DNA of 64,000 nt. It comes from Candidatus Latescibacterota bacterium. GTDB lineage: Bacteria > Latescibacterota > UBA2968 > UBA8231. The notes under the pieces were generated by a model. It was not told the DNA's origin, searched no databases, and saw nothing but the letters and a program-made list of their open reading frames with translations. Shown here piece after piece: positions 1 to 64,000 of this stretch. A program made the translations under genes and the position numbers. The DNA lies in assembly GCA_007571365.1 (NCBI GenBank), contig RKRN01000058.1, forward strand, positions 3,842-67,841, given 5' to 3'. Within the stretch, counting starts at the first letter, position 1, and the number at the start of each line of letters is the position of its first letter.

Positions 1-116
1 GATGATAAGGAATATCCAAGCCGCGCAAACAGCTAGGCGACTTTATAAATTCTTGCGCTCCAGTTGCGGTCGCATGTACCACAACGTCGCCGTGCCCGAC
101 CGTGCCTGCGGTTGGG

Positions 117-133
117 AACTGCGTCAAGGTTGT
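117..133. repeat. 17-nt direct repeat AACTGCGTCAAGGTTGT, copy 1
   Basis: The exact 17-mer recurs at 1646..1662. The next ~18 nt align loosely with the RBS region of the 1680 gene. Confidence 0.8.
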
Positions 134-204
134 AGCGAAGAGGAAGAGAGGCTCCTAGACGGATGCTAGCCGGTCTGTAATCCGCCTTTTCCGAGGGCTG
201 CTAC

Positions 205-579
205 CTACTCCCGATAGCCGCGTAGTGCAATTCGATCCAGCAGAATAACTTGGTCTCTGTCGCCAAATAGGAACGCCACCCGGACATCTCGTACATCCCT
301 GCCGGTATGCCTATACTCAATCGTATATTCCCTTTTTGCGTTCGAGATTGTCACCGGCTTGGAGGTCCAAAACCCATCGCTCGAACCGGCGACGTCGGCC
401 AATCGCACCTTGAGAGTCCCCAGCCCACCCACGGACTTGGCTAGGAAGGATATTTTATAAAGCCTTCCCTTTCGCAGGGAGATCAGGTATCTGCCCGGAG
501 GACTCCACGCTCTTTTGGGGGTTTCCTGATAGATTTCGGCACCGGGTGCGATAGCTGCTCTCTCACTTGGTCCTTCCAC
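205..579 (-). pseudogene. Carbohydrate-binding-module-like beta-sandwich tail, probably the out-of-frame 3' part of the GH5 gene upstream
   Basis: 124-aa ORF with a CBM4/9-like pattern (LKVRLADV...VRVAFLFGDRDQVILLDRIAL). It overlaps the 3' end of frame 483..1472 by 97 nt in another frame. Confidence 0.45.
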
Positions 580-1400
580 CGAGGAACTTCGTCTAGCCCC
601 GAGGTTCCATGCGTGAACTCATGAGGTTGATACAGGTGGAAGATGCCGATGATATTGGCGTCTTCCGCAAACCCTGAGCCGTCTTCCAGCCGGTAGGTCA
701 GATATTCCGGTGAGACGAATTCCTCGAGCTCACGCCCCTCGTTAAAGCCAGGTCCGCCGATTCCGAGAGGGCGGTCTGGGTTGGTCTCCCTGATGATGGG
801 GATCGCCGCGTCGAGGTATTCCATAACGGCTTCGCCGTCCCTTATCCCCTCAACCCCGCCCGGTTGCACGATCAGCCCCGCCGGTTCGTTCCAAAGTTCA
901 AAGACAAGGCTGCCGGGGTAGTCCCTGTAGTACTGCGCAATTCCATCCCAAATTGCGACAAACTTCTGTATCCCCTCTTTCGGCTTCGATGCCCATTGGC
1001 CGCTGCCCCACAAGCAGATCACGACAGCAAGATCGCGGTCCAACGCGTCCTGTATTCTCGTTTTGTAGATAGCAGGATCTGCCCCCGCACCGACGAAGAA
1101 GCGGATGCTTTGGAATCCCGCGGCCTTGACGGCATCATACTGGGCAGGATCATACACCATCTTTTCGGGTGGACCACCGGCAAGACAGGCGACATCTACG
1201 TTGATACCTTTGCCGATCCGCTCGAACATGCTCTCCCCTTTGTTCAACTTCGTCGTTGATTCGTAACCGCACAGTTCCCCCGGTAGGGGAAAGCCCAGAA
1301 TGAGTGCTATGGCGATCTTGCGGAAGCGGAGTATGCTGTTTTTGCACCGGCAAAAGCGACGGAGCCGCCTAGCCAGCGAAGGGCGATTTTTTGCTCCCAT
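483..1400 (-). CDS. Glycoside hydrolase family 5 (cellulase-like) catalytic domain, 3' end apparently frameshifted
   Basis: VFELWNEP acid/base motif and HLYQPHEFTH. Candidate starts are ATG 1400 (signal-like MGAKNRPS...IAIALILG) or ATG 1229 (preceded by GGGGAG). The ORF-track start at 1472 runs into the tRNA terminator. Confidence 0.65.
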   Translation of the reverse strand: MGAKNRPSLARRLRRFCRCKNSILRFRKIAIALILGFPLPGELCGYESTTKLNKGESMFERIGKGINVDVACLAGGPPEKMVYDPAQYDAVKAAGFQSIRFFVGAGADPAIYKTRIQDALDRDLAVVICLWGSGQWASKPKEGIQKFVAIWDGIAQYYRDYPGSLVFELWNEPAGLIVQPGGVEGIRDGEAVMEYLDAAIPIIRETNPDRPLGIGGPGFNEGRELEEFVSPEYLTYRLEDGSGFAEDANIIGIFHLYQPHEFTHGTSGLDEVPRWKDQVREQLSHPVPKSIRKPPKERGVLRADT

Positions 1401-1486
1401 TGCAGGTCGATAGTGCTCCTTGGCCAGCGCGCATATTCTCCGGCACCAGTTCCGCTGGGCGCTGAGCAACAAAAACGAGGGGATAC

Positions 1487-1514
1487 GAAAAAAGCCCCTG
1501 AAAAATCAGGGGCT
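1487..1514 (-). terminator. Rho-independent terminator downstream of tRNA-Val
   Basis: The minus strand reads AGCCCCTG-ATTTTT-CAGGGGCT followed by a T-run: an 8-bp GC-rich stem plus U-tract. Confidence 0.7.
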
Positions 1515-1521
1515 CAGAAGA

Positions 1522-1598
1522 TGGTGGGCGATACTAGACTTGAACTAGTGACCTCCTGCATGTCAAGCAGGCGCTCTAGCCAGCTGAGCTAATCGCCC
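1522..1598 (-). tRNA. tRNA-Val (anticodon GAC), CCA encoded
   Basis: Hand-folded 77-nt cloverleaf: acceptor GGGCGAT/ATCGCCC, D stem GCTC/GAGC, anticodon stem CCTGC/GCAGG with loop TTGACAT, T stem ACTAG/CTAGT with loop TTCAAGT, then ACCA. Confidence 0.95.
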
Positions 1599-1627
1599 TC
1601 GTGTTGCCTAATTACAAATGGGCCAAT

Positions 1628-1656
1628 AATATATTCCAGCGCACCAACTGCGTCAA
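1628..1656 (-). promoter_or_regulatory. Sigma70-like promoter for tRNA-Val
   Basis: The minus strand has TTGACG, a 17-nt spacer, then TATATT, about 30 nt upstream of the tRNA 5' end. The -35 box lies inside the 17-nt direct repeat. Confidence 0.4.
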
Positions 1657-1662
1657 GGTTGT
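1646..1662. repeat. 17-nt direct repeat AACTGCGTCAAGGTTGT, copy 2
   Basis: Identical to 117..133. Confidence 0.8.
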
Positions 1663-1679
1663 GCAAAAAGGAGAGCAAA

Positions 1680-2732
1680 ATGTCCCTTACCTACCGAGTT
1701 GGACTCATCGGCTGCGGGCGCATGGGTGCCACCATTGACGACGAAGTCAAAGGCGGTCCCAATGCCCGGCTCTTTCTGCCGTATTCTCATGCAGCGGCCA
1801 TCGTCGCCTGCGAGCGCATGGAACTGATCGCTGTCTGCGACCAGATCGCCGAGAAGGCCGAAAGCATCCGCAACCGCTACGGTGCCTCGCGCTCCTATGC
1901 CGATTACCGGGAAATGATCGAGCGCGAAGACCTCGACGTCGTCAGCATTGCCACCCGGCCGGGGCCGCACGCCGAACAGGTGATTTTTGCCGCCGAAGCG
2001 GGCGTCAAAGGCATCTACTGCGAAAAGTCGCTGTGCAACGCCGTGCATGAGATGGACGCCATGCTGCAAGCCTGTATGCCGCGAGGCGTCAAATTCAACT
2101 ACGGCACACAGCGGCGTTATGCCGCGCTCTACCGCAAGGCGCGCACCATGATTGAGCGCGGCGAGATCGGTCAGGTGCAGGCGGTCGTGGCAAACTGCGG
2201 GATCAGCGTGGCACAATGGGGGCACACGCATGCGGCCGACATGATGCTCTTTTTCGCGCTGGACTCAGAAGCGGAATTCGCCCAAGGGACAGTACAGGCC
2301 GGAGCCGCAGATTGGGAGGGCGACCGGCTGACCATAGATCCGCCGATCAGCAATGGATACGTGAAGTTCAAAAATGGGATCCACGCCTATCTGGTAGGTG
2401 CGCCCGGCTGGGAATTTGAAATCAGCGGCAGCGAGGGTACGCTACGCACCTTGAGCAATGGGATGGGCTATAGCCTGCGCAAGAAAGATGAGCACGGAGC
2501 ATTGCGCCCGGTGGCCGCGCCCGAAGCTATCATTGAGAGCGGCACCCTGCGCGGGATGGCGGACCTCGTCCGGGCCTTGGACGAGGACGGCGATACGCAA
2601 GGCAATCTAACGCTCGCCTGTCGCAGCCAAGAGCTGATTTTTGCGCTTGTCGAGTCGCATCGGCAGGGTGGGGCGCGGGTGGCCTTGCCGCTGGAGAACC
2701 GGGCTTTGTCGATTGCGCCAGAGCACTACTAG
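1680..2732 (+). CDS. Gfo/Idh/MocA family oxidoreductase
   Basis: Rossmann motif VGLIGCGRMG near the N-terminus. ATG 1680 is preceded by AAAGGAG. Confidence 0.85.
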   Translation: MSLTYRVGLIGCGRMGATIDDEVKGGPNARLFLPYSHAAAIVACERMELIAVCDQIAEKAESIRNRYGASRSYADYREMIEREDLDVVSIATRPGPHAEQVIFAAEAGVKGIYCEKSLCNAVHEMDAMLQACMPRGVKFNYGTQRRYAALYRKARTMIERGEIGQVQAVVANCGISVAQWGHTHAADMMLFFALDSEAEFAQGTVQAGAADWEGDRLTIDPPISNGYVKFKNGIHAYLVGAPGWEFEISGSEGTLRTLSNGMGYSLRKKDEHGALRPVAAPEAIIESGTLRGMADLVRALDEDGDTQGNLTLACRSQELIFALVESHRQGGARVALPLENRALSIAPEHY

Positions 2733-3163
2733 TGCCGATGCAGATCAGCATTGTCTCCTACGAGAAACGCCGTAACTCAGCACTAGCAAGTGCCGAGCAG
2801 GAATATATCAAGCGGCTCTCGCGGCAGGCACGGGTCGCGCTCTGCCCGGGCCGGGCACCGCGGGGCGGCCTACCGGACCGGCTGTTGCAAGGGACGTATG
2901 TCGTCGGGCTGTACGTGGAAGGAGAATCGTTTACTTCTGAGCAGTTGGCGCAACGGATCCAGCGGCTGATGAACCAAGGCCACTCGCACCTAGTGCTGGT
3001 ATTAGGCGAGGCTGAGGGAATGCCGACGGGGGTAGAACCTCAAATACAAGAGCAGTGGTCGCTGTCGCCGCTGACTTTTTCTCATCAGCTAGCGCGCTTG
3101 CTGTCATTGGAAGCCTTGTATCGGTCCTTTGACATTTTGAGCGGCGGCCGATATCACAAATAG
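2732..3163 (+). CDS. rlmH: 23S rRNA (pseudouridine1915-N3)-methyltransferase RlmH (SPOUT/YbeA family)
   Basis: Size and pattern fit RlmH: EYIKRL near the N-terminus and C-terminal LTFSHQLARLLSLEALYRSFDILSGGRYHK. Start is GTG 2732 or ATG 2738. Confidence 0.8.
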   Translation: MPMQISIVSYEKRRNSALASAEQEYIKRLSRQARVALCPGRAPRGGLPDRLLQGTYVVGLYVEGESFTSEQLAQRIQRLMNQGHSHLVLVLGEAEGMPTGVEPQIQEQWSLSPLTFSHQLARLLSLEALYRSFDILSGGRYHK

Positions 3164-3177
3164 CCGCGCTTAAACGC

Positions 3178-4320
3178 TTAAAAGTACGTCATTAACTTGT
3201 CCCACAGCCCCATGCGGCCGATGCTCTTTTCGGCGTGGATGGGCACCACGGCCAGTAGGCTGTCGCCCAGCGAGACTCGCAGCTTGCCCAGTTCAGTTCC
3301 GGCCGCGACGGGTGCCGTAAATTCTTCGGGCAGATCTAGGTGGCGGACGAGCTGCTTCTTCTGTTCGGGGGTAAGCACGGCAACTACGGTGTCTTGGGCC
3401 AAGACGCGCACCTCTGGCTCTATGCCCCAGTTGAGCACGACCTTGCCCATCAGTTCGCCGGTTTCGACGATGGGTACGCGCGAGAAGTTATCAAAGCCCC
3501 AAGTTAGCAGGCGGCGGGTTTCTCGGTTGCGGACGCTCGTAGAGGGGGCCCCTAAGATCACAGAGATTAGGCGCATGTCGCGGCGCATGGCTGTGGAAAC
3601 GAGGCAGGAGCCGGCGCGCCGCGTATAGCCGGTTTTTAGCCCGTCGAGCCCTTGGAATCGCCCCAGCAGCTTGTTGGTGGCACGGAGTGTGAACTTGCCG
3701 TTGCGAAAGGGCTTGCGGCGGGTAGATGACCATTGCAGGACCTCGGGATGATGGGCCAAAAGCTCGCGGGCGATCTTGGACAGGTCGTGGGCTGTGCTTA
3801 GGTTGCCCTTGCCGGGCGGGGTGTTGTCGAGGCCGTGGACATTGACAACGCGCGTGTCGTGCATGCCGAGGCTTTGAGCGCGCTCGTTCATCCGCCTGAC
3901 AAAGCTGGCGGTTGAGCCGCTGACGTGCTCGGCAATAGCGACGCAAGCATCGTTGGCCGAGGCAATAGCCGCAGCCTCCATCAGCTCCCGCAGGGTAAAG
4001 ACCTCGCCCTTCTTCAAATAGACCTGAGAACCGTTGGTACGCGCCGCACGCCGGGAGATCCGCACTTTGTCGTCTAGCGAGACTTTGCCGGCTTTGACCA
4101 ATTCGAGAACCACGAGTTGGAGCATCAGCTTTTGGGTGCTGGCAGGCGAGCGCTGCCTATCTGGATGATGGGCAAAAAGGACAGTACCGCTTTCGGCTTC
4201 GAGCAAGATGGCGGCGGCATACGGCGGCTTTGGGCCAGGGTCGAAGACAGCAGCTTGCAATGGTACGGAGAATAAACAGATGACGACACACAGCGAACGA
4301 ATATGCATTGTTTTTCTCAT
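3178..4320 (-). CDS. D-alanyl-D-alanine carboxypeptidase (peptidase S11, PBP5/6-like)
   Basis: Signal peptide, SxxK (STQK), SxN (SAN) and KTG (KTGYT) motifs in the canonical order. Confidence 0.85.
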   Translation of the reverse strand: MRKTMHIRSLCVVICLFSVPLQAAVFDPGPKPPYAAAILLEAESGTVLFAHHPDRQRSPASTQKLMLQLVVLELVKAGKVSLDDKVRISRRAARTNGSQVYLKKGEVFTLRELMEAAAIASANDACVAIAEHVSGSTASFVRRMNERAQSLGMHDTRVVNVHGLDNTPPGKGNLSTAHDLSKIARELLAHHPEVLQWSSTRRKPFRNGKFTLRATNKLLGRFQGLDGLKTGYTRRAGSCLVSTAMRRDMRLISVILGAPSTSVRNRETRRLLTWGFDNFSRVPIVETGELMGKVVLNWGIEPEVRVLAQDTVVAVLTPEQKKQLVRHLDLPEEFTAPVAAGTELGKLRVSLGDSLLAVVPIHAEKSIGRMGLWDKLMTYF

Positions 4321-4502
4321 TAAAAAAAATAAGGGGCATTGCGAGGGAATGAACCTAAATGTAATAATTAAGGCATGTTAGGTCAATCAATAATATGGCA
4401 CCACCCATGTGGTCAGCGGGCGGAGCACGACGCTATTTTGAGTCGGCCGATGTTTGCTTGCGAGGGCCAGCAGCGCAATTTTAGAGTGAGAAAGGACGAC
4501 CT

Positions 4503-5486
4503 ATGACTACGGCAACCATACCTCAACTCACGTATAGCGGCAAGCCGATCGCCGTGGATCAGGTGGGACAGCTCCGCCGCTCGGATGATATAATTAGCGA
4601 CCGCGACGCGCTCTGGGAGCGGATGGAAGAAGACGGGTATTTGTTTTTGCCGGGGTATTTGGATCGGCGCGAAGTGTTGGCGGCGCGGGCAGAATTGTGC
4701 GATCGCCTCTTCAAGGCTGGGGTGTTAGACCCGACGCGGCCGCCGCTGGAAGGGGTAGTGGCCACGGGCAAGACGATCAATCCGGCGGCCACCGGCTCTT
4801 TTATGCCCGTTCTAGCGCGCAACAACCCGCCGCTGGACAAGGTCCTCTACGACGGCCCGATGATGAACTTCTACCAGTTCTTCTTAGGCGGCCCGGTTAG
4901 GCATTACGACTACACTTGGTTCCGCGCCAAGCAGCCGGGCACGCACACGGCGACGACCCCGCATTGCGACATCGTCTATATGGGCCGAGGCACCAAGGCG
5001 CTCTATACGTCTTGGACCCCCTTCAGCGACGTGCCCTACGAGATGGGGGGGCTGATGGTTTTGGAGGGTTCGCACGAGAACGAAGCGCTGAAACAAGGCT
5101 ACGGCCAAACTGATGTGGATGCGTTCTGCGAAAACGATGGCCCCGCCGCACGCCAAATCGTCGAGGCCGCACAAGAGCAGGGCCGCGAACTGACCCGAGA
5201 AGAACGCGCACAAATTCGCTGGAACTCATCTGGGGCCTACTCGCACGACGCGATTGCCGTGCGCGAGGAGCTACAGGGCCGCTGGCTGACAGCCGAGTAC
5301 CAGATGGGAGATTTGCTGGTATTCTGCATGTACCTGTTGCACGCTAGTTCGGACAACCAGACGGACCGCATTCGCCTGTCTGCTGATACGCGCTACCAGC
5401 GGTCTCACGAGCCAATAGACGACCGCTGGATCGGCGGCGATCCGCCCGCGCACGGCATCCGCGCCAAGCGGGGCATGGTGTGTTGA
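4503..5486 (+). CDS. Phytanoyl-CoA dioxygenase (PhyH) family Fe(II)/2-oxoglutarate oxygenase
   Basis: PhyH-like N-terminal pattern (GYLFLPGYL), H-x-D (HCD), and a distal His in LLHASS. Confidence 0.65.
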   Translation: MTTATIPQLTYSGKPIAVDQVGQLRRSDDIISDRDALWERMEEDGYLFLPGYLDRREVLAARAELCDRLFKAGVLDPTRPPLEGVVATGKTINPAATGSFMPVLARNNPPLDKVLYDGPMMNFYQFFLGGPVRHYDYTWFRAKQPGTHTATTPHCDIVYMGRGTKALYTSWTPFSDVPYEMGGLMVLEGSHENEALKQGYGQTDVDAFCENDGPAARQIVEAAQEQGRELTREERAQIRWNSSGAYSHDAIAVREELQGRWLTAEYQMGDLLVFCMYLLHASSDNQTDRIRLSADTRYQRSHEPIDDRWIGGDPPAHGIRAKRGMVC

Positions 5487-6077
5487 TTAGTTGACGGACG
5501 GGTCTTTGGGAAACACCGAGATGGGGCGATATTTGCCCCCTAGGGAATGCAGTACGGTTTGCCACATGGTCTCGGGCGCGGCCGCGAGGACTAGCTCGGG
5601 TTCGCCTGGGGCCAGAAACCAAGTGCCGGCACTAATTTCGGATTCGAGTTGGCCCGGCTCCCAACCGGCATAACCCAAGTAAAACCGCAGCCGCGGCGCG
5701 TCGGGCCGGAGGATATCAGCCTCCGCGTACTGGGTATTGAGGTTGCCACCCAGATAGAGGCCGTTGAGGATTTTCGTCCCCCCTTCAACTAAGCCGTCGA
5801 GGCGGTGCAAAAAGAAAAGATAGTGCTGATGCACTGGCCCCCCCTGATAGAATATCCGCCCCAACTCTGCACACGCATCTTCGCCGCCGGTGAGTTGTTG
5901 CAGGGAATCAGTCGCGTAGCGCCGGATCTGCTTGCCAAGCGGCTGGTTGAGCACCAAGCCCATGGTGAGGTCTGTTTCGCTATAGTGGGTGATGAGCACG
6001 ACCGCGCGGTCGAAGGCGAGCGATTCAAGCGCGGGCGTGGCGACCAACAGGGTGCCGGTTTGGAGCGGTGCAGGCAT
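5487..6077 (-). CDS. YqgE/AlgH family protein (UPF0301)
   Basis: GTLLVATPAL...FDRAVVLI...GLVLNQP...GGPV...GYAGWEPGQLESEI pattern. Confidence 0.8.
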   Translation of the reverse strand: MPAPLQTGTLLVATPALESLAFDRAVVLITHYSETDLTMGLVLNQPLGKQIRRYATDSLQQLTGGEDACAELGRIFYQGGPVHQHYLFFLHRLDGLVEGGTKILNGLYLGGNLNTQYAEADILRPDAPRLRFYLGYAGWEPGQLESEISAGTWFLAPGEPELVLAAAPETMWQTVLHSLGGKYRPISVFPKDPSVN

Positions 6078-6145
6078 GACAGGTAGCTATGTAGCGAGTG
6101 CGGCTGTGAACGATAACAAAGATCGCACGGCGGGACAACCGCGCT

Positions 6146-7303
6146 TCAAGGATACATCAAGTAGCGGCGGCGGCTAGCGTCAAAGGCTTGGCACGCTTGG
6201 TCCCAAGCGTCCTGCAACTGGGAAACTGCTGCGCCCGCGGCGAGTGCGCGGCGAAGTTGGTCGGTGCCGGCGAGGCGGTCGAAGTTGTGGATGCCACCGG
6301 CCGGGACGCGCCAGGCGAATGCACGCGGATAGAGCCGACGCACGGCCGCGAGTGCCTCAAAGCCAACGCCGACCGGCTCAAAAGCGGCGCGGTCGAGGAC
6401 GTGGACTTGGACGCCTTGGCAGGTTTCGCCCGCGTATTTGCCAGCCGTCGGCCGAAAAAACACCGGGCGGAAGCCCACCCCGGGCAGGGCGCGGTCGTTG
6501 AGCGCGTCGGCTAGGCGCGCCCCGCTGATAAACGGTGCGCCAAACTGCTCAAAAGGCTTGGCTGTCCCCCGTCCTTCAGAGACATTGGTCCCCTCAAAGA
6601 AGCAGGTTCCCGGATAAATTACGGCCGTCTCTGGGCTGGGCATGTTGGGCGACGGCGGCACCCACGGCAGGCCGGTGTCCGCCCAGTAAAAGGAGCGTTG
6701 CCAGCCCGCCATAGCAACGACGTGCAGGTCCGCGCCGATTCCGTATTCCTCATTGAAGAGCCGAGCGAGTTCGCCGATGCTCAGGCCATAGCGCACCGGA
6801 ATGGGGTACTGTCCGACGAAGGAGGCAAACGCTGGATCGAGACAATTTCCAGCGATGACTTGGCCGCCAATGGGATTGGGGCGGTCGAGCACGAGGAAGG
6901 GAATGCCCGCTTGGGCGCAGGCGACCATGCTCAGGCTCATAGTGTAGAGATAGGTGTAAAAGCGTACGCCGACGTCTTGGATGTCAAAGAGCATCAACTC
7001 GACACCAGCGAGCATGGTCGCGTCCGGTGCTCGCCCGGGGCCGTAGAGGCTGTAGGTTGGTACGCCGGTGCGCTCATCGGTGGAATGGGCGATGTGTTCG
7101 CCGTCTTGCGCGGCCCCGCGAATTCCGTGCTCTGGCCCGTACAAAGCAACGAGCGTACAGAGATCGGATTGGTGTAGCCGGTCGGCGGTGGATTGCAGAC
7201 GCGCATCGACGCCTGAGTGATTGGTAATCAGGCCGACGCGGCGGCCGCGGATTAGGTCGGCTTGCGCACACAGGCGTTCGCAGCCGAGGACGACGCGACT
7301 CAT
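6146..7303 (-). CDS. DUF1343 family exo-beta-N-acetylmuramidase (NamZ-like)
   Basis: GLITNHSG and LYGPEHGIRG motifs. Homology starts at MSRVVLG (ATG 7303), which forms an ATGA overlap with the stop of the GT2 gene. Confidence 0.8.
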   Translation of the reverse strand: MSRVVLGCERLCAQADLIRGRRVGLITNHSGVDARLQSTADRLHQSDLCTLVALYGPEHGIRGAAQDGEHIAHSTDERTGVPTYSLYGPGRAPDATMLAGVELMLFDIQDVGVRFYTYLYTMSLSMVACAQAGIPFLVLDRPNPIGGQVIAGNCLDPAFASFVGQYPIPVRYGLSIGELARLFNEEYGIGADLHVVAMAGWQRSFYWADTGLPWVPPSPNMPSPETAVIYPGTCFFEGTNVSEGRGTAKPFEQFGAPFISGARLADALNDRALPGVGFRPVFFRPTAGKYAGETCQGVQVHVLDRAAFEPVGVGFEALAAVRRLYPRAFAWRVPAGGIHNFDRLAGTDQLRRALAAGAAVSQLQDAWDQACQAFDASRRRYLMYP

Positions 7304-8328
7304 GGCTCGGGCACGAGCGCGGAGGCGCGCTGGACGCGGCGAGCAAAGTACTGGTAGAGAATGCTGCCCGCATAGACGCCGTCGCGTGCGACTGCTGCAC
7401 CGCGGATGGCTTGGCTTTGGCCGCGGCGGCGATAGATGTTGCGCGGATGCACGAGGCACCAGAGCAAGGCCGCCCCAGGGGCCAAGGCCCTGGACCAGTG
7501 CCCCCGACGAAGGTAGTAGAACGTGGTTGCCACTTCCAGCCATAGACGCAAGGGCAGCAGCCACAGCAGGCGGCGGCTCCCTTCGTTTTTGCACAGCGTG
7601 ATGAGGCTGTTGCGGTGGTTGAAGTAGGTCTTGCGAAAGGTGGCCGGCGGCTGAGAAAAGCCCGAATGGTGAAAGACCACAGATTGCGGCACCGCGCGGA
7701 TTTGGTAGCCAGCAAGCTGGAGTCGCCAGCACAAGTCGATTTCCTCAAAGTGCATGAAGTAATCCGGGTCGAAAAACCCAACTTGGCGGGCGGCGGCGAC
7801 GCGGAGGAAAAGGGCGGCGCCGCAGGCCCAAAAGAGCGGCACGGATGCATCGTATTGGCCCTCGTCGCGCTCGCAGCGGTCGAAAAGCCGCCCCCGACAA
7901 AAGGCGTAGCCCAAGGCATCGATATAGCCGCCGGCCGCGCCGCCGTAATCGAAGCGGTCGGGCGCACTGGCCGACCGCAGCTTGGGCTGGCAAGCGGCGA
8001 TTCGCGGATCACTGTCGGCCATGGCAACGAGGGGGGCGAGCCAGTTTGGCTCGACGCGGGTGTCGTCGTTGAGCAACACGGCGTAGCGGGTGTGGGCGGC
8101 GGCCAAACCGCGGTTGCAGGCGGCGGCAAACCCGAGATTGCGCTCGTTGGACAAGATCTCTAACGCGGGAAATGCGGCTTTGGCCCGCTGCAAGCTAGGC
8201 GCGTTACCGCCGTCGTCCACCACGAGCACACAGACGGGGTAATTGCTGTGTGCATAGACCGAGACTAGGCAGTCGTAGAGCACGTCCGCGCGGTAGTGCG
8301 GGATGACGACAGTGACGGCCTCGGTCAT
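7300..8328 (-). CDS. Family 2 glycosyltransferase
   Basis: VTVVIPHY...VLVVDDGGN and LNDD motifs. There are ATGA overlaps with both neighbours. Confidence 0.85.
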   Translation of the reverse strand: MTEAVTVVIPHYRADVLYDCLVSVYAHSNYPVCVLVVDDGGNAPSLQRAKAAFPALEILSNERNLGFAAACNRGLAAAHTRYAVLLNDDTRVEPNWLAPLVAMADSDPRIAACQPKLRSASAPDRFDYGGAAGGYIDALGYAFCRGRLFDRCERDEGQYDASVPLFWACGAALFLRVAAARQVGFFDPDYFMHFEEIDLCWRLQLAGYQIRAVPQSVVFHHSGFSQPPATFRKTYFNHRNSLITLCKNEGSRRLLWLLPLRLWLEVATTFYYLRRGHWSRALAPGAALLWCLVHPRNIYRRRGQSQAIRGAAVARDGVYAGSILYQYFARRVQRASALVPEP

Positions 8329-10910
8329 GGAGTGGTGGATTGGCGGAGGATGCCCTCGGCCTCGACCAACTCTGGCCGCTCGCCGTACTGCTCTTTGTAT
8401 TGCTGGAGATCGGCCAGTGCCCCGGCAACATCGCCTTTGGCTTGGAGGGCGGCAGCCAATTCGTAGTAGCCCTCCCAGCGTTGCGGCGCGAGGGCAATGG
8501 CTTGGCGATAGAGACCCACGGCGCGATCGTAGGCCGAGTAGGGTTCTTGGATCAGCACGCCGGTCAGCGCGATGATATTGTCGTAGGTGGCGGCCGGCTC
8601 AACATTGACGCGCTCAATGAGGAACTGCACGGCGTCGTGGATGTGCTCAATGGCGATGCCGTGCTGGCCGAGTTCGCTAAAGTAATCGGCCGCCGCATAG
8701 TGGTTTTCCCAACTTATGTAGATGTTGTCCCGCGCCCACTGCATCAGCTGCGGCACTTCGGCTCGGCGTCCCTGCTCCTCGTAGCTGCGGGCCAATTGCA
8801 AGACGCAAGCCCAGTAGTTGCCTAAGAGGCGTTTGGAGTTTTCGTCCTTGTACAAAGACGGATCGGTGAGGCCGCGGAAGCGGTATTTTTCGAGCAGATT
8901 GCGCTCTAAGGCCGCGTCATCGACGCCGTCAGTAGGCTCGGGCCCGACTTTTACGCTCATGCCGACCATCGTTAGGTAGGGGTCGAGGTTGAGCAGGTTG
9001 CTGGTGGGAACGGTGATGGCAAAGTGGATGGGGTTTTTCCACTCGTTCCAAGCGAGGATTTTGATGACCATGACGTCTTGGACGCGGAGGATTGGGTACT
9101 CAGGCGGCGCACTCACTTCCACGCCAATGCCCAGTTTCTTGAACTCCGGTGGCACTTTAGGCTCGGGCCAGTACCGTTTGTAGAAATCAACCGTCTGCGT
9201 ATCGGTCAGCACTGAGTCGATGAAATCGTCGGTGTAGCGGATGTCGATGCGCGGCTCGCGGTCGCGCAGTTGCTTGATGTACCAGTTGGTGTTCAACAGG
9301 CTCAAGTTGACCACCCGCACATCGCGCCGCAGCCCTTCTACTTCTTGCAAGAACCACAGCGGGAAGGTGTCGTTGTCTCCGTTGGTGAACAGGATGGAGC
9401 CTTCGTCGCAACTAATTAGCATGTTGTACGCGTAGTCATAGGCGATGAAGTCGCCGGTGCGGTCTTGCACGTGATAGAGCCGGGCGGCTATCCCGGCCGG
9501 CAGCAGCAACCCAGCCGCGGCCACGGCTAGCACGACCGCCCGATGTTTGCCCCACTGCTGCCGCACCGCCTCAACCAAGCCCAGCCAGCCCAACCCGATC
9601 CACAGCGCGAACGCCAAGTACATGCCGCCGAACACGTAGTGCCGCTCGCGCGGCTGTGGGTCTGGCATGTTCAGGTAGAGCGACAGCCCAAAGCCCATCA
9701 CCAAGAACAGCAGCAACACGCCGCCAAACCGCCGCCAGTCTCGCCGCCCGTGCCACCACAGCCCCCACAGCCCCAGCCCGTACGGCACCAGCGAAATGGA
9801 CACGGGATCCGGCATATTTATAGTGGCCTTGCGGAACACCTCGACCCGCTCCAACAGCGGAAAGGGAAACTGCTGAAAGAAGTACTTCATCTGCTGATCC
9901 CAAAACTGATAGGCGCGGCTCGCCCGCGCCGTCAGCATGGTCGTCAGCATGCTCTCAGTGCCGTATTGCTCGCGGTTGAGGAACTTGAGGAAGGCCAACC
10001 AAGTCTCTGGATCGTTCTCGTCAATGGCTGGATCCAAGCCAGAGCGGATGTACAGTGCACCATAGGTGGAATAGCCCAGCGCGAACAGCACGAGGACGCC
10101 TAGTAGGAGGAAGAACAACCGCTGATTCTGCGGGTCGTTCTGCCGCAGCAAATAGAGCACTACCAGCCCTTCTAGCACGATTCCTACATTCGATCCTAGC
10201 CCCGGCCCTAGTGCGACTATCGTCAGGAGTGCGGCGGCTCCCCATAGTAGCAGCAGCAAGATGAGCCGCCGGAGCTCGCGATCGGCAAACCACGCCAGCA
10301 GCATAAGCGATGGAATCGTCAACAGGCACAACAGATGCACGCCGCCGCCGAGGCCGAATAAATACGCCAGTGCCAACAGCCAGCGGTCGTTGGCCGCGCC
10401 CGCGCCGCTGCCTTCCCAGTAGAAAATCAGCCACAGCCCCAGACAGGTAAACAAGATGGAGTAGCCATACACCTCGGCTTCGGAGGCATTGTACCACTGA
10501 GTGTAGGAAAACGCCAAGGTCAGCGCGGCGACGGCCGCGCCGGCGAGGACCCCGATGTCGCGGCCGTCGCCCAGCGGTTGCAGGGGCTGACCGCCCAAGG
10601 CCCGCCGCCCGAGCGCGATGGTCGATAGATAGACGCACCAAATTGCCAGCGCGGATGTCAGCGCGGACATAAAATTGACGCGGATGGCCACGTCGCCGAT
10701 GGGAAACAAAGTAAAGACGCGCCCCAACAGCACGTACAAAGGGGCACCCGGCGGATGGGGCACACCGAGGATGTAGGACGTGGCGATAAACTCACCACAG
10801 TCCCAAAACGACACAGTTGGCGCGAGGGTCTTCGCGTACATCCCCAGCGTCAGCACAAAAATTCCCACCCCGAAAACCCGGTGGATTACAGCGGAATTAG
10901 GCATTGGCAA
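8325..10910 (-). CDS. DUF2723-type polytopic glycosyltransferase-like membrane protein with C-terminal TPR repeats
   Basis: N-terminal FWDCGEFIATSYILGVPHPPGAPLY signature, many TM helices, and a TPR-like C-terminus. Confidence 0.8.
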   Translation of the reverse strand: MPMPNSAVIHRVFGVGIFVLTLGMYAKTLAPTVSFWDCGEFIATSYILGVPHPPGAPLYVLLGRVFTLFPIGDVAIRVNFMSALTSALAIWCVYLSTIALGRRALGGQPLQPLGDGRDIGVLAGAAVAALTLAFSYTQWYNASEAEVYGYSILFTCLGLWLIFYWEGSGAGAANDRWLLALAYLFGLGGGVHLLCLLTIPSLMLLAWFADRELRRLILLLLLWGAAALLTIVALGPGLGSNVGIVLEGLVVLYLLRQNDPQNQRLFFLLLGVLVLFALGYSTYGALYIRSGLDPAIDENDPETWLAFLKFLNREQYGTESMLTTMLTARASRAYQFWDQQMKYFFQQFPFPLLERVEVFRKATINMPDPVSISLVPYGLGLWGLWWHGRRDWRRFGGVLLLFLVMGFGLSLYLNMPDPQPRERHYVFGGMYLAFALWIGLGWLGLVEAVRQQWGKHRAVVLAVAAAGLLLPAGIAARLYHVQDRTGDFIAYDYAYNMLISCDEGSILFTNGDNDTFPLWFLQEVEGLRRDVRVVNLSLLNTNWYIKQLRDREPRIDIRYTDDFIDSVLTDTQTVDFYKRYWPEPKVPPEFKKLGIGVEVSAPPEYPILRVQDVMVIKILAWNEWKNPIHFAITVPTSNLLNLDPYLTMVGMSVKVGPEPTDGVDDAALERNLLEKYRFRGLTDPSLYKDENSKRLLGNYWACVLQLARSYEEQGRRAEVPQLMQWARDNIYISWENHYAAADYFSELGQHGIAIEHIHDAVQFLIERVNVEPAATYDNIIALTGVLIQEPYSAYDRAVGLYRQAIALAPQRWEGYYELAAALQAKGDVAGALADLQQYKEQYGERPELVEAEGILRQSTTP

Positions 10911-10920
10911 AGGTCTTAGA

Positions 10921-11093
10921 TGCTAACGTTACGCACTACTGCTTCCTGTTCCGTCACGCCCGCGCAAGCTCCCGTCCAGCGGGGCCGGACGGGAGCTAAC
11001 GGCGTTGGATTCCCGCCCCGTGTCAGGGCACGGGGTGACGTTCTTACGCGGGAAGGACAAGAGGTATGGGATGCCTGTGCGTAACATCAGTTA
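10921..11093. mobile_element. MITE-like element, copy A (left end degenerate)
   Basis: Ends are gcTAACGTTACGCAc and GTGCGTAACATCAGT followed by TA. An internal ~55-nt hairpin module matches copy B in inverted orientation. Confidence 0.55.
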
Positions 11094-11184
11094 GGTGAAT
11101 GCATGGATAAACAATCTAAACTTTAATATTTAATATAAGGAATATAAGATAACGTGAGTTTGGGTTGCGCGGCCTATATGAAGT

Positions 11185-12954
11185 TTAGTCTTCGGCCGCG
11201 TCGTCTATCGCTTGGTAGGCGACCAGCTCCCAGCCGTGAAACACCACCGCCAAGCCGATGTGCCGCACCGACGGGTAGCGGCGGCGCAAGGACGGGTCGG
11301 CCAAGTAGCCCCGCAACTGAAGCCCGGCCTCCTGCACCTTGTCCGCGACGATGGATTCGTCGAGGGATTCGCTCCGCTTGAGATACTTGAGTTCGAGCAC
11401 GTAGCCGAACTGCATGTCGGAATACTGCGCCACAAATGGCTCCAAGTACAAATCCGCATACCCCTTGTTGAGTTCGTACTCCGAGTGCAGCAGAAAATAC
11501 TGGGATAGGCTCAAGTGGGCGGCGACAAAGCCGTGGACGACCTTCTCGCCGTCCATGTAGTCGCGGATGCCAGTTTGTTCGGCCAAGGCATCGCGCAAAA
11601 AGTCCAAGACTGGCTGCCAAGTGCCGTCGTAGGCCATTTCTTGAGCCAAGCAGAAAAAGGTGTACACATCGACCGAGAACACCCCCACATCATCGTATGC
11701 ATCGCGCAGGTAGCCATACATCAGCCGCTTGACCGTTTGATTGGGAATGCCGAGTTGGGGCATCCCGCGCTCCATGGCGCGAATACTGAGCAGGCCGAAG
11801 TAATGCAGCAGCGATAGGAAGTTTTCGCGTCGGTCAAGCTGGTTGAGGGGAAAGCTGAGTTGGATGGGGGTGTTCACCTGTTCTTGGCCGATGATGTGGC
11901 GCAGTAGGTCAAAGTTGCCGTTGAGCTGCCGGTTGACCGTCAGCAGGTGGCGCAACTTGCCGTAGTCAACCCGCACGTTGGTATCGATCAACTCGTCCGG
12001 CATGGATCGGTTTGGAATGGAAGCCTTTAGATAGTAGAGAACCATGTCGGTATTGTATATATCGTCCTCGGTGCTCTTGGCGAACCGATAGCCATTGTAC
12101 CATTCCCGCATCACGTCCAGTGCGGCTTCGACTTCTTGATCGAACGCACCGTGGTCGCGGTACATTTCCAGCAACTCCCGCGTCTCCTCCTCGGTGAAAC
12201 CGAGCATATCGTTGAACTCCGGTTCCAAGCTGATGTTGCGACCGATGTTGAAGCCACTGGTAACGTCGTCCATCGTAATGGGCGACACGCCGGTGATGAA
12301 CATGCGCTCCAAGCCGCCATCGCTGTGCCCGGTCCCGTCCTTGAGCGTAGCGAAGAAATTGCGATAGAAGCCGCCGCCGTGGGTGAACGCCTGATACGCC
12401 TCATCGCCGTGATAGGCCAGCACGGTATTGGCAAAGTTGTCGTACTCGTCAATGAGCACATACAGCGGAATGCCGTGTTCGCCGGCATACACGAATAGTT
12501 CATTGAGCTGACCATTGACCGAGCTTGAGGCGCGGATGTGCTGCCGCGCCGCCTCAGGAAACAAATCCGCATTGCGCTCCAGCGTACTGCGGATTATCAG
12601 TTGACAATACTCTTCAAAATAGTGTTCGAGGGTCTCTAAGGCGGTTTTGAACGCCGAAAAGTTGAAGCGCAGGATGACGTAGCGATGGCGGTTTTGGGTC
12701 GGCTGCCGTCCCAAGTCCGTGCCGCCGAAGATGGTCTCAAATTCGTCAGCTCTCTTGCGGTCGTAGTAGTTGGCCAGCAGCGACACCCAGCAGGACTTGC
12801 CAAAGCGACGCGGGCGAATCAGAAAGACGTAGCCTTCTTCTTCTAGGGCGTGGACAAAGCGGGTTTTATCGACATAGAGCCAGCGATTCAAGCGGATACG
12901 CTTGAAATCGGCCTCTCCGTAGGGAATGCGCGGATAGGAGGAATTAGGAGGCAT
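11185..12954 (-). CDS. AAA-ATPase-like domain protein with C-terminal PD-(D/E)XK (PDDEXK_9-type) domain
   Basis: N-terminal IPYGEADFKRI...YVDKT...IRPRRFGKS pattern. C-terminal GYADLYLEP...YVLELKY. Confidence 0.8.
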   Translation of the reverse strand: MPPNSSYPRIPYGEADFKRIRLNRWLYVDKTRFVHALEEEGYVFLIRPRRFGKSCWVSLLANYYDRKRADEFETIFGGTDLGRQPTQNRHRYVILRFNFSAFKTALETLEHYFEEYCQLIIRSTLERNADLFPEAARQHIRASSSVNGQLNELFVYAGEHGIPLYVLIDEYDNFANTVLAYHGDEAYQAFTHGGGFYRNFFATLKDGTGHSDGGLERMFITGVSPITMDDVTSGFNIGRNISLEPEFNDMLGFTEEETRELLEMYRDHGAFDQEVEAALDVMREWYNGYRFAKSTEDDIYNTDMVLYYLKASIPNRSMPDELIDTNVRVDYGKLRHLLTVNRQLNGNFDLLRHIIGQEQVNTPIQLSFPLNQLDRRENFLSLLHYFGLLSIRAMERGMPQLGIPNQTVKRLMYGYLRDAYDDVGVFSVDVYTFFCLAQEMAYDGTWQPVLDFLRDALAEQTGIRDYMDGEKVVHGFVAAHLSLSQYFLLHSEYELNKGYADLYLEPFVAQYSDMQFGYVLELKYLKRSESLDESIVADKVQEAGLQLRGYLADPSLRRRYPSVRHIGLAVVFHGWELVAYQAIDDAAED

Positions 12955-12976
12955 TGGCCATGATCTTAGTCTTAGA

Positions 12977-14740
12977 TTATTTGTACATTTCGTCGATTTT
13001 ATGGACGTATTTCTCCACGACCGTCCGCCGCTTCACCTTCAGGGTCGGCGTGAGGTCTCCGGCCTCCAACGAAAAAGGTTTTCCGAGCAACGCGATCTTT
13101 TTGACTTTCTCGAATTGCGCCAACTCTGAACAACGAATAATTACCTCGGCCATGAAACGGTCTTGCACGTCGGGGTGCGTGCAAATTTCTTCATCATTAG
13201 TATAGTGAATCCCGCTGGAAGCGGCCCAAGTTCGCAACTTTGCAAAATCCGGTACGATCAAAGCAGATGGATAATTCCTGCGCTCGCCGACGACCACGGC
13301 TGCGTCGATTAGCGGACTCTTTTGCAAGCGACTCTCGATGAATGATGGAGCTATGTATTTACCGGCTGAAGTCTTGATCAAGTCCTTCTTGCGATCGGAG
13401 ATCCAAAGGAAACCCTCGCCATCGAGCCGGCCTATATCCCCTGTATAGAGCCACCCGTCGGCAATGGCTTCCGCCGTCTGGCGCTCCATCTTGTAGTACC
13501 CTTGCATCACATTCGAACCGCGCACTAAAATTTCGCCATCTTCAGCAATGCGGACCTCAACATTGGGAATGATCTTGCCTACACTGCCGAACTTGATGCT
13601 GTCTGGCGTATTAATGGACACCAGCGGCGAGGCTTCGGTTAAACCATACCCTTCGTAGACTGGCAAGCCAAAAGCATAGAAGAACTCGGCTAGCTCGCGC
13701 CCTAGCGGGGCAGCACCGCAAACAAAGTACTGAATCCGCCCACCAAATACCCGCCGGAGCTTGCTAAATACCAACTTGTGGGCGAGCCAATGCTTGGGCT
13801 TGAGCGACCACGGCAACGGCTTGCCCGCCAAACGATAGGGCACCGTAGCCATACCTACATCCACCGCCCAGTCAAATACCTTCCGGCGCCATGGCGGCGC
13901 ACTCTGAATTCCCTCCCCGATTTGCCCATAGATCTTTTCAAAGAACCTCGGCACGCCCAGCACAGCGGTCGGTCGGACTTCTTGTAGGTTTATGGGCACC
14001 GACTCGAGCTTGCTCGCGTATGCAATCGTAGTACCCATCTTAAAGCAAACGTAATCCGACATCCGCTCGGCGATATGACTTAGGGGCAAAAACGACAAAA
14101 CCACATCCTCCCTACCGACGACGAGTTGGGAGTCGCGAATGTTGGTGGCGATGTTGCCATGGGAGAGCATCACGCCTTTGGGGATCCCGGTCGTTCCAGA
14201 TGTGTAAATGATGCTCGCTAGATCGTGCGGCTGGACGGCATCTATCGCCTGAGCGAAAGCTCGCTTGTCCTCTGGCGATGGCTCAGAAGCCCCTATCAAG
14301 GAATCGATCCGCGTGGCTCCCTCGGCATCAATAGCATCAAAAACGATGACGGTATCTAAGTTCGGCAACGCCCGGCGCAGAGGTAGGACTTTATCCAATT
14401 GTAAGCGGTTTGAACAAAAAATGGCGCGCACTTCGGAATGGTCGAGCAGATATCGAACTTGCCCGGCGGGCAGATTGGGATAGAGCGGGACGTTGACTAT
14501 GCCAGCGGTTACCATGGCGAAATCCGCGACCGCCCACTCCCAGCGGTTTTCCGCCAGCAGAGCGCACTTATCGCCGCGCCCCATGCCGGCTCGGCGCAAG
14601 GCCAGCTGCAAGTTGACGACGCGCCGCTCGAGCTCTTGGGAAGAAATCGGGGTATATATGCCGGATTCCCTGGTCAGAATGGCATCGCGCTTGTCGTGGG
14701 CTACGGCCACCTTGAATAACTTTGCTAGGGTGTCTGTCAT
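12977..14740 (-). CDS. Long-chain fatty acid-CoA ligase (AMP-forming)
   Basis: AMP-binding motif YTSGTTGIPKGVMLSHGN, plus GYGLTE and GDIG motifs. Confidence 0.9.
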   Translation of the reverse strand: MTDTLAKLFKVAVAHDKRDAILTRESGIYTPISSQELERRVVNLQLALRRAGMGRGDKCALLAENRWEWAVADFAMVTAGIVNVPLYPNLPAGQVRYLLDHSEVRAIFCSNRLQLDKVLPLRRALPNLDTVIVFDAIDAEGATRIDSLIGASEPSPEDKRAFAQAIDAVQPHDLASIIYTSGTTGIPKGVMLSHGNIATNIRDSQLVVGREDVVLSFLPLSHIAERMSDYVCFKMGTTIAYASKLESVPINLQEVRPTAVLGVPRFFEKIYGQIGEGIQSAPPWRRKVFDWAVDVGMATVPYRLAGKPLPWSLKPKHWLAHKLVFSKLRRVFGGRIQYFVCGAAPLGRELAEFFYAFGLPVYEGYGLTEASPLVSINTPDSIKFGSVGKIIPNVEVRIAEDGEILVRGSNVMQGYYKMERQTAEAIADGWLYTGDIGRLDGEGFLWISDRKKDLIKTSAGKYIAPSFIESRLQKSPLIDAAVVVGERRNYPSALIVPDFAKLRTWAASSGIHYTNDEEICTHPDVQDRFMAEVIIRCSELAQFEKVKKIALLGKPFSLEAGDLTPTLKVKRRTVVEKYVHKIDEMYK

Positions 14741-14750
14741 CTCAACCCAC

Positions 14751-15400
14751 CTAACTCACCAGTTCGGCCGTGCCCCAAGTGCTTGGATCGCGCTCGACGC
14801 CCATGTTCGAGATGGATGACCAAGACTGGGTGCCGTGCTGCGCGTCGTGCAACAGGTAGGCAAACCCCACTCGGCTAAACTCGCGCGGCGCAAAACCATT
14901 GAGACCGGCAGCCGGCAGTTTGATCTCTAGCTGATAGCTCCGCTTGAGCCGGCGCAAGCCGGTCTCGATCGCGTCTTCTGGGCAGGGCGGTGCCTGTTCG
15001 CGGGCGTCTTCAATGGAGGTCTGGCGGGCGATGGGTTGCTTGCCGCCTTGGCCGCTGCCGCCGGGCAAGACGTAAAACCGGTGGCAGAAGCGGTTGGCGC
15101 GGTGTTCCTTGACGTCGCGGGTGTCGATGAAAAGTTCGAGGCTGTCGCCGGCCGCGGGTTGAAGCGGATTGAGCTTGTAGGTCGTTTTATTCTTGACTTC
15201 GCAGGCAAAGTACAGGCCGCTGTCGTCGTAGGCCATGTAAACCGCGGCAAAGGATTGCTGGCCATCGACGGCCATCAGGTCGGGCACGCGCGCTGCGTCG
15301 CCCCAATCGCGCAAGTTGCCGTCGATTTTGGGCGGCTTCTGCGGCCGCGGGCAGCGAAAGGAAAACTCGAAAAAGGCGCGTTGGGGCAAGTGTAACTCGC

Positions 15401-15404
<4 letters not shown>
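14751..15404 (-). CDS. CBM9/DOMON-like carbohydrate-binding domain protein
   Basis: PPKIDGNLRDW...AAVYMAYDDSGLYFACEV...LELFIDTRD. ATG 15404 forms an ATGA overlap with the uvrA stop. The longer ORF-track start lies inside uvrA. Confidence 0.6.
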
Positions 15405-21070
<5,666 letters not shown>

Positions 21071-21111
21071 GACTTTATTATAGAGCGCGAGGGGCAGAAA
21101 GCGGAAACGAA

Positions 21112-21133
21112 AATGTACTATACGAATGTGCAG
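21112..21133. repeat. Direct repeat AATGTACTATACGAATGTGCAG, copy 1 (promoter-like on the minus strand, upstream of uvrA)
   Basis: Matches 22045..22064 with one mismatch and a 2-nt indel. The minus strand reads TTGCCC, 17 nt, then TACATT. Confidence 0.7.
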
Positions 21134-21180
21134 CGGGCAAATTTTCCCCGGGGAGCGGCCGGCCCCAGCAAAGGCCGGGG

Positions 21181-21197
21181 CTGCCTAACATCAGTTA
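21181..21197. repeat. Solo MITE terminal repeat CTGCCTAACATCAGTTA
   Basis: Matches the right TIR of the MITE copies at 16 of 17 positions. Its last three nt supply the Uma2 stop codon. No partner TIR was found nearby. Confidence 0.45.
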
Positions 21198-21989
21198 TTC
21201 AGACTGCGGGCGGTCTAGGTCTAGTTGTTCGCGCAGGCGTTTTAATTGCTCTTCGGCGGCCAAGCGGGCGGTGCGCTCGGCGTCGCGCTCGCTTTCGGCG
21301 GCGAGGCGGGCGTCGCGCTCGGCGTTGCGCTCGCTTTCGGCGGCGAGGCGGGCCGTGCGCTCGGCGAGACGGCCTTCGGCTTCGTCGTCGTACGTCGGCA
21401 GGTAGCGTTGGGCCGCCGGGTCGTACCACCGGAGCCGACCCTGTTCCCAGCAGAGGTCCAGCCCGAGTACACCGCTATGCCCCTGGGACCTGTCCGGGGT
21501 ACGCTGGGTGATAGGGATGCGATGGTACTGGCTGTTGAGCAGGTAGTCGCCAGCCAAGGGCACTTGGTGATACGCACCGCCTGTGGGATCAAATCGCCAG
21601 TACTCTGGGACGCCATACGCGGCGTAGCCAGCGCGTTTGTCCGTGTCGTCGCGCGGCCCGGTCGTGTGCGACGCAACTTCCAAGACGAAATCCGGGGGCT
21701 TGCCTTGACTCTCGATGGCGTAGCCGCGCTGGGCCAAGAAAGCGTCTCGGTCTATGTCGAAGGCGATCAACAGATCGGGAATCAAGATGCCCTCCCGCTG
21801 GCTGGTGGTCCAGCCGAGGGGGGCTTCACTGATGACGATGGTCGTGTCGGGGGCACCGAAGTGGCGGATGAGGACCGCCAAGTAGCCGGGGCTGTGGAGG
21901 TAAATCGCATTCTGCATGTCGTCCCTCGGCGGATAGTCCGGGAAGGAGTTGAGCGGTGTTGGTAGAGCTGCAAGCGGTTTGGTAGGCAT
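21195..21989 (-). CDS. Uma2 family (DUF820) PD-(D/E)XK endonuclease with a repetitive coiled-coil tail
   Basis: IPDLLIAF...PDFVLEVAS...K...GVPEYWRFDP pattern. The likely start is ATG 21989 (MPTKPL). The ORF-track start at 22082 would cover the flanking repeat. Confidence 0.8.
   Translation of the reverse strand: MPTKPLAALPTPLNSFPDYPPRDDMQNAIYLHSPGYLAVLIRHFGAPDTTIVISEAPLGWTTSQREGILIPDLLIAFDIDRDAFLAQRGYAIESQGKPPDFVLEVASHTTGPRDDTDKRAGYAAYGVPEYWRFDPTGGAYHQVPLAGDYLLNSQYHRIPITQRTPDRSQGHSGVLGLDLCWEQGRLRWYDPAAQRYLPTYDDEAEGRLAERTARLAAESERNAERDARLAAESERDAERTARLAAEEQLKRLREQLDLDRPQSE
21251..21375. repeat. 42-bp tandem repeat (about 2.5 units) inside the Uma2 3' end
   Basis: Units are at 21273..21314 and 21315..21356, with partial flanks. 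They encode the ARLAAESER(N/D)AER(D/T) repeats. Confidence 0.8.
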
Positions 21990-22044
21990 CGCGGGCCTCA
22001 GGGGTAAGGGAGTAAGTCGTGTAGCAGTATAAGGAGGCCTGAGG

Positions 22045-22064
22045 AATGTACTATGCGAATGCAG
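22045..22064. repeat. Direct repeat AATGTACTATGCGAATGCAG, copy 2 (promoter-like, upstream of Uma2)
   Basis: See 21112..21133. The minus strand reads TTGCTA, 16 nt, then TACATT. Confidence 0.7.
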
Positions 22065-22093
22065 AATAGCAAGGCGGCCCATCGCTCCATTGC

Positions 22094-22122
22094 TTGACGG
22101 CCCCTTTTTAGCTGCCTATACT
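22094..22122 (+). promoter_or_regulatory. Sigma70-like promoter for the sugar-phosphate isomerase gene
   Basis: TTGACG, a 17-nt spacer, then TATACT. An AGAGGAG RBS lies before ATG 22179. Confidence 0.5.
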
Positions 22123-22178
22123 AGCCGCTCGGTAATCCAGTAAAATCAATCGTTTATAACCCAAGAGGAGTTGCGAAA

Positions 22179-22979
22179 ATGATTCATTTAGGGGCCAACT
22201 CGGTGCTCTTTGCCGGCTTTGATCTGGAAACGGCGATGCGCCATATCCACCTTGCTGGCTACGACGGCGTCGAGCTAGCGGCCATCAAGGGCATGTGCGA
22301 GCACTTGGAGCTAGACAATTGGCCGGCGCAGGCCAACCAAATCAAAGAGCTAGCGGAAAAATACCAGCTAAAATTGCTGTCTATGGAAGAAGCTGCGCTC
22401 GACGAAGAGCGGCTGATGCTGGCGTTTGCGGCGGGTGCTGAGATCGGCATTCCGGTTATCAACGTCGGGCCGGGCGGCAAAAGCGATATAGAGGAAGATT
22501 TTGACCGGCAGGTTGCGCTGCTGGGCAAGATGGCCGATAGGGCACGCGATCACGGGGTGACGCTGTGCGTCAAGGCACACGTGGGGCAGTGCATTTACGA
22601 TACGCCGACCACGTTGCGGGCGATGGAGCGGATCGACTCGCCGGGGTTTGGGGTGGACATGGATCCGAGTCACATCCATCGGGCGGGGGAGAGCGCGGTA
22701 GAGGCCCTGGCGGCGGTTATCGCGCGGGTCAAGCACGTGCATATCCGCGATTGCGCCGTGGCCGAAGGTGGCCCGGGTGCGCCGGAGTTGCAGGCGTGTG
22801 GGCGGGGGCACATCGATTTGTTCGGATACGTCGAGGTGCTGCACGAATCGGGCCTAGACGTGGCGGCCAACTTGGAAGTGATCGGTGCCAAGGAATACGA
22901 CTTGGGGCAGGTGGCGACGATTGCGGCCGAGAGCCGGGGGTATTTGAACGCCTGCTTGCGGGCTTGCGGTGCCCGTTAG
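22179..22979 (+). CDS. Sugar phosphate isomerase/epimerase (xylose isomerase-like TIM barrel)
   Basis: Overall pattern fits: GYDGVELA near the N-terminus and HVHIRD near the C-terminus. Confidence 0.75.
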   Translation: MIHLGANSVLFAGFDLETAMRHIHLAGYDGVELAAIKGMCEHLELDNWPAQANQIKELAEKYQLKLLSMEEAALDEERLMLAFAAGAEIGIPVINVGPGGKSDIEEDFDRQVALLGKMADRARDHGVTLCVKAHVGQCIYDTPTTLRAMERIDSPGFGVDMDPSHIHRAGESAVEALAAVIARVKHVHIRDCAVAEGGPGAPELQACGRGHIDLFGYVEVLHESGLDVAANLEVIGAKEYDLGQVATIAAESRGYLNACLRACGAR

Positions 22980-23520
22980 TCGCGCCTTTATCGCCATCCG
23001 GGTGCCGGCGGCATTGGGAGAGTTGAGCGACGCGATGCGACCGTTGTGGCCGGCGCAGGGGGTGCGTTGGGTGCGGCCGGAGAATCTCCATTTGACGCTG
23101 CGCTTTCTCGGGGCGGCTGAGGATGCGCAAATCGCCGTGCTGAGGCCGGGGCTGACGGCGGTTGCCGTGCGGCATGAAGCGTTTACTGATACTGTAGAGC
23201 GCAGCGGCTGCTTCCCCAATCGCCGCCGGCCGAAGGTTATTTGGGCTGGCGTGGCAGATGAGGACGGCCGGTGGGGTGCGTTGCAACGGGATGTTGAAGA
23301 AGTGGTGTGCGCTGCGGGTTGGGAGCCGGAGGAACGGGCCTTCCGCCCGCATGTGACACTGGGTCGGGTGCGGGCCGCGGTGCGCCTGCCACGCAGCAAA
23401 TGGAGCGGCGAGCTGCCGCGGTTGCCGGTCCCGGTGGAAGCAGTGGAGCTGATCGAAAGCATCCTCAAACCGACCGGGGCCGAGTATCAGACCTTGCACC
23501 GAGCGGTGCTTACCCCGTAG
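22969..23520 (+). CDS. thpR: RNA 2',3'-cyclic phosphodiesterase ThpR (LigT/2H family)
   Basis: Two H-x-T motifs (HLTLRF and HVTLGR). GTG start overlaps the previous gene by 11 nt. Confidence 0.8.
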   Translation: MPVSRAFIAIRVPAALGELSDAMRPLWPAQGVRWVRPENLHLTLRFLGAAEDAQIAVLRPGLTAVAVRHEAFTDTVERSGCFPNRRRPKVIWAGVADEDGRWGALQRDVEEVVCAAGWEPEERAFRPHVTLGRVRAAVRLPRSKWSGELPRLPVPVEAVELIESILKPTGAEYQTLHRAVLTP

Positions 23521-23530
23521 AGGAGCCTCC

Positions 23531-24292
23531 ATGCCCGGCCGACCCTACATCCTCGCCGAGACCAATTGGCAGACCGTAGAGCACACCCCGTACGAGGTGG
23601 CGATTCTCCCGTGGGGAGCGACGGAAGCGCACAATTATCACCTGCCTTATTCGACCGATGTGGTGCAGTGCGACGAGATTGTCGCCGCGGCGGCCGGCAT
23701 TGCTTGGGCGCAGAACGCCAAGGTCATTGTCTTGCCGACCGTGCCCTTTGGCGTCAACACCGGCCAGCTCGACATCAAGTTAGACCTCAATCTCAATCCC
23801 TCAACTCAGTTCGCCGTCCTGCAAGACTTAGTCGCGGCACTCGCCCATCAGGGCATGGCCAAACTACTCATTGTCAACGGCCACGGCGGCAACGACTTCA
23901 AACAGATGGTGCGAGAGCTGTTGCCGCGCTATGCGATGTTTATTTGCTGCATGGATTGGTACCGCATCGCCGCGCCGGAGCTTTTTGCCGCCGGTGGCGA
24001 CCACGCCAACGAGATGGAAACCAGTCTCATGCAATACCTGCGGCCGGATTGGGTGTTGCCGCTGGCCGAGGCCGGCCGGGGCCGCGAGCACAAGTTTAAG
24101 ATCGCCGCGCTGCGCGAAGGTTGGGTCTGGACCCAGCGCGACTGGACGCAGGCGACCGACGACACCGGCATCGGCGACCCGCGCCAAGCGACCCCGGAGA
24201 AGGGCCGCTGCTGCTTGGAGCAAGTGGCCGCGCAACTCGCCGAGTTCTTGGTCGAGCTAGCCGCGGCCGACCTAGCCGACCTCTACGAGTAG
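23531..24292 (+). CDS. Creatininase (creatinine amidohydrolase) family protein
   Basis: LPWGATEAHNYHLPYSTD and VNGHGGN motifs. Confidence 0.8.
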   Translation: MPGRPYILAETNWQTVEHTPYEVAILPWGATEAHNYHLPYSTDVVQCDEIVAAAAGIAWAQNAKVIVLPTVPFGVNTGQLDIKLDLNLNPSTQFAVLQDLVAALAHQGMAKLLIVNGHGGNDFKQMVRELLPRYAMFICCMDWYRIAAPELFAAGGDHANEMETSLMQYLRPDWVLPLAEAGRGREHKFKIAALREGWVWTQRDWTQATDDTGIGDPRQATPEKGRCCLEQVAAQLAEFLVELAAADLADLYE

Positions 24293-24295
24293 GCC

Positions 24296-25354
24296 ATGCA
24301 GTTCTACGCATTCGTCGCCCCTGGGCTAGAGGAGATCGCCCAACGAGAGATCGCCGCGCACTTGGCCGCCGAGCGGCAGGGCCAGCAGCGCGGCGTAGTG
24401 TTTTTTGCCACGGATGCCCCGCCCCAAGCCTTGCTCGAATTGGGGACGACCGAGGATGTGTTTGCGCTGGTAGCACGCGGTCCGGTGGCTGCGGGGCGCG
24501 AGGGCTTGGCACAGGCCGGCGCATTCGTTGCCGAGTCGCCGCTTTTTGCAGACGCCGTGGGCGCCCAGCGCCGCGCTCGTCCCAAGCGGATCAAGCGCAT
24601 CACTTACCGAATAGTGGCCCAGCGCCGCAGCGGGCAGCAGCGCTATGTGCGTCAAGAGATGCGCCGCGCCTTGCAGCAGGCCGTAGCGTGGCGTTTCCCG
24701 CGCTGGAAGTACGTGGCTGAGCGAGCACTGTTGGAGGTGTGGGCCTTGGAGGCCGCCGGCGAATTGCTCTGCGGGGTGCGCCTTTCCGACCAGACCATGC
24801 GCCACCGCACCTACAAGGTCGCGCAAGTGGAGGCTTCGTTGCGGCCGACGGTGGCGCGAGCCTTGGTGCTGCTATCCGAGCCAGCGGACGGCGACGTCTT
24901 TCTCGACCCCATGTGCGGGGCTGGAACCATCCTCATTGAGCGAGGGCTGCACGGTCGCTACGCCCAGCTTTTAGGCGGCGACATTCGCCCGGCCGCGGTG
25001 GCTGCCACCCGCACGAATATCGGCCCGCGCTACAAGCCGATTGCCGTCCGCCAATGGGATGCGCGGGATTTGCCCTTGGCCGACGGCAGCGTCGATCGGG
25101 TCGTGTGCAACCTGCCTTTTGGCAAAAAAATGGGCGAGCGGCAAGCACTGCGGCCGCTCTACGAGGGCTTTGCCCGCGAGGTGGCCAGGGTGCTAAAGCC
25201 CGGTGGCGTGGCCGTGTGTTTGACCAGCGAGCGCACGCTGCTGGCCAAGGCATTCGGCGCGTGGCCGCAACTGTACCTAGAGCGCACGTTCCCGGTTGAG
25301 GTGCTGGGGCAGCCGGCATTTTGTTGTAAATTGAAGAAACTCGCTGAGTACTAG
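24296..25354 (+). CDS. THUMP-domain class I SAM-dependent RNA methyltransferase
   Basis: THUMP-like N-terminus, SAM motif FLDPMCGAGTILIE, and catalytic NLPFG. Confidence 0.75.
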   Translation: MQFYAFVAPGLEEIAQREIAAHLAAERQGQQRGVVFFATDAPPQALLELGTTEDVFALVARGPVAAGREGLAQAGAFVAESPLFADAVGAQRRARPKRIKRITYRIVAQRRSGQQRYVRQEMRRALQQAVAWRFPRWKYVAERALLEVWALEAAGELLCGVRLSDQTMRHRTYKVAQVEASLRPTVARALVLLSEPADGDVFLDPMCGAGTILIERGLHGRYAQLLGGDIRPAAVAATRTNIGPRYKPIAVRQWDARDLPLADGSVDRVVCNLPFGKKMGERQALRPLYEGFAREVARVLKPGGVAVCLTSERTLLAKAFGAWPQLYLERTFPVEVLGQPAFCCKLKKLAEY

Positions 25355-25376
25355 ATCGGCGAATGAGGCATTTCAC

Positions 25377-25621
25377 TAACTGACGTTACGCAGCCCGGCC
25401 TTCGCCGGGTAGGCTCTGTGGCCTCCTCAGTCGTCATGCCGGCGAAAGCGGGAATCCAGCCTTGCTCAACGACCGCGTACGCCGCCAGAGGGGCATTCCC
25501 GCGCCAGAACGTCACCTCGTGCCCGACACGGGGCACGAATCCAGCCTGAGCACGGACCGTCAATGGGATTTTCTCGATGCCTGCTTTCGCCGGCATGACA
25601 AAAGCTGCGTAACATCAGTTA
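25377..25621. mobile_element. MITE-like element, copy B (best preserved, 245 bp)
   Basis: TIRs TAACTGACGTTACGCAG and CTGCGTAACATCAGTTA match at 16 of 17 positions. TA flanks both ACTGA ends. Internal perfect 17-bp inverted repeat GTCATGCCGGCGAAAGC, plus a GTGCCC/GGGCAC hairpin. Confidence 0.7.
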
Positions 25622-25643
25622 CTAAACTATAAAGGAGATTGTC

Positions 25644-26432
25644 ATGGCTGATTTTACGGGTCAAGTAGTTATCGTCACCGGCGGTGCTAAGGGCATTGGC
25701 GCCGGGATTTCGCGGGCATTCGCCGCGGCCGGGGCGCAGGTTGCCGCGTTGGACCTAGACGCCGAGGCCGGTGCGGCCTTGGCCGCGCAAGCGGGGTCGC
25801 TCCGCTTTTTTGCGGCCGACGTGGCCAGCGACGAGGCCTGCGCTCAGGCCGTGGGGCAGATCATTGAGGATTGGGGCCGTGTTGACGTGTTGTGCAACAA
25901 CGTCGGCATCCAGCCCGTGCCCAGCTATAAGCTGGCCCACGAGCTGCCGATAGCGATGTGGGATCGGATTATCGACGTCAATTTGAAGAGCTTTTTTCTG
26001 ATGGCTAGGCACTGCTTGCCGCAGATGATGGCGCAGCGCAAGGGGGTCATCATCAACACGGCGAGCGTCCAAGGGTTGCAGTCGGCGTCGATGGTTTCGG
26101 CCTATGCCGCCAGCAAGGGCGGGATTATCTCCCTGACGCGGCAGCTCGCGCTCGACTACGCCCAGTATGGGATTCGGGTGTTAGCGGTCAACCCCGGGGG
26201 CATTCAGACGCCGTTGGTCGATGAGGTGATCGAGGCATTCGGCCACGAGCGCGAGCAATTCTTTGAGGATTACGCCAAGCTCCATCCGCTCGGCCGCTAT
26301 GGCCAGCCGGAAGACATCGCCAACGCCGTGTTGTTCTTAGCCAGCGACCAGGCATCGTTTATGACCGGCGAAAACGTCTGCGTCGATGGCGGGCTGATGG
26401 CCAAGGGGGCGTGGGCCGAGGTGGAAGAGTGA
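25644..26432 (+). CDS. SDR family oxidoreductase
   Basis: TGGAKGIGAGI cofactor motif and catalytic YAASK. AAGGAG RBS. Confidence 0.9.
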   Translation: MADFTGQVVIVTGGAKGIGAGISRAFAAAGAQVAALDLDAEAGAALAAQAGSLRFFAADVASDEACAQAVGQIIEDWGRVDVLCNNVGIQPVPSYKLAHELPIAMWDRIIDVNLKSFFLMARHCLPQMMAQRKGVIINTASVQGLQSASMVSAYAASKGGIISLTRQLALDYAQYGIRVLAVNPGGIQTPLVDEVIEAFGHEREQFFEDYAKLHPLGRYGQPEDIANAVLFLASDQASFMTGENVCVDGGLMAKGAWAEVEE

Positions 26433-26444
26433 GGGCGAGGAGTG

Positions 26445-26774
26445 CTAGACTGCGACGACCCGCTGGTGCCCCTTTGCGTTTTTCGTCGGCGTAATGCGAA
26501 CTTCGACATTGCGATTGAGCCGATTCAGAAATGCAAATAGCCGTTCTACGCTGAAGCGGTCAAGCTCCCCGTTCTGTAGGCCCGACACATCTGCCTGATC
26601 CGCGCCGAGGAGTTCTCCGGCTTTTGCCGGCGTCAGTTTCCGGCCCGCGATAATGAGGTAGATTTCAACGGCGAGGTCGGCCTTCAACAATTCGCGTTCC
26701 GCTTCTGCCTCGGGGAATCCAATGTCTTTGAACACATTCCCAGAGCGGCACTCAAATCGGATGTTTTCAGTCAT
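26445..26774 (-). CDS. XRE-family HTH antitoxin (HigA-like)
   Basis: NVFKDIGFPEAEAERELLKADLA...LTPAKAGELLGADQADVSGL...RFSVERL pattern. This is typical of antitoxins paired with Gp49-type HigB/RelE toxins. Confidence 0.75.
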   Translation of the reverse strand: MTENIRFECRSGNVFKDIGFPEAEAERELLKADLAVEIYLIIAGRKLTPAKAGELLGADQADVSGLQNGELDRFSVERLFAFLNRLNRNVEVRITPTKNAKGHQRVVAV

Positions 26775-26922
26775 TTTCTGCCTCCATCGCTCGTATCCTG
26801 TTCAGTCGCTGTCGAATCAAGGCGATCTCTTTTTTGGGAGTGCTACTGCCACGAGTGGACTTCTTTTGCAACGCATGAAGCACATAAATGGTCTCGCTAA
26901 TTCTGACGGCGTGGCGGGCCAT
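26767..26922 (-). pseudogene. 5'-truncated HigB/Gp49-like (RelE/ParE superfamily) toxin remnant, 51 codons
   Basis: Hand translation gives MARHAVRISETIYVLHALQKKSTRGSSTPKKEIALIRQRLNRIRAMEAEND. This matches only the C-terminal ~45 aa of ~100-120-aa Gp49-type toxins. Its stop overlaps the antitoxin ATG, and an in-frame TGA closes the frame just upstream. Confidence 0.6.
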
Positions 26923-26977
26923 ACTACAACAGATTGCGGCGCAGCAGTCAACGCTTTTTCAGCTCAGCAGACCTGAT

Positions 26978-29900
26978 ATGCCCGGCCAATTGTTCACGCA
27001 CTATTTTCTCACCGACGGCATAAAGGCCACGGCGGAGTGGCAAGCGTCTCGGCCGGAAGCGTTTGCTGCGTTTAGGAACGGCGTTGCCCACCGCTACGAC
27101 GCTCTTAGCGGTGCCCGCAATCCCAACGAAGCGCGCACCGAGGACGAGCTGATTCGTCCGGTTTTGGAGCTATTGGGATGGACCGAGTACGTACCGCAGC
27201 CCAGGGCCGCCGGCCACGAGGACATTCCCGATCACCTGCTTTTTGCTGACGCCGAATCCAAGGCGCGGTCTGGCAATTCCTTCCAGTACGCGACCGTAGT
27301 GGAAGAGAGCAAGCGCTTTGGGCTGGCGCTCGACAGCCGGGACCCGACGCAGCGTGGGACGCCACACGGTCAGATGCTGCGCTACTTAGCAACGGCTGAA
27401 ATCGAGTCCGAGGGGCGCCTTCGCTGGGGCATCCTCACCAATGGCCGGGTCTGGCGGCTGTACGACTATCGCGCCCGGCCGCGGGCTAGCAGCTACTTTG
27501 AAGCCGACTTGGCCGCACTCGACGAACACGGCTGGCGCGTCTTTTACCTGCTGTTCCGCCGTGCGTCCTTTGTCCGGCAACAAGGGGCCACGGCTACGTT
27601 CCTCGAAGCGGCACTGGCCGAAGGGCGGCGTTATGAGGAACAGGTCGCGCAGGATCTTTCCGGGGTGGTGTTTGAGCGGGTATTTCCCAACCTCGTCAAT
27701 GCGCTGGCCGAGCAAGCGGGAGCAAGCCTCGCCGACAGCCGCGATGCGGCCCTGATCTTGCTCTATCGCTTGCTCTTTGTGCTCTACGCCGAGGACCGGG
27801 GGCTGCTGCCGGTCAACGACGCGCGCTACGACGACTATGGTTTGCGAAAGCCGGTGCGCGACCCGGTGGCGCGTAGGATGGCCGAAGGGGACACGTATTC
27901 GGCGGTAGCTACTAATTATTACGACCACCTGACGACGCTATTTAAGCTCATCGACAAGGGCGACCAATCCATCGGCCTGTCTCCGTATAACGGCGGCCTG
28001 TTTGCCATGGCGGCCGCGCCGTTGCTGGAAACGGTCCGCTTGGCCGACGCAGCGATCGCCCCCATCATCTACGACTTGAGCCACGCCGAGGATGCACAGG
28101 GTGTGCGCCGCTTTGTCAACTACCGCGACATGTCGGTACAGCAGCTGGGCTCCATTTACGAGCGGCTGCTGGAGCGCAAGCCGGTGCGCGGCGACAACGG
28201 CACCATTGCCATTCGCCCCAATCCCTATGCCCGCAAGGACAGCGGCAGTTTTTACACTTCGCAAGAATTGGTTGATCTGATCGTCGAGCGGACTTTGAAG
28301 CCGTTGGCTGAAGAGCGGCTCAAAGCCTTTGAAAACAAAGCCACCGCGTTCAAGAGCGACGGCCGCGCCAAGCGGGAACGGCGGGCGGAGCTCGAGCGGC
28401 TCGATCCGGCCGTGGCGGTTTTGGACCTCAAGGTGTTAGACCCAGCCATGGGTAGCGGGCACTTTCTGGTCACGGCCGTGGATTTCTTGTCGGACTATAT
28501 CGCCGAGTTGATCGAGTATGTTCCGGCTGTCCCGGAGTGGCTCAATGGCGAGTACGCATCGCCGTTGGTGGGGCGCGTGGCGGCGATTCGGGACGACATT
28601 CGCCAACGGGCTGCCGCCTCAAAGTGGGTCTTGGACGAGGCCCAACTTACCGATCAGGCCATCATCCGCCGCATGGTGCTCAAGCGCTGTATTTACGGGG
28701 TGGATAAGAACCGGCTGACGGTCGAGTTGGCCAAGGTGTCGCTGTGGCTGCACAGTTTTACGGTGGGTGCGCCGCTGTCGTTTCTCGATCACCACCTGCG
28801 CTGCGGCGACTCGCTGATTGGCCTGCGGGTGCGGGACGCCACCGATGCGTTGCACCGGCTCGGCGGGATGTTTGCCAGCAGTGCCATTGCCGGGGCCGAG
28901 ATGGCCACTGAAGGGATGCAGCGCATTGAGGAAATGTCCGATGCCGATGTGGCCGAGGTGCAGGAGTCGGCGGTGCTATTCGGCGGGGTGGAGCAGACGA
29001 CCGCCGACCTGCGCGGCTTGCTCAACTTTCTCTGTGGCGGGCGTTGGCGCACGGCGGGTATGAAGAAGAAGGAACTGGCTGAATTTGAGGGGCCGCTGGT
29101 GGCGACGCTCGGCCAGCACACGGCGAAGGCGTATGAGTTGTTGGCGCGGGGGCCGGCGGAAATAGGCGATTCGGCCGCGCAGTTTGCCGAGCTGTGGCGG
29201 GCGGCGCGGTCCATCGCCGAGCGGGAGGGTTTTCTGCATTGGGAGGTGGCTTTTCCGGGGGTGTGGTGGCAGTGGCAAGATGCGCGTCCGCACGGCGGCT
29301 TTGACGCGGTGATTGGCAATCCGCCGTGGGACCGCATCAAGCTGCAAGAGGTTGAGTGGTTTGCTACGCGGGATCGAGCACTCGCGCTCGCGCCGACGGC
29401 GGCAGCACGACGCCGGGGCATTCAGAAGTTGCGCGGTCGGGGAACACCGCTTGCGGCAGAGTTCGATGCCGCGAAAGCGCAGGCCGATCAATTCGGGCAA
29501 CTGGTGCGGGCCTCTGGGCATTATCCGTTGCTGAGCAGCGGCGACATCAACCTGTATTCGCTGTTCGTGGAGCGGGCGGTGAGCCTGATTAAACCCGATG
29601 GTATCGTCGGCTTGCTGACGCCGTCGGGCATTTATGCCGACAAGACGGCGGCGCGGTTTTTCCAGTCGGTTTCGACGAGCGGGCGCGTGGGCGGCCTGTT
29701 CGATTTTGAGAACAAGAAAATTTTCTTCAAAGATGTTCACGCTTCATTCAAATTCTGCGCCCTCATTTTGGGCGGCGAGGAGCGCCAGTTCGACCAGACC
29801 GAATGCGCCTTTTTCCTGCACGACACCAAGGCGATTCACGATGCGGACCGTTGCTTCCCGCTGACGCCGGACGATTTCACCCGCGTGAATCCGAATACTG

Positions 29901-30949
29901 GCACGGCTCCGGTGTTTCGCAGTCGGCGCGATGCGGAGATTACGCGCCGCATCTACGAGCAGCATCCGGTGCTGGTGGACCGCTCAGCAGGCACAGAGGA
30001 GCGCGTGTGGCCGGTGAAGTACGCCACAATGTTTCACATGGCCAACGACTCGCACCTTTTTATAACAGCAAAACAACTCAATGAGGAAGGGTTTTATCCG
30101 GTTGCGGGCAATCGCTGGCAGAAGGGCGAGGCGTTGTATTTGCCGTTGTACCAGGGCCGAATGATCTGGCACTTTGACCACCGTGCGAATTCTGTTCGCG
30201 TCAATCCTGAGAGTACGCACAATCCGTATCTCAGCGAGGAAGTCACCGAGGCGCAGCACGCGGATTCCGATTTCTTGCCCCAAGCACAGTATTGGGTGCC
30301 AGCCCACAATGTAGAGGCGATGCTACCCCAAAGTTGCGGATACGCTTTGGGCTTCCGCGACATTACCAATCCCACTAACGAAAGGACGACGGTTGCCGCT
30401 GTCGTACCGCAGGTTGGATGTGGACATACATTGCCAGTCCTTGTGCCGGCTGAACGCGACTTTGACGGCGAGAGCGCAGCCTGCCTGCTGGCCAATCTCA
30501 ACAGCTTCTGTTTCGATTACGTTGCGCGTCAGAAGGTTCAGGCGACTCACCTTACATGGTACATCGTCGAACAACTCCCCGTCATCGCTCCCGCCGCCTA
30601 CGACCGTAAATTCGGCACCACAACCGCCCGCGCCCTCGTCCGCAATCACGTCCTCCGCCTCACATACACCGCCCACGACCTAGCTCCTTTCGCCCGCGAC
30701 CTCGGCTACGACGGCCCGCCCTTTATATGGGACGGAGAGGAACGCCGCCACCTGCGCGCCCGTCTCGACGCGCTGTATTTTCACCTCTACGGCCTGTCGC
30801 GGGACGACGCGGCCTACATCCTCGACACCTTTCCCACCGTCCGCCACGCCGACGAAGCCGCCTTTGGCAAATACCGCACCCGCGATATGACGCTGGCCTA
30901 CATGAATGCGCTAGACGCCGGGGATGCGGAAGCAGTGGTGGCAGTGTAG
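26978..30949 (+). CDS. Type IIG-like fused restriction endonuclease / N6-adenine DNA methyltransferase (about 1320 aa)
   Basis: N-terminal PD...ExK candidates (IPDHLLF ... VVEESK). SAM motif VLDPAMGSGHFLV and catalytic GNPPWDRIK. Long C-terminal region is a putative TRD. Preferred start is ATG 26978 (MPGQLFTHYFL); ATG 26888 would overlap the toxin remnant. Confidence 0.75.
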   Translation: MPGQLFTHYFLTDGIKATAEWQASRPEAFAAFRNGVAHRYDALSGARNPNEARTEDELIRPVLELLGWTEYVPQPRAAGHEDIPDHLLFADAESKARSGNSFQYATVVEESKRFGLALDSRDPTQRGTPHGQMLRYLATAEIESEGRLRWGILTNGRVWRLYDYRARPRASSYFEADLAALDEHGWRVFYLLFRRASFVRQQGATATFLEAALAEGRRYEEQVAQDLSGVVFERVFPNLVNALAEQAGASLADSRDAALILLYRLLFVLYAEDRGLLPVNDARYDDYGLRKPVRDPVARRMAEGDTYSAVATNYYDHLTTLFKLIDKGDQSIGLSPYNGGLFAMAAAPLLETVRLADAAIAPIIYDLSHAEDAQGVRRFVNYRDMSVQQLGSIYERLLERKPVRGDNGTIAIRPNPYARKDSGSFYTSQELVDLIVERTLKPLAEERLKAFENKATAFKSDGRAKRERRAELERLDPAVAVLDLKVLDPAMGSGHFLVTAVDFLSDYIAELIEYVPAVPEWLNGEYASPLVGRVAAIRDDIRQRAAASKWVLDEAQLTDQAIIRRMVLKRCIYGVDKNRLTVELAKVSLWLHSFTVGAPLSFLDHHLRCGDSLIGLRVRDATDALHRLGGMFASSAIAGAEMATEGMQRIEEMSDADVAEVQESAVLFGGVEQTTADLRGLLNFLCGGRWRTAGMKKKELAEFEGPLVATLGQHTAKAYELLARGPAEIGDSAAQFAELWRAARSIAEREGFLHWEVAFPGVWWQWQDARPHGGFDAVIGNPPWDRIKLQEVEWFATRDRALALAPTAAARRRGIQKLRGRGTPLAAEFDAAKAQADQFGQLVRASGHYPLLSSGDINLYSLFVERAVSLIKPDGIVGLLTPSGIYADKTAARFFQSVSTSGRVGGLFDFENKKIFFKDVHASFKFCALILGGEERQFDQTECAFFLHDTKAIHDADRCFPLTPDDFTRVNPNTGTAPVFRSRRDAEITRRIYEQHPVLVDRSAGTEERVWPVKYATMFHMANDSHLFITAKQLNEEGFYPVAGNRWQKGEALYLPLYQGRMIWHFDHRANSVRVNPESTHNPYLSEEVTEAQHADSDFLPQAQYWVPAHNVEAMLPQSCGYALGFRDITNPTNERTTVAAVVPQVGCGHTLPVLVPAERDFDGESAACLLANLNSFCFDYVARQKVQATHLTWYIVEQLPVIAPAAYDRKFGTTTARALVRNHVLRLTYTAHDLAPFARDLGYDGPPFIWDGEERRHLRARLDALYFHLYGLSRDDAAYILDTFPTVRHADEAAFGKYRTRDMTLAYMNALDAGDAEAVVAV

Positions 30950-30962
30950 GTATATATGTCAG

Positions 30963-30991
30963 TTGACAGGGTTTCGATTTGTATTTTTTAT
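30963..30991 (+). promoter_or_regulatory. Possible promoter for the DUF2188 cassette
   Basis: TTGACA, a 17-nt spacer, then TTTTAT (weak -10). Confidence 0.3.
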
Positions 30992-31034
30992 TACCGAAAC
31001 GGATTTCAATGATCTAACGGAGAGGAATTTAGCG

Positions 31035-31268
31035 GTGTCAGGGAAAAACCAACACGTTGTGAAAGGGGAGGATGGTTGGGCTGTTCGAGGCGCAGGCAAC
31101 TCGAAATACACATCTCACCACGGTACTCAATATCAGGCGATTAACCAAGCACGTGAAATAGCCCAAAACCAAAAAAGTGAAGTTGTGATTCATAGGCCCG
31201 ATGGTAGAATTCGAGACAAGGACTCTTACGGCAATGATCCCTTGCCGCCAAAAGACAAGAAACACTGA
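31035..31268 (+). CDS. DUF2188-like small protein
   Basis: GKNQHVVKGEDGWAVRGAGNSKYTSHHGTQYQAINQAREIAQNQKSEVVIHRPDGRIRDKDSYG. GTG 31035 follows GGAGAGG. AT-richer than the flanks. Confidence 0.55.
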   Translation: MSGKNQHVVKGEDGWAVRGAGNSKYTSHHGTQYQAINQAREIAQNQKSEVVIHRPDGRIRDKDSYGNDPLPPKDKKH

Positions 31269-31325
31269 CCTTCAGATTAGCAAATTCGTCAAGATTGATC
31301 GGTCCCAATCGAAATTCGATCTTTC

Positions 31326-31412
31326 TTTGAGGTCTAACCGCACCCGCGACGTGACGCTGGCGTATGTGAATGCACCGGCCGCGGGGATGCAGAAGCGGTG
31401 GTGGCGGTCTAA
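31326..31412 (+). repeat. Decayed copy 1 of the type IIG gene 3' end
   Basis: aaccgcacccgcgacgtgacgctggcgtatgtgaatgca...gcggtggtggcggtctaa aligns to 30873..30949 with a 1-nt deletion. Would encode NRTRDVTLAYVNA...DAEAVVAV. Confidence 0.8.
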
Positions 31413-31513
31413 AAAGAAGAATTCGCAATTTTTGCAAAGTCCGTTGCATCAATGGTTCGGACAATTTATTGATAGATTCCAATTCGTCAAAAGCAAAGTG
31501 GTTTCTCGGCCAC

Positions 31514-31711
31514 ATGCCACGTAAAATTAGAGAACTCATCAAAGATCTCGAAAATGCTGGATTTGAAAAACGTGGCGGAAAAGGAAGCCATAGAAAGTTT
31601 GTGCATCCTAACGTTTCAAAATCTGTGATACTTGCCGGTCAGCTTGGTGCTGACGCAAAACACTATGAAGAAAAGGCGATCAGAGTCGCTATTGAGGAGT
31701 CAAAAAAATGA
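31514..31711 (+). CDS. hicA: HicA mRNA-interferase toxin
   Basis: MPRKIRELIKDLENAGFEKRGGKGSHRKFVHP. The true start is ATG 31514, inside the longer track ORF. Confidence 0.8.
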   Translation: MPRKIRELIKDLENAGFEKRGGKGSHRKFVHPNVSKSVILAGQLGADAKHYEEKAIRVAIEESKK

Positions 31712-31947
31712 AAATGAGTTCCCGTTATGTCAAAATAGTGGAATGGTCGGACGAGGATCAGTGCTATGTCGGCCGTTGTCCGGATCTTTTTTACGGTGGA
31801 TGTCACGGCGATAACGAACAAGCCGTATTTTCAGAACTGTGCCGCATCGTTGAAGAGACCATTGAACTATACCAACAAGACGGCAGGCCATTACCTGCAC
31901 CGACCTCCGGTAAGGACTATGCCAACAAGATGTTAGAAATTGCCTGA
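31708..31947 (+). CDS. hicB: HicB antitoxin
   Basis: YVKIVEWSDEDQCYVGRCPDLFYGGCHGDN...DGRPLPAP. ATGA overlap with hicA. Confidence 0.8.
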   Translation: MKMSSRYVKIVEWSDEDQCYVGRCPDLFYGGCHGDNEQAVFSELCRIVEETIELYQQDGRPLPAPTSGKDYANKMLEIA

Positions 31948-31973
31948 CCACCCACTATAGTTAGCGGCGTAAT

Positions 31974-32128
31974 CATTTCCACCTCTACGGCCTGCCGCGG
32001 GACGGCGCGGCCCATCTTCCCCATCGTGCGCCGTGCTGACGAAGCCGCCTTCGGAAAACCTACCTCACCCACGACATGACGCTAGCGTACATGAATGCGC
32101 TAGACGCCGGGGATGCGGAATCAGCATA
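31974..32128 (+). repeat. Decayed copy 2 of the type IIG gene 3' end
   Basis: Aligns to 30777..30931 with internal deletions. A 33-nt identical run, tacatgaatgcgctagacgccggggatgcggaa, sits at 32088..32120 and 30899..30931. Confidence 0.9.
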
Positions 32129-32250
32129 GCCCCGCACAGACTTCTTCTTCGCTCAACAGAAAAATTCAGTTTTTATTTTGTTCTATCGGGAGTATAACGC
32201 GGGGGATAGTTCCCTACTCCCTGAACGTCATAAAAAGGAGAGAGGAAGCT

Positions 32251-32914
32251 ATGAATAGCCGGCCGGCCTTAATAACCTTTATCGGTGCAGTGATTAGTGC
32301 GATTGGTGGGTTTTGGGCATCTGGGTCTAAACCCAAGCCGGCCCGAATAATCGTAGTCGTCGGTGTAGTGATTAGCGCGATTGGTGCATTTTGGGCATCC
32401 CAGCAACAGGATAGCTTCAACCTAAATCTGCTAAATAAGAGTGAGGAAATTGCCCGGCTGAATCAAAAACTTGCGAGCTTGGTAAGTGGAGGGGACAGCT
32501 TCTGCTACTTGGATATTTCAAGTCTCAACTCAGTCAAAAACACTGGCCAGTTCGTGGTAGTAGTACAACCTCTACGATGTGCAGGCTAGGATTGTCGACT
32601 TGGAGAAATTTGATCAACTCGAGGGGAAGCTATCGTTTGCCACGCTGAAGCAGACAGACACGAACATTTCAATCGGCAACCTCATCTCTTCTTCTGTTTG
32701 GATGCTGCATCCAGTTACGCTCGGTAATGGCAACACGCCGGGGTTCAACATCTTCTTCTCCGCCCGCAATGGGTTTTTCAATCAAATCTTACGGCTCAAG
32801 AAAATCCATGGAAAATGGGTACACGCTACGAAGGTACTGAGAGAAGATAAGGTGATCTATGAGGAGATTGACGACGAATTCCCTCGAACCGATGAGGGCA
32901 AAGTCGAGTGGTAG
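32251..32914 (+). pseudogene. 2-TM membrane protein with coiled-coil and beta-rich C-terminal domain. The frame is broken near 32561..32589, or this is two overlapping genes.
   Basis: ATG 32251 follows AAAGGAGAGAGG. ORF 32251..32589 and ORF 32579..32914 join sensibly after a 1-nt shift (..QFVVVV / YNLYDVQARIVD..). There is no SD before GTG 32579. Confidence 0.5.
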
Positions 32915-32976
32915 AAGCATCTTGTATTTTGGGTATTGGCGCATTTAGGCTTTGTTTGTGCAAAGCACTGCTCGCC

Positions 32977-33065
32977 CTATCCATGTGCTCGATACGTTTC
33001 CCATCGTCCGCAAGCAGGACGAAAAAGCCTTCGGGAAATACCGCACAAAGGACCTGATTCATACG
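32977..33065 (+). repeat. Decayed copy 3 of the type IIG gene 3' end (most diverged)
   Basis: Translates IHVLDTFPIVRKQDEKAFGKYRTKDLIH, compared with resident YILDTFPTVRHADEAAFGKYRTRDMTL. It runs directly into the ATPase P-loop fragment. Confidence 0.75.
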
Positions 33066-33072
33066 GAACATA

Positions 33073-33117
33073 ATTGGCCGGCAAGAATGGCGTCGGCAAG
33101 ACGACCGTTTTAGAGGC
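33073..33117 (+). repeat. 45-nt fragment of the ATPase gene P-loop region
   Basis: attggccggcaagaatggcgtcggcaagacgaccgttttagaggc matches 34030..34074 with one mismatch. Confidence 0.9.
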
Positions 33118-33309
33118 CCTAACAAAACATCCTGCTGGCGTCGCACGGCTGCGTCGATCACGGCCTTGGTCCGCGCTTGGGTCAACGCCGGGCATTTTGT
33201 TAGAGCTTCTAAATGGGATAGGTTCTAGTCAGCCAGTTCCACGATTGCTTACTTCACCGGGTCTTGGTGGCTTGTAGGCCACCCAAGGCGACAATTACTT
33301 GGAGGGACT

Positions 33310-33522
33310 ATGGCAGCTAATTTTTGGACCATTCCTGGGATTATCAAAAACGGTGTGGTTATGCCCCAGAGTGATACCCCTTTGCCTAACGGCGTCCACG
33401 TGGAAATTCTCATTCGGTCGGTGGATATGCCACCGGAGCTAAAGTCCGAATTAGACCAGTGGGGCCAAGCAAGCGACGAAGCTTGGGCATTGATTGAGCA
33501 ATGGGAAGCGGAAGAGAGGTGA
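33310..33522 (+). CDS. Putative antitoxin (small DUF104/AbrB-like N-terminal beta segment)
   Basis: GIIKNGVVMPQSDTPLPNGVHVEILI motif. Overlaps the MazF-like gene by 22 nt. GGAGGGA RBS. Confidence 0.55.
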   Translation: MAANFWTIPGIIKNGVVMPQSDTPLPNGVHVEILIRSVDMPPELKSELDQWGQASDEAWALIEQWEAEER

Positions 33523-33863
33523 GTTGCGGCGATATTCACTGGGTTGAGCTACCCGTTGATAACGGCCGTGAGCAACGCGGACGTCGTCCCGCAGTGGTTA
33601 TGCAGGATGACCATTACGCAGGTAATTTGCCTGTTGTCCTTGTGGTCCCCCTGACGACAGCGAGAACAGCAAGCCGTTTTGTCGGTACAATATTCATTCA
33701 TCCCACGATGGAAAATGGACTGAGAGCGGAATCAGTGGCCTTGGTGTTTCAGCTACGGGCCATTGACCGTCGTCGTCTTCAGGAACGCATTGGAACTGTG
33801 AGTACACAGGTGTTGAATGCTATGTTTGAAGAGCTTGGAAAACTCACGGGTCGCAAGATGTAG
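33501..33863 (+). CDS. PemK/MazF family toxin
   Basis: GDIHWVELPVDNGREQRGRRPAVVMQDD...VVLVVPLTT pattern. Confidence 0.8.
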   Translation: MGSGREVSCGDIHWVELPVDNGREQRGRRPAVVMQDDHYAGNLPVVLVVPLTTARTASRFVGTIFIHPTMENGLRAESVALVFQLRAIDRRRLQERIGTVSTQVLNAMFEELGKLTGRKM

Positions 33864-33923
33864 ACTTAGTCGCCCTACATCCCGTCCATTCAAAACTCGC
33901 GCTCTTAAAAGAAAGTAAACGCT

Positions 33924-35099
33924 ATGGCCCCAAAACGACTCGACGACTGCCTGCACCTTCCGAACCTGTCGATAGCAGGTTTTCGGGCGATCAAAGAGCT
34001 TTCCATTGCACACTTGGGCCGCGTGACGCTATTGGCCGGCAAGAATGGCGTCGGCAAGACGACTGTTTTAGAGGCGGTCCGAGTCTATGCAGCGCACGGT
34101 CACTACGAAGTTCTGGCCGATCTGTTGGAAAGCCGCCAAGAGATGGCCGCCGCTATGGTCGAAAGTAGCTCACGAGAATTCGTAGCCGATTTTGAGGCCC
34201 TATTCCACGGACGAGATGTGTCGAGATGCGCCCGCATCGCAATCGGTTCAGAAGATACGGGCCAACTCAGGATTGAAGAGGCTTCGCTGAGCGCTGAGCA
34301 GACTTCTCATATTGACGGAATTCTATCTCGGTATATTGAAAAGGGCTTCACACAGGCATTCAAAGTCGCATGGTTAGGCTCCGAGCAGATACTGCCATGG
34401 GTGTTACCTATTCAAGGATCGGCTGTGGCTAGCCCAGTAGAACGTTATAGCGATTGCGCGTACCTATACCTACGGAATTTATTGCAAAAAACCGAATTGC
34501 CGCCTCCAATAGGATGTCAGCTTTTGGGGCCGAGCGTGTTGAGTAACGAAGAAATTGCACGGTTTTGGAATACTATCGCGCTGACGGACGATGAGGACCG
34601 GGCAGTACAGGCACTGAAGCTGATTTTCGGCAACGACTTGGAGCGGGTGGGGGTGATCCGCAACGACGTATCATCTGCGGGTCACAAAAAATATATGGAG
34701 CGAGTCGTCGCAAAACTCCACGGACAAGCCCGTCCCGTCCCTCTGCAAAGCCTCGGCAACGGCGCACTGCACTTGGCCGGCGTTACCTTGGCACTGATCG
34801 ACAGCCGCGACGGATTCTTGCTCATTGACGAGGCGGAAAACGGCGTTCACCATGCCATACAGCCTGACTTCTGGCGCATGGTCTTTAAGACGGCGTCCGC
34901 CAACAACGTGCAGGTCATTGCAACGACGCACAGCTTTGATTGCGTCCGCGGATTCGCCCAAGCCGCAGTTGAGTGCGAGGAAGCCGAAGGGGTGCTTGTG
35001 CGTCTTGAGCGAAAAGATGAGGAAATGTGGGCCGTTGAGTATTCGGAGCGCAATCTCAAAGCCGTTGTCAAACAGCATATTGGTATGGAGGTGAGGTAG
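33924..35099 (+). CDS. ABC-type (AAA_21-like) ATPase
   Basis: Walker A GKNGVGKTT, Walker B/D-loop LLIDEAENGVH, and H-loop ATTHS. Confidence 0.85.
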   Translation: MAPKRLDDCLHLPNLSIAGFRAIKELSIAHLGRVTLLAGKNGVGKTTVLEAVRVYAAHGHYEVLADLLESRQEMAAAMVESSSREFVADFEALFHGRDVSRCARIAIGSEDTGQLRIEEASLSAEQTSHIDGILSRYIEKGFTQAFKVAWLGSEQILPWVLPIQGSAVASPVERYSDCAYLYLRNLLQKTELPPPIGCQLLGPSVLSNEEIARFWNTIALTDDEDRAVQALKLIFGNDLERVGVIRNDVSSAGHKKYMERVVAKLHGQARPVPLQSLGNGALHLAGVTLALIDSRDGFLLIDEAENGVHHAIQPDFWRMVFKTASANNVQVIATTHSFDCVRGFAQAAVECEEAEGVLVRLERKDEEMWAVEYSERNLKAVVKQHIGMEVR

Positions 35100-35103
35100 G
35101 TGA

Positions 35104-35730
35104 ATGGCTAATAATGACCGCGTCCTCTTAGTTGAGGGACAAAACGATAAGCATGTCATTCGGCATTTTCGCAATCGCCATCAAGCTATGCCAGAATTCT
35201 GTATTCAAGATAAAGGAGGGATAGAAGAACTTCTTGAAGACATCGGCTTGGAGATTTTAGCTCCCAACCACAAAGCCGTTGGCATCTTAGTGGATGCAAA
35301 CGACGATTTGAACGCCCGCTGGGATGCTGTGGCCACTAGGCTTCGCGAGGAGAATATCGAGATGCCCAGCAGTCCTGATCCAACCGGCACCATTATAGAC
35401 AGCAATCCCCGCGTCGGCATCTGGTTGATGCCCGACAATGAGTCTCCCGGCGAACTCGAAAATTTCGTCGCAGAGATGATCCCCCAAAACGATCCGATCT
35501 GGCCACGGTCCACGAACTACATCGATAGCATTCCAGAGAAAGACCGAAAATTTACCGCAAAAAAGAGATTGCGGGCCCAACTCCACGCTTGGCTAGCGAC
35601 GCGAGAAGACCCTAGGCAAATGGGTCTCGCCATTAGCACCCAAGACCTGTGTGTAGATGGAACACTCAGCACAGCATTCGCTAAGTGGCTGCGGCAATTG
35701 TTCGAGCAAGCTCCCGTTGCGTCAAAATAG
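35104..35730 (+). CDS. Small TOPRIM-like protein (DUF3226/DUF4276/RloB-type by pattern)
   Basis: N-terminal VLLVEGQNDKHVI (conserved Glu) and acidic cluster ILVDANDD. Starts 4 nt after the ATPase stop with a GGAGGTGAGG RBS. The last ~6 codons lie in the hicB-derived repeat. Confidence 0.6.
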   Translation: MANNDRVLLVEGQNDKHVIRHFRNRHQAMPEFCIQDKGGIEELLEDIGLEILAPNHKAVGILVDANDDLNARWDAVATRLREENIEMPSSPDPTGTIIDSNPRVGIWLMPDNESPGELENFVAEMIPQNDPIWPRSTNYIDSIPEKDRKFTAKKRLRAQLHAWLATREDPRQMGLAISTQDLCVDGTLSTAFAKWLRQLFEQAPVASK

Positions 35731-35775
35731 TGGAATAGTCTGATGAGGACCAGTGCTAGGTCGGCCGTTGTCCGG
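35712..35775 (+). repeat. Decayed copy of the hicB 5' segment
   Basis: tcccgttgcgtcaaaatagtggaatagtctgatgaggaccagtgctaggtcggccgttgtccgg aligns to 31720..31783. Contains stops in the hicB frame. Confidence 0.85.
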
Positions 35776-35781
35776 GTCGCT

Positions 35782-37365
35782 TCAGTGAGCAATAGCCAGT
35801 TCGACGCCGGTCAATTTTACTTGCTCTCGGCGATCTTTTTGCCCTGCCACTAGCCGCACGGCGACCTCGTTTGTGCCCGTCCGCAAAAAAGAACCATCCA
35901 CTGCAAATTCTACGCTGACCCCGGCCATTTGTTGCGCGACCGGACGAGTGGGATAGCTGGCCCAAAACAGCGGTGCTGTCTGCTGGCGCGACCAGCCAGC
36001 TCTGGAAACTTGGGCTTGGTGCCAAGGGAGGGCGTGGCCGTTGAGTTCGACTTCGAGGCGGTCCGCCGCGGGCAAATGCTCCAAACGCAAGGCCAAGCCG
36101 CCGGTGGCGTCGGCCACATCATCGGCGACGCGGATGCGGAGCGTCGGCCCCAAGCTGGGGCTGTCGGTGGGCAAGGGCACTGGAAGCGGTGTCGAGGGAT
36201 GGGCCAAGCGGAAGGCGGCACTGTGGCCCGCCGTGGGACTGAAGGCCATGGTGCTGCTGATTTCGTAGCACTTGTCGAGTTTCTTCAGGGTGTTGAGGTC
36301 GGAGAATTCAGCGGCGGTTTGTCGATTCCACTCGGGCGACATGGTATAGAAGTTGTATAGGTAGATGCCGTCGGCCCCGTCAGTGAGCCAGCGCAGGGCC
36401 AAGGCGCGGAGGAAGCGCCGGTCGCTGTGGCGGGTGGCTTCAATGCAGCCATAGACGAGGCAAGGGGTAGAAGCCGCCGCACGGACGAACTCATCGACCG
36501 GGGTCTCAAAGGAGATAAAGCCGCCACCCACGACGACGATATCGACGAGGCCGGTCTCGATCCATTCGTCGACGTCGAGGCCAAGGCGCCGCGAGTCGGC
36601 CAAGGTCGGGGGGACGCGGACGGCCAGTTGCAAGGGCTTGCCCCGTTGGGCACTGACCTCGCGGAGCCGCGCCTTGATCTTTTGCACCAGATCGGTCATC
36701 AGGTAGCTGTTGGCCGTGGCTTCGGCCATGCGGAAGAAGGCCGAATGGCGCATGAAGTCCAGCTCAATGCCATTGACGTCAAAACGCTCGAAAACCTCGC
36801 AGGCGATGCGCCGCAGGTGTTCGCGCACCTCGGCGTGGGCGTAGTCGAGGCCGGTGCGGATGCCCCACTCAACCGACTTTTCGGGGAATGCTTCGCCGGG
36901 GCGGCCCATGAGCAGGTGGGGCTGCTCGCGGCGGAAGCGACCGTAGCCGGGATGGGATGGGTCGATCTGGTAGTGGCTGTTCATGCGGATGCGGGGAAAG
37001 AAGGGGATCGCCGCCGCACGGCACAGGTGTGCAAGTGCGGTCAACGGCCCGCCGCACTCGGCGATTAGGTTCTGGAGGTTGGCGGCGATCCGCGCTTCGA
37101 CGCCGGGTGTGGCCGAGTGGACGAAGGAAGGGGCTGTCGCGCCGAGGCCGCGGCGGTCGTCGCCGAATTTCTCGCCAATTTCCGTCTCGAACTGATAGAC
37201 CTCATGGTCGCCCGTGCTCCACCAGAATGCGCCGCCGGTGCCAGCATAGCCATCGACGATTTTCTCTTTGAGGTCGGCGACCGAGACGTTGTCCTCAGCC
37301 GTGAAAATCCAGCCGTCGTCGGTGAAGATGATGGGGGGCGGAGAGGCGGGATGTTTTGGGGACAT
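35782..37365 (-). CDS. TIM-barrel glycoside-hydrolase-like protein (GHL10-type pattern), function unknown
   Basis: 527-aa ORF with core GC content and an NGIELDFMRH motif. Function is not established. Confidence 0.7.
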   Translation of the reverse strand: MSPKHPASPPPIIFTDDGWIFTAEDNVSVADLKEKIVDGYAGTGGAFWWSTGDHEVYQFETEIGEKFGDDRRGLGATAPSFVHSATPGVEARIAANLQNLIAECGGPLTALAHLCRAAAIPFFPRIRMNSHYQIDPSHPGYGRFRREQPHLLMGRPGEAFPEKSVEWGIRTGLDYAHAEVREHLRRIACEVFERFDVNGIELDFMRHSAFFRMAEATANSYLMTDLVQKIKARLREVSAQRGKPLQLAVRVPPTLADSRRLGLDVDEWIETGLVDIVVVGGGFISFETPVDEFVRAAASTPCLVYGCIEATRHSDRRFLRALALRWLTDGADGIYLYNFYTMSPEWNRQTAAEFSDLNTLKKLDKCYEISSTMAFSPTAGHSAAFRLAHPSTPLPVPLPTDSPSLGPTLRIRVADDVADATGGLALRLEHLPAADRLEVELNGHALPWHQAQVSRAGWSRQQTAPLFWASYPTRPVAQQMAGVSVEFAVDGSFLRTGTNEVAVRLVAGQKDRREQVKLTGVELAIAH

Positions 37366-37571
37366 AATCGTTAAGAGCCTATACGAAAATTGATTTCCTG
37401 TTAATAAAAAATTCTTGGCAACCTACGCTTTCTTCACCTAACCTATTGACCCTCAATCAAGTCCGAATTGTCGATCGTTTGACATGACTTTCGTATAGGA
37501 TCTAAGTGCAACTTTTATACCATTTTGCTAATCGTCTATCCTAATAAGTACCCTCCGAGAGCAGGGGGTAA

Positions 37572-38027
37572 TTAGGGCACTAAAAAGTCAAATTCCTCCT
37601 TTTCCTCCTTTGAGAATGCAAATCGCCATAGTTGATCGAGCCATCCATGATCTGCAAATAGATTGTAGAGTATAAGTATGAACATACAAAGATAGTAAAT
37701 AATACCCAGAGGTGCAGCCATGGCGAACCAAAGAAATGCTCGCCATGGATGTGGTCTTTGGTATACAAACCCCGCTAATATAAAAAGAATAATACCTATA
37801 GCAAACTCCCAATGGCGAAGTCCATATATAAATAATAAAATCAGATGACTACCAATTACTAAGTGTCCTACGAGCAACAATATCTTACTTTGATAAAAGA
37901 ACCCTATGGCGATACATAGGGTTCCTATCGGGAATAGGATAATAGTAGCCTCAATAATCATGACAGTGCGGAACTCTCGAGTGGCTAACGGGCCACACAG
38001 AACACTTATGAAAGGGCCATCCGTCAC
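37572..38027 (-). CDS. Small polytopic membrane protein in an AT-rich insert
   Basis: 4-5 hydrophobic helices. Markedly AT-rich compared with neighbours. Start is GTG 38027 or ATG 37961. Confidence 0.6.
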   Translation of the reverse strand: MTDGPFISVLCGPLATREFRTVMIIEATIILFPIGTLCIAIGFFYQSKILLLVGHLVIGSHLILLFIYGLRHWEFAIGIILFILAGFVYQRPHPWRAFLWFAMAAPLGIIYYLCMFILILYNLFADHGWLDQLWRFAFSKEEKEEFDFLVP

Positions 38028-38059
38028 ACCATGGTCCTGAATCGTAATCCATACATGAC

Positions 38060-38158
38060 TTTCTCTTTGAGATCAGCCACCGAGACGTTGTCCGCAGCCG
38101 TGAAAATCCAGCCGTCGTCGGTGAAGATGATGGGGGGCGGAGAGGGCTTGGGGGCCAT
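38060..38158 (-). repeat. Remnant copy of the first ~100 nt of gene 35782..37365
   Basis: Aligns to 37261..37365 with a ~51-nt identical core (cagccgtgaaaatcc...ggcggagagg). Retains the CCATGTCAGC junction with the upstream gene stop, the same 10-mer as at 39230..39239. Confidence 0.9.
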
Positions 38159-38159
38159 G

Positions 38160-39233
38160 TCAGCGGCCTAGATAGGCTTTGATGATGTCGATGATTAGGG
38201 CGATGTCGCAGCGGGCCTCTTCCAAGGAAGTACGCGGCAGTACGCCCTCAGTGATGCAGGCGTGGAAGTGCTTCAACTCGCGGACGAAGGGGCCTTCCCA
38301 CGCGATGGCCGGGCGGTGGGTGATGGCCTCGCCGGCTTCGTCGAGGGTCTGAATCTCCAAAGTGGAGAGGATCCCCCGCGAAAAGCCGGTTGGGTAGGAG
38401 AGCAACACGCGGCGGTCGTCGCCGCAGACTTCGAGAGTTTCCTTGAAGTCGCGCACGTCCTTTAGTTCGACCCAAGTGGCCGCACAGCGTGCGCCGTTGG
38501 CATAGGCGAGCATGGTGCTGATGCCCCAGCCTTCGTACCAAATTTCGGTGCTGGCGACTCTTTCGGGTACGCCCATGATGGTGCGCAGGCCGTAGAGATC
38601 GTGGATCATGCTGCCGGCGAGGTGGCCAAAGGCAGCCTGCACGTCGGCCGGGACTGCGCCGAGGGCCTCGCGCACGGCCGCCGCCCGCGCCGCCCGCGTC
38701 TGCTCCACAGCCGCAGTGGGTATGTCGTCGGCGCGGTGCAGGCGGAAGTGCGCCAGATGATGCGAGTTGTTGGTGTGCAGGTGGTGAATTTGGACAAAGC
38801 GGATCGCGGCCATGTCAGCGGCCGCCCGGGCCGCGGCCTCAAAGGCCGGGTCGTACACTTTCATGTAACCCGCCAAGCCAACGGTGCCAGCCGCCAGCCG
38901 AGCGGCGACGATCCGGTCGGCCTCTTGCAGCGAGAAGCAGATCGGCTTTTCGATGAAGACGTGTTTGCCAGCCGCAAAGGCGGCGACGGCAATCTCGGTT
39001 TTGGGATCGGTGTGGCACAACAGCACGGCGTCGAGCTCGGCGGCGAGTAGGGTGCGCCAGTCGCTGGTGTGGTGCGGTACGTGAAACTCTTGCGCCACGG
39101 TCTGCGCCAAGTTAGGCGAGAGGTCGCAAACCATCTCGACGGAAAACAGGTCCTTGAGCGCGGTGAGGTTGGGTAGGTGCTGGACTTGGGCGACGGCTCC
39201 GCAGCCGACGACGCCGATGTGGACAGGAGCCAT
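38160..39233 (-). CDS. Gfo/Idh/MocA family oxidoreductase
   Basis: HIGVVGCGAVAQ Rossmann motif. ATG 39233 lies 1 nt after the cupin gene stop. Confidence 0.85.
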   Translation of the reverse strand: MAPVHIGVVGCGAVAQVQHLPNLTALKDLFSVEMVCDLSPNLAQTVAQEFHVPHHTSDWRTLLAAELDAVLLCHTDPKTEIAVAAFAAGKHVFIEKPICFSLQEADRIVAARLAAGTVGLAGYMKVYDPAFEAAARAAADMAAIRFVQIHHLHTNNSHHLAHFRLHRADDIPTAAVEQTRAARAAAVREALGAVPADVQAAFGHLAGSMIHDLYGLRTIMGVPERVASTEIWYEGWGISTMLAYANGARCAATWVELKDVRDFKETLEVCGDDRRVLLSYPTGFSRGILSTLEIQTLDEAGEAITHRPAIAWEGPFVRELKHFHACITEGVLPRTSLEEARCDIALIIDIIKAYLGR

Positions 39234-39234
39234 G

Positions 39235-39879
39235 TCAGCCCACCTTTCCAATGCGCGGCGTCAAGTCGTTCCACACATCGGCTAGGGCGTAGGCCCGCTT
39301 GAAGCTCTGATACACGTCTTGCCACATAGCTTCGCGCAGCGCGGTGGCTCGGGCTTGGTCGCCGGCCGCGAGGGCCGCCTTGAGTTGATCGCTCCGCGCG
39401 GCTTGGGCCGTCGCTTGGGTGCTGGCGGCTTGGGCCAAGTCGGCTGACGCGGCCGTGAACTTGTCGATGAGTTCGTCGATGGGCGTGTCGGTATCTGTCG
39501 CCACATCGTACGAACTGGAGGGCTGAAAGCGGGTTGGGTGGCGGGTGCCGTCGGGGTCGCGGCCAGTGTGGGTCGGCTGGATGTGGGGCGTGACCGACAG
39601 GTACATGACCATGGGCTCGTCGCCGATGGCTCGCACCTGATGGATCTCATCGGCGAGGGCGACGCAGAGCTGGCCCGCGCCCAGTTCCTGGTCGCTGCCG
39701 GCAATGTGGAAGACGCAGCGGCCTTGCAGGATGAGGAAAATCTCGTGGCCGAGATCGTGGCTGTGCAGGCCAGCCACCTCGCCCGGCTGCATGCGCAAAA
39801 AGCGGGAGCGGATATGGGGTGTGACGAGGAGGTTTTTGATGTGTTCCTCTTGGCGAAAGTCGAAAATTTCAAAGGCCAT
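39235..39879 (-). CDS. Cupin domain protein with alpha-helical C-terminal extension
   Basis: GLHSHDLGHEIFLILQG...IHQVRAIGDEP cupin motifs. Confidence 0.75.
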   Translation of the reverse strand: MAFEIFDFRQEEHIKNLLVTPHIRSRFLRMQPGEVAGLHSHDLGHEIFLILQGRCVFHIAGSDQELGAGQLCVALADEIHQVRAIGDEPMVMYLSVTPHIQPTHTGRDPDGTRHPTRFQPSSSYDVATDTDTPIDELIDKFTAASADLAQAASTQATAQAARSDQLKAALAAGDQARATALREAMWQDVYQSFKRAYALADVWNDLTPRIGKVG

Positions 39880-40019
39880 GAACGGGCTCCTTTAGGTGAT
39901 GAGTGTGCGTAATTGAGTCCATTGCAATGTTTTGTTAGCAAGCATTATACGGCCTGCTACCTCGCGCAAGGCCAATAGCTTGCACACTTCCTTCTCTCGG
40001 CGATCGTCTTGGACAGCCA

Positions 40020-41144
40020 TTAAACTCTCAACGCGCTCGCGACAGATTTTGCGATGGCATAGCTCACCGGAGGACAAACGGAATTGCCGATTTGGCCAAG
40101 GATCTGGTACACAGCACCTTCAAAGAGCCAATCTGCTGGAAACCCTTGCAGAAGAGCACAGTCTTGGACGGAAAGCCTAAAATGTCCATTCTCTGGGGGG
40201 AACATCACGGCTTCCTCTCTCGACTTTTGTACACCATTCGGCCAAATCTGTAGCCTCTGCCAAACTTTTTGACTAGCCTTGCTATTTAGAATGCTAGTCG
40301 TCTTTCTCGGACCAGTAAAACCAGAACGGAGAGTCGGGGCAAAACAATCAAAACCAATGTCCGCTAGCCCCAAAGCCGCCCTAGCACCCAACGTATAGAT
40401 GCCCGATGAAAACAGACTATCGTTGGAGAAGTGCGTTGCCTGCGGGACCTCGAATTCACTAGCTGCTTTGGGCGATCTAAATCCGACGAAGATGATCCGC
40501 TTTCGCACTTGGGGAACGCCGAAGTCGGAGGCAACAGCTTTGAACTTGGCGATGCGATAGCTCGGCTCTAACGGTGCTAGAATAGTCTTGTGTACGTAGT
40601 TATTGAACTTAGGATTCAGGAGTCCCGGAACATTTTCGGCTACGAACGCAGCGGGTTTGACAGCCATCACGGCGTCAATAAACGCCGGCCACATATCCCT
40701 AGTATCCTCACTCCCACTTTGCCTCCCAGCAACTGAGAAAGGCTGGCATGGAGGGCCGCCGTGGATGAGATCGACCGTGCCTTTATAGGCTGTCCACTTG
40801 ACCTTTGTTACATCGCCATATTGACCAGAAAAGACCTTCCATTGGGGGCGATTGCGCCGTAGCGTAGCACCGCAAATATCCAAGGCATCAAAACTGGCAA
40901 TATGCTCAAAACCGGCACGGTCAAAACCTAGGTCTAGACCGCCACCCCCTGAAAACAGGGATAGCACCCGCAAACCCTGTTGTCGCTGTTGGGGCATTAG
41001 TTTATTTAGCTCCAAAACCGGCTTGTTAATTCCGCTTAGATCGCGTTGAAACTCACCGCGGATCGCTGCCTGTTTTCGCTGTCTAGATCGCGCCGAGATT
41101 TCCCGGTACCAGTCTCTTTTTAGTTGTGATATGTCGTAGGGCAT
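40020..41144 (-). CDS. dcm: DNA (cytosine-5)-methyltransferase
   Basis: Motif I FSGGGGLDLGF, IV GGPPCQPFS, VI AENVPGL, and X QIGNSVCPPV. The true start is ATG 41144. Lower GC than neighbours. Confidence 0.9.
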   Translation of the reverse strand: MPYDISQLKRDWYREISARSRQRKQAAIRGEFQRDLSGINKPVLELNKLMPQQRQQGLRVLSLFSGGGGLDLGFDRAGFEHIASFDALDICGATLRRNRPQWKVFSGQYGDVTKVKWTAYKGTVDLIHGGPPCQPFSVAGRQSGSEDTRDMWPAFIDAVMAVKPAAFVAENVPGLLNPKFNNYVHKTILAPLEPSYRIAKFKAVASDFGVPQVRKRIIFVGFRSPKAASEFEVPQATHFSNDSLFSSGIYTLGARAALGLADIGFDCFAPTLRSGFTGPRKTTSILNSKASQKVWQRLQIWPNGVQKSREEAVMFPPENGHFRLSVQDCALLQGFPADWLFEGAVYQILGQIGNSVCPPVSYAIAKSVASALRV

Positions 41145-41167
41145 GATTGTCTCGTAGTGGAATCGAG

Positions 41168-41193
41168 CGGTCAAACTTCGGCAAACCGGCAAC
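41168..41193. repeat. Copy of the last ~26 nt of the SNF2 gene
   Basis: cggtcaaacttcggcaaaccggcaacc compared with cggtcagacttcggcaaatcccgtcggcaacc at 41234..41265. Confidence 0.7.
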
Positions 41194-41197
41194 CGCT

Positions 41198-41216
41198 GGC
41201 GGGCGAGACGCCCGCC
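41198..41216. repeat. REP-like hairpin GGCGGGCG-AGA-CGCCCGCC, copy 1
   Basis: 8-bp GC stem. The core GCGGGCGAGACGCCCGC and a following CCCA-GG tail recur at 52510..52535. Confidence 0.7.
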
Positions 41217-41236
41217 CTCCCAGGAGGATCGCACGG

Positions 41237-42991
41237 TCAGACTTCGGCAAATCCCGTCGGCAACCCCTCTCCCTTGACTAGGGCCTCCTTCAACGCCCGC
41301 GCATGTTGGCAAATCCCCCGATAAGAAAATCCCTTACAACTGCAACTTATGTCGTTTCCTTCTACCTCCAACTCGTAGAAAGCCCCCGGCCTCGACGAGC
41401 TGTCTGCCCGATACACAGCCCGCTTTGGCCCGGCCAACACCCGCGCCAACACTTGCACGGCCGCGGCCGACGGCAAGCGCGACTGGGCCTGCGCGGAGAC
41501 GGCGGGCTGTGCGGCGACAAAAGCCGCCTCGGCCTCGCGCAACAATTCCACTACTTGCTGCTCGTCCATCGCACCCGTGGGCGGCGCGGGCAGCACCGCC
41601 AGCACCCGCCGCAACTCGTCCATCACGTCGCGCTGGAAATGTTCGGGCAAAGCGCGGCCCTCGACGAGTTGGTCGATCAGCACCGACTTGGTTTCGAGGA
41701 CCGTCTTGACGAATTCGTCGATTGTGTTGCTGCCGACCATGTACGTGACGTTGACAGCTTGCTGTTGCCCGATGCGGTAGGCCCGGTCTTCGGCCTGCCA
41801 GTGGTTGACCGGCACCCAGTCGAGATCGTTGAAAACCACCTGCCGCGCGGCCGTCAGGTTGAGCCCGACCCCGCCAGCGGTAATCTGCGCCGCCAGCACC
41901 TGCACTGTTTTGTCCTCCTGAAAGCGATCGGCCCGTTGTTGCCGCTCGCTCGCGGGCACTTCGCCAGTGATGGCTACGGCCTTTGAGCCGAAGTGCTTGC
42001 GCAGCGTGTTGACCGGGGCGAGAAAACACGAGAAAACCAAGACCTTTTCGCCCTGTTCTAAGGCGTTTTCGACAAAGGGAATCGTGCTGCGGACCTTGGC
42101 CATGGCCAAGCGATTGCGCGCGGTGGTTAGCTGGCCCATGATCCAGCCCTGCCGCGAGCGGCGCGCGGCTTCGGTCTCGCCGGCCAGCTTGGCTTGGCCC
42201 CGGCGCGAGATGGTCTGCAACAGCTCCATTACCGCCTCGCTCAGCTCGCGCGCCACTCGGCTGGCGACCTCCACATCGTGCCAACTGCGAATTTTGGGCG
42301 GCAGGTCGAGGACTTCGGCCTTGGTGCGACGCAGCATGATGCCGTGCAACTGCACGGTCAGCTCTTCGATATTGGAGGCTCCGTCGGCGACCCAACCGTA
42401 CTCGCCCTTGTAGCCGGCGCAATAGTGCTTGGCAAACGAGACGAACGAACGCCCCAAGGCGTGGCGCACTAATTGCAACAGGGGGAAAAGATCGCGCGGC
42501 CGGCTCGTCAACGGCGTACCGGTCAACAGGTGGACCACCGCCTCGTCGCCGACGGCTTTGACCAAGGCCAGCGACAGGCGGTGCCGCTGGCTGCGGTAGT
42601 TTTTGAGATAGTGAGCCTCGTCGAAGACTAGGCCGCTCCAAGTGTGCTCGGCCAGCGGGTGTTTGGCGAGGATATCGTAGTTGATGATGACCCAGCCGGC
42701 ATAGCCGGGCACTGGCGCGGGTGCCGGGCCGACGATGGCGATTTCTGCCGTCGGCAGCACCAGTTCAATCTCACGTGCCCAGTTGGTTTTGACCGCGGCC
42801 GGGCAGACGACTAAGTACGGCCCCTCGGGCCGCGCTTGGCGCATGGCCAGCACGGACTGCCGCGTCTTGCCCAGCCCCATGTCGTCGGCGAGAATCGCCC
42901 GCTGACGACCCAACAAAAAGGCAATGCCCTCGACTTGGTGGGCGTATAGCCCGGCCGCTAGGGCCTCGGCCTGTTGTTGTGCTGTGCTCAT
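41237..42991 (-). CDS. SNF2-family helicase with C-terminal SWIM zinc finger
   Basis: DDMGLGKT, DEAHYLKN and QAEDRAYRIGQ. SWIM motif CSCKGFSYRGICQHARAL. Confidence 0.9.
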   Translation of the reverse strand: MSTAQQQAEALAAGLYAHQVEGIAFLLGRQRAILADDMGLGKTRQSVLAMRQARPEGPYLVVCPAAVKTNWAREIELVLPTAEIAIVGPAPAPVPGYAGWVIINYDILAKHPLAEHTWSGLVFDEAHYLKNYRSQRHRLSLALVKAVGDEAVVHLLTGTPLTSRPRDLFPLLQLVRHALGRSFVSFAKHYCAGYKGEYGWVADGASNIEELTVQLHGIMLRRTKAEVLDLPPKIRSWHDVEVASRVARELSEAVMELLQTISRRGQAKLAGETEAARRSRQGWIMGQLTTARNRLAMAKVRSTIPFVENALEQGEKVLVFSCFLAPVNTLRKHFGSKAVAITGEVPASERQQRADRFQEDKTVQVLAAQITAGGVGLNLTAARQVVFNDLDWVPVNHWQAEDRAYRIGQQQAVNVTYMVGSNTIDEFVKTVLETKSVLIDQLVEGRALPEHFQRDVMDELRRVLAVLPAPPTGAMDEQQVVELLREAEAAFVAAQPAVSAQAQSRLPSAAAVQVLARVLAGPKRAVYRADSSSRPGAFYELEVEGNDISCSCKGFSYRGICQHARALKEALVKGEGLPTGFAEV

Positions 42992-43202
42992 AGACGCTCG
43001 GTTGCGTGGGGATATCTCTCTGAAGGCTACTCAGTCCAGCGCCTTGTCTACAAACAAGCATTCTATATGCCTGCTCCAGGCTACCTAGGCACCAAGTGGG
43101 TGTAAGATTCTGTCCTACGAAGGCAGAGGTAAGGCAGAAAGCGTCATGTTCGTCACAGTCGTCAGGATAATGGATTCTTGAGGCGACGCCCCTCGTCGTC
43201 AA

Positions 43203-43346
43203 TCACCACGCCGCGGCTCGGCCGACGATCGCTCCAGTGCCAGTCCGGTTAAACCGACCCCCATGAAGACGCGCTCCCTCTCCCGAGAGCGGCGACCAAG
43301 ACCAGTGCGGGTTGTATGCACGGTACACGAACTCTTGGAACCGCAT
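43203..43346 (-). pseudogene. 3'-truncated RES-domain toxin remnant (47 codons)
   Basis: MRFQEFVYRAYNPHWSWSPLSGEGARLHGGRFNRTGTGA matches only the N-terminal part of RES toxins. TGATG overlap with the antitoxin stop. Confidence 0.6.
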
Positions 43347-43753
43347 CAGGCATAACCACCAGCGACGATCCGGTCGAGATGAGCAGGCACTTGGTCTGCA
43401 CGGCCTTGCCGCAGAAGTTGGTTGGGCGTTAGACCGCCGAAGCCCGGCAAAGGCCCCGCACGGAACCAAGCATAAGCGGCCAGTTCGGAACCGGTTTGAA
43501 CTTCAACTCGGTGGAGAATCTCCAACATCTGCCGTAGTCGCGTCTGCGTCTTCTGCGCTCGGATCTGCGGGGCACACGAAAAGGCATCGCGGCCAAGCCC
43601 TAGCGTACCGGCAATTTCGGCCCGAGTCGTATGCAATGCATTCGCGACGAGCGTCGGCGAGAACACCCGATCTTCGACGAATTCTTCAAACGGCATGACG
43701 ATACCTCGTGTTTTGTTAGAAACCCCTGTCGGGCTGCTTTGCGAGGCAGTCAT
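43346..43753 (-). CDS. Xre/MbcA/ParS-type antitoxin (HTH plus DUF2384-like toxin-binding domain)
   Basis: AAYAWFRAGPLPGFGGLTPNQLLRQGRADQVPAHLDRI C-terminal pattern. Confidence 0.75.
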   Translation of the reverse strand: MTASQSSPTGVSNKTRGIVMPFEEFVEDRVFSPTLVANALHTTRAEIAGTLGLGRDAFSCAPQIRAQKTQTRLRQMLEILHRVEVQTGSELAAYAWFRAGPLPGFGGLTPNQLLRQGRADQVPAHLDRIVAGGYA

Positions 43754-43810
43754 AGCCCCGAAACGGGTCGAATAGTGAGCATATGGATACCCTTCTACGG
43801 CGTCAATAAA

Positions 43811-44028
43811 TAACTGACGTTACGCAGTGGCGTTAGCGGCCGTCGGCCCCTTGGGCGTTGTTCCGTGGTTGGGCTTCGACACGGTCAGCCGCTGGCGGTA
43901 TGCCCGGCGCCGGTCGAACCGTAGGGACAGACCTAGGTGTCTGTCCAAAAAAGAATCCGCCGACGGCGGTGTGCCTTGCGCTTGTCGAAGGGCATGACTC
44001 CATGGAAGCGGACTGCGTAACGTCAGTA
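43811..44028. mobile_element. MITE-like element, copy C (218 bp)
   Basis: TIRs TAACTGACGTTACGCAG and CTGCGTAACGTCAGTA. Internal hairpin GGACAGAC..GTCTGTCC. The subterminal GGCATGAC motif is shared with copy B. Confidence 0.65.
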
Positions 44029-44063
44029 AATGGAAACGATGGGTTTACTCCCAATCAGGTGTT

Positions 44064-44151
44064 GCCTTCGACTTGGTGGACGTACAGTTCGACCGTAGGG
44101 CCTCGGCTTGTTGTTGGGCGGTCGTCATAGATGCGCGATTGCTTCGGGGTG
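44064..44151 (-). repeat. Remnant copy of the SNF2 gene 5' end plus its upstream ~25 nt
   Basis: Aligns to 42926..43013. Would encode MTTAQQQAEAL..LYVHQVEG with a frameshift, compared with resident MSTAQQQAEALAAGLYAHQVEG. Confidence 0.85.
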
Positions 44152-44303
44152 CTCCGCGTAGTCGTAGGATTTAAGGCGACGGGGATGACTAGGGGCGAGT
44201 CTTTGCCAGCTATCGTGTGAAATACCACTCTGAAACTAGCGGCTTTGATAATGCCGGTGACGCCCTGTAGTTTACAATACGGAACGGCAGGCGCCTCTCG
44301 ATT

Positions 44304-46286
44304 ATGGGTCGGCTGCGGAAAGACGTGGCGACTAACAAAATCTCGGCAAAGGCGAATGTGACAGAAGGCCAACCACAGCGCGGCGTTTCCAAACGGGCGG
44401 TTTTTGTCGGCCTGCTTTGCGCTACTGCGATCTCCTGCGGGGAATCCTATGGTACGCTGGTGGTGCGCGGTTCGGCTATGGCCGCCGATTATTCCACGGG
44501 TGCCGCTATCTTCTTGTTCTTCCTGATCACTTTGCTGCTCAATCCTCTCGCCCGTCTGCTCACTGGTTCGCGGCTCCACAGTGGCGAGTTGGCAACCGTG
44601 TACATAATGATGATCGTGGCTTCGGCGATTCCCTCTTGGGGTTTCGTTATGAACTTGATTCCGTTTTTAGGGGGGCTGTTTTACTTCGCCACGCCGGAGA
44701 ACGACTGGGCCAATATCATCCACCCGCACATCAAACCCTGGCTCGTGTCCCAAGACCGTGTGGCGATCTGGAAGCTCTTTGAAGGGGCGGCGCGGGGCGA
44801 ACCCGTGCCTTGGGGGCTATGGCACAAGCCGTTGTTGGCTTGGGGCTTCTTCATACTCAGCGTTTATTTTGTCACGCTCTGCATGCTAGTTATTCTGCGC
44901 AAGCAGTGGATGGAACACGAGCGTCTGCTCTTCCCGCTTTCGGTTCTGCCGCTCGAATTGGCCCAAGGGGAGCGGAGCCGTCTGCTGCCGCCATTGCTGC
45001 ACAACTATCTGACTTGGGTCGGCTTTTTGATCCCGTTTCTCATCAATCTCGTCAATGGCCTGCACTCCTACTTCAACTTCTTCCCCTTCATCCAGTTGAA
45101 TACCCGGCTGCGCTTTCTGCGCGAGTCCGTACGTCTGAACCTTTACCCGCGATTCGAGGTCATCGGGCTTTCGTATCTGTTGAGCCTCGATGTCTCGTTC
45201 GGCGTGTGGTTTTTCGCCTTTCTCGCGTATGTCCACACGGGGGTTGAGCGTCTGCTTGGCTGGAGCATTGGCCCGTCGCAGCCCTACTCAATGCCCGCTT
45301 CGGCCAGCGTCGCCCATCTGGCGCAGGGCGCGATGTTCTTTTTGGTCTTTTCCATCCTGTGGGCGGCGCGCCAACATATCGGCGACGTGCTCCGCAAAGC
45401 CTTCAAACGCGACCCGACGATTGACGACAGCAGCGAGATGTTTTCGTACCGCACGGCCGTGCTAGGTTTTATCTGCGGGTCGATCTTTGCCGTGTGGTGG
45501 CTGGCGCAAACCGGCCTGCAGTTCGGCATTGCATTTTTTTATTTTTTACTCTGCTTGGCCACGTTTATCGGTTTGGCGCGCATGGTCTCTCAGGCCGGCC
45601 TCGCCTACGGTGTATCACCGGTGGCCCCGCCGGTATTTATGGTCACGGCGTTCGGTCCAACCGTGCTTGGAGCGAGCGGGCTGACGGCACTCGGCATGAA
45701 CTTCCCTTGGACCGCCGACTTACGCACCTTCGTCATGGCCTCAGCGGCGACCGGCCTCAAGATCGCCGAGGTTGTGCGTTTGGAGGCTCGGCGGCTGTTT
45801 TGGGCGATCGCCGCGACCATAGTGGTCACCCTGATTTCCGCGATATGGATGGTTACCACGTTGGCGTATAAATACGGTGGCATCAATCTCGGGGGTTGGG
45901 GTTTCGGCGGCTTGACCCAACTGACGGGTAACTGGATCGCGCACAATATCAACAACCCGCAGGAAATCTACGGCTGGCACCTCATCTACACCGGCATCGG
46001 CAGTGCGGTCATGGCCGGGCTGAGCTTTCTCAAGGCGCGTTTCGTCGGCTTCCCGATCCATCCCATTGGCCTCGTCCTCGGTCTGACCTACCCGATCAGC
46101 CAGATTTGGTTTTCGGTCTTTATCGCTTGGGCTTGCAAAGCGGTCATTTTGAAATACGGCGGGGCCAAGGGCTACCGCCTGCTGCGCCCGCTCTTTCTCG
46201 GCATGGTGCTGGGGGCTTTTGGCTCGGCGGGCATGTGGTTGATCATCGACTATTTTGGCGGCATGGCGAACTGGTTTACCATGTAA
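44304..46286 (+). CDS. Large polytopic membrane protein (12 or more TM helices), unknown function
   Basis: 660-aa ORF with hydrophobic helices throughout. No transporter signature recognised. Confidence 0.75.
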   Translation: MGRLRKDVATNKISAKANVTEGQPQRGVSKRAVFVGLLCATAISCGESYGTLVVRGSAMAADYSTGAAIFLFFLITLLLNPLARLLTGSRLHSGELATVYIMMIVASAIPSWGFVMNLIPFLGGLFYFATPENDWANIIHPHIKPWLVSQDRVAIWKLFEGAARGEPVPWGLWHKPLLAWGFFILSVYFVTLCMLVILRKQWMEHERLLFPLSVLPLELAQGERSRLLPPLLHNYLTWVGFLIPFLINLVNGLHSYFNFFPFIQLNTRLRFLRESVRLNLYPRFEVIGLSYLLSLDVSFGVWFFAFLAYVHTGVERLLGWSIGPSQPYSMPASASVAHLAQGAMFFLVFSILWAARQHIGDVLRKAFKRDPTIDDSSEMFSYRTAVLGFICGSIFAVWWLAQTGLQFGIAFFYFLLCLATFIGLARMVSQAGLAYGVSPVAPPVFMVTAFGPTVLGASGLTALGMNFPWTADLRTFVMASAATGLKIAEVVRLEARRLFWAIAATIVVTLISAIWMVTTLAYKYGGINLGGWGFGGLTQLTGNWIAHNINNPQEIYGWHLIYTGIGSAVMAGLSFLKARFVGFPIHPIGLVLGLTYPISQIWFSVFIAWACKAVILKYGGAKGYRLLRPLFLGMVLGAFGSAGMWLIIDYFGGMANWFTM

Positions 46287-46307
46287 ATTGGGGCGCGGCG
46301 TGGTGCC

Positions 46308-47426
46308 TTACCTCCCAAGCTCTAGCACTTCCTTGATCCGCGCTGCCAAGAGTTCCGCGTCGTCGTCGGCCACTGTGGGCATCGACAAGTGAAGCTGGCC
46401 TGGGGCGGCTGAGAGCCAGACCGCAGGATTGCCGTGGCGCAAGGCGACCTCGAGATCGGCGGCGGTGCGGCCGAGTGCTTGTTCGTCCAAAGTCAAAATC
46501 AGGGACGGGCCCTGGACCGCGCTTTGCACGTGGGGGAGTTCGCCTAGATGCTGGCGCACGGCCTCGGCGCGGCGGGTGTCGCTTTGGTTGCGGGCGTCGT
46601 GGTTCAGGGCCAGCCAGCGGCGCAGGGCCACGACCACGCCGACGACCTCTTGGCGGTCGATTTTGAGCGGGCGGCCAATCCCCTCTAGGTCGCGGGTCTC
46701 AAAGCAGGCGAAGCTGTGCAAGTGGGCGGCTGCGATTAAGTCGGCGCGGCCGCAGAGGATGCCCGAAGAGTTGGGTGCGCCCACGTACTTGGCCCCATAG
46801 CCGACTAGGTCGGCTCCGGCCGCGATGTAGCGGGTCAAGCCGTCTAGGGGATAGACGCGGAAGGCCGCATCGACGAAGACCGGGACGCGACGGGCGTGGG
46901 CGATGTCAATGGCCGCGGCGAGCGGGACAATGGCGGCTGCGCTGTCGATGGCCGGGTAGAGCAGGGCGGCGGTTTGCGGGCCGATGGCCGCGGCGAGTTC
47001 GTCGGCTGTGGTGCCTTGCTCGCTGCCGGCCTCCACGAGCGCGACGCCGGGCAGGCGCACCACGCGGTCGTATTTGTAGCGCTGGGCCTTTTGGATGACC
47101 ACTTGGTTGGGCATGCCGGTTGAATCGGGTAGGCGGGCCATTTTGTCCGGGTCTGAGCCGGTGACACAGGCGGCTGTGCCGAGGACCAAGGCGGCGGCGC
47201 AGCCCGGGGTAATCAGCGCAGCTTCGGCCCCGAGCAGGTCGGCGACAATCCGCCCGGTGCTCGCCAAGAAGGCGTCCATGTCAACGTAGTAGCGGCCGGC
47301 CAGTTCCATGGCGGCGAGGACCTCCGGGTGGGGGGATGATCCTCCTAAAAGGGTGCGCGGGCCGAGGGCGTTGATCACTGGCGTCGCCCCCATATCCGCG
47401 TATAAGGCGCGGGCTTCCTCACTCAT
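46308..47426 (-). CDS. SelA-like / DgaE-like PLP-dependent enzyme
   Basis: GATPVINA...LGGS N-terminal pattern and GAKYVGAPNSSGIL (candidate PLP lysine). ATG 47426 overlaps the sppA stop by 8 nt. Confidence 0.65.
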   Translation of the reverse strand: MSEEARALYADMGATPVINALGPRTLLGGSSPHPEVLAAMELAGRYYVDMDAFLASTGRIVADLLGAEAALITPGCAAALVLGTAACVTGSDPDKMARLPDSTGMPNQVVIQKAQRYKYDRVVRLPGVALVEAGSEQGTTADELAAAIGPQTAALLYPAIDSAAAIVPLAAAIDIAHARRVPVFVDAAFRVYPLDGLTRYIAAGADLVGYGAKYVGAPNSSGILCGRADLIAAAHLHSFACFETRDLEGIGRPLKIDRQEVVGVVVALRRWLALNHDARNQSDTRRAEAVRQHLGELPHVQSAVQGPSLILTLDEQALGRTAADLEVALRHGNPAVWLSAAPGQLHLSMPTVADDDAELLAARIKEVLELGR

Positions 47427-49740
47427 AGGTGTTTTCTCCAAATAGCCCCATCGGGCTGGGCACGTGGTTGGCGGGAACCAGCAACAAGGGCAAGCCATTG
47501 TGCTGGAGGCGAAAGTGCAGGTAGTCGAGTTCCGGGGTGGGCTGTGCGGCAAGGCCCAACAGCCGCGGGCGAAAAAGTGCGGGCGAAAGCAGCTTGGGCC
47601 GGGGCCGCTCTACAAGCTCGACGGGCGCGTCCGGCCCCAGCCCGATCTTTTCCTTAGCCAGCGCAATGGCTGTTTCGAGGCCACCGATGCGGTCGGCGAG
47701 GCCGAGCTGCACGGCGCGCTGGCCGCTCCAGACGCGGCCTTGGGCCACCACTTCGACCGAGTCCGGCGCGAGGTGGCGACTGCTGGCGACTTGGGCGACA
47801 AAGTCCGCATACAGCGAGCGGATGGCGTACTCCATGCGCGCACTTTCGTCGGCCGTGAAGGTGCGGTCTGGCAAGCGCAGGCCGAGCAAGGGCAGGGTCA
47901 TGCCAAAAGGCAAATCCGCGTGGCGGCCCACCTGTACGTGGCTCGTGCTCAAGCCTAACTTTTCCTTTAGCCCTTTGTTGTACGCCCAGCCAGCAATAAC
48001 CCCAATCGAGCCGGTGATGGTGTTGGGTGCGGCCACGATGGCATGGCCGGGCAGCGAAATCATGTACCCGCCCGAAGCGGCTAGATAGCCTTGCGAGACG
48101 ATGACGGGCTTGTGCTCGCGGCATTGCCGGACGGCGTCGGCCACGAGGGCCGCCGGCAGGATATCGCCGCCCGGCGAATCGACGCGCAGCACCACGGCGT
48201 CGGCCGCCGCACAGGCCGCGGCAATCTCGTTGACGAGCCGGCGCGCACCCATGCCGGAGTCCATGGCGCAGAGGCCGAGTGCATAGACGATGGCAATGCG
48301 CTTGCGCGGCCCCCAGCGCCGGTCGGCTGGCCGCACGTATGAATGGGCCGCAATCATATTGAAGCCATCGACCATCTGGTCCATTTCGTGCCAACGGCCG
48401 AGGCGATCCACCAAGCCAGCGTCGAGGGCTTCTTGCGGCAGGAAGAACGCGGTCTCCTCCACGAGGCGGTCGAAGTGCTCTGGCGCAAGCGGGCGAGCGG
48501 TGCTGATGTCGCGGCGGGCGAGGGCGTACCAGTCGCCGAGCAGGGCGCTTAGCTGTTCGCGCTCGCCGGCGGACATGTCGCGGCGGACGTAGGCTTCGGT
48601 CGCGGATTTGTAGCGAAAAAGTCGCCACTCGTCAAAGCCGATCCCGAGCTGGTCTAACGCATTTTTGAAATACGTCTGTCCCGCCACATAGCCCTGCAAG
48701 CCGATGGCGCCAGCCGGGTCGAGCACCAAGTGATCGGCCACCGAGGCCCAGTGATAGCCATACATGTCCACGCGGTCGATGTACACCAAGACCCGCTTCC
48801 CGTCGGCGCGGAGCTGGCGCAACTTTTCCCGCAGTTCCCAGCCGAGTGCCGGGCTAATTCGCAGGCCCGACGCATTGATGGCAAGGCCCTTGATCGCTGG
48901 GTCGCGGCGCGTGCGCTCTAGCAAGGCGATGAGCTCGAGTAGGCTCTGCGAGTCGTCAAAAAGCGCAAAGCGGCGGTGGCGAACTGGCCCGGACAATTCC
49001 ACGGAAAGGTAGCGCGCCCGCGGCTGGAACAGGTTCCCGCGCTGCGCCCCCAAGCGCGCCGCATACGTCTGCCAGATGCGTCCCCGCGCTTGTGCTTGGA
49101 AATCGGCGGCCCCCAGCCCGAGGCGTAGGCCAACGCGCAGGTCGCGGTCTGAGAACAAGCGACCCGTCAGTGCCAGCCCTGGTATCAGCTCGACTACGGC
49201 TCCAGTGCTCCAGAAATCCGTCTCGCTGGTGTGCGCGTAATCCGCATATAAGGTGAGCCGCTCGTCGCCCCAAGGGCGTAGGGCGAAATCGATGGCTCCT
49301 TCGCGGCTCTCGCCCGCCCAAGTCGAAGTGAAGGTGCCGCCTACGGAAAGATGCGGCCCCGGCCGCCAAATCCCCCCGAGCACCACGTGCCGCACACTCC
49401 CCCATCCCATGCCCACTCCGAGGCTGAAGTCGCGGTCGCCGCTGCTGAGGCCAACTCGATACTCGCGGGCACGGCGACCGTTTATCGCGCCAAATCCCAA
49501 CCGGGGCATGGCCGTAAAAAGGCCCCACGAGTGCGTAGCGCTGCTGTCGGACCAAACGACCCCCTGCTCCACCCCCTCGACATAGCTGAGCAGCGCGGGA
49601 TTGGCGTAGCCGTAGAGGCCGATGTCCAACCCGCCAAACGCGGCGAGGGCGAATTCCCCCCGCTCGGCGTAAGAGATCGGCGATTGGGCATTGGCGGCGT
49701 TGGCGGCGAGGAGGCAGCAGAGGAATTGGAACAAGCGCAT
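47419..49740 (-). CDS. sppA: Signal peptide peptidase SppA (tandem S49 domains) with a ~240-aa N-terminal extension
   Basis: VLRVDSPGGD...LAASGGYM...TGSIGV. Signal peptide MRLFQFLCCLLAANAANAQ from ATG 49740. Confidence 0.8.
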   Translation of the reverse strand: MRLFQFLCCLLAANAANAQSPISYAERGEFALAAFGGLDIGLYGYANPALLSYVEGVEQGVVWSDSSATHSWGLFTAMPRLGFGAINGRRAREYRVGLSSGDRDFSLGVGMGWGSVRHVVLGGIWRPGPHLSVGGTFTSTWAGESREGAIDFALRPWGDERLTLYADYAHTSETDFWSTGAVVELIPGLALTGRLFSDRDLRVGLRLGLGAADFQAQARGRIWQTYAARLGAQRGNLFQPRARYLSVELSGPVRHRRFALFDDSQSLLELIALLERTRRDPAIKGLAINASGLRISPALGWELREKLRQLRADGKRVLVYIDRVDMYGYHWASVADHLVLDPAGAIGLQGYVAGQTYFKNALDQLGIGFDEWRLFRYKSATEAYVRRDMSAGEREQLSALLGDWYALARRDISTARPLAPEHFDRLVEETAFFLPQEALDAGLVDRLGRWHEMDQMVDGFNMIAAHSYVRPADRRWGPRKRIAIVYALGLCAMDSGMGARRLVNEIAAACAAADAVVLRVDSPGGDILPAALVADAVRQCREHKPVIVSQGYLAASGGYMISLPGHAIVAAPNTITGSIGVIAGWAYNKGLKEKLGLSTSHVQVGRHADLPFGMTLPLLGLRLPDRTFTADESARMEYAIRSLYADFVAQVASSRHLAPDSVEVVAQGRVWSGQRAVQLGLADRIGGLETAIALAKEKIGLGPDAPVELVERPRPKLLSPALFRPRLLGLAAQPTPELDYLHFRLQHNGLPLLLVPANHVPSPMGLFGENTYE

Positions 49741-49759
49741 AGGTAATGTCGAAACCGTG

Positions 49760-50935
49760 CTAGTCAGGCATGGTGCGCCGCATAAAATCATCAAACAAGG
49801 GCACAGTAAACGCCAAGTAGCCGTGCGCCGGGCTGTAGATCATGCCCTTGTTGATGAGCTTCGCCCGGGTTGGCCCGATGCTGTTGATTTTCACAGACAA
49901 GCACTCTGCGACCTCACTGCCGCGTTGTGCTCCTGGGCCAAGTTCCGCCATGACGCGGAGAAACCGCTTCTCCCTCGGAGTCAGGCGATCAAAGCGAACG
50001 CGGAAAAAATTCTCGTCGAGCCGCTTGGCTACGGTCGCGGAAGCGTCTTGCACGACCGCCGAGCTAATCGGCGAAACTTCGGCCCGGTTCCAGGCTTGAT
50101 AACCCCATTCTTGGAGAAAGTAGGGATAGCCTTGCGTGAGACGGTATATTTCCCGGACGGCGGCTTCGTCGAACTCGACTTTGTATTGTTTGACAGGGTC
50201 TTGTAAGGCTCTGCTGGTGTCCGACTCGGAAAGTGCGCCAACAGCGGGAAAACTGAATAACCGCTCGGCATACGATTTGGACTCACCCGCCAAACCCGGC
50301 AGGATGGGAAGGCCAGCCCCCAGCAACACCAATGGCAGTTGGCGCTGCTGCATCCTGTGCATGGACATGATGAGTGCCCCGAGTTCCTTCTTATTGAGAT
50401 ACTGTATCTCGTCAATCACGACCGCTAAACACGTCCCCTGCTCCGCGGCTGCTTCTGCCACCGCCGTGAACAGATCAGGCAAGTCAATTTCGAGGTCGCC
50501 GCTGTCTGCGGTCCCCTGCTCCGCATCGATGTCCAGCCCCAATTCTATCCCTTCCATCTTGACGTGGATCGTCGCGAAGAATCCTTTGAGCACGGCCAAG
50601 GCTTGACGCGCCTTGTGCCCCGCGCCTGCCAGCCGATCCAGTTTATACAGCAGTTGACGCAAAGGAAGGGCCAGCAGCGCACCTAACGGCTTCTGTTCGT
50701 GGGCTTCGACGAGCAGTGTGCGATAGCCATCCGCTTGGGCGGTTCGTTCCATTTCGTTGAGCAAGACGGTTTTGCCCACGCCGCGCAATCCCGTCAGCAG
50801 GATGCTCTTTTCAGCCCGGCGTTGCTTGATTCGGCCCAGTAGAATGCGAGCCTGATCGAGCACATCGTCCCGGCCGACGAGTTCGGGAGGGGGTGCTCCT
50901 GCACCGGGTGAAAAAGGGTTTTCTATCGGGTCCAT
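49760..50935 (-). CDS. Arch_ATPase/ORC-like AAA ATPase with C-terminal winged-helix-like region
   Basis: FVGRD-like ELVGRDDVL, Walker A GLRGVGKT, and Walker B VVIDEIQ. Confidence 0.75.
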   Translation of the reverse strand: MDPIENPFSPGAGAPPPELVGRDDVLDQARILLGRIKQRRAEKSILLTGLRGVGKTVLLNEMERTAQADGYRTLLVEAHEQKPLGALLALPLRQLLYKLDRLAGAGHKARQALAVLKGFFATIHVKMEGIELGLDIDAEQGTADSGDLEIDLPDLFTAVAEAAAEQGTCLAVVIDEIQYLNKKELGALIMSMHRMQQRQLPLVLLGAGLPILPGLAGESKSYAERLFSFPAVGALSESDTSRALQDPVKQYKVEFDEAAVREIYRLTQGYPYFLQEWGYQAWNRAEVSPISSAVVQDASATVAKRLDENFFRVRFDRLTPREKRFLRVMAELGPGAQRGSEVAECLSVKINSIGPTRAKLINKGMIYSPAHGYLAFTVPLFDDFMRRTMPD

Positions 50936-50963
50936 GACATTGTTCTATCCTTTTCTACCTATT

Positions 50964-51003
50964 TATACATGTCTATACCATGTTATACTATGTTATAACG
51001 TTA
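50964..51003. repeat. Four phased 10-bp direct repeats (TATACATGTC TATACCATGT TATACTATGT TATAACGTTA)
   Basis: Read directly in the AT-rich region 30-70 nt upstream of the ATPase ATG (50935). Confidence 0.75.
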
Positions 51004-51074
51004 AACAAGTATATTTTAGTAGAGCTATATGCCAATTTTTCCAAAGTCCCCCACTGCCCGGCGGCTGTATTCTC

Positions 51075-51698
51075 TTACGCTTCCTCGGCAAACAAGCTCA
51101 AATCCCCTTTGCCCTCGCGGATTATCTCGGCCTGATCTCCCACCAACGACACCACGCTCGAAGCCTCCACAGGCAGCGGCCCGCACTCCAAGATCAAATC
51201 TACTTGCGGTCCTAACTCTTCCTCCAAAGCCCACGGCTCGGTTATCACCTCTTGATCGGCCAAGTTGGCACTGGTACTGAGGATGGGTTGGCCGAGAGCG
51301 CGGACCAAGGCCAGCGGCACCGGGTGAGCGGGAATCCGCAGGCCGACGGTTTTTTGTTTGGTTTGGAGAATGCGCGGCGTCTGGCGCGTGGCTGGCAACA
51401 CGAAGGTGTACGCCCCCGGCAGGCACTGCTTGAGGATGCGGTGGGCGTAGTTGGAGACGCGAGCGTAGTCGCTGATGTGGGTTAGGTCGGCGCAGACAAA
51501 GGACATGGGCTTCTTTTTGTCGCGCCCTTTGATGCGCTGGACGCGCTCAATCGCCTGCTTGTTGGTAATGTCGCAGCCAAGGCCGTAGATCGTATCGGTG
51601 GGATAGACGATGACGCCGCCTTGGCGCAGCAGATCGGCGGCGCGTTGGATGTGGCGGCCTTTGAGGCGGTTGGGATGCACGGTCAGTACTTGGGCCAT
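51075..51698 (-). CDS. tsaC: L-threonylcarbamoyladenylate synthase (Sua5/YciO/YrdC/YwlC family)
   Basis: GGVIVYPTDTIYGLGCD and SANLA motifs. Confidence 0.85.
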   Translation of the reverse strand: MAQVLTVHPNRLKGRHIQRAADLLRQGGVIVYPTDTIYGLGCDITNKQAIERVQRIKGRDKKKPMSFVCADLTHISDYARVSNYAHRILKQCLPGAYTFVLPATRQTPRILQTKQKTVGLRIPAHPVPLALVRALGQPILSTSANLADQEVITEPWALEEELGPQVDLILECGPLPVEASSVVSLVGDQAEIIREGKGDLSLFAEEA

Positions 51699-51699
51699 T

Positions 51700-52434
51700 T
51701 TAACGCTCCTCGTCGATTTTGGCGACCCACGCCTCGACGACGGCCGCGATCATGGCCCGGCCGTGCGCGGCGTTGGCCGTGTAGCTGTTTTTGGCTTCGT
51801 CTTGCTGGCAGTACCAAGGAGGAGCGTCGCCGAGGCGGTCTTGTTCGACTAGTTCAGGGCGTGCGGCCATCAGGAAGGAGGTCTCGTTGTATCCGGCGTG
51901 ATCGCCGCCGGCCGGAGGACTCGCCTGGGGGAGGATCATGGGCTGGACTTCAATGCGCCCGCCCCAAGAGCTCGCCCGCTCGAGTGCGTCGCGGTCGCCC
52001 CACCAGCCGCGCGGGTGCCCGGCGGCGAGCACCTGTTCAAACGCCAGCTCGGCTGCGGCCTTGCTGAAGGCCAAGGCAAGGGGGCCGCCCATGCCTTGGT
52101 GCATGATGATGACGTAGGTTTTGCGGAAACCCATTTCGAGGAAGTTGCGCAGGATGCTTTTGACCAAGCGGCCAAAGGCGTCGTAGTCCGGGTCGATGGT
52201 TCCGTCAGCTGGGCCGCCGAGGGCATAGCCGGTGGGGCCGTAGTCAAACGAAGGGGCGATGACGCAAGGGGTGCGCACGGCCACGCGGTCGCAGATTTCC
52301 TCGACGATGAGGGTGTCGTGGCCGATGGCCATGTGCGGGCCGTGGGTTTCGATGCAGCCGGCCGGCACCAGCAGGGGATGCCCTTGGGCCACGGCAGCGG
52401 CGAGTTGGTAGGGACGCAGGTGCTTGAGGTACAT
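51700..52434 (-). CDS. Creatininase family protein (second paralogue)
   Basis: GCIETHGPHMAIGHDT and IMHQGMGGP motifs. Confidence 0.75.
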   Translation of the reverse strand: MYLKHLRPYQLAAAVAQGHPLLVPAGCIETHGPHMAIGHDTLIVEEICDRVAVRTPCVIAPSFDYGPTGYALGGPADGTIDPDYDAFGRLVKSILRNFLEMGFRKTYVIIMHQGMGGPLALAFSKAAAELAFEQVLAAGHPRGWWGDRDALERASSWGGRIEVQPMILPQASPPAGGDHAGYNETSFLMAARPELVEQDRLGDAPPWYCQQDEAKNSYTANAAHGRAMIAAVVEAWVAKIDEER

Positions 52435-52509
52435 GGGAAAGCTCCTTGTTGGGGCGGCGGAATTGGACGTAATATAGACTAGGAAGAGCTAAGTACTCGG
52501 TTAGGTTAT

Positions 52510-52526
52510 GCGGGCGAGACGCCCGC
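52510..52526. repeat. REP-like hairpin GCGGGCG-AGA-CGCCCGC, copy 2
   Basis: Same core as 41199..41215. Lies in the selB leader and is flanked by AAGTACTCGG / CGGGTACTT. Confidence 0.7.
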
Positions 52527-52591
52527 GCACCCAAGGGCGGCCCTACGGTCGGGTACTTAGAAGAATACATCAATCTAGGAAAATTAAGCAG

Positions 52592-54541
52592 ATGGCGCAC
52601 ACAGTTATTGGCACGGCTGGGCACATCGACCACGGCAAAACTCTGTTGGTCAGGGCACTAACTGGCATGGATACCGACCAAGTACCGGAGGAGCGGGTGC
52701 GGGGGATTACCATTGAACTCGGCTTTGCCTTCTTGGGCGATCAGGCCACGATCATCGATGTGCCCGGGCACGAGCGCTTCGTCAAGACTATGGTAGCCGG
52801 CGTCAGTAGCATTGACATGGCCATGCTGGTGATTGCCGCAGACGACGGCGTGATGCCGCAGTCGCGGGAGCATCTCGACGTGCTGCGGCTGTTGGGGGTC
52901 GAGCGCGGGGTAGTGGTGGTCAACAAAGTCGACTTGGTGGAAGAGGAGTGGTTGGACTTGGTGGAGGAAGAAGTACGGGAGTTTGTGCGCGGGACCTTTT
53001 TGGCGCCGGCCGAGATTTTTCGCGTCTCCGCGCTCAGCGGCGCGGGCATTGACCAGCTGCGGCAGCGGCTGTTGGCCATGGTGGCAGACACGGCGGCCAA
53101 GCGCACGGACGCGCCGTTCCGCCTGCCCGTCGATCGGGCCTTTGGGGTCAAGGGGTTTGGTCTGGTCTGTACGGGTACGGTGCAGGCCGGGGCCTTGGCC
53201 GCGGGCGACCGCGTGGAGATTGCGCCCGAAGGTCGGTTGGTGCGCGTACGCCGTTTGCAACAGCACGGTGCGGCGGTACAACAGGTGCGGGCCGGCGACC
53301 GCGCCGCCGTCAATTTGGCTGGCGTGGAGCAGGGGCAAATCGTGCGTGGGCATTCGCTGGTCGCGCCCGGATTTTTCCGCCCCACGCAGATGCTGGACGC
53401 CGAGGTGCAACTCCTCGCGTCAAGCCCGCTGACCATGGCGTCGCGCACCCGCGTGCGCCTGCATTTGGGTACGCGGGAGATTATGGCGCGGGTCGTGCTG
53501 CCCGGTGGCAAGCCTTTGACGCCGGGACAGGATAGTTTGGCGCAGCTTCGCTTGGAGGCTCCCGTAGTGGCGGCGTGGGGCGACCGCTTTGTGCTGCGCC
53601 GCTACTCGCCGGCACTGACCATTGGCGGCGGTCGCGTACTCAACCCGCACCCGGCCAAGCACCGGCACTTTGAGCCGGCGTTGCTGGCGCATTTGCAGGC
53701 GTTGGCCCATGCCGACCTGCCCGAAGTCGTCGAGTGCTGGCTCCGCTATGCGGACGACCGGCTCAAGAGCCAGCAGGTGCTGGCCGGTGAGCTGGGCATC
53801 GGGGTGGAGCGGTTGGCGGGCTTGGCGGACGCGCTCGTAGCGGCTGGCCGCGCCGTGCGCGTGGTGTCGGAAGGGCAACCGCACGTTTTGCATTTGGACG
53901 TGTGCGAGCATTGGGGGGCGCAGATTGAGGCGGCACTGGCGAGCTTTCACCGCGCCCAGCCGCTCAAGCTGGGTTTGCCGCGCGAGGAGCTACGCAATTT
54001 GAGTGCGCGCTACATCCAGCCCGAACTGTTCGACTGCGTGTTGCGCTACTTGGAAGAAGCGGGGCGGGTCGCGCTGGACGGAGCGGTGGTAAGAGCTGCG
54101 TCGCACCGCATTTGCTTCACGCCGGAGCAAGAGGTGCTAAAGGCAGCGGTGGAGGCGCGGCTCAACACTGCGGATTTAGCCCACTTGCCGACGTTGGCCG
54201 AGCTGGCCCAAGCCATCCAAGTCCCGCTGCCACAGGTGACGGACGTGGTCCACGCGCTGCAAGTACTGGGGAAGGTGGCGGCGTTGGAGGGGGGCTTGCT
54301 GATCCATGGCGAGGCCCTCGCCCATGCGCGGACGCTGCTGAGCACTGCTCTTGGGCGCGACGGCGAGATTACGGTCGCCGACTTCCGCACACTAATCGGC
54401 AGCAACCGCAAATGTGCGATGGCGCTCTTGGGCCACTTCGACGCCGAGGGCCTGACGGCGCGGCGGGGAGATGTGCGGGTTTGGATCGGGGAGTTGGGGA
54501 GTGCTCAGTCGCGCAGCGGTCTCAGCTCGCGCACGAGCTGA
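52592..54541 (+). CDS. selB: Selenocysteine-specific elongation factor SelB
   Basis: [25 protein letters not shown]...DTD...[19 protein letters not shown], and long winged-helix C-terminal domains. True start is ATG 52592. Confidence 0.85.
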
Positions 54542-55665
54542 GCGGCGGGTAGGGCGCGGATGTGCGGTGCCAGCGCGTACCGGTCCGGCCCGGCGTGGAC
54601 CACATCGAGGCGATCTAGCCCTAAGGTCTCGACCGCCGAGTGCATGGAGGGCGTCCGGCGCGGAGCTTCGGTGCGCTTGACCTCAAAGCCGTAGCGTCGG
54701 TTGCCAGCGATGACGAGCAAGTCGAGTTGGGCACCCGAATGGGTGGACCAGTGAAAGCACTGAGCGGGGCGAGCGGCGAGCAGGTGGATAATTTGTTGCA
54801 CGATGAATCCTTCCCAAGAGGCCCCCACTTTGGGATGCGAGACGATTTGCTCGCGGGTGGTCAGGCCCAGCAGGGCGTGTAGGACGCCCGAGTCGCCAAT
54901 GTATATCTTCGGCGAGCGCACCTGTCGCTTGCCAGTGTTTTCGTACCAAGGCTGGAGTTGCCGAACCACGAAGACCGAAGTCAGCAGATCGAGGTAGTGC
55001 CGGACCGTGGTGTGGGCGACGCCGAACGCCCGTCCAAACTCGGCTCCATTCCACAGTTGGCCGTGCCAATGGGCGAGCATAGTCCAGAAGCGGCGCAGGG
55101 TCGCCGCTGGGATTAAGTTGCCAAACGCCGGGACGTCGCGTTCGAGAAAGGTGCGGACGAAGCTGTCGAGCCAGCGGCGGCTCGCCGGGGCCGAGCGCGC
55201 CAGATAGGAAAGCGGAAAGCCGCCGCGCAGCCAGAGCCGTTCGAGGTCGCCGACCTCGCGTAGTCCAAAGCCTGCGAGTTCGTGGAAGGCCACGCGCCCA
55301 GCAAGCGTCTCGGAGGTCTGCCGGAGCAGGTCGGGAGACGCACTGCCCAACACGAGAAACCGGGCCGGCGTCCGCGGCCGGTCCGCGAGGACGCGCAACA
55401 ACGGAAACACATCGGGGAGCCGGTGGATTTCGTCTAAGACGACGAGGCCGCGGAGGGGTCGCAGCTCGAGGCCGGGATCGGCCAAGCGAGCGAGGTCGGC
55501 CGGGTTCTCTAGGTCGAACCAAGTAGTAGGACCGCGGCGCGAGGCCACAAGTTGGCGAGCGAGGGTGGACTTGCCGACTTGCCGGGCCCCTAAGAGTGCG
55601 ACGACGGGAAACTCCCGTAAGAGCTGTCTCACTCGACGCAAGTGCTGTTGGCGAGCAATCTGCAT
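54505..55665 (-). CDS. AAA+ ATPase with DUF4143 domain (AAA_14 type)
   Basis: VVALLGARQVGKSTL Walker A and VVLDEIH Walker B. Convergent 37-nt overlap with selB. Confidence 0.8.
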   Translation of the reverse strand: MQIARQQHLRRVRQLLREFPVVALLGARQVGKSTLARQLVASRRGPTTWFDLENPADLARLADPGLELRPLRGLVVLDEIHRLPDVFPLLRVLADRPRTPARFLVLGSASPDLLRQTSETLAGRVAFHELAGFGLREVGDLERLWLRGGFPLSYLARSAPASRRWLDSFVRTFLERDVPAFGNLIPAATLRRFWTMLAHWHGQLWNGAEFGRAFGVAHTTVRHYLDLLTSVFVVRQLQPWYENTGKRQVRSPKIYIGDSGVLHALLGLTTREQIVSHPKVGASWEGFIVQQIIHLLAARPAQCFHWSTHSGAQLDLLVIAGNRRYGFEVKRTEAPRRTPSMHSAVETLGLDRLDVVHAGPDRYALAPHIRALPAAQLVRELRPLRD

Positions 55666-55743
55666 GCCTTGAAATATGAGCGATCGCCGCACAGATTTCA
55701 AGGCACCATTGGCGGTATTTCGACTGGGACTGGAGAACACTTG

Positions 55744-58686
55744 ATGCTCTATATCGCACTTAATAGGTGCCGCAGAATTTGTGCCTATGGCCCTGCTTTT
55801 TTGCTAGCGCTCAGCTTGGGATGTGCTACGCAGCCCGAACCTGCGGCCAAGGTGGAGACTACGGCCGTGTATTTCGAGGATGTGGGGCAAACCTCGGGGT
55901 TGGACTTTGAGAATGTGTCGGGCGGTCCCGAACAGGGCTACATACTGGAGACTATATCGGCGGGCGTGGCTTTTTTTGATGGCGACGGCGACGGTTATCT
56001 GGACATTTTTTTCGCCAACGGTACGCGCCTAGCAGGCGAGCCGGTCGGCCCCCACAGCCGGCTCTATCGCAGCCGTGAAGGGCCAACAGGCGAGCGCGTC
56101 TTTGTGGAGATAAGTCAGCAGGCCGGCGTCGATTACAGCGGCTGGGGTATGGGCTGTGCGGTGGGCGATTACGACAACGATGGCGACGGCGACCTCTACG
56201 CTACGTACTGGGGCCCCAACAGACTCTACCGCAACGAAGGCGCCGCCCGCTTTAACCAACTCGCCGACGTGGCGGGGGTAGATGACGAGGGCTGGGGCAC
56301 CAGTGCCGCCTTCGGCGACTTAGACCAAGACGGTTTGCTCGATCTCTACGTGGTCAATTATCTGGCGTTTGATTTGGAAAATCCACCCGTTGGCTGGAAA
56401 AAGTGCCTCTACAAGGGGCTCGAGAGCTTTTGTGGGCCCCAAGGGATGACGGCGCAAACAGATCGCCTGTACCGCAATGCAGGCGAGGGGCACTTTGAGG
56501 ACCGGAGCGAAGCTCTGGGGGCCGCTCGGCCCCGGCCGGGATTGGGCGTTGTTTTTGGGGATTACGACAGCGACGGAGACGCCGATATCTATGTAGCCAA
56601 TGACTCGGAAGCCAACGTTCTCTATCGGAACGATGGCAGCTGGCGCCTAGTCGATACGGCCATCCCGATGGGGGTAGGCTTTAGCCAAGGCGGGCGGGCG
56701 CAAGCCGGCATGGGCGTCCACAGCGGAGACTACGACAACGACGGCGATCTGGATCTGTACGTGACCAATTTTTCGGACGATGTTAATACGCTGTACCGGA
56801 ATAGGGGAAACGGTGCCTTTGTAGATGCCACCTATGAAGTGGGATTGGGTGGTACAGTGCTGCCCTACTTGGGCTGGAGCACGGGTTTTTTCGACTACGA
56901 CAACGATGGCTGGCAAGATGTGTTTGTGGTCAATGGGCACGTCTATCCCCAGCTAAATCAATACGCGACCGGCCTGCGCTACGCCCAGCGCAATCTGCTC
57001 TATCAAAACAGACGGGGGCACTTTGTCGAAGTGGGGGCGCAAGCCGGTCCGGGATGGCAGCTCGAACAGGTGAGTCGGGGCGGGGCCGTAGGGGACTACG
57101 ACAACGATGGCGATCCAGATTTGCTGGTGACCAATCTCAACGGCCGGCCGGCACTCTTGCGCAACGACGGCGGTAATGCGCCCAACTGGCTGGGCTTAAA
57201 ACTGGTGGGCGTGCAGAGTAACAAGGACGCCATCGGCGCCCGGGTGCGGGTGTGGGCAGGCGATCTGGTGCAAACCAAGGAAGTGCAGCGCGGGTACGGT
57301 TTTCAGAGTCAGCACGATGAGCGCCTGTTATTTGGTTTGGGGCGAGCGCAGCGTGTGGACCAAGTGGAGATTCGTTGGCCTTCGGGCCTAAAACAGGTGC
57401 TGCGCCAGCCGCCGTTGCGCCGCTATTTGATCGTCCGTGAAGGCCGTGATCAGATAGCGGCTGGCAAGGAAGTGCCGGCCGGGGCGGCCGGGGCGAGCGC
57501 AGCGGCTTCGCAAGTCAGCGCGTCCGAGGTCGTAGCACCGGTCGCGGGGGCAGCGGCTTGGGGGCCGGCCGAGTATCACCGCTCCAGCGAGACCCTTTTC
57601 AAACAGGGCCGCTATCGCGAAGCACGGGCGATGTTGCAAAAAGCCTTGGCACTAGATTCGCAGTATATCCCGGCCTATATCAACTTGGGCTTGGTGCTCT
57701 CGTCCGGCTTGGGCGAATTTGAGGCGGCGCGTCAGGTGCTGGAACAAGCCGTGCAGCTAAAACCGACGCGAGCCGATGCGCACCATTTGCTGGGCAAGAT
57801 CTACTTGCAGCAGCAGCGGCGGCCCGAGGCCATCAAGGCGCTCGCACAGGCGGCCCGGCTGCAACCCCAGGCTGGGGAGTATGCCCTCTGGTTAGGGCTG
57901 GCTTACCTGCAGGCTGATAGCCTAGCGGCCGCGGCGGCCACTTTTAGAAACGCGGTGCGGCTTGCTCCCTGGGATCCCAAACCGCATTTGCAGCTAGCCC
58001 AGTTGTACGCAAGCAAGGGACAGCACGAACAGGCGGCCAAAGAGCAGGCGCTGTTTGAGCGTTTGAGTCTAGGGCAGAATCGGGTAGAGCTCTATGAGAA
58101 AAAAGTCGCCGATTATCCAGAGAATGCCCGGGCGCATTATCTGTTGGGCTTGACCTATGTCGAGCAGGGGCGCTGGGCACTGGGATTGCAGTTTTTTGAA
58201 CGCGCTATTGCCCTAGATCCTTCCCATGCCCCGGCCTTTCACGGCAAGGGGCGGATACTGTACCAGCGCAACCAAGTAGCACCGGCCATCCGCGCCTACC
58301 AACGGGCCTGCCAACTAGATCCGCAGCTTTACGATGCCTTTAACGATCTGGGTCAAGCCTACCACCAAAGTGGTCGCTACGACCGGGCCATAGCCGCCTA
58401 CCGGCGCGCCTTGGCGATCAAACCGGCACTGGCACTGGTCCACAGCAATCTGGGCATGGCCTATGCCATGCAGGGCAATCTCGCCGCGGCCACGGCATCG
58501 TTTAAGCGCAGTGTTGCGCTGGATCCCGAGGCCGCGGATACAAGGGATGCGCTGGCGCAAGTCTATGCGGCCCAGAAAAATTGGTCGCAAGCGATAGCTG
58601 AATGGGAAGCTGTATTGCACTTGGTGCCCGGCCACGCTGGCGCAGCCCAGGGAATCGGCCGGGCGCGTCAGCGGCTAGCAGAGTAG
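55744..58686 (+). CDS. CRTAC1/ASPIC-UnbV family protein (FG-GAP/VCBS repeats) with C-terminal TPR array; putative lipoprotein
   Basis: Repeated GDYDNDGDxDLY motifs, the ASPIC/UnbV segment VDQVEIRWPSG, and about 10 TPR units. Signal ends LALSLGC. Confidence 0.85.
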   Translation: MLYIALNRCRRICAYGPAFLLALSLGCATQPEPAAKVETTAVYFEDVGQTSGLDFENVSGGPEQGYILETISAGVAFFDGDGDGYLDIFFANGTRLAGEPVGPHSRLYRSREGPTGERVFVEISQQAGVDYSGWGMGCAVGDYDNDGDGDLYATYWGPNRLYRNEGAARFNQLADVAGVDDEGWGTSAAFGDLDQDGLLDLYVVNYLAFDLENPPVGWKKCLYKGLESFCGPQGMTAQTDRLYRNAGEGHFEDRSEALGAARPRPGLGVVFGDYDSDGDADIYVANDSEANVLYRNDGSWRLVDTAIPMGVGFSQGGRAQAGMGVHSGDYDNDGDLDLYVTNFSDDVNTLYRNRGNGAFVDATYEVGLGGTVLPYLGWSTGFFDYDNDGWQDVFVVNGHVYPQLNQYATGLRYAQRNLLYQNRRGHFVEVGAQAGPGWQLEQVSRGGAVGDYDNDGDPDLLVTNLNGRPALLRNDGGNAPNWLGLKLVGVQSNKDAIGARVRVWAGDLVQTKEVQRGYGFQSQHDERLLFGLGRAQRVDQVEIRWPSGLKQVLRQPPLRRYLIVREGRDQIAAGKEVPAGAAGASAAASQVSASEVVAPVAGAAAWGPAEYHRSSETLFKQGRYREARAMLQKALALDSQYIPAYINLGLVLSSGLGEFEAARQVLEQAVQLKPTRADAHHLLGKIYLQQQRRPEAIKALAQAARLQPQAGEYALWLGLAYLQADSLAAAAATFRNAVRLAPWDPKPHLQLAQLYASKGQHEQAAKEQALFERLSLGQNRVELYEKKVADYPENARAHYLLGLTYVEQGRWALGLQFFERAIALDPSHAPAFHGKGRILYQRNQVAPAIRAYQRACQLDPQLYDAFNDLGQAYHQSGRYDRAIAAYRRALAIKPALALVHSNLGMAYAMQGNLAAATASFKRSVALDPEAADTRDALAQVYAAQKNWSQAIAEWEAVLHLVPGHAGAAQGIGRARQRLAE

Positions 58687-58784
58687 GCACTCGACAATAC
58701 TCCCGCGCAAGAGAACGTCGCCCCGTGCCCCGACGCGGGGCGACCGGGCGCAAGCAACGCCAAGCGGAATGTTATGACCGTTTC

Positions 58785-59225
58785 TTAGCGTTGTGTACCG
58801 AGTTCCAAATTATTTTCGCGCAGGTCTTCCGTCGCCAGCGGTATTTTTTCAATGCCCACGCGCTTAGCCACCTCGAAGAGGTCCAGGAGGTACTTATGCG
58901 GGGTCTCCCGATCGGTCCGCACGACTAGCGTCAGGCTCCGGGTGCCTTCTTTTTCGCGCAAAAGAACCTGCTCCAGATTGTCCAAGGTCACCAGATGGCG
59001 GTTGATCTCCATGCGGCCGTCTTGCGTAATCGTCGCCACCAGTTTCTTCTCTTCGACGAGCTGCGCCTGTTGCGCTTCGGGCAATACCACCTGTAGGCTG
59101 TAGGGCTGCTTGAACACGGTGGTTACCATAAAGAAGATCAGCAGCAAAAACACGCAGTCGATCAGCGGCGTCATGTTCAACTCTTGTTCTTCGTACAGCG
59201 ATTTGCGCCTAGGCATAGGGCTCAT
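58785..59225 (-). CDS. exbD: ExbD/TolR family biopolymer transport protein
   Basis: LNMTPLIDCVFLLLIFFMVTT. Confidence 0.85.
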   Translation of the reverse strand: MSPMPRRKSLYEEQELNMTPLIDCVFLLLIFFMVTTVFKQPYSLQVVLPEAQQAQLVEEKKLVATITQDGRMEINRHLVTLDNLEQVLLREKEGTRSLTLVVRTDRETPHKYLLDLFEVAKRVGIEKIPLATEDLRENNLELGTQR

Positions 59226-59638
59226 TCCTCCCGTTCCCGCACAAAAGCGATGCCCTCAACCCCAACCTCTTTGGCCTTATCCACCACAAACACCACGTGT
59301 TTCTGGGCGCACTCGCCATCGGCCTGAATGATGATATTCTCATTATTGGCCTCTTCCATGGCCGCGACCAGCCGAGCCGCCAACGCCGCCGGCTGCACAT
59401 CCTCGCCCTTGATTTGAATTTTGCCATCGCGGTCTAGCAAGACGTTGATATCTTTTTTCTTTTCTTCGGTGGCTTCGCTTTGGGCCGGCATATCTACTTC
59501 TAGCCCTTTGGTGTGTAAAAACACCGTGGTTACCATGAAGAAGATCAACAGCAAAAACACACAGTCGATCAGCGGCGTCATATCCGGGCCGCCTTCGGCG
59601 AGAAAGCTCGCTGGCCGGTCTTTTCGGTGTCTGGCCAT
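59222..59638 (-). CDS. exbD: ExbD/TolR family biopolymer transport protein (second copy)
   Basis: DMTPLIDCVFLLLIFFMVTT. 4-nt overlap with the downstream exbD. Confidence 0.85.
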   Translation of the reverse strand: MARHRKDRPASFLAEGGPDMTPLIDCVFLLLIFFMVTTVFLHTKGLEVDMPAQSEATEEKKKDINVLLDRDGKIQIKGEDVQPAALAARLVAAMEEANNENIIIQADGECAQKHVVFVVDKAKEVGVEGIAFVREREE

Positions 59639-59650
59639 GAGGTTAACGCC

Positions 59651-60397
59651 TCACTCTGTCGTTCCGTATTGTTGGCGCTGCCCGGCCGTAATCAGCGCAT
59701 TGGCAAACGCATGCCCATACATCTCGGCGTCTTCGAGTAAATGGTCTGCTTGGCGCGCCAGATAGCGATATACTACAATCGTTGGAATGGCGACAATCAG
59801 CCCGGACGCGGTCGTGACCAAGGCTTGGGAAATCCCGCCGGCCACCACTTTGGGGTCGCCGGCCCCGGCGGTGGCGATGGATTCAAAGGCGATGATCATG
59901 CCCATAATGGTGCCGAGCAAGCCCAACAAAGGGCTGATATTGCCGATGGTGTTCAAGATCGCCAGATTTTTGCCCAGATAGGCCCGGGCGGCGACCTCGG
60001 TCTGAAGGACTAACTCGTCTTTGAGGTCGGCTAGTTGCCGCTGCATCACCATAAACCGGCTGACTTGTTGCCCGCCGCCGGCCTCCGCCAAGCGGATGAT
60101 CTCCTCGTTGGTCGCTTTGAATTCCCGCTGTTCGATCATCAGCGTATCGTAGCGCTTCAGCAGCGAAGCAAACACGTAATTGAGCAAGCCCCGGCCTTGG
60201 TTGCACTCTTCCACCACGGCCTGTTTGCCGCCGTTGCGCAGCGCATTTTCGAGCCGGTCTAGCTCGGTTTGCGCTTCCTCGGGCGTGGGCAACTGCTTGA
60301 AAATCCACAGGCGTTCAATCGAATAGGCCAAGGCCAGAATAGCGCAGGCGATTAGGGGCACCATCATTGGTCCGCCGCTTTGAATTATTTCCCACAT
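59651..60397 (-). CDS. exbB: MotA/TolQ/ExbB proton-channel family protein
   Basis: Three TM helices and LLGLLGTIMGMI...ALVTTASGL signature. Confidence 0.85.
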   Translation of the reverse strand: MWEIIQSGGPMMVPLIACAILALAYSIERLWIFKQLPTPEEAQTELDRLENALRNGGKQAVVEECNQGRGLLNYVFASLLKRYDTLMIEQREFKATNEEIIRLAEAGGGQQVSRFMVMQRQLADLKDELVLQTEVAARAYLGKNLAILNTIGNISPLLGLLGTIMGMIIAFESIATAGAGDPKVVAGGISQALVTTASGLIVAIPTIVVYRYLARQADHLLEDAEMYGHAFANALITAGQRQQYGTTE

Positions 60398-60430
60398 TGC
60401 TACTGCTCCTTGTTTGGCAAGAGAAGGGGG

Positions 60431-61354
60431 CTAGTTGTCTGCTTGGGCGTTTCTAGATAACCGCTGTCCTATCCGCAAACCAGTATTGATGACACCGAAT
60501 TTCTCGACTACCTCGGCCTTGCACAAATGCGGCCCGATAAGCTGATGCACCCGAACTAGCGCGATTCGCACTTCTTTATCGTACAGCGGCAGGACATCGC
60601 CGTACTCGACGCGATCCGAGATGCCGATGCCTAGATACACCTCGTCGGCTTCGACCGCGAGGACTTGGGCCTGTTCGCCGGAAAGGTCAATGGGGGGGCG
60701 CTCGGTCAGGCTCGTAATCATCTGGCTGCTGAGGTCTCTGAAGGCGACATCGACGAGCTGGCCAAAGGCCAATTCAAAAAAGCGCTCGGAACCGAAGGCG
60801 ACCTCGAAGAGTTCGCGGAACACCCGATCCTGTTGGCGCGGCCGGCCGAACAAATCGAGCCCATACGACTTTTCCGTGGAGTCTTTGAGCGTTTCAAAGG
60901 TCTCAACTAGTTCGCCGGTCGCTACTCTGATTAGCTGTACTTGGCTGAGATGGACCACTGAATGGTAGGATTTATAGCCGGCCAGATTGGGGTTTCCCAC
61001 AGTTACGCGGCGCATGCCTAGCTTCTCTACAGCCCCGGTAATGACCACATCGGCCTCTAAGAACTGCCCCAACCGCACGGCCCGGTCCAGGCCTTGGTAT
61101 TTTTTGAACCGTTTGTTCTGTTGAACGGCCGCGACTTCTTTGGTCGGAATGACAGAGACCGCGTCGTCTGCGTCTAGATAGCGACCTAGCAAATCGGGCA
61201 CATCCCTAGATAAGTGCCATTCGGCCTGAAAACCGGCTCGGTCTTCAAAATCGAGCAAGGCAAGGCGCAGGACCGGCAGCGGCCCCGCGGCCGCGACCGC
61301 CACGTCGAGCATTCCCGCCAAGCAATAAAAAAACAAAACGATTAGCGAACGCAC
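60431..61354 (-). CDS. Secreted protein of unknown function (CsgG/LpoB/TolB-N-like N-terminal pattern)
   Basis: Signal peptide, then LRLALLDFEDRAG...ADVVITGAVEKLG. GTG start. Confidence 0.6.
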   Translation of the reverse strand: MRSLIVLFFYCLAGMLDVAVAAAGPLPVLRLALLDFEDRAGFQAEWHLSRDVPDLLGRYLDADDAVSVIPTKEVAAVQQNKRFKKYQGLDRAVRLGQFLEADVVITGAVEKLGMRRVTVGNPNLAGYKSYHSVVHLSQVQLIRVATGELVETFETLKDSTEKSYGLDLFGRPRQQDRVFRELFEVAFGSERFFELAFGQLVDVAFRDLSSQMITSLTERPPIDLSGEQAQVLAVEADEVYLGIGISDRVEYGDVLPLYDKEVRIALVRVHQLIGPHLCKAEVVEKFGVINTGLRIGQRLSRNAQADN

Positions 61355-61362
61355 TGGGCTGG

Positions 61363-62127
61363 CTACCTGTCCACGGCCTCGGCTTGCCGCACTTTTTCGG
61401 TGGCGATCTCTTGCTCAAACTCGAGGGCGATGTCCACCGTTTCCAGCGGCTGGCCGGAGGCGTCGAATTTCAGGACAAAATTTTTGAGTACCAAGCGCAC
61501 TTGGCGCACTTCCTCGTTCAGCGGGTCGAAGGCGATGAGCCCCGCATACTTTTCTCCTTTGAACACCTTCTGGTTTTCTATGTAGGCCGTGCTACGCGCG
61601 TTGCCCATGCGCAGGTCAAAGCGGTAAAATTCGTTGCCGCTCTGCCCGCGAATGGCGCGGTAGTAACGCTCAAAACTTTTGTGCGGCGAAAAAGACGGCA
61701 GCCCATAGGAATGCAAGACCTCACCTTGATCGGTATAGAGCAACGCCTTGATCGGGTCGAGCAGGACTTTGGCGTAGATATCGTTGATAACCGTAACGCG
61801 AAAAACCGTAAAACGCTTGGGTCTGTAGCCCAACAGCGGATCGATCCAATCGCCGTAGGTATAGGGATTGGTCGAGAACGCCCCTTTGCTCGAATCCTCG
61901 GGCAACAGGGCATTCAATTGATCGTCCGTCATAGGTTCCACCTTGACGCGCAGCCCCTCTATGGCATAAGAGGCCGACCCGTCTGCGCCTACAACATACT
62001 GTTCCTGTGCGCCTTGGGCAGAACGGGGTATCAGTTCGTTTTTGTACAGAATGGTCGGCGGAATAAAAAAGCTACAGCCGGACGCAAATACCATTACTAT
62101 GAGCGTGATTCCCAAGTGCATGGCCAT
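61363..62127 (-). CDS. Lipoprotein of unknown function
   Basis: Lipobox VFASGC after a hydrophobic signal. Confidence 0.6.
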   Translation of the reverse strand: MAMHLGITLIVMVFASGCSFFIPPTILYKNELIPRSAQGAQEQYVVGADGSASYAIEGLRVKVEPMTDDQLNALLPEDSSKGAFSTNPYTYGDWIDPLLGYRPKRFTVFRVTVINDIYAKVLLDPIKALLYTDQGEVLHSYGLPSFSPHKSFERYYRAIRGQSGNEFYRFDLRMGNARSTAYIENQKVFKGEKYAGLIAFDPLNEEVRQVRLVLKNFVLKFDASGQPLETVDIALEFEQEIATEKVRQAEAVDR

Positions 62128-62136
62128 GTCCCTCTC

Positions 62137-63372
62137 TTATTGGCCCCGCTGGCTGAAAAAATCAATTTGCTGTTGGGCAATCGATCCTTCCTGCGTCAGG
62201 GCAAAAATAACGGCGTTGATGCCAAAGCGTAGCTGTGGTTCATTGCCGTAATTGCGCGCCCATGTATGGACATATCCCTTGTCCGAGTACATGGCTACTA
62301 GGCGATCGCCCAAGAAAACTCCCTCTAGATAATACGATTGCTCGGCGATGACTAAGTGATCTAGGCTGCGCTGTTCGGAAAAGCTGGGAATCTCCAGCTC
62401 GGAACCCACTGGCGGGCCGTCAAAATCGTAAAAGGCATGGTAGATCGGATGGTTGTTGGAAATAGGCCGCAGTTGGCCTTGGGCCCCCAAGGCACCGCGA
62501 AAGATGCGTCGCAAAGAGGCCTCACCCTGACTGAATTCGGTGGTGGGATTGGCATTATCGACGAAGATAAACCCGCCCTGCCGCAAGTATTCCCCCAGAT
62601 TCTCTAGCTCGCGTTCGGTCAGTTCAAAGGCCTCAGTAGCGGTGATGTACACAAAAGGCGTGCGAAACAATTCTTGGGAATCGATAAATAAATGAGCATC
62701 TACTCGGGCCGAGACGCCCGTCTGTTGGTTGAGGGCGTCGACTAGGTTGGGGATGGCCTTGGCGGCACTGTCAAACGTTGGCTTTAGGTCGTTTGCCCAA
62801 GCCGTACCCAGATAGACGAATCCCTTAACTTTGCGGCGGTCGGTCGGGTCTTGGATGATAAGCCCTTTGTACTTGCCCGTATCCAGCGCGTTCAAGTCGA
62901 TCAATTCCTCGCGCATGGCAATGCGCTTTTCCGGCTCTTTGGTGCCGGTGATCTTGGCGGCCGACAATTCAATGGTGCTCGTCTGCAGGTTGATTGGCAC
63001 GTCCGTTTGCAGGGCGTATTCAAACGTCTGTACATTGCCAAAAACACTGGAGCTTTTAAGGCGCGGAGCCGCCGGCGTAGAAAGCCGCGGCTTGAGGGCC
63101 GTGACCTGTTTGGTGAGAGCCCGCGGCCGGAGCCGTTGACGCTTGAGCGCAAACGTCTTGGTCGCCCTAGGTTTGCGGATGATGAGTCGGGTCAACGCCG
63201 GTTCCGGCGCGGTGCGCTCTTCGACACTCCATATCCAATAGACGAAGATCCCGGCAATCAGGCCCGCCCCAATGAGCAACCCCCAGACGGTGTACTTGAG
63301 GGTTTCCCGCCGGAGGCGGTTGACGTTTAGCTGATCGCTTGGTGCTTGAAAACGGCCTTGGTCTAAGACCAT
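62137..63372 (-). CDS. DUF4159 domain protein with N-terminal TM anchor
   Basis: YLRQGGFIFVDN and PIYHAFYDF motifs. Confidence 0.7.
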   Translation of the reverse strand: MVLDQGRFQAPSDQLNVNRLRRETLKYTVWGLLIGAGLIAGIFVYWIWSVEERTAPEPALTRLIIRKPRATKTFALKRQRLRPRALTKQVTALKPRLSTPAAPRLKSSSVFGNVQTFEYALQTDVPINLQTSTIELSAAKITGTKEPEKRIAMREELIDLNALDTGKYKGLIIQDPTDRRKVKGFVYLGTAWANDLKPTFDSAAKAIPNLVDALNQQTGVSARVDAHLFIDSQELFRTPFVYITATEAFELTERELENLGEYLRQGGFIFVDNANPTTEFSQGEASLRRIFRGALGAQGQLRPISNNHPIYHAFYDFDGPPVGSELEIPSFSEQRSLDHLVIAEQSYYLEGVFLGDRLVAMYSDKGYVHTWARNYGNEPQLRFGINAVIFALTQEGSIAQQQIDFFSQRGQ

Positions 63373-63410
63373 ATTAGGCCACTCCTGCTGAGTTCATGAT
63401 CGGCGGCAGG

Positions 63411-63782
63411 CTAAAAAACCGCCAACGTATCTACGGCCGAACGCGGGCCGAAAAACAGGCGGGCATCCACGGCCCACACCTCGATCAGATACCATACTCC
63501 CGGACTCAGCTCTAGGCTCGTCTCTTCGTAGGACCTAGCCCCGGCATCCTCCAACGAGCGCGTTTGCACGACGCCAGCCGAGTCGGTGAAGCTGACGACA
63601 AAACCGGACACATTGGCGGCTGAATCCAAGTGCCATGAAACCACAATCCCGCCTGCTTCGGCCACGGCCTCCACGCGAGTAGGCTGAGCGAGATAGCCTT
63701 GGTGGTACTGCACAGGCAGTTCAGTATGGTTGCTGCAACCCCAGATCAGTAAGCCGAGTACGAGATAAATGCGCGTCCCCAT
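63411..63782 (-). CDS. Small lipoprotein with an FN3-like beta domain
   Basis: MGTRIYLVLGLLIWGCS signal from ATG 63782. GIVVSWHLD...GFVVSF...YLIEVWAVD. Confidence 0.55.
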   Translation of the reverse strand: MGTRIYLVLGLLIWGCSNHTELPVQYHQGYLAQPTRVEAVAEAGGIVVSWHLDSAANVSGFVVSFTDSAGVVQTRSLEDAGARSYEETSLELSPGVWYLIEVWAVDARLFFGPRSAVDTLAVF

Positions 63783-63807
63783 ATCCAGTTTCTCCCTAGA
63801 CCAGACG

Positions 63808-64000
63808 CTAAAGCCGAGCAATCAGCAAAGCACCAAGTGAACTCGGCAAGGGTGCCAAGCGCATGCGCCGCTTGGCCGCCGGAGCCGCCCCGTCCCACAG
63901 TAGGACATCGAGCAAATTGTACCCATAAATACTCACGGCTAGGACGCCGAACAAGCGACGACGAATGTGGGAGCCGTCCAGAGCGGATTTTAAGTTGCCG
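63808..64000 (-). CDS. 3' end of a gene that continues beyond the window (hydrophobic C-terminus)
   Basis: Hand translation is open from the window edge to TAG at 63808..63810 (..RRLFGVLAVSIYGYNLLDVLLWDG..). Not in the ORF track because there is no start inside the window. Confidence 0.3.
   Translation of the reverse strand, partial: GNLKSALDGSHIRRRLFGVLAVSIYGYNLLDVLLWDGAAPAAKRRMRLAPLPSSLGALLIARL

Follow-up and report, generated by a model that had tools for sequence, protein, structure and literature searches.

A defence-gene island in a Candidatus Latescibacterota bacterium has taken in small cassettes beside conserved genes several times, each leaving a broken end of the neighbouring gene. 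The stretch analysed, hereafter the window, is 64,000 nt long (GCA_007571365.1, RKRN01000058.1, positions 3,842-67,841, forward strand). The repeats that bracket its inserts are probably scars of serial, one-sided, homology-anchored cassette acquisition at hot spots beside conserved genes, resembling homology-facilitated illegitimate recombination (HFIR). Scars of this type are known from recombination and do not represent a new mobile element: the pattern matches the displacement arrays of Rhs, CDI and T6SS loci and Kobayashi's "insertion with long target duplication."

A sequence-only reading had proposed eight events (a to h) in which an insert lies between diverged copies of a neighbouring gene end or promoter. 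We tested the repeat pairs by window-wide self-BLASTN and local alignments, compared related type IIG loci (n=80; loci carry L numbers below), and sought cargo homologues across 86 loci. Five pairs (c, d, e, f and h) are significant in window-wide self-BLAST (E 4.5e-6 to 1e-32), with coordinates only a few nt from those first proposed; relatives establish b and g, and a has the local test. Repeat identity across the window pairs is 76-98% and insert sizes are 0.04-4 kb. Cargo genes are toxin-antitoxin (TA) or candidate defence genes (Pfam, PADLOC) of low GC3 (0.37-0.59, versus 0.63-0.82 in core genes). Empty sites, suggested with that reading as a check, exist in related Latescibacterota MAGs for b, f, g and h. 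Its statement that the window lacks a recombinase held: there is no integrase, transposase or RT among ~50 window ORFs, nor among 10 cargo ORFs from other loci. Cassette borders gave no attC-like or other common inverted repeat, and the inserts no common terminal motif.

The main stack is anchored by a type IIG restriction-modification gene, and its features (event c, with pairs d and e) are as follows.

26888-30949, plus strand: type IIG restriction-modification gene, 1353 aa (Pfam Eco57I/N6_Mtase/MmeI; PADLOC REase_MTase_IIG)
30963-31268, plus: layer 1 cargo, DUF2188/PDC-S16 candidate defence gene (Pfam, PADLOC)
31337-31411, plus: relic 1, terminal 76 nt of a type IIG allele, stop codon included and 1 nt deleted (BLAST)
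31370-31947, plus: layer 2 cargo, HicA-like toxin and HicB-like antitoxin (31708-31947) (Pfam HicA_toxin)
31975-32124, plus: relic 2, type IIG gene -172 to -14 (BLAST)
32113-32914, plus: layer 3 cargo, two small low-GC ORFs of 158 and 111 aa (weak Pfam 8xMP/TauE matches)
32982-33056, plus: relic 3, from the interior of the 3' block of type IIG, aa 66-90 within the final 109 (BLAST, allele ranking)
33073-33117, plus: 45-nt fragment of the ATPase-gene P-loop, equivalent to 34031-34075 (local alignment, BLAST)
33310-33863, plus: MazE-like/MazF (PemK) toxin-antitoxin pair, cargo upstream of the ATPase (Pfam PemK_toxin)
33924-35730, plus: AAA_21/AAA_15 ATPase and DUF3226 (PADLOC PDC-M38A/B, AbiLi-like; Pfam, PADLOC)
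35709-35782, plus: hicB' relic at the resident hicB position beside p527 (collinearity with relatives)

In its conservation profile the type IIG gene varies in a TRD block (gene nt ~3330-3600) and is conserved in a 3' block that covers the last ~450 nt; every relic falls in this 3' block, downstream of the TRD. By its nearest-allele pattern the gene is strongly mosaic. The DUF2188 gene begins right behind its stop codon, in the same order as in L039 and L040. Relic 1 matches the gene end (30873-30948 versus 31337-31411, 62/76, E 1e-11) and is best matched by the L007 allele (67/76), the window's own gene ranking 10/80; relic 3 (30821-30879 versus 32988-33046, 46/59, E 4.5e-6) is nearest to an Entotheonella-MAG allele, L042 (62/76), with the window's own gene at 23/80. 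Relic 2 aligns over 30777-30935 versus 31975-32124 (130/161, E 1e-32). The start of the HicA-like ORF is inflated because it reads through relic 1, and the window hicB shares 86-89% nt identity with hicB in L039, L078 and L082, the last called as HicB_lk_antitox. Layer 3 includes a membrane-like ORF (158 aa; GC3 0.49), and homologues of its two ORFs are absent from the 86 loci.

The ATPase and DUF3226 genes are the deepest layer, the resident type IIG neighbour in relatives. Type IIG-ATPase adjacency is native in L021, L011, L012 and L082; DUF3226 is contiguous in the first three, and in L082 a 162-nt type IIG relic adjoins the ATPase, though the type IIG gene itself is lost. The P-loop fragment (pair d, 34031-34075 versus 33073-33117, 44/45, E 2e-10) is the leftover of an earlier adjacency of this kind, joined to relic 3 via a ~245-nt deletion. 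The MazE-like/MazF pair occurs in none of the related loci. Pair e (31717-31786 versus 35709-35778, 61/70, E 3e-14) had been read as an insertion bracket, a reading we reject: 35709-35782 is a decayed resident hicB, collinear with L039, L078 and L082 at the orthologous hicB position, with ~170 nt of its 3' part deleted and an in-frame TAG. The pair is a decayed resident gene together with a second, imported copy. To describe one architecture as recurring eight times is therefore an overstatement, given the nature of e, the extra deletion that d needs and the uncorroborated a.

Relics of the 3' end lie downstream of the same type IIG gene in 11 other genomes from several phyla (relic-bearing hosts are Latescibacterota, Rhodothermales, Terriglobia, Versatilivorator, Dehalococcoidia, Entotheonella, Chloroflexota and Binatia MAGs); with all fragments counted, 15/80 sources hold 21 relics. 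Their inner boundary varies from -40 to -440 nt, and the outer one lies within +/-7 nt of the stop codon in 11/21. The cargo behind them is diverse, unrelated between events and, in the inserts examined, free of recombinases. The first L008 relic and its downstream sequence are matched by the intact gene end and downstream sequence of L002 (86% and 84%), and the second L008 relic plus cargo by a relic plus cargo in L018 (835 nt, 90%), so that the same blocks stand at differing stack depths in different genomes. In L045, L048 and L051, duplications (121-249 nt) of a neighbour's gene end lie on both sides of the type IIG gene itself.

Event f affects the 5' end of a conserved gene, p527.

35782-37365, minus strand: p527, conserved 527-aa gene, anchor of event f (domain search, alignment)
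37366-38048, minus: cassette f, AT-rich, containing a membrane-like ORF of 151 aa (37572-38027, GC3 0.37) (absence in relatives)
38049-38159, minus: relic f, p527 nt 1 to ~111, start codon included (BLAST, multi-genome alignment)

Some p527 homologues carry GHL10/PF02638. The proximal copy is the first ~115 nt of p527 (37250-37365), and the pair aligns over 37250-37346 versus 38049-38145 (89/97, E 1e-26). Relic f lines up with the native spacer and the end of the GFO gene, and the empty site, where one p527 5' end leads into the native spacer and then GFO, is found in L001, L011, L039, L078, L082 and L084. At the same site L085 holds the cassette at 95% nt identity, with a different junction; the flanking GFO is 88% identical. 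In the multi-genome alignment both copies carry window-specific substitutions, and the start-proximal ~25 nt of the relic agree with orthologues where the intact copy has a 6-nt indel. The one illegitimate joint examined, at the f junction, shows CCAT as a possible microhomology. Identical cores within diverged flanks, proposed as a general feature, were borne out for pair f (51-nt core, run P=0.0016) and for relic 2 against the intact type IIG gene (33-nt core, run P=0.018) but not for relic 1, e or h. Distal copies do carry indels or stops, as had been observed: relic 2 lacks 11 nt, has 2 extra nt and contains an in-frame stop, relics 1 and h each lack 1 nt, and e has the TAG.

Events g and h lie at the two ends of the SNF2 gene.

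41168-41262, minus strand: event g, SNF2 3' end (41234-41262) and ~26-nt relic (41168-41193) with a GC-rich hairpin (41197-41216) between them (comparison with L001 and L039)
41237-43011, minus: SNF2/SWIM helicase gene and ~20-nt 5' leader (domain search, alignment)
43012-44051, minus: insert h, with truncated RES toxin, Xre/MbcA antitoxin and MITE-like element (domain search, inverted-repeat search)
43203-43469, minus: truncated RES toxin
43346-43753, minus: Xre/MbcA antitoxin
43813-44027: MITE-like element, 215 nt, with perfect 16-nt terminal inverted repeats
44052-44148, minus: relic h, SNF2 5' end and leader with a 1-nt deletion (BLAST, comparison with L082)

Pair h joins the proximal copy at 42914-43011 to 44052-44148 (76/98, E 3e-14). 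The relic lines up with the native spacer and the DUF6785 gene (44304-46286) in the arrangement of L082, where the insert is absent, SNF2 and DUF6785 are neighbours and the DUF6785 spacer begins ~54 nt after SNF2; the h cargo is also wholly missing in L001 and L039. Relic h is 76-78% identical to every SNF2 allele compared. IS copies occur in relatives. Pair g, the motif CGGTCA[A/G]ACTTCGGCAAA..CGGCAAC at 41168 and 41234 on either side of the hairpin, is too short on its own (~26 nt) but real, backed by related genomes: its sequence is single-copy in L001 and L039.

The remaining events, b and a, involve a promoter and short repeats.

21112-22064, minus strand: event b, promoter copies (21112-21133 and 22045-22064) around a Uma2/PDC-S03 gene (21195-22082) (PADLOC, relatives)
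117-1672, no strand: event a, 28-nt repeats (117-144 and 1646-1672) around a GH5 gene and tRNA-Val (local test)
483-1472, minus: GH5 gene
1522-1598, minus: tRNA-Val

Pair b matches at only 16/17 and was not reported by BLAST. Its motif is the conserved promoter of a 1889-aa gene, and the pair is real because the motif is single in L001, L039 and L006 and doubled, in 29-120-nt repeats bracketing inserts, in the window, L011, L012 and L078. The window shares its insertion with L011, the duplications are longer in L012 (120 nt) and L078 (48 nt), and at this hot spot the inserts of the window, L011 and L078 begin at the same base. The gene at 22179, previously taken for uvrA, encodes an AP_endonuc_2 TIM-barrel protein. 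Pair a (117-144 versus 1646-1672, 25/28, with an exact 17-mer) has a window-wide E of 1.7; it is locally unusual, since 30 Markov shuffles gave no exact direct 17-mer within 2 kb, where 15 were observed, and this local test is its sole evidence.

We suggest that DNA would have come from a related genome in which the same anchor gene, or its end only, was joined to another neighbour, the cargo. Homologous recombination within the anchor gene would form one joint, and the other, made by illegitimate or short-homology recombination, would fall within the recipient's own gene end; with joints so placed, the intact gene would therefore bear the incoming end and new cargo, and the old end would be displaced outward as a truncated relic, its old neighbour still attached. 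Repetition would build a stack with the newest layer closest to the gene, here type IIG, DUF2188, relic 1-HicAB, relic 2-membrane ORFs, relic 3-ATPase', MazEF and ATPase-DUF3226-hicB'. The same process may have hit gene 5' ends and promoters (f, h, d and b). Direct repeats that were both long and similar would be lost again to recombination, leaving short or diverged relics, and anchor-breaking events would be lost; no element-encoded recombinase would be needed. The comparative data favour this one-sided homology, the first of two mechanisms offered by the sequence-only reading: empty sites exist in relatives, relic-plus-cargo blocks equal intact gene plus cargo elsewhere (L002 and L018, each against L008), L082 preserves SNF2-DUF6785 and L021, L011 and L012 type IIG-ATPase, relics 1 and 3 are closer to foreign alleles than to the mosaic resident gene, and inner boundaries vary while outer ones sit at the gene boundary. 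Sequential displacement by HFIR has been proposed for T6SS effector-immunity arrays and Rhs (PMC5361080). The repeats, empty sites, common relic-plus-cargo blocks, boundary statistics and lack of recombinase genes are direct observations; HFIR, which is defined by experiment, is here inferred from end products, as are the order of events, the nature of the joints (HFIR-like linear integration or a Campbell-type single crossover with a circle) and the route of DNA entry. Some observations sit less easily with displacement: relic h is more diverged than expected of a recently displaced resident allele, strain-level relatives carrying single-layer alleles were not found, and a sharp outer boundary at the stop codon is not accounted for by HFIR itself and needs the assumption that the mobile type IIG unit ends there.

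A possible but unlikely alternative is in-situ insertion with long target duplication, in which a staggered double-strand break with long overhangs, perhaps caused by restriction enzymes, or replicative repair takes up foreign DNA while doubling 20-450 nt of target; the copies start identical and diverge, and selection keeps only events whose doubled segment reaches a gene boundary. Repeats of >30 nt around recombinase-free inserts, single-copy at empty sites, are what Furuta et al. (2010; PMC2853133) used to define this class, and the duplications around type IIG in L045, L048 and L051 belong to the same picture. The lineage-specific substitutions shared by both f copies and the 44/45 identity of pair d fit such duplication, later gene conversion or a very close donor, and static sequence is compatible both with displacement and with an in-situ long target duplication whose copies decayed before an allele was replaced. 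Yet duplication gives no reason for outer boundaries at the stop codon in 11/21 relics; relics 1 and 3 lie nearer foreign alleles, differences in f and relic 2 are non-uniform, the relic f start resembles orthologues better than the intact copy does, and the class is without an established molecular mechanism.

We consider it very unlikely that a site-specific recombinase encoded elsewhere moved non-autonomous cassettes, integron-like or in the manner of spare-gene-end islands (e14/icd type). The cassettes are small, mostly co-oriented and TA-rich, like chromosomal integrons; f and relic 2 have identical cores with diverged arms, several independent inserts at the promoter hot spot have their junction at one and the same point (window, L011, L078), and the MITE and the IS copies of relatives show the existence of trans-acting transposases in the lineage. 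Against this, no integrase occurs in the 64 kb or any insert examined, inner boundaries have no common core, borders have no attC-like or common inverted repeat, cargo is unrelated between events, and the repeats come from whichever gene adjoins (type IIG, ATPase, p527, SNF2 or promoter). For the same reasons, namely no fixed crossover point, unrelated cargo, no recombinase and no terminal motif, the gene-end-targeting element with a spare target, the other mechanism first offered, is not supported. Slightly less credence goes to local segmental duplication of the island with differential deletion and gene conversion, free of horizontal input: pair e with its second hicB and fragment d could be leftovers of duplicated blocks, and identical cores suggest gene conversion, but the intervening cargo is foreign in composition and missing in relatives, relics are closer to other genomes' alleles, relic-plus-cargo blocks change depth across genomes, the fragment order fits no simple tandem duplication, and DUF2188, ATPase-DUF3226 and DUF6785 are intact anchor neighbours elsewhere. 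Chance similarity or chimeric metagenome assembly is extremely improbable; pair a is insignificant window-wide and b and g are <30 nt, but E-values reach 1e-32, the Uma2 junction recurs in L011, relic-plus-cargo blocks are 84-90% conserved between independent assemblies of different projects, and short repeats of 76-92% identity are unlike sequence that collapses or mis-joins assemblies.

Among known systems, integrative islands and prophages that carry a spare target-gene end (tRNA-gene islands; e14 and phage 21 in icd) also leave the old end as a diverged relic at the far junction, the gene staying intact because incoming DNA supplies a replacement end. They bring their own integrase and recombine at a fixed core site, in contrast to the variable junctions, 0.04-4 kb inserts and missing integrase here. 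HFIR (de Vries and Wackernagel, 2002; Prudhomme et al., 2002; Meier and Wackernagel, 2003; cited in PMC5361080), also seen in E. coli conjugation (PMC3240628), likewise combines a one-sided homologous anchor with an illegitimate second joint near it, requires no dedicated recombinase, and would yield an intact gene, new cargo and a truncated old gene end. Insertion with long target duplication of restriction-modification units (Nobusato et al., 2000, cited in Furuta, Abe and Kobayashi, 2010, PMC2853133) shares the lack of mobility genes, direct repeats >30 bp, single at the empty site and often overlapping the neighbour's 3' end, and lower-GC inserts, and the type IIG gene itself fits it in L045, L048 and L051. 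The window inserts, however, are not R+M units, the relics are stacked, and repeats of 76-98% identity (theirs mostly >=93%, PMC2853133 tables) look like different alleles and not fresh duplicates. Displacement arrays, comprising Rhs C-terminal displacement, CDI orphan modules and Vibrio cholerae T6SS effector-immunity arrays (Kirchberger et al., 2017, PMC5361080, and references therein), share with the window a conserved anchor followed by displaced 3' fragments, each with its former downstream partner, the newest layer beside the intact gene, blocks matching intact gene-partner pairs of other genomes, and no integrase, HFIR being proposed. The window differs in its anchors (a type IIG gene, an ATPase, a helicase, a 527-aa gene and a promoter), in cargo of unrelated TA or candidate defence genes in place of cognate immunity genes, and in a variable part that starts past the stop codon and not within the ORF; 5' ends and promoters are affected besides 3' ends, across several bacterial phyla.

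The window's gene map, built with Pfam and PADLOC from about 50 ORFs, centres on a type IIG restriction-modification (R-M) gene. Downstream of this gene, all on the plus strand, lie DUF2188/PDC-S16, HicA/HicB, two small membrane-like ORFs, MazE/MazF, and an AAA_21 ATPase with DUF3226 (PDC-M38A/B in PADLOC, AbiLi-like). On the minus strand are p527 (a conserved 527-aa gene), an AT-rich 151-aa ORF, a GFO/IDH oxidoreductase (GFO), a cupin, a C5 DNA methylase and an SNF2/SWIM helicase; beyond SNF2 come a truncated RES toxin, an Xre antitoxin, a MITE and a DUF6785/6784 gene. GC3 is 0.37-0.59 in cassette genes against 0.63-0.82 in conserved genes (window GC, 59.9%). Pfam detected no integrase, transposase or reverse transcriptase among the ~50 ORFs, bearing out the sequence-only reading that no recombinase is present, and tRNA-Val was the sole Rfam match when the window was searched for structured RNAs, introns and retrons. 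The gene that this reading had called uvrA encodes an AP_endonuc_2 TIM-barrel protein instead. Just beyond the island, a SelA-like ORF (46308-47552, weak match) and a clear SelB elongation factor (52508-54541) suggest a selenocysteine-utilisation gene set.

Type IIG gene, repeat copies and MITE-like element in the window, with identities of each repeat pair
26888-30949: type IIG R-M gene
31337-31411: pair (c), relic 1, copy of the type IIG 3' end, 62/76
31975-32124: pair (c), relic 2, copy of the type IIG 3' end (within 30777-30949), 130/161
32988-33046: pair (c), relic 3, copy of the type IIG 3' end, 46/59
33073-33117: pair (d), copy of a 45-nt ATPase P-loop piece, 44/45
35709-35778: pair (e), copy of a hicB 5' piece, 61/70
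38049-38145: pair (f), copy of the p527 5' end, 89/97
44052-44148: pair (h), copy of the SNF2 5' end and leader, 76/98
43813-44027: MITE-like element, 215 nt, with perfect 16-nt terminal inverted repeats ACTGACGTTACGCAGT

Eight inserts, (a) to (h), had been proposed to be bracketed by direct copies of a neighbouring gene end or promoter. In self-versus-self BLASTN of the 64 kb, five of the eight pairs were significant window-wide (E 4.5e-6 to 1e-32); (a), (b) and (g) lack the length for such a test. Comparison with relatives upheld two of these short pairs: in (g) the SNF2 3' end recurs, interrupted, over ~26 nt beyond a GC hairpin, and the sequence is single-copy in related loci L001 and L039; and (b), a 16/17 match, is the conserved promoter of a 1889-aa gene, which occurs once in three relatives and twice, around inserts, in three more. 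For (a) the exact 17-mer is present, and its sole corroboration is that 30 Markov shuffles yielded no exact direct 17-mer within 2 kb. Distal copies proved to be broken by frameshifts, stops or truncations, in line with the original description; identical cores within diverged flanks held up statistically for (f) and relic 2 only, and were unsupported for relic 1, (e) and (h). The 1889-aa ORF whose promoter is duplicated in (b) (15401-21070, minus strand) is itself made up of extended internal repeats, ~1-2.8 kb in length and 61-65% identical in nt (e.g. 15432-18190 vs 18258-21061), and is 87-91% conserved in L001, L011, L012 and L078.

We used the type IIG protein as a query to collect 80 loci (L001-L080) from species-representative genomes. 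These are almost all MAGs, from Latescibacterota, Dehalococcoidia, Nitrospirales, Entotheonella, Gammaproteobacteria and others, a mix that would be typical of marine sponge microbiomes. The window is syntenic with six Latescibacterota loci (L001, L006, L011, L012, L039 and L078), whose conserved genes match it at 86-90% nt identity. Three further relatives (L082-L084) were found through p527 homologues, the best of which are 88% identical, and one metagenome scan with p527 returned a single 2.9-kb contig. No database record was found for the window's own type IIG and MazF proteins.

Alignment to these relatives, the check that had been proposed, revealed empty sites for (f) and (h). At the (f) site a single p527 5' end, then native spacer and GFO, is found in L001, L011, L039, L078, L082 and L084; the window's relic is collinear with this spacer and its intact copy is not. 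At the (h) site L001 and L039 have the homologue of window 46340 onward directly after SNF2; in L082 ~54 nt separate SNF2 from the DUF6785 spacer and gene, with which the window's relic and spacer are collinear, so that the insert is the 1.1-kb segment of RES', Xre and MITE. The Uma2 insertion at (b) is common to the window and L011, while other loci have different inserts at this spot, with duplications of 120 nt (L012) and 48 nt (L078), and in L006 a 438-nt duplication (95%) of the next gene's 5' end surrounds a 3-kb insert. Taken together, these sites indicate that the process is recurrent in the lineage. We found no support for the MITE as mediator of the insertion events, its terminal repeat occurring just once among the other 84 loci (L032 8575-8590). 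No transposase lies in the window, but L082 and L083 have IS copies of the DDE_Tnp_1 type in the corresponding island.

In (f) the two copies mirror each other: the intact one resembles orthologues in its interior and departs from them at the start codon, with a 6-nt indel; the relic has the opposite arrangement, and a 51-nt identical core lies between the two parts. The pattern is consistent with a tract of crossover or conversion within the repeat, of the kind expected from Campbell-type integration of a circle by single crossover. Two homologues of the cassette were found elsewhere, one on an unrelated short contig (L086) and one at the same site in a TARA scaffold (L085). In the latter the cassette is 95% identical and the flanking GFO 88%, with just ~16 nt of p527 relic; the same site with a different junction indicates that the cassette moved between lineages using the site. 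A possible 4-nt microhomology, CCAT, at the (f) junction is a single instance. The motif AAGTG[C/T]AACTTTTATACCA[T/A]TTTGC, possibly an element end, sits next to the 151-aa cassette (window 37499-37530) and at the scaffold end of L085 (reverse complement, 1-30), where ~570 nt of GC-rich sequence lies between motif and cassette. Separately, the interiors of p527 and GFO share a 35-nt direct similarity (37149-37183 vs 38408-38442; 77%, with an exact 17-mer).

MAGs of at least eight phyla share the type IIG gene, at 60-85% aa identity. A search of each locus for repeats of the 3' end of its type IIG gene gave 21 relics in 15 of the 80 sources. Terminal relics occur in 11 loci besides the window, from Latescibacterota, Rhodothermales, Terriglobia, Versatilivorator, Dehalococcoidia, Entotheonella, Chloroflexota and Binatia. 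Inner boundaries range from -40 to -440 nt, and for 11 of the 21 relics the outer boundary is at most 7 nt from the stop codon. Cargo between copies in these other loci comprises ThiF-like, TIR, DUF3644, DUF2971, pentapeptide, PIN/antitoxin and zinc-finger antitoxin genes, with no integrase or recombinase among 10 cargo ORFs (Pfam). Recurrence of the same signature at one R-M gene in many uncultured lineages suggests that a horizontally shared R-M gene can serve as common homology for exchanging neighbouring defence genes.

All relics lie within the final ~450 nt of the gene, a conserved stretch immediately 3' of a hypervariable block (nt ~3330-3600; pairwise identity 0.42-0.50, with conserved flanks, in L001-L080). 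The block is presumably the target-recognition domain, and its pattern looks like target-recognition-domain swapping. The gene as a whole is a fine-scale allele mosaic, its nearest allele switching every few hundred nt. Blocks recur between genomes: the intact gene end and downstream sequence of L002 equal the first relic and downstream sequence of L008, and the relic and cargo of L018 equal the second relic and cargo of L008 (835 nt, 90%). In L082 a 162-nt type IIG 3'-end relic (13345-13506) sits beside ATPase-DUF3226; the gene itself is absent, with an IS and a ResIII/RE_endonuc gene there. The window's own gene ranks 10th of 80 alleles as a match for relic 1 and 23rd of 80 for relic 3, and relic 2 is closest to its own gene, an assignment that is weak for relics of 59-160 nt. 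A small HTH_37 protein lies just 5' of the type IIG gene, divergent from it (26445-26774, minus strand), in a region kept in L004, L006 and L039; it may be the controller protein of the R-M gene.

In three Dehalococcoidia MAGs the type IIG gene is itself bracketed by direct repeats of 121-249 nt at 87-97.5%.

Direct repeats bracketing the type IIG gene
L045: 9366-9486 and 15942-16062
L048: 9261-9509 and 15795-16043
L051: 9512-9734 and 14062-14282

The upstream copy in L048 and L051 overlaps the 3' end of the upstream gene, and to judge from sequence these two are textbook R-M insertions with long target duplication.

The order of genes in relatives makes the stack downstream of the window's type IIG gene legible. 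ATPase-DUF3226 directly follows type IIG in L011, L012 and L021; L039 has the order type IIG-DUF2188-...-ATPase-DUF3226-hicB-p527; the type IIG-DUF2188 adjacency is also found in L040; and hicB abuts p527 in L078 and L082. The window's hicB' fragment, its 3' ~170 nt gone, occupies this resident, orthologous position, so pair (e) is not the insertion bracket it had been taken for: resident hicB decayed in place, and the complete hicAB farther upstream is a second copy, 13% diverged. We conclude that relic 3 and the ATPase P-loop fragment are the remnant of an old type IIG-ATPase junction after a ~245-nt deletion. MazEF, between the P-loop fragment and the intact ATPase, repeats the architecture of (f) and (h) viewed from a gene's 5' end. 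A single tandem duplication covering (d), (e) and relic 3 was rejected because the fragment order it predicts is not the one observed.

The repeats are probably best explained by homology-anchored serial displacement. We prefer this reading given the variable inner junctions, outer junctions at a gene boundary, unrelated cargo, shared blocks of relic and cargo, apparently allelic relics, mosaic anchor and lack of a recombinase. DNA from a related genome would pair with the conserved anchor gene, and its far end would join within the recipient's gene end, illegitimately or via short homology; the recipient would thereby gain the incoming end and cargo, its former gene end and the neighbour attached to it being shifted outward. 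Integration could be linear, by homology-facilitated illegitimate recombination (HFIR), or circular. HFIR combines a joint in extended homology with a second one at a few bp of microhomology, up to about 1 kb from the anchor, and involves RecA and entry of linear DNA by natural transformation or conjugation; the inner junctions here all lie within 440 nt of the gene end. The sharp boundary at the stop codon would call for an extra assumption, that the mobile type IIG unit ends there, and the DNA entry route and enzymology of displacement are steps that we infer. Survivorship probably shapes the observed set, with anchor-breaking events lost and long similar repeats deleting themselves.

In-situ long target duplication (Nobusato/Furuta/Kobayashi) would give the same end-product and may apply to (d), (f) and (h), whose copies share lineage-specific bases, but it leaves the stop-codon boundary and the apparently foreign-allele relics unexplained, and we consider it rather unlikely. 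A site-specific recombinase encoded elsewhere in the genome could act in trans on such sites; this is improbable given that the junctions have no fixed core and no att-like motif, and that neither the window's ORFs nor the cargo ORFs of other loci encode such an enzyme. Internal duplication, needing no horizontal input, is very improbable, being at odds with the foreign composition of the cargo and with blocks of relic and cargo shared between genomes. That the repeats are assembly artefacts we hold to be extremely unlikely, since these junctions and blocks recur in independent assemblies. A diversity-generating retroelement was rejected, there being no reverse transcriptase and mismatches falling on all four bases without adenine bias; so was an integron or attC array, with no IntI, no recurrent inverted repeat at the borders and no Rfam match but the tRNA.

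Vibrio T6SS effector-immunity arrays and Rhs/CDI C-terminal displacement are described cases of sequential displacement, with HFIR as the proposed mechanism (PMC5361080). As in the Rhs, CDI and T6SS arrays, the window and 11 other loci have an intact anchor and then truncated 3' copies, with different genes after each. Fragment-plus-partner blocks match intact pairs elsewhere (L002/L008, L018/L008, type IIG-ATPase-DUF3226, type IIG-DUF2188, and SNF2-DUF6785 in L082); no intact counterpart of the HicAB or membrane-ORF layers was found among the related loci. Unlike the immunity genes of those systems, the cargo here (DUF2188/PDC-S16, HicAB, membrane ORFs, MazEF, PDC-M38) has no evident cognate link to the type IIG C-terminus. 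The anchors also differ: besides a type IIG R-M gene they include a promoter and several genes unrelated to it; both gene ends are affected, and events occur across phyla.

"Insertion with long target duplication" of R-M units is defined by Furuta et al. 2010 (PMC2853133) through repeats of >30 bp that occur once at the empty site, R and M homologues in an insert of <20 kb, and absence of a mobility gene in or beside the insert. Pairs (f) (97-111 nt) and (h) (98 nt) have such repeats, whereas (b) and (g) are shorter than 30 nt in the window; the window's inserts are toxin-antitoxin (TA), defence and unknown genes rather than R and M homologues, which the fused type IIG gene does supply in L045, L048 and L051; and Pfam found no mobility gene in or beside the inserts. 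Integrons and integrative elements differ in having a recombinase with the array and a fixed core or attC-like site at each boundary, neither of which was found here. We conclude that the architecture and proposed mechanism match known displacement arrays and overlap long target duplication, and that the analysis reveals neither a novel mobile element nor a novel enzyme.

We tentatively suggest that the type IIG gene is a portable, integrase-free "landing pad", the homology in whose 3' block might let co-resident distant bacteria swap defence and TA cargo, with older cargo stacked behind relics. If so, it would amount to an integron-like cassette array powered by host recombination alone. More generally, the window illustrates how a defence/TA island may grow with neither integrase nor transposase, by homology-anchored capture beside conserved genes in datable layers, the relic stack being a readable record of acquisition order. 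Gene-end relics also offer a cheap computational marker of recombination-driven hot spots, and of cargo versus core in MAGs.

The window has further repeats. A 132-nt direct repeat at 76% (59043-59174 vs 59456-59581) lies at the 5' ends of neighbouring small minus-strand ORFs (58785-59225 and 59222-59638), beside a MotA/ExbB gene; the two ORFs are probably tandem ExbD/TolR-type paralogues rather than an insertion scar. Two intergenic segments (10953-11054 vs 25496-25599) share an inverted similarity of 108 nt (71%, E 2e-7), and self-complementary (palindromic) stretches occur at 10527-10571, 20667-20741, 25433-25599 and 55665-55705; these intergenic segments may be REP-like or terminator elements.

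Follow-up and report, generated by a model that had tools for sequence, protein, structure and literature searches.

A closely spaced ABC ATPase and DUF3226 gene pair in a Latescibacterota bacterium, a member of the candidate defence family PDC-M38

We analysed a 64-kb stretch of DNA from an uncultured Latescibacterota bacterium (hereafter the window) and found that two adjacent genes at positions 33924 to 35730 probably form an operon-like module of the PDC-M38 family, in which an ABC ATPase is paired with a separate TOPRIM-type nuclease; we put the probability of this reading at roughly 0.7. To judge from sequence matches, the pair is already catalogued as candidate system PDC-M38, and by analogy it is most likely a PARIS/AbiL-like abortive-infection module. 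A sequence-only reading of the same DNA had proposed a split-OLD, PARIS or AbiL-like defence pair. The family logic of that proposal, an ATPase plus a TOPRIM-like protein, was borne out, but strict membership of PARIS or AbiL was not, because the small protein matches neither the AriB nor the AbiLii models.

The gene pair and its coupling

In the ORF listing of the window, an ORF of 391 aa (33924..35099) is followed on the same, forward strand by one of 208 aa (35104..35730), both starting with ATG. The junction reads gag gtg agg TAG gtga ATG, and the initial description of two ORFs separated by 4 nt was accurate in its coordinates, its gap and all the motifs quoted. A Shine-Dalgarno-like sequence for the second gene, GGAGGTGAGG (35089..35098, forward strand), lies within the last codons of the first (E-V-R-stop), implying translational coupling; E389 and R391, at the C-terminus of the ATPase, are invariant in 25 aligned homologues. 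A consensus scan for promoters and terminators near the pair revealed nothing exceeding chance. Searches returned 2599 homologues of the ATPase and 1146 of the 208-aa protein, whose family comprises 2300 cluster representatives at 50% identity, and dN/dS against syntenic relatives was 0.17-0.36 for the two genes (0.24-0.36 for the ATPase), indicating that these are genuine genes rather than chance ORFs. Both are under purifying selection.

The ATPase

By Pfam and PADLOC, the first gene encodes an ABC-type ATPase that is AAA_21/AbiLi-like and corresponds to PDC-M38A. The protein matched both Pfam families foreseen for it, AAA_21 (E 3.4e-19, profile positions 1-299 of 304) and AAA_15. Among the PADLOC models, PDC-M38A (PDLC04611) was matched at residues 12-391 (E 9.9e-76, profile positions 2-383 of 383) and AbiLi (PDLC02336) at residues 14-386 (E 7.9e-47, profile positions 4-337 of 340), with partial matches to the AriA models (residues 241-337, E 2.7e-22, and 271-339, E 2.2e-15), to the GajA and PtuA models and, at about 1e-14, to the HEC-01A models. 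The length of the protein equals that of its relatives, with a coverage of 100%.

The Walker A motif and the LLIDEAENGVH and ATTHS segments are all present. Specifically, the Walker A sequence or P-loop GKNGVGKTT occupies residues 39-47 (34038..34064), with G39, K45 and T46 invariant in 25 homologues; an ABC signature-like sequence, LQSLGNGAL (34743..34769), has an invariant S276-L-G278 followed by N279 in place of the usual D; the Walker B and D-loop region GFLLIDEAEN (34812..34841) contains the invariant D302 and E303; and the H-loop ATTHS (34920..34934) contains the invariant H336, all being encoded on the forward strand. Between these motifs lies a variable central insert (residues ~121-200; 34284..34523, forward strand), where 11 relatives are on average 30-42% identical, versus 72-84% in the nucleotide-binding core. 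The DNA at about 34150-34700 did not align to the related loci L004, L005 and L013. This insert may represent the trigger-sensing region. The AlphaFold model of the ATPase, with a pLDDT of 50.5, was too poor and was left out of the fold search.

A housekeeping role for the pair, in an ABC system or in DNA repair (RecF, SbcCD or Rad50-like, or with a transporter ATPase), is very improbable, as is the idea that the DUF3226 protein is a regulatory partner without catalytic function. Weak N-terminal matches of the ATPase to RecF, Rad50, SbcC and transporter nucleotide-binding domains would be in keeping with such a role, but the matches to the NCBIfam transporter and repair models cover the Walker A region only and fall far below the curated cut-offs, RecF scoring 34 bits against a cut-off of 172 and UrtD 22 against 304. 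A search of the window ORFs with Pfam found neither membrane-domain genes nor repair partner genes adjoining the pair. In addition, the patchy distribution, foreign GC content and variable hotspot location of the pair, together with the invariant acidic residues of DUF3226 described below, argue against housekeeping. The sequence-only reading had named a housekeeping assignment as one outcome that would overturn it, and neither NCBIfam scores nor neighbouring genes gave any sign of one.

The DUF3226 protein

The second gene encodes a putative TOPRIM-like nuclease effector, on the evidence of Pfam, PADLOC and an AF2 model, and corresponds to PDC-M38B. The 208-aa protein proved to be a full-length DUF3226 member, a family that had been put forward for it (PF11536; E 1.5e-52, a score of 178.9 bits where the cut-off is 27, profile positions 2-208 of 208), and matched PDC-M38B (PDLC04624) at residues 5-201 (E 2.8e-40, profile positions 13-219 of 220). 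Full-length members of the family have about 200-275 aa among the best 150 representatives. In the literature searched, we found no mention of DUF3226, PF11536 or PDC-M38.

The AF2 model (pLDDT 83.5, pTM 0.81) predicts a b-a-b-a-b-a-b core, Rossmann-like, followed by a helical domain. In Foldseek searches, the top PDB match of this model was 6njv, covering the TOPRIM and helical C-terminal region of the Xanthomonas OLD nuclease (prob 1.00, TM 0.49/0.50, E 1.5e-3, rmsd 6.8 A), in agreement with the TOPRIM fold anticipated for the protein; AriB chains were also among the matches, weakly (prob 0.23-0.28). A viral structure library yielded nothing significant, an RloB-like viral model reaching a prob of 0.41, and a phage genome collection contained no DUF3226 homologue. 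Profile comparisons gave weak TOPRIM signals, with an hhalign probability of 32% and HMM E-values of 0.08-0.19: Pfam OLD-like_TOPRIM matched residues 5-27 (E 0.08), and the family profile matched the AriB sequence at the N-terminal motif only (E 0.19). The profile also matched P2 Old with an E of 4.8e-4, a comparison of a profile with a single sequence, the search with the P2 Old C-terminal domain having yielded only 5 fragments. A sequence search of the protein against the PDB returned only noise (antithrombin, E 0.34). In the profile search of the PDB, a designed repeat protein at the top was spurious, being matched in five tiny stretches, and the only meaningful match, a marginal one, was the AriB N-terminal motif. 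The alignments to AriB, P2 Old and Pfam OLD-like_TOPRIM are all in the same register. Thus, several weak signals that agree with one another, none of them strong singly, suggest that DUF3226 adopts a TOPRIM/OLD-like fold.

The TOPRIM-like N-terminus and the acidic cluster ILVDANDD that had been pointed out in the protein correspond to near-invariant acidic residues of the family, in a register common to AriB and P2 Old. The putative first TOPRIM motif, VLLVEGQNDKHV (35122..35157, forward strand; E11, G12 and D15), is supported by conservation and alignments: E11 is kept in 106 of 107 DUF3226 members, position 15 is D or E in all 107, and the two residues align with E26 and D30 of AriB (RLLVEGRHD) and with LLVEGKTE of P2 Old. 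The putative second motif, ILVDANDD (35284..35307, forward strand), contains D64-A-N66 at the DxD position; D64 is present in 107 of 107 members, whereas position 66 is N in 57, including this copy, and D in 50, and D64/N66 align with the D-C-D (DxD) of P2 Old. TOPRIM nucleases carry a conserved Glu behind strand 1 and a DxD behind strand 3, positions that E11 and D64/N66 would occupy; the statistics of the alignments to AriB and to P2 Old are weak in both cases. A putative third acidic site lies in the block GIWLMPDN...GELE (35416..35460, forward strand), in which G105, W107, P110 and E119 are found in every one of the 107 members and N112 in 104. The residues E11, D15, D64, N/D66 and E119 follow the same order as the metal-binding residues of AriB and OLD, and their spacing also agrees with the AriB set of E26, D30, D88, E90 and E122, of which E26 and D30 are metal-site residues (PMC11464382). 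Such invariant acidic residues argue for catalysis by DUF3226, at least as a putative activity.

The sequence-only reading had also noted that the DUF3226 gene ends inside a hicB-derived repeat and that its C-terminus may therefore be truncated or chimeric. The first part is correct, whereas the gene is not truncated; instead, a lost stop codon has added 7 residues. Relatives end in ...LFE followed by TAA or TGA, but in this copy the family stop has become CAA, and seven foreign codons (QAPVASK) and a new stop follow (35707..35730, forward strand); in the AF2 model, the pLDDT is below 50 at residues 204-208. The gene end is fused to a degenerate 5' stub of hicB, a pseudogene remnant recognised by repeat identity (35709..35782, forward strand). 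The repeat at 35709-35778 shares 87% identity with the 5' end of hicB at 31717-31786, and the stub is 89% identical to the hicB that in L004, L005 and L014 follows the pair on its 3' side. The 208-aa form, at 99% identity, is also present in a JGI metagenome (P0001). A truncated or chimeric effector can be ruled out, given that the Pfam model is covered at positions 2-208 of 208 and that only 7 residues are extra.

Pairing across genomes and genomic context

Of 86 loci, which come from many phyla, 84 have an ATPase homologue directly upstream of DUF3226, the other two being cut by contig ends, and the gap between the genes is 3-4 nt in 53 of the 86; the two families thus co-occur, as would be expected of a functional pair of the kind first suggested. 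Even on two plasmids where identity is 27-30%, the genes are still paired. Plasmid copies occur in Plesiomonas and Acinetobacter, which are cultivable hosts. The pair has spread horizontally; its identity reaches 65-80% across phyla, and in the window its GC content is 0.53 versus 0.62-0.64 in the flanks.

As had been described, the pair sits in a cassette stack behind a restriction-modification (R-M) gene. The latter is a type IIG (Eco57I/MmeI-like) gene upstream of the hotspot (26888..30949, forward strand; Pfam Eco57I at E 6e-20 plus N6_Mtase and MmeI domains) and is followed by small cassettes (30950..33872, forward strand) with DUF2188, HicAB, membrane and unknown ORFs and MazEF/PemK, as identified with Pfam. 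These cassettes are separated by repeats that are scars of the R-M 3' end, have a GC content of 0.49 versus 0.62 in the flanks, and are absent from L019, in which homology resumes at window position 33872. In L019 and L004, of the window lineage, and in L063, a gammaproteobacterium, the pair comes immediately after the type IIG gene. Elsewhere, the pair is embedded in Hma at four loci (in L015, for example, it is flanked by HmaB and HmaC and adjoins a SIR2-like gene), comes after a type III methyltransferase gene at three, and after a DrmMI or type IIG gene at others.

These positions raise the question of whether the pair serves methylase-based restriction as an RloA/RloB-like accessory or guard that works only with a neighbouring R-M or Hma system and possibly senses anti-restriction proteins such as Ocr, firing when restriction is blocked. 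Precedents exist in PARIS, which senses Ocr (PMC11464382), and in RloB/AbiLii proteins, which occur in type I R-M operons (PMC10440598). However, in about three quarters of the loci the neighbours directly upstream of the pair are unrelated, non-defence genes, the pair is also found alone on small plasmids, and in the window 2.9 kb of other cassettes separate it from the R-M gene. Moreover, in L007 the pair is intact although only the 3' end of the R-M gene is left. With most loci lacking an adjacent methylase and the pair kept in L007, an obligatory R-M accessory was judged unlikely, and we consider the guard explanation as a whole to be improbable.

We regard with about the same scepticism the possibility that the pair is a plain toxin-antitoxin (TA) or addiction module, with DUF3226 as toxin and the ATPase as antitoxin, which stabilises islands and plasmids and has no role in phage defence. 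AAA ATPase/TOPRIM_OLD pairs do score as TA systems in neutralisation assays, and one AAA pair assayed in E. coli gave no phage protection (PMC10440598); furthermore, the pair is carried on a 9.7-kb Acinetobacter plasmid, and the island in the window is rich in TA genes, with both HicAB and MazEF. Against addiction alone, the pair is found repeatedly inside Hma or beside type III or type IIG methylase systems, the ATPase insert evolves fast, as is typical of a sensor, and AbiL and PARIS, its nearest characterised relatives, are phage defence systems (PMC13064643, PMC11464382). TA and defence roles are, in any case, mutually compatible.

Comparison with known systems

In PADLOC, the two proteins fell into a single two-gene candidate system, so that the defence-system affiliation proposed at the outset now has a specific name, PDC-M38A/B. 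The A and B models are each matched in full length, and the genes adjoin one another in the same orientation, the ATPase gene leading. PDCs were defined by embedding in methylase-based defence systems, which is seen for this pair too. We found no structural difference from PDC-M38, a computational candidate (Payne et al., bioRxiv 10.1101/2024.01.29.577857); what sets this copy apart is its 7-residue C-terminal extension and its uncultured Latescibacterota host lineage.

Strict membership of PARIS, AbiL, OLD or Gabija was rejected, as the defining partner or architecture of each differs from that of the pair. Lactococcal AbiL shares the two-gene arrangement with the ATPase first and the full-length AbiLi match, and the predicted structures of AbiLii (PMC13064643) and DUF3226 both best match OLD 6NJV; however, AbiLii is an RloB-like TOPRIM protein and DUF3226 a separate sequence family, and the AbiLii and RloB models of PADLOC and Pfam gave no match to the 208-aa protein at E <= 1. 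PARIS, a split OLD system, likewise has its ABC ATPase and its TOPRIM effector in separate proteins and is associated with restriction systems, and the LLVEGxxD of DUF3226 aligns with AriB E26/D30, with the same order of acidic residues. In contrast, the AriA models match the ATPase only in part, AriB has 308-316 aa versus 208 aa, and neither an AriB nor a DUF4435 model matched the small protein. As for the OLD nucleases (P2 Old; class 2 of Xanthomonas and Burkholderia), the OLD C-terminal TOPRIM plus helical region is the best structural match of DUF3226, the E...DxD register of P2 Old is common to both, and OLD (6p74) and GajA show weak N-terminal similarity to the ATPase. In OLD and GajA, however, ATPase and TOPRIM are in one polypeptide, whereas here, and likewise in the 84 of 86 loci, they are two ORFs; neither a UvrD nor a GajB helicase adjoins the pair among the window ORFs searched with Pfam. 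HEC-01, which is Hma-embedded, resembles the pair in its two-gene ATPase plus TOPRIM logic and in its embedding context but is a different sequence family, and it gave no defence in published assays (Payne et al., bioRxiv 10.1101/2024.01.29.577857).

Proposed working and significance

From the characterised relatives, we infer complex formation, nuclease activity, a substrate, a trigger and anti-phage activity for the pair. The ATPase would oligomerise and keep the DUF3226 nuclease inactive, acting as sensor, scaffold and antitoxin; AAA ATPases are known to neutralise TOPRIM_OLD toxins (PMC10440598). A phage-derived trigger would then be recognised, in an ATP-dependent manner, by the fast-evolving central insert, upon which DUF3226 would be released or activated and would cut nucleic acid via a metal site formed by E11, D15, D64, N66 and E119. 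The substrate may be tRNA or another RNA, as for AriB, or DNA, as for OLD, and its cleavage would halt growth of the infected cell, resulting in abortive infection. Only E. coli PARIS is known to couple trigger-dependent effector release with tRNA cleavage (PMC11464382).

A bolder proposal, to which we give a small but appreciable chance, is that DUF3226 pairs represent a distinct and very widespread form of split-OLD immunity. In such a form, a TOPRIM nuclease of about 200 aa, often with DxN for DxD, would be held by an AbiLi-like ATPase whose hypervariable insert senses phage counter-defence proteins, so guarding type IIG and type III R-M systems and Hma, and its substrate or chemistry could differ from those of OLD (DNA) and AriB (tRNA-Lys).

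For the window itself, the outcome is mainly a confident annotation without surprise. Among the major themes of bacterial immunity are ABC-ATPase/TOPRIM modules such as OLD, Gabija, PARIS and AbiL, and the DUF3226 branch is large, extends over many phyla and is two-gene throughout the loci examined. The analysis proposes E11, D15, D64, N/D66 and E119 as a candidate active site and residues ~121-200 of the ATPase as a candidate sensor region, and it offers natural settings for comparison, in which the pair is embedded in Hma, lies 3' of a type III or type IIG methylase gene, or is carried by a plasmid. If the family were validated, a PADLOC candidate would become a defined system, and the result would bear on whether the guarding of restriction systems extends beyond PARIS.

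Gene pair and its junction

The ATPase ORF (33924..35099, + strand, 391 aa) and the small-protein ORF (35104..35730, + strand, 208 aa) have the order, sizes and 4-nt spacing proposed in the sequence-only reading, as borne out by the ORF listing and by the junction, gag-gtg-agg-TAG-gtga-ATG, in which 4 nt separate the ATPase stop from the start of the small gene. A strong Shine-Dalgarno-like sequence, GGAGGTGAGG, lies at 35089-35098, within the final codons of the ATPase gene, and the ATPase and TOPRIM-like genes are translationally coupled. The motifs quoted in that reading (Walker A GKNGVGKTT, Walker B LLIDEAENGVH, ATTHS, VLLVEGQNDKHV and ILVDANDD) were all found where expected. At window positions 35086-35099 the same bases encode the invariant ATPase C-terminus, E-V-R-stop, and the Shine-Dalgarno of the next gene, and this dual constraint may be why the C-terminal residues do not vary. 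A scan near the pair revealed no promoter or terminator consensus above chance.

For the ATPase, homologue searches returned 2599 proteins; for the small protein they returned 1146, and 1.84 billion cluster representatives, searched exhaustively, contained 2300 relatives of it at E <= 1e-3 and 1392 at <= 1e-10. Together with dN/dS values of 0.17-0.36 for both genes against eight relatives, these counts establish both ORFs as real genes.

Domain assignments of the two proteins

The ATPase matched the whole Pfam AAA_21 model (E 3.4e-19) and also AAA_15, and was matched over its full length by the PADLOC models PDC-M38A (E 1e-75) and AbiLi (8e-47); matches to AriA, GajA, PtuA, HEC-01A and MAD3 were only partial. 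A transporter or repair ATPase was rejected, the NCBIfam models covering the Walker A region only and scoring far under their cut-offs. Among 25 homologues, Walker A G39, K45 and T46, Q144, the signature S276-L-G278, Walker B D302 and E303, and H336 were invariant, and relatives shared 72-84% identity in the nucleotide-binding core versus 30-42% in the central insert (residues ~121-200 and 241-260). The predicted ATPase structure was poor (pLDDT 50.5). Some ATPase homologues of 431-439 aa (P0384 and P0390) bear a C-terminal DUF2188 domain, and a stand-alone DUF2188 gene is present in the window island (30924-31268), overlapping the end of the R-M gene by 26 nt; DUF2188 and these ATPases may be functionally linked.

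The 208-aa protein is a full-length DUF3226 member (PF11536, E 1.5e-52, profile 2-208/208) with a full-length match to PADLOC PDC-M38B (2.8e-40) and no other noteworthy PADLOC match. Its Pfam OLD-like_TOPRIM match was marginal (residues 5-27, E 0.08). An AlphaFold2 model built with 20 homologues (mean pLDDT 83.5, pTM 0.81) has strand 6-10, helix 13-25, strand 33-36, helix 40-51, strand 58-63, helix 69-82 and hairpin 96-108, followed by a helical C-terminal half. Among PDB entries, Foldseek ranked 6njv first, the Xanthomonas campestris OLD structure covering the C-terminal TOPRIM and helical domains (E 1.5e-3, prob 1.00, TM 0.49/0.50, spanning the whole 206-residue target). The same entry is the best match reported for a model of AbiLii (PMC13064643); AriB chains of PARIS appeared further down the list (prob 0.23-0.28). 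In profile comparisons, the LLVEGxDDxH motif of 107 diverse DUF3226 members aligned with AriB RLLVEGRHD (residues 18-63, E 0.19), and hhalign placed residues 4-68 on P2 Old 391-457 (E 4.8e-4, probability 32%), pairing E11/D15 with VEGKTE and D64-A-N66 with D-C-D. In the 107-member alignment, E11 is conserved in 106/107 sequences, D64 and E119 in 107/107, and D15 is D or E in 107/107; position 66, the second DxD position, is N in 57 and D in 50, and is Asn in the window copy. The metal-binding residues of AriB are E26, D30, D88, E90 and E122, and E26A abolishes defence (PMC11464382); the DUF3226 acidic residues follow the same order with the same E-x3-D spacing. Since these signals, each weak to moderate, are independent and fall in the same register, the TOPRIM/OLD-like nature of DUF3226, as first read from the sequence, is well supported, though not proven.

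Extension of the small protein into a hicB remnant

Most relatives stop directly after ...WLRQLFE, at a length of 201-204 aa. The family stop codon (TAA or TGA in the related loci L005, L019 and L007) is replaced by CAA in the window, where reading continues into a degenerate hicB 5' stub (35709-35782), adding seven codons (QAPVASK) before a TAG. The small protein has thus been lengthened instead of truncated: the gene does end in the hicB-derived repeat, as had been noted, but the suspected loss of the C-terminus proved to be a gain of seven residues. Disorder is predicted for the added residues (pLDDT < 50), and an independent JGI metagenome contains a 208-aa form with 99% identity (P0001). 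Relatives have HicA/HicB downstream of the pair (L004, 9396-9829; L005, 7321-7754), whereas in the window an intact hicAB is upstream (31370-31947) and only the 74-nt hicB stub downstream, which indicates rearrangement within the hotspot.

Co-occurrence and spread

We compared 86 loci, 80 from one-genome-per-species contigs and six from identical-protein look-ups. In 84 of them, the gene directly upstream of DUF3226 and on its strand encodes an ATPase homologue (phmmer E 1e-52 to 1e-204), and in the other two the upstream side was cut off by the contig end, so that the co-occurrence expected of a two-gene module was confirmed. In 53 loci the genes are 3 or 4 nt apart, negative values being an artefact of naive start-codon choice. 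Among the best 150 representatives, full-length DUF3226 members were ~200-275 aa and shorter entries looked partial, so the family stands alone, without any fusion to the ATPase. Hosts included Latescibacterota, Gemmatimonadota, Rhodothermales, Chloroflexota, Acidobacteriota, Nitrospirales, Binatia, Alpha- and Gammaproteobacteria, Spirochaetia and Entotheonella. Pairing persisted down to 27-30% identity on two plasmids, the Plesiomonas megaplasmid NZ_CP027853.1 (L088, 246302-248046) and a 9.7-kb Acinetobacter tet(39) plasmid. No DUF3226 homologue was found in the phage genome collection searched. The pair is strictly co-inherited, horizontally spread and under purifying selection, in a defence-island context. 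In L088, P2-like tail genes (tape measure, gpU/X/D-like) are found a few kb upstream of the pair, perhaps as part of a P2-like prophage hotspot with the pair as its cargo.

Immediate upstream neighbours were mostly unrelated (74 Pfam families among 62 neighbours); among them were HmaB (4), type III methyltransferases (3), DrmMI (2) and type IIG enzymes (2). In L015 (1557-10938), a clear case, the pair is embedded in Hma, in the order HmaB, ATPase, DUF3226, SIR2-like gene and HmaC. The 268-aa SIR2-like ORF of L015 is matched by pAgo-associated SIR2 models, and the pair and a SIR2-like ORF also lie between Hma genes in L018, L044 and L059. In L042 (6758-10896), a type III methyltransferase-ATPase-DUF3226 arrangement is followed by another two ABC-ATPase genes, which match PD-T4-4_A and PDC-M47A models; several ATPase-based candidate systems are clustered there.

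Rearrangements in the window island

Candidatus Latescibacterota MAG chromosomes align to the flanks of the window with 88-91% identity, and GC is 0.53 in the pair versus 0.62-0.64 in neighbouring core genes. The noted position behind an R-M gene held, with ~2.9 kb of cassettes (30950-33872) between the pair and an upstream Eco57I/MmeI-type IIG gene (1353 aa). The pair immediately follows this R-M gene in L019 and L004, and one of the same family in the gammaproteobacterial L063. The cassettes, small and low in GC, encode DUF2188, HicA/HicB, 158-aa membrane and 111-aa unknown ORFs, and MazE-like/PemK; incomplete copies of the terminal 60-150 nt of the R-M gene lie between them (31336-31411, 31975-32124 and 32988-33046). 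The stack is wholly missing at the syntenic L019, and no integrase or transposase was seen among the tested ORFs. In the closest relative, L007 (3551-4771), the R-M gene is deleted save its last ~145 nt, while the pair and flanking core genes are kept.

Directly behind an R-M 3'-end scar, a 45-nt copy of the Walker A coding region (33073-33117 versus 34031-34075, 98% identical) brackets, with the real gene, the MazEF/PemK cassette (33118-33875), and resembles either a long target duplication or a scar of recombination. Further downstream, a 97-nt direct repeat (37250-37346 and 38049-38145, 92% identical) of the 5' end of a 527-aa gene flanks a low-GC insert (37347-38048), missing in all syntenic relatives. 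On the minus strand (37572-38027) the insert carries a multi-pass membrane ORF of 151 aa that no Pfam family matched.

Relation to known systems and possible function

By its PADLOC and Pfam assignments, to PDC-M38 and DUF3226, the pair is a further member of an already catalogued candidate kind; the Pfam and PADLOC searches proposed at the outset gave AAA_21/AAA_15 and DUF3226, and PDC-M38A/B. Genes lying within BREX, DISARM and type I R-M systems were the source of the 145 PADLOC 'phage defence candidates' (PDC; bioRxiv 10.1101/2024.01.29.577857), and our literature search found no paper naming DUF3226, PF11536 or PDC-M38. The proposal of a PARIS/AbiL-like defence pair was supported as a likeness but not as strict membership: the small protein fails the AbiLii/RloB models of AbiL and the AriB models of PARIS, and AriA models match the ATPase only partially. 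Nor is the pair an OLD or Gabija protein: its ATPase and TOPRIM-like domains always reside on different polypeptides, and a helicase is absent.

By analogy, the pair probably works like PARIS and AbiL. In PARIS, an AriA hexamer sequesters AriB until Ocr binding, which requires ATP, frees it to dimerise and cleave tRNA-Lys (PMC11464382); AAA-ATPase/TOPRIM_OLD toxin-antitoxin pairs provide a second analogue (PMC10440598). On these analogies, the ATPase would act as sensor and scaffold and DUF3226 as a nuclease effector on RNA or DNA, activation leading to arrest of the infected cell. HEC-01, a related Hma-embedded ATPase plus TOPRIM candidate, gave no defence in published assays. The association of the pair with methylase-based systems suggests, rather than shows, that it guards them against anti-restriction proteins.
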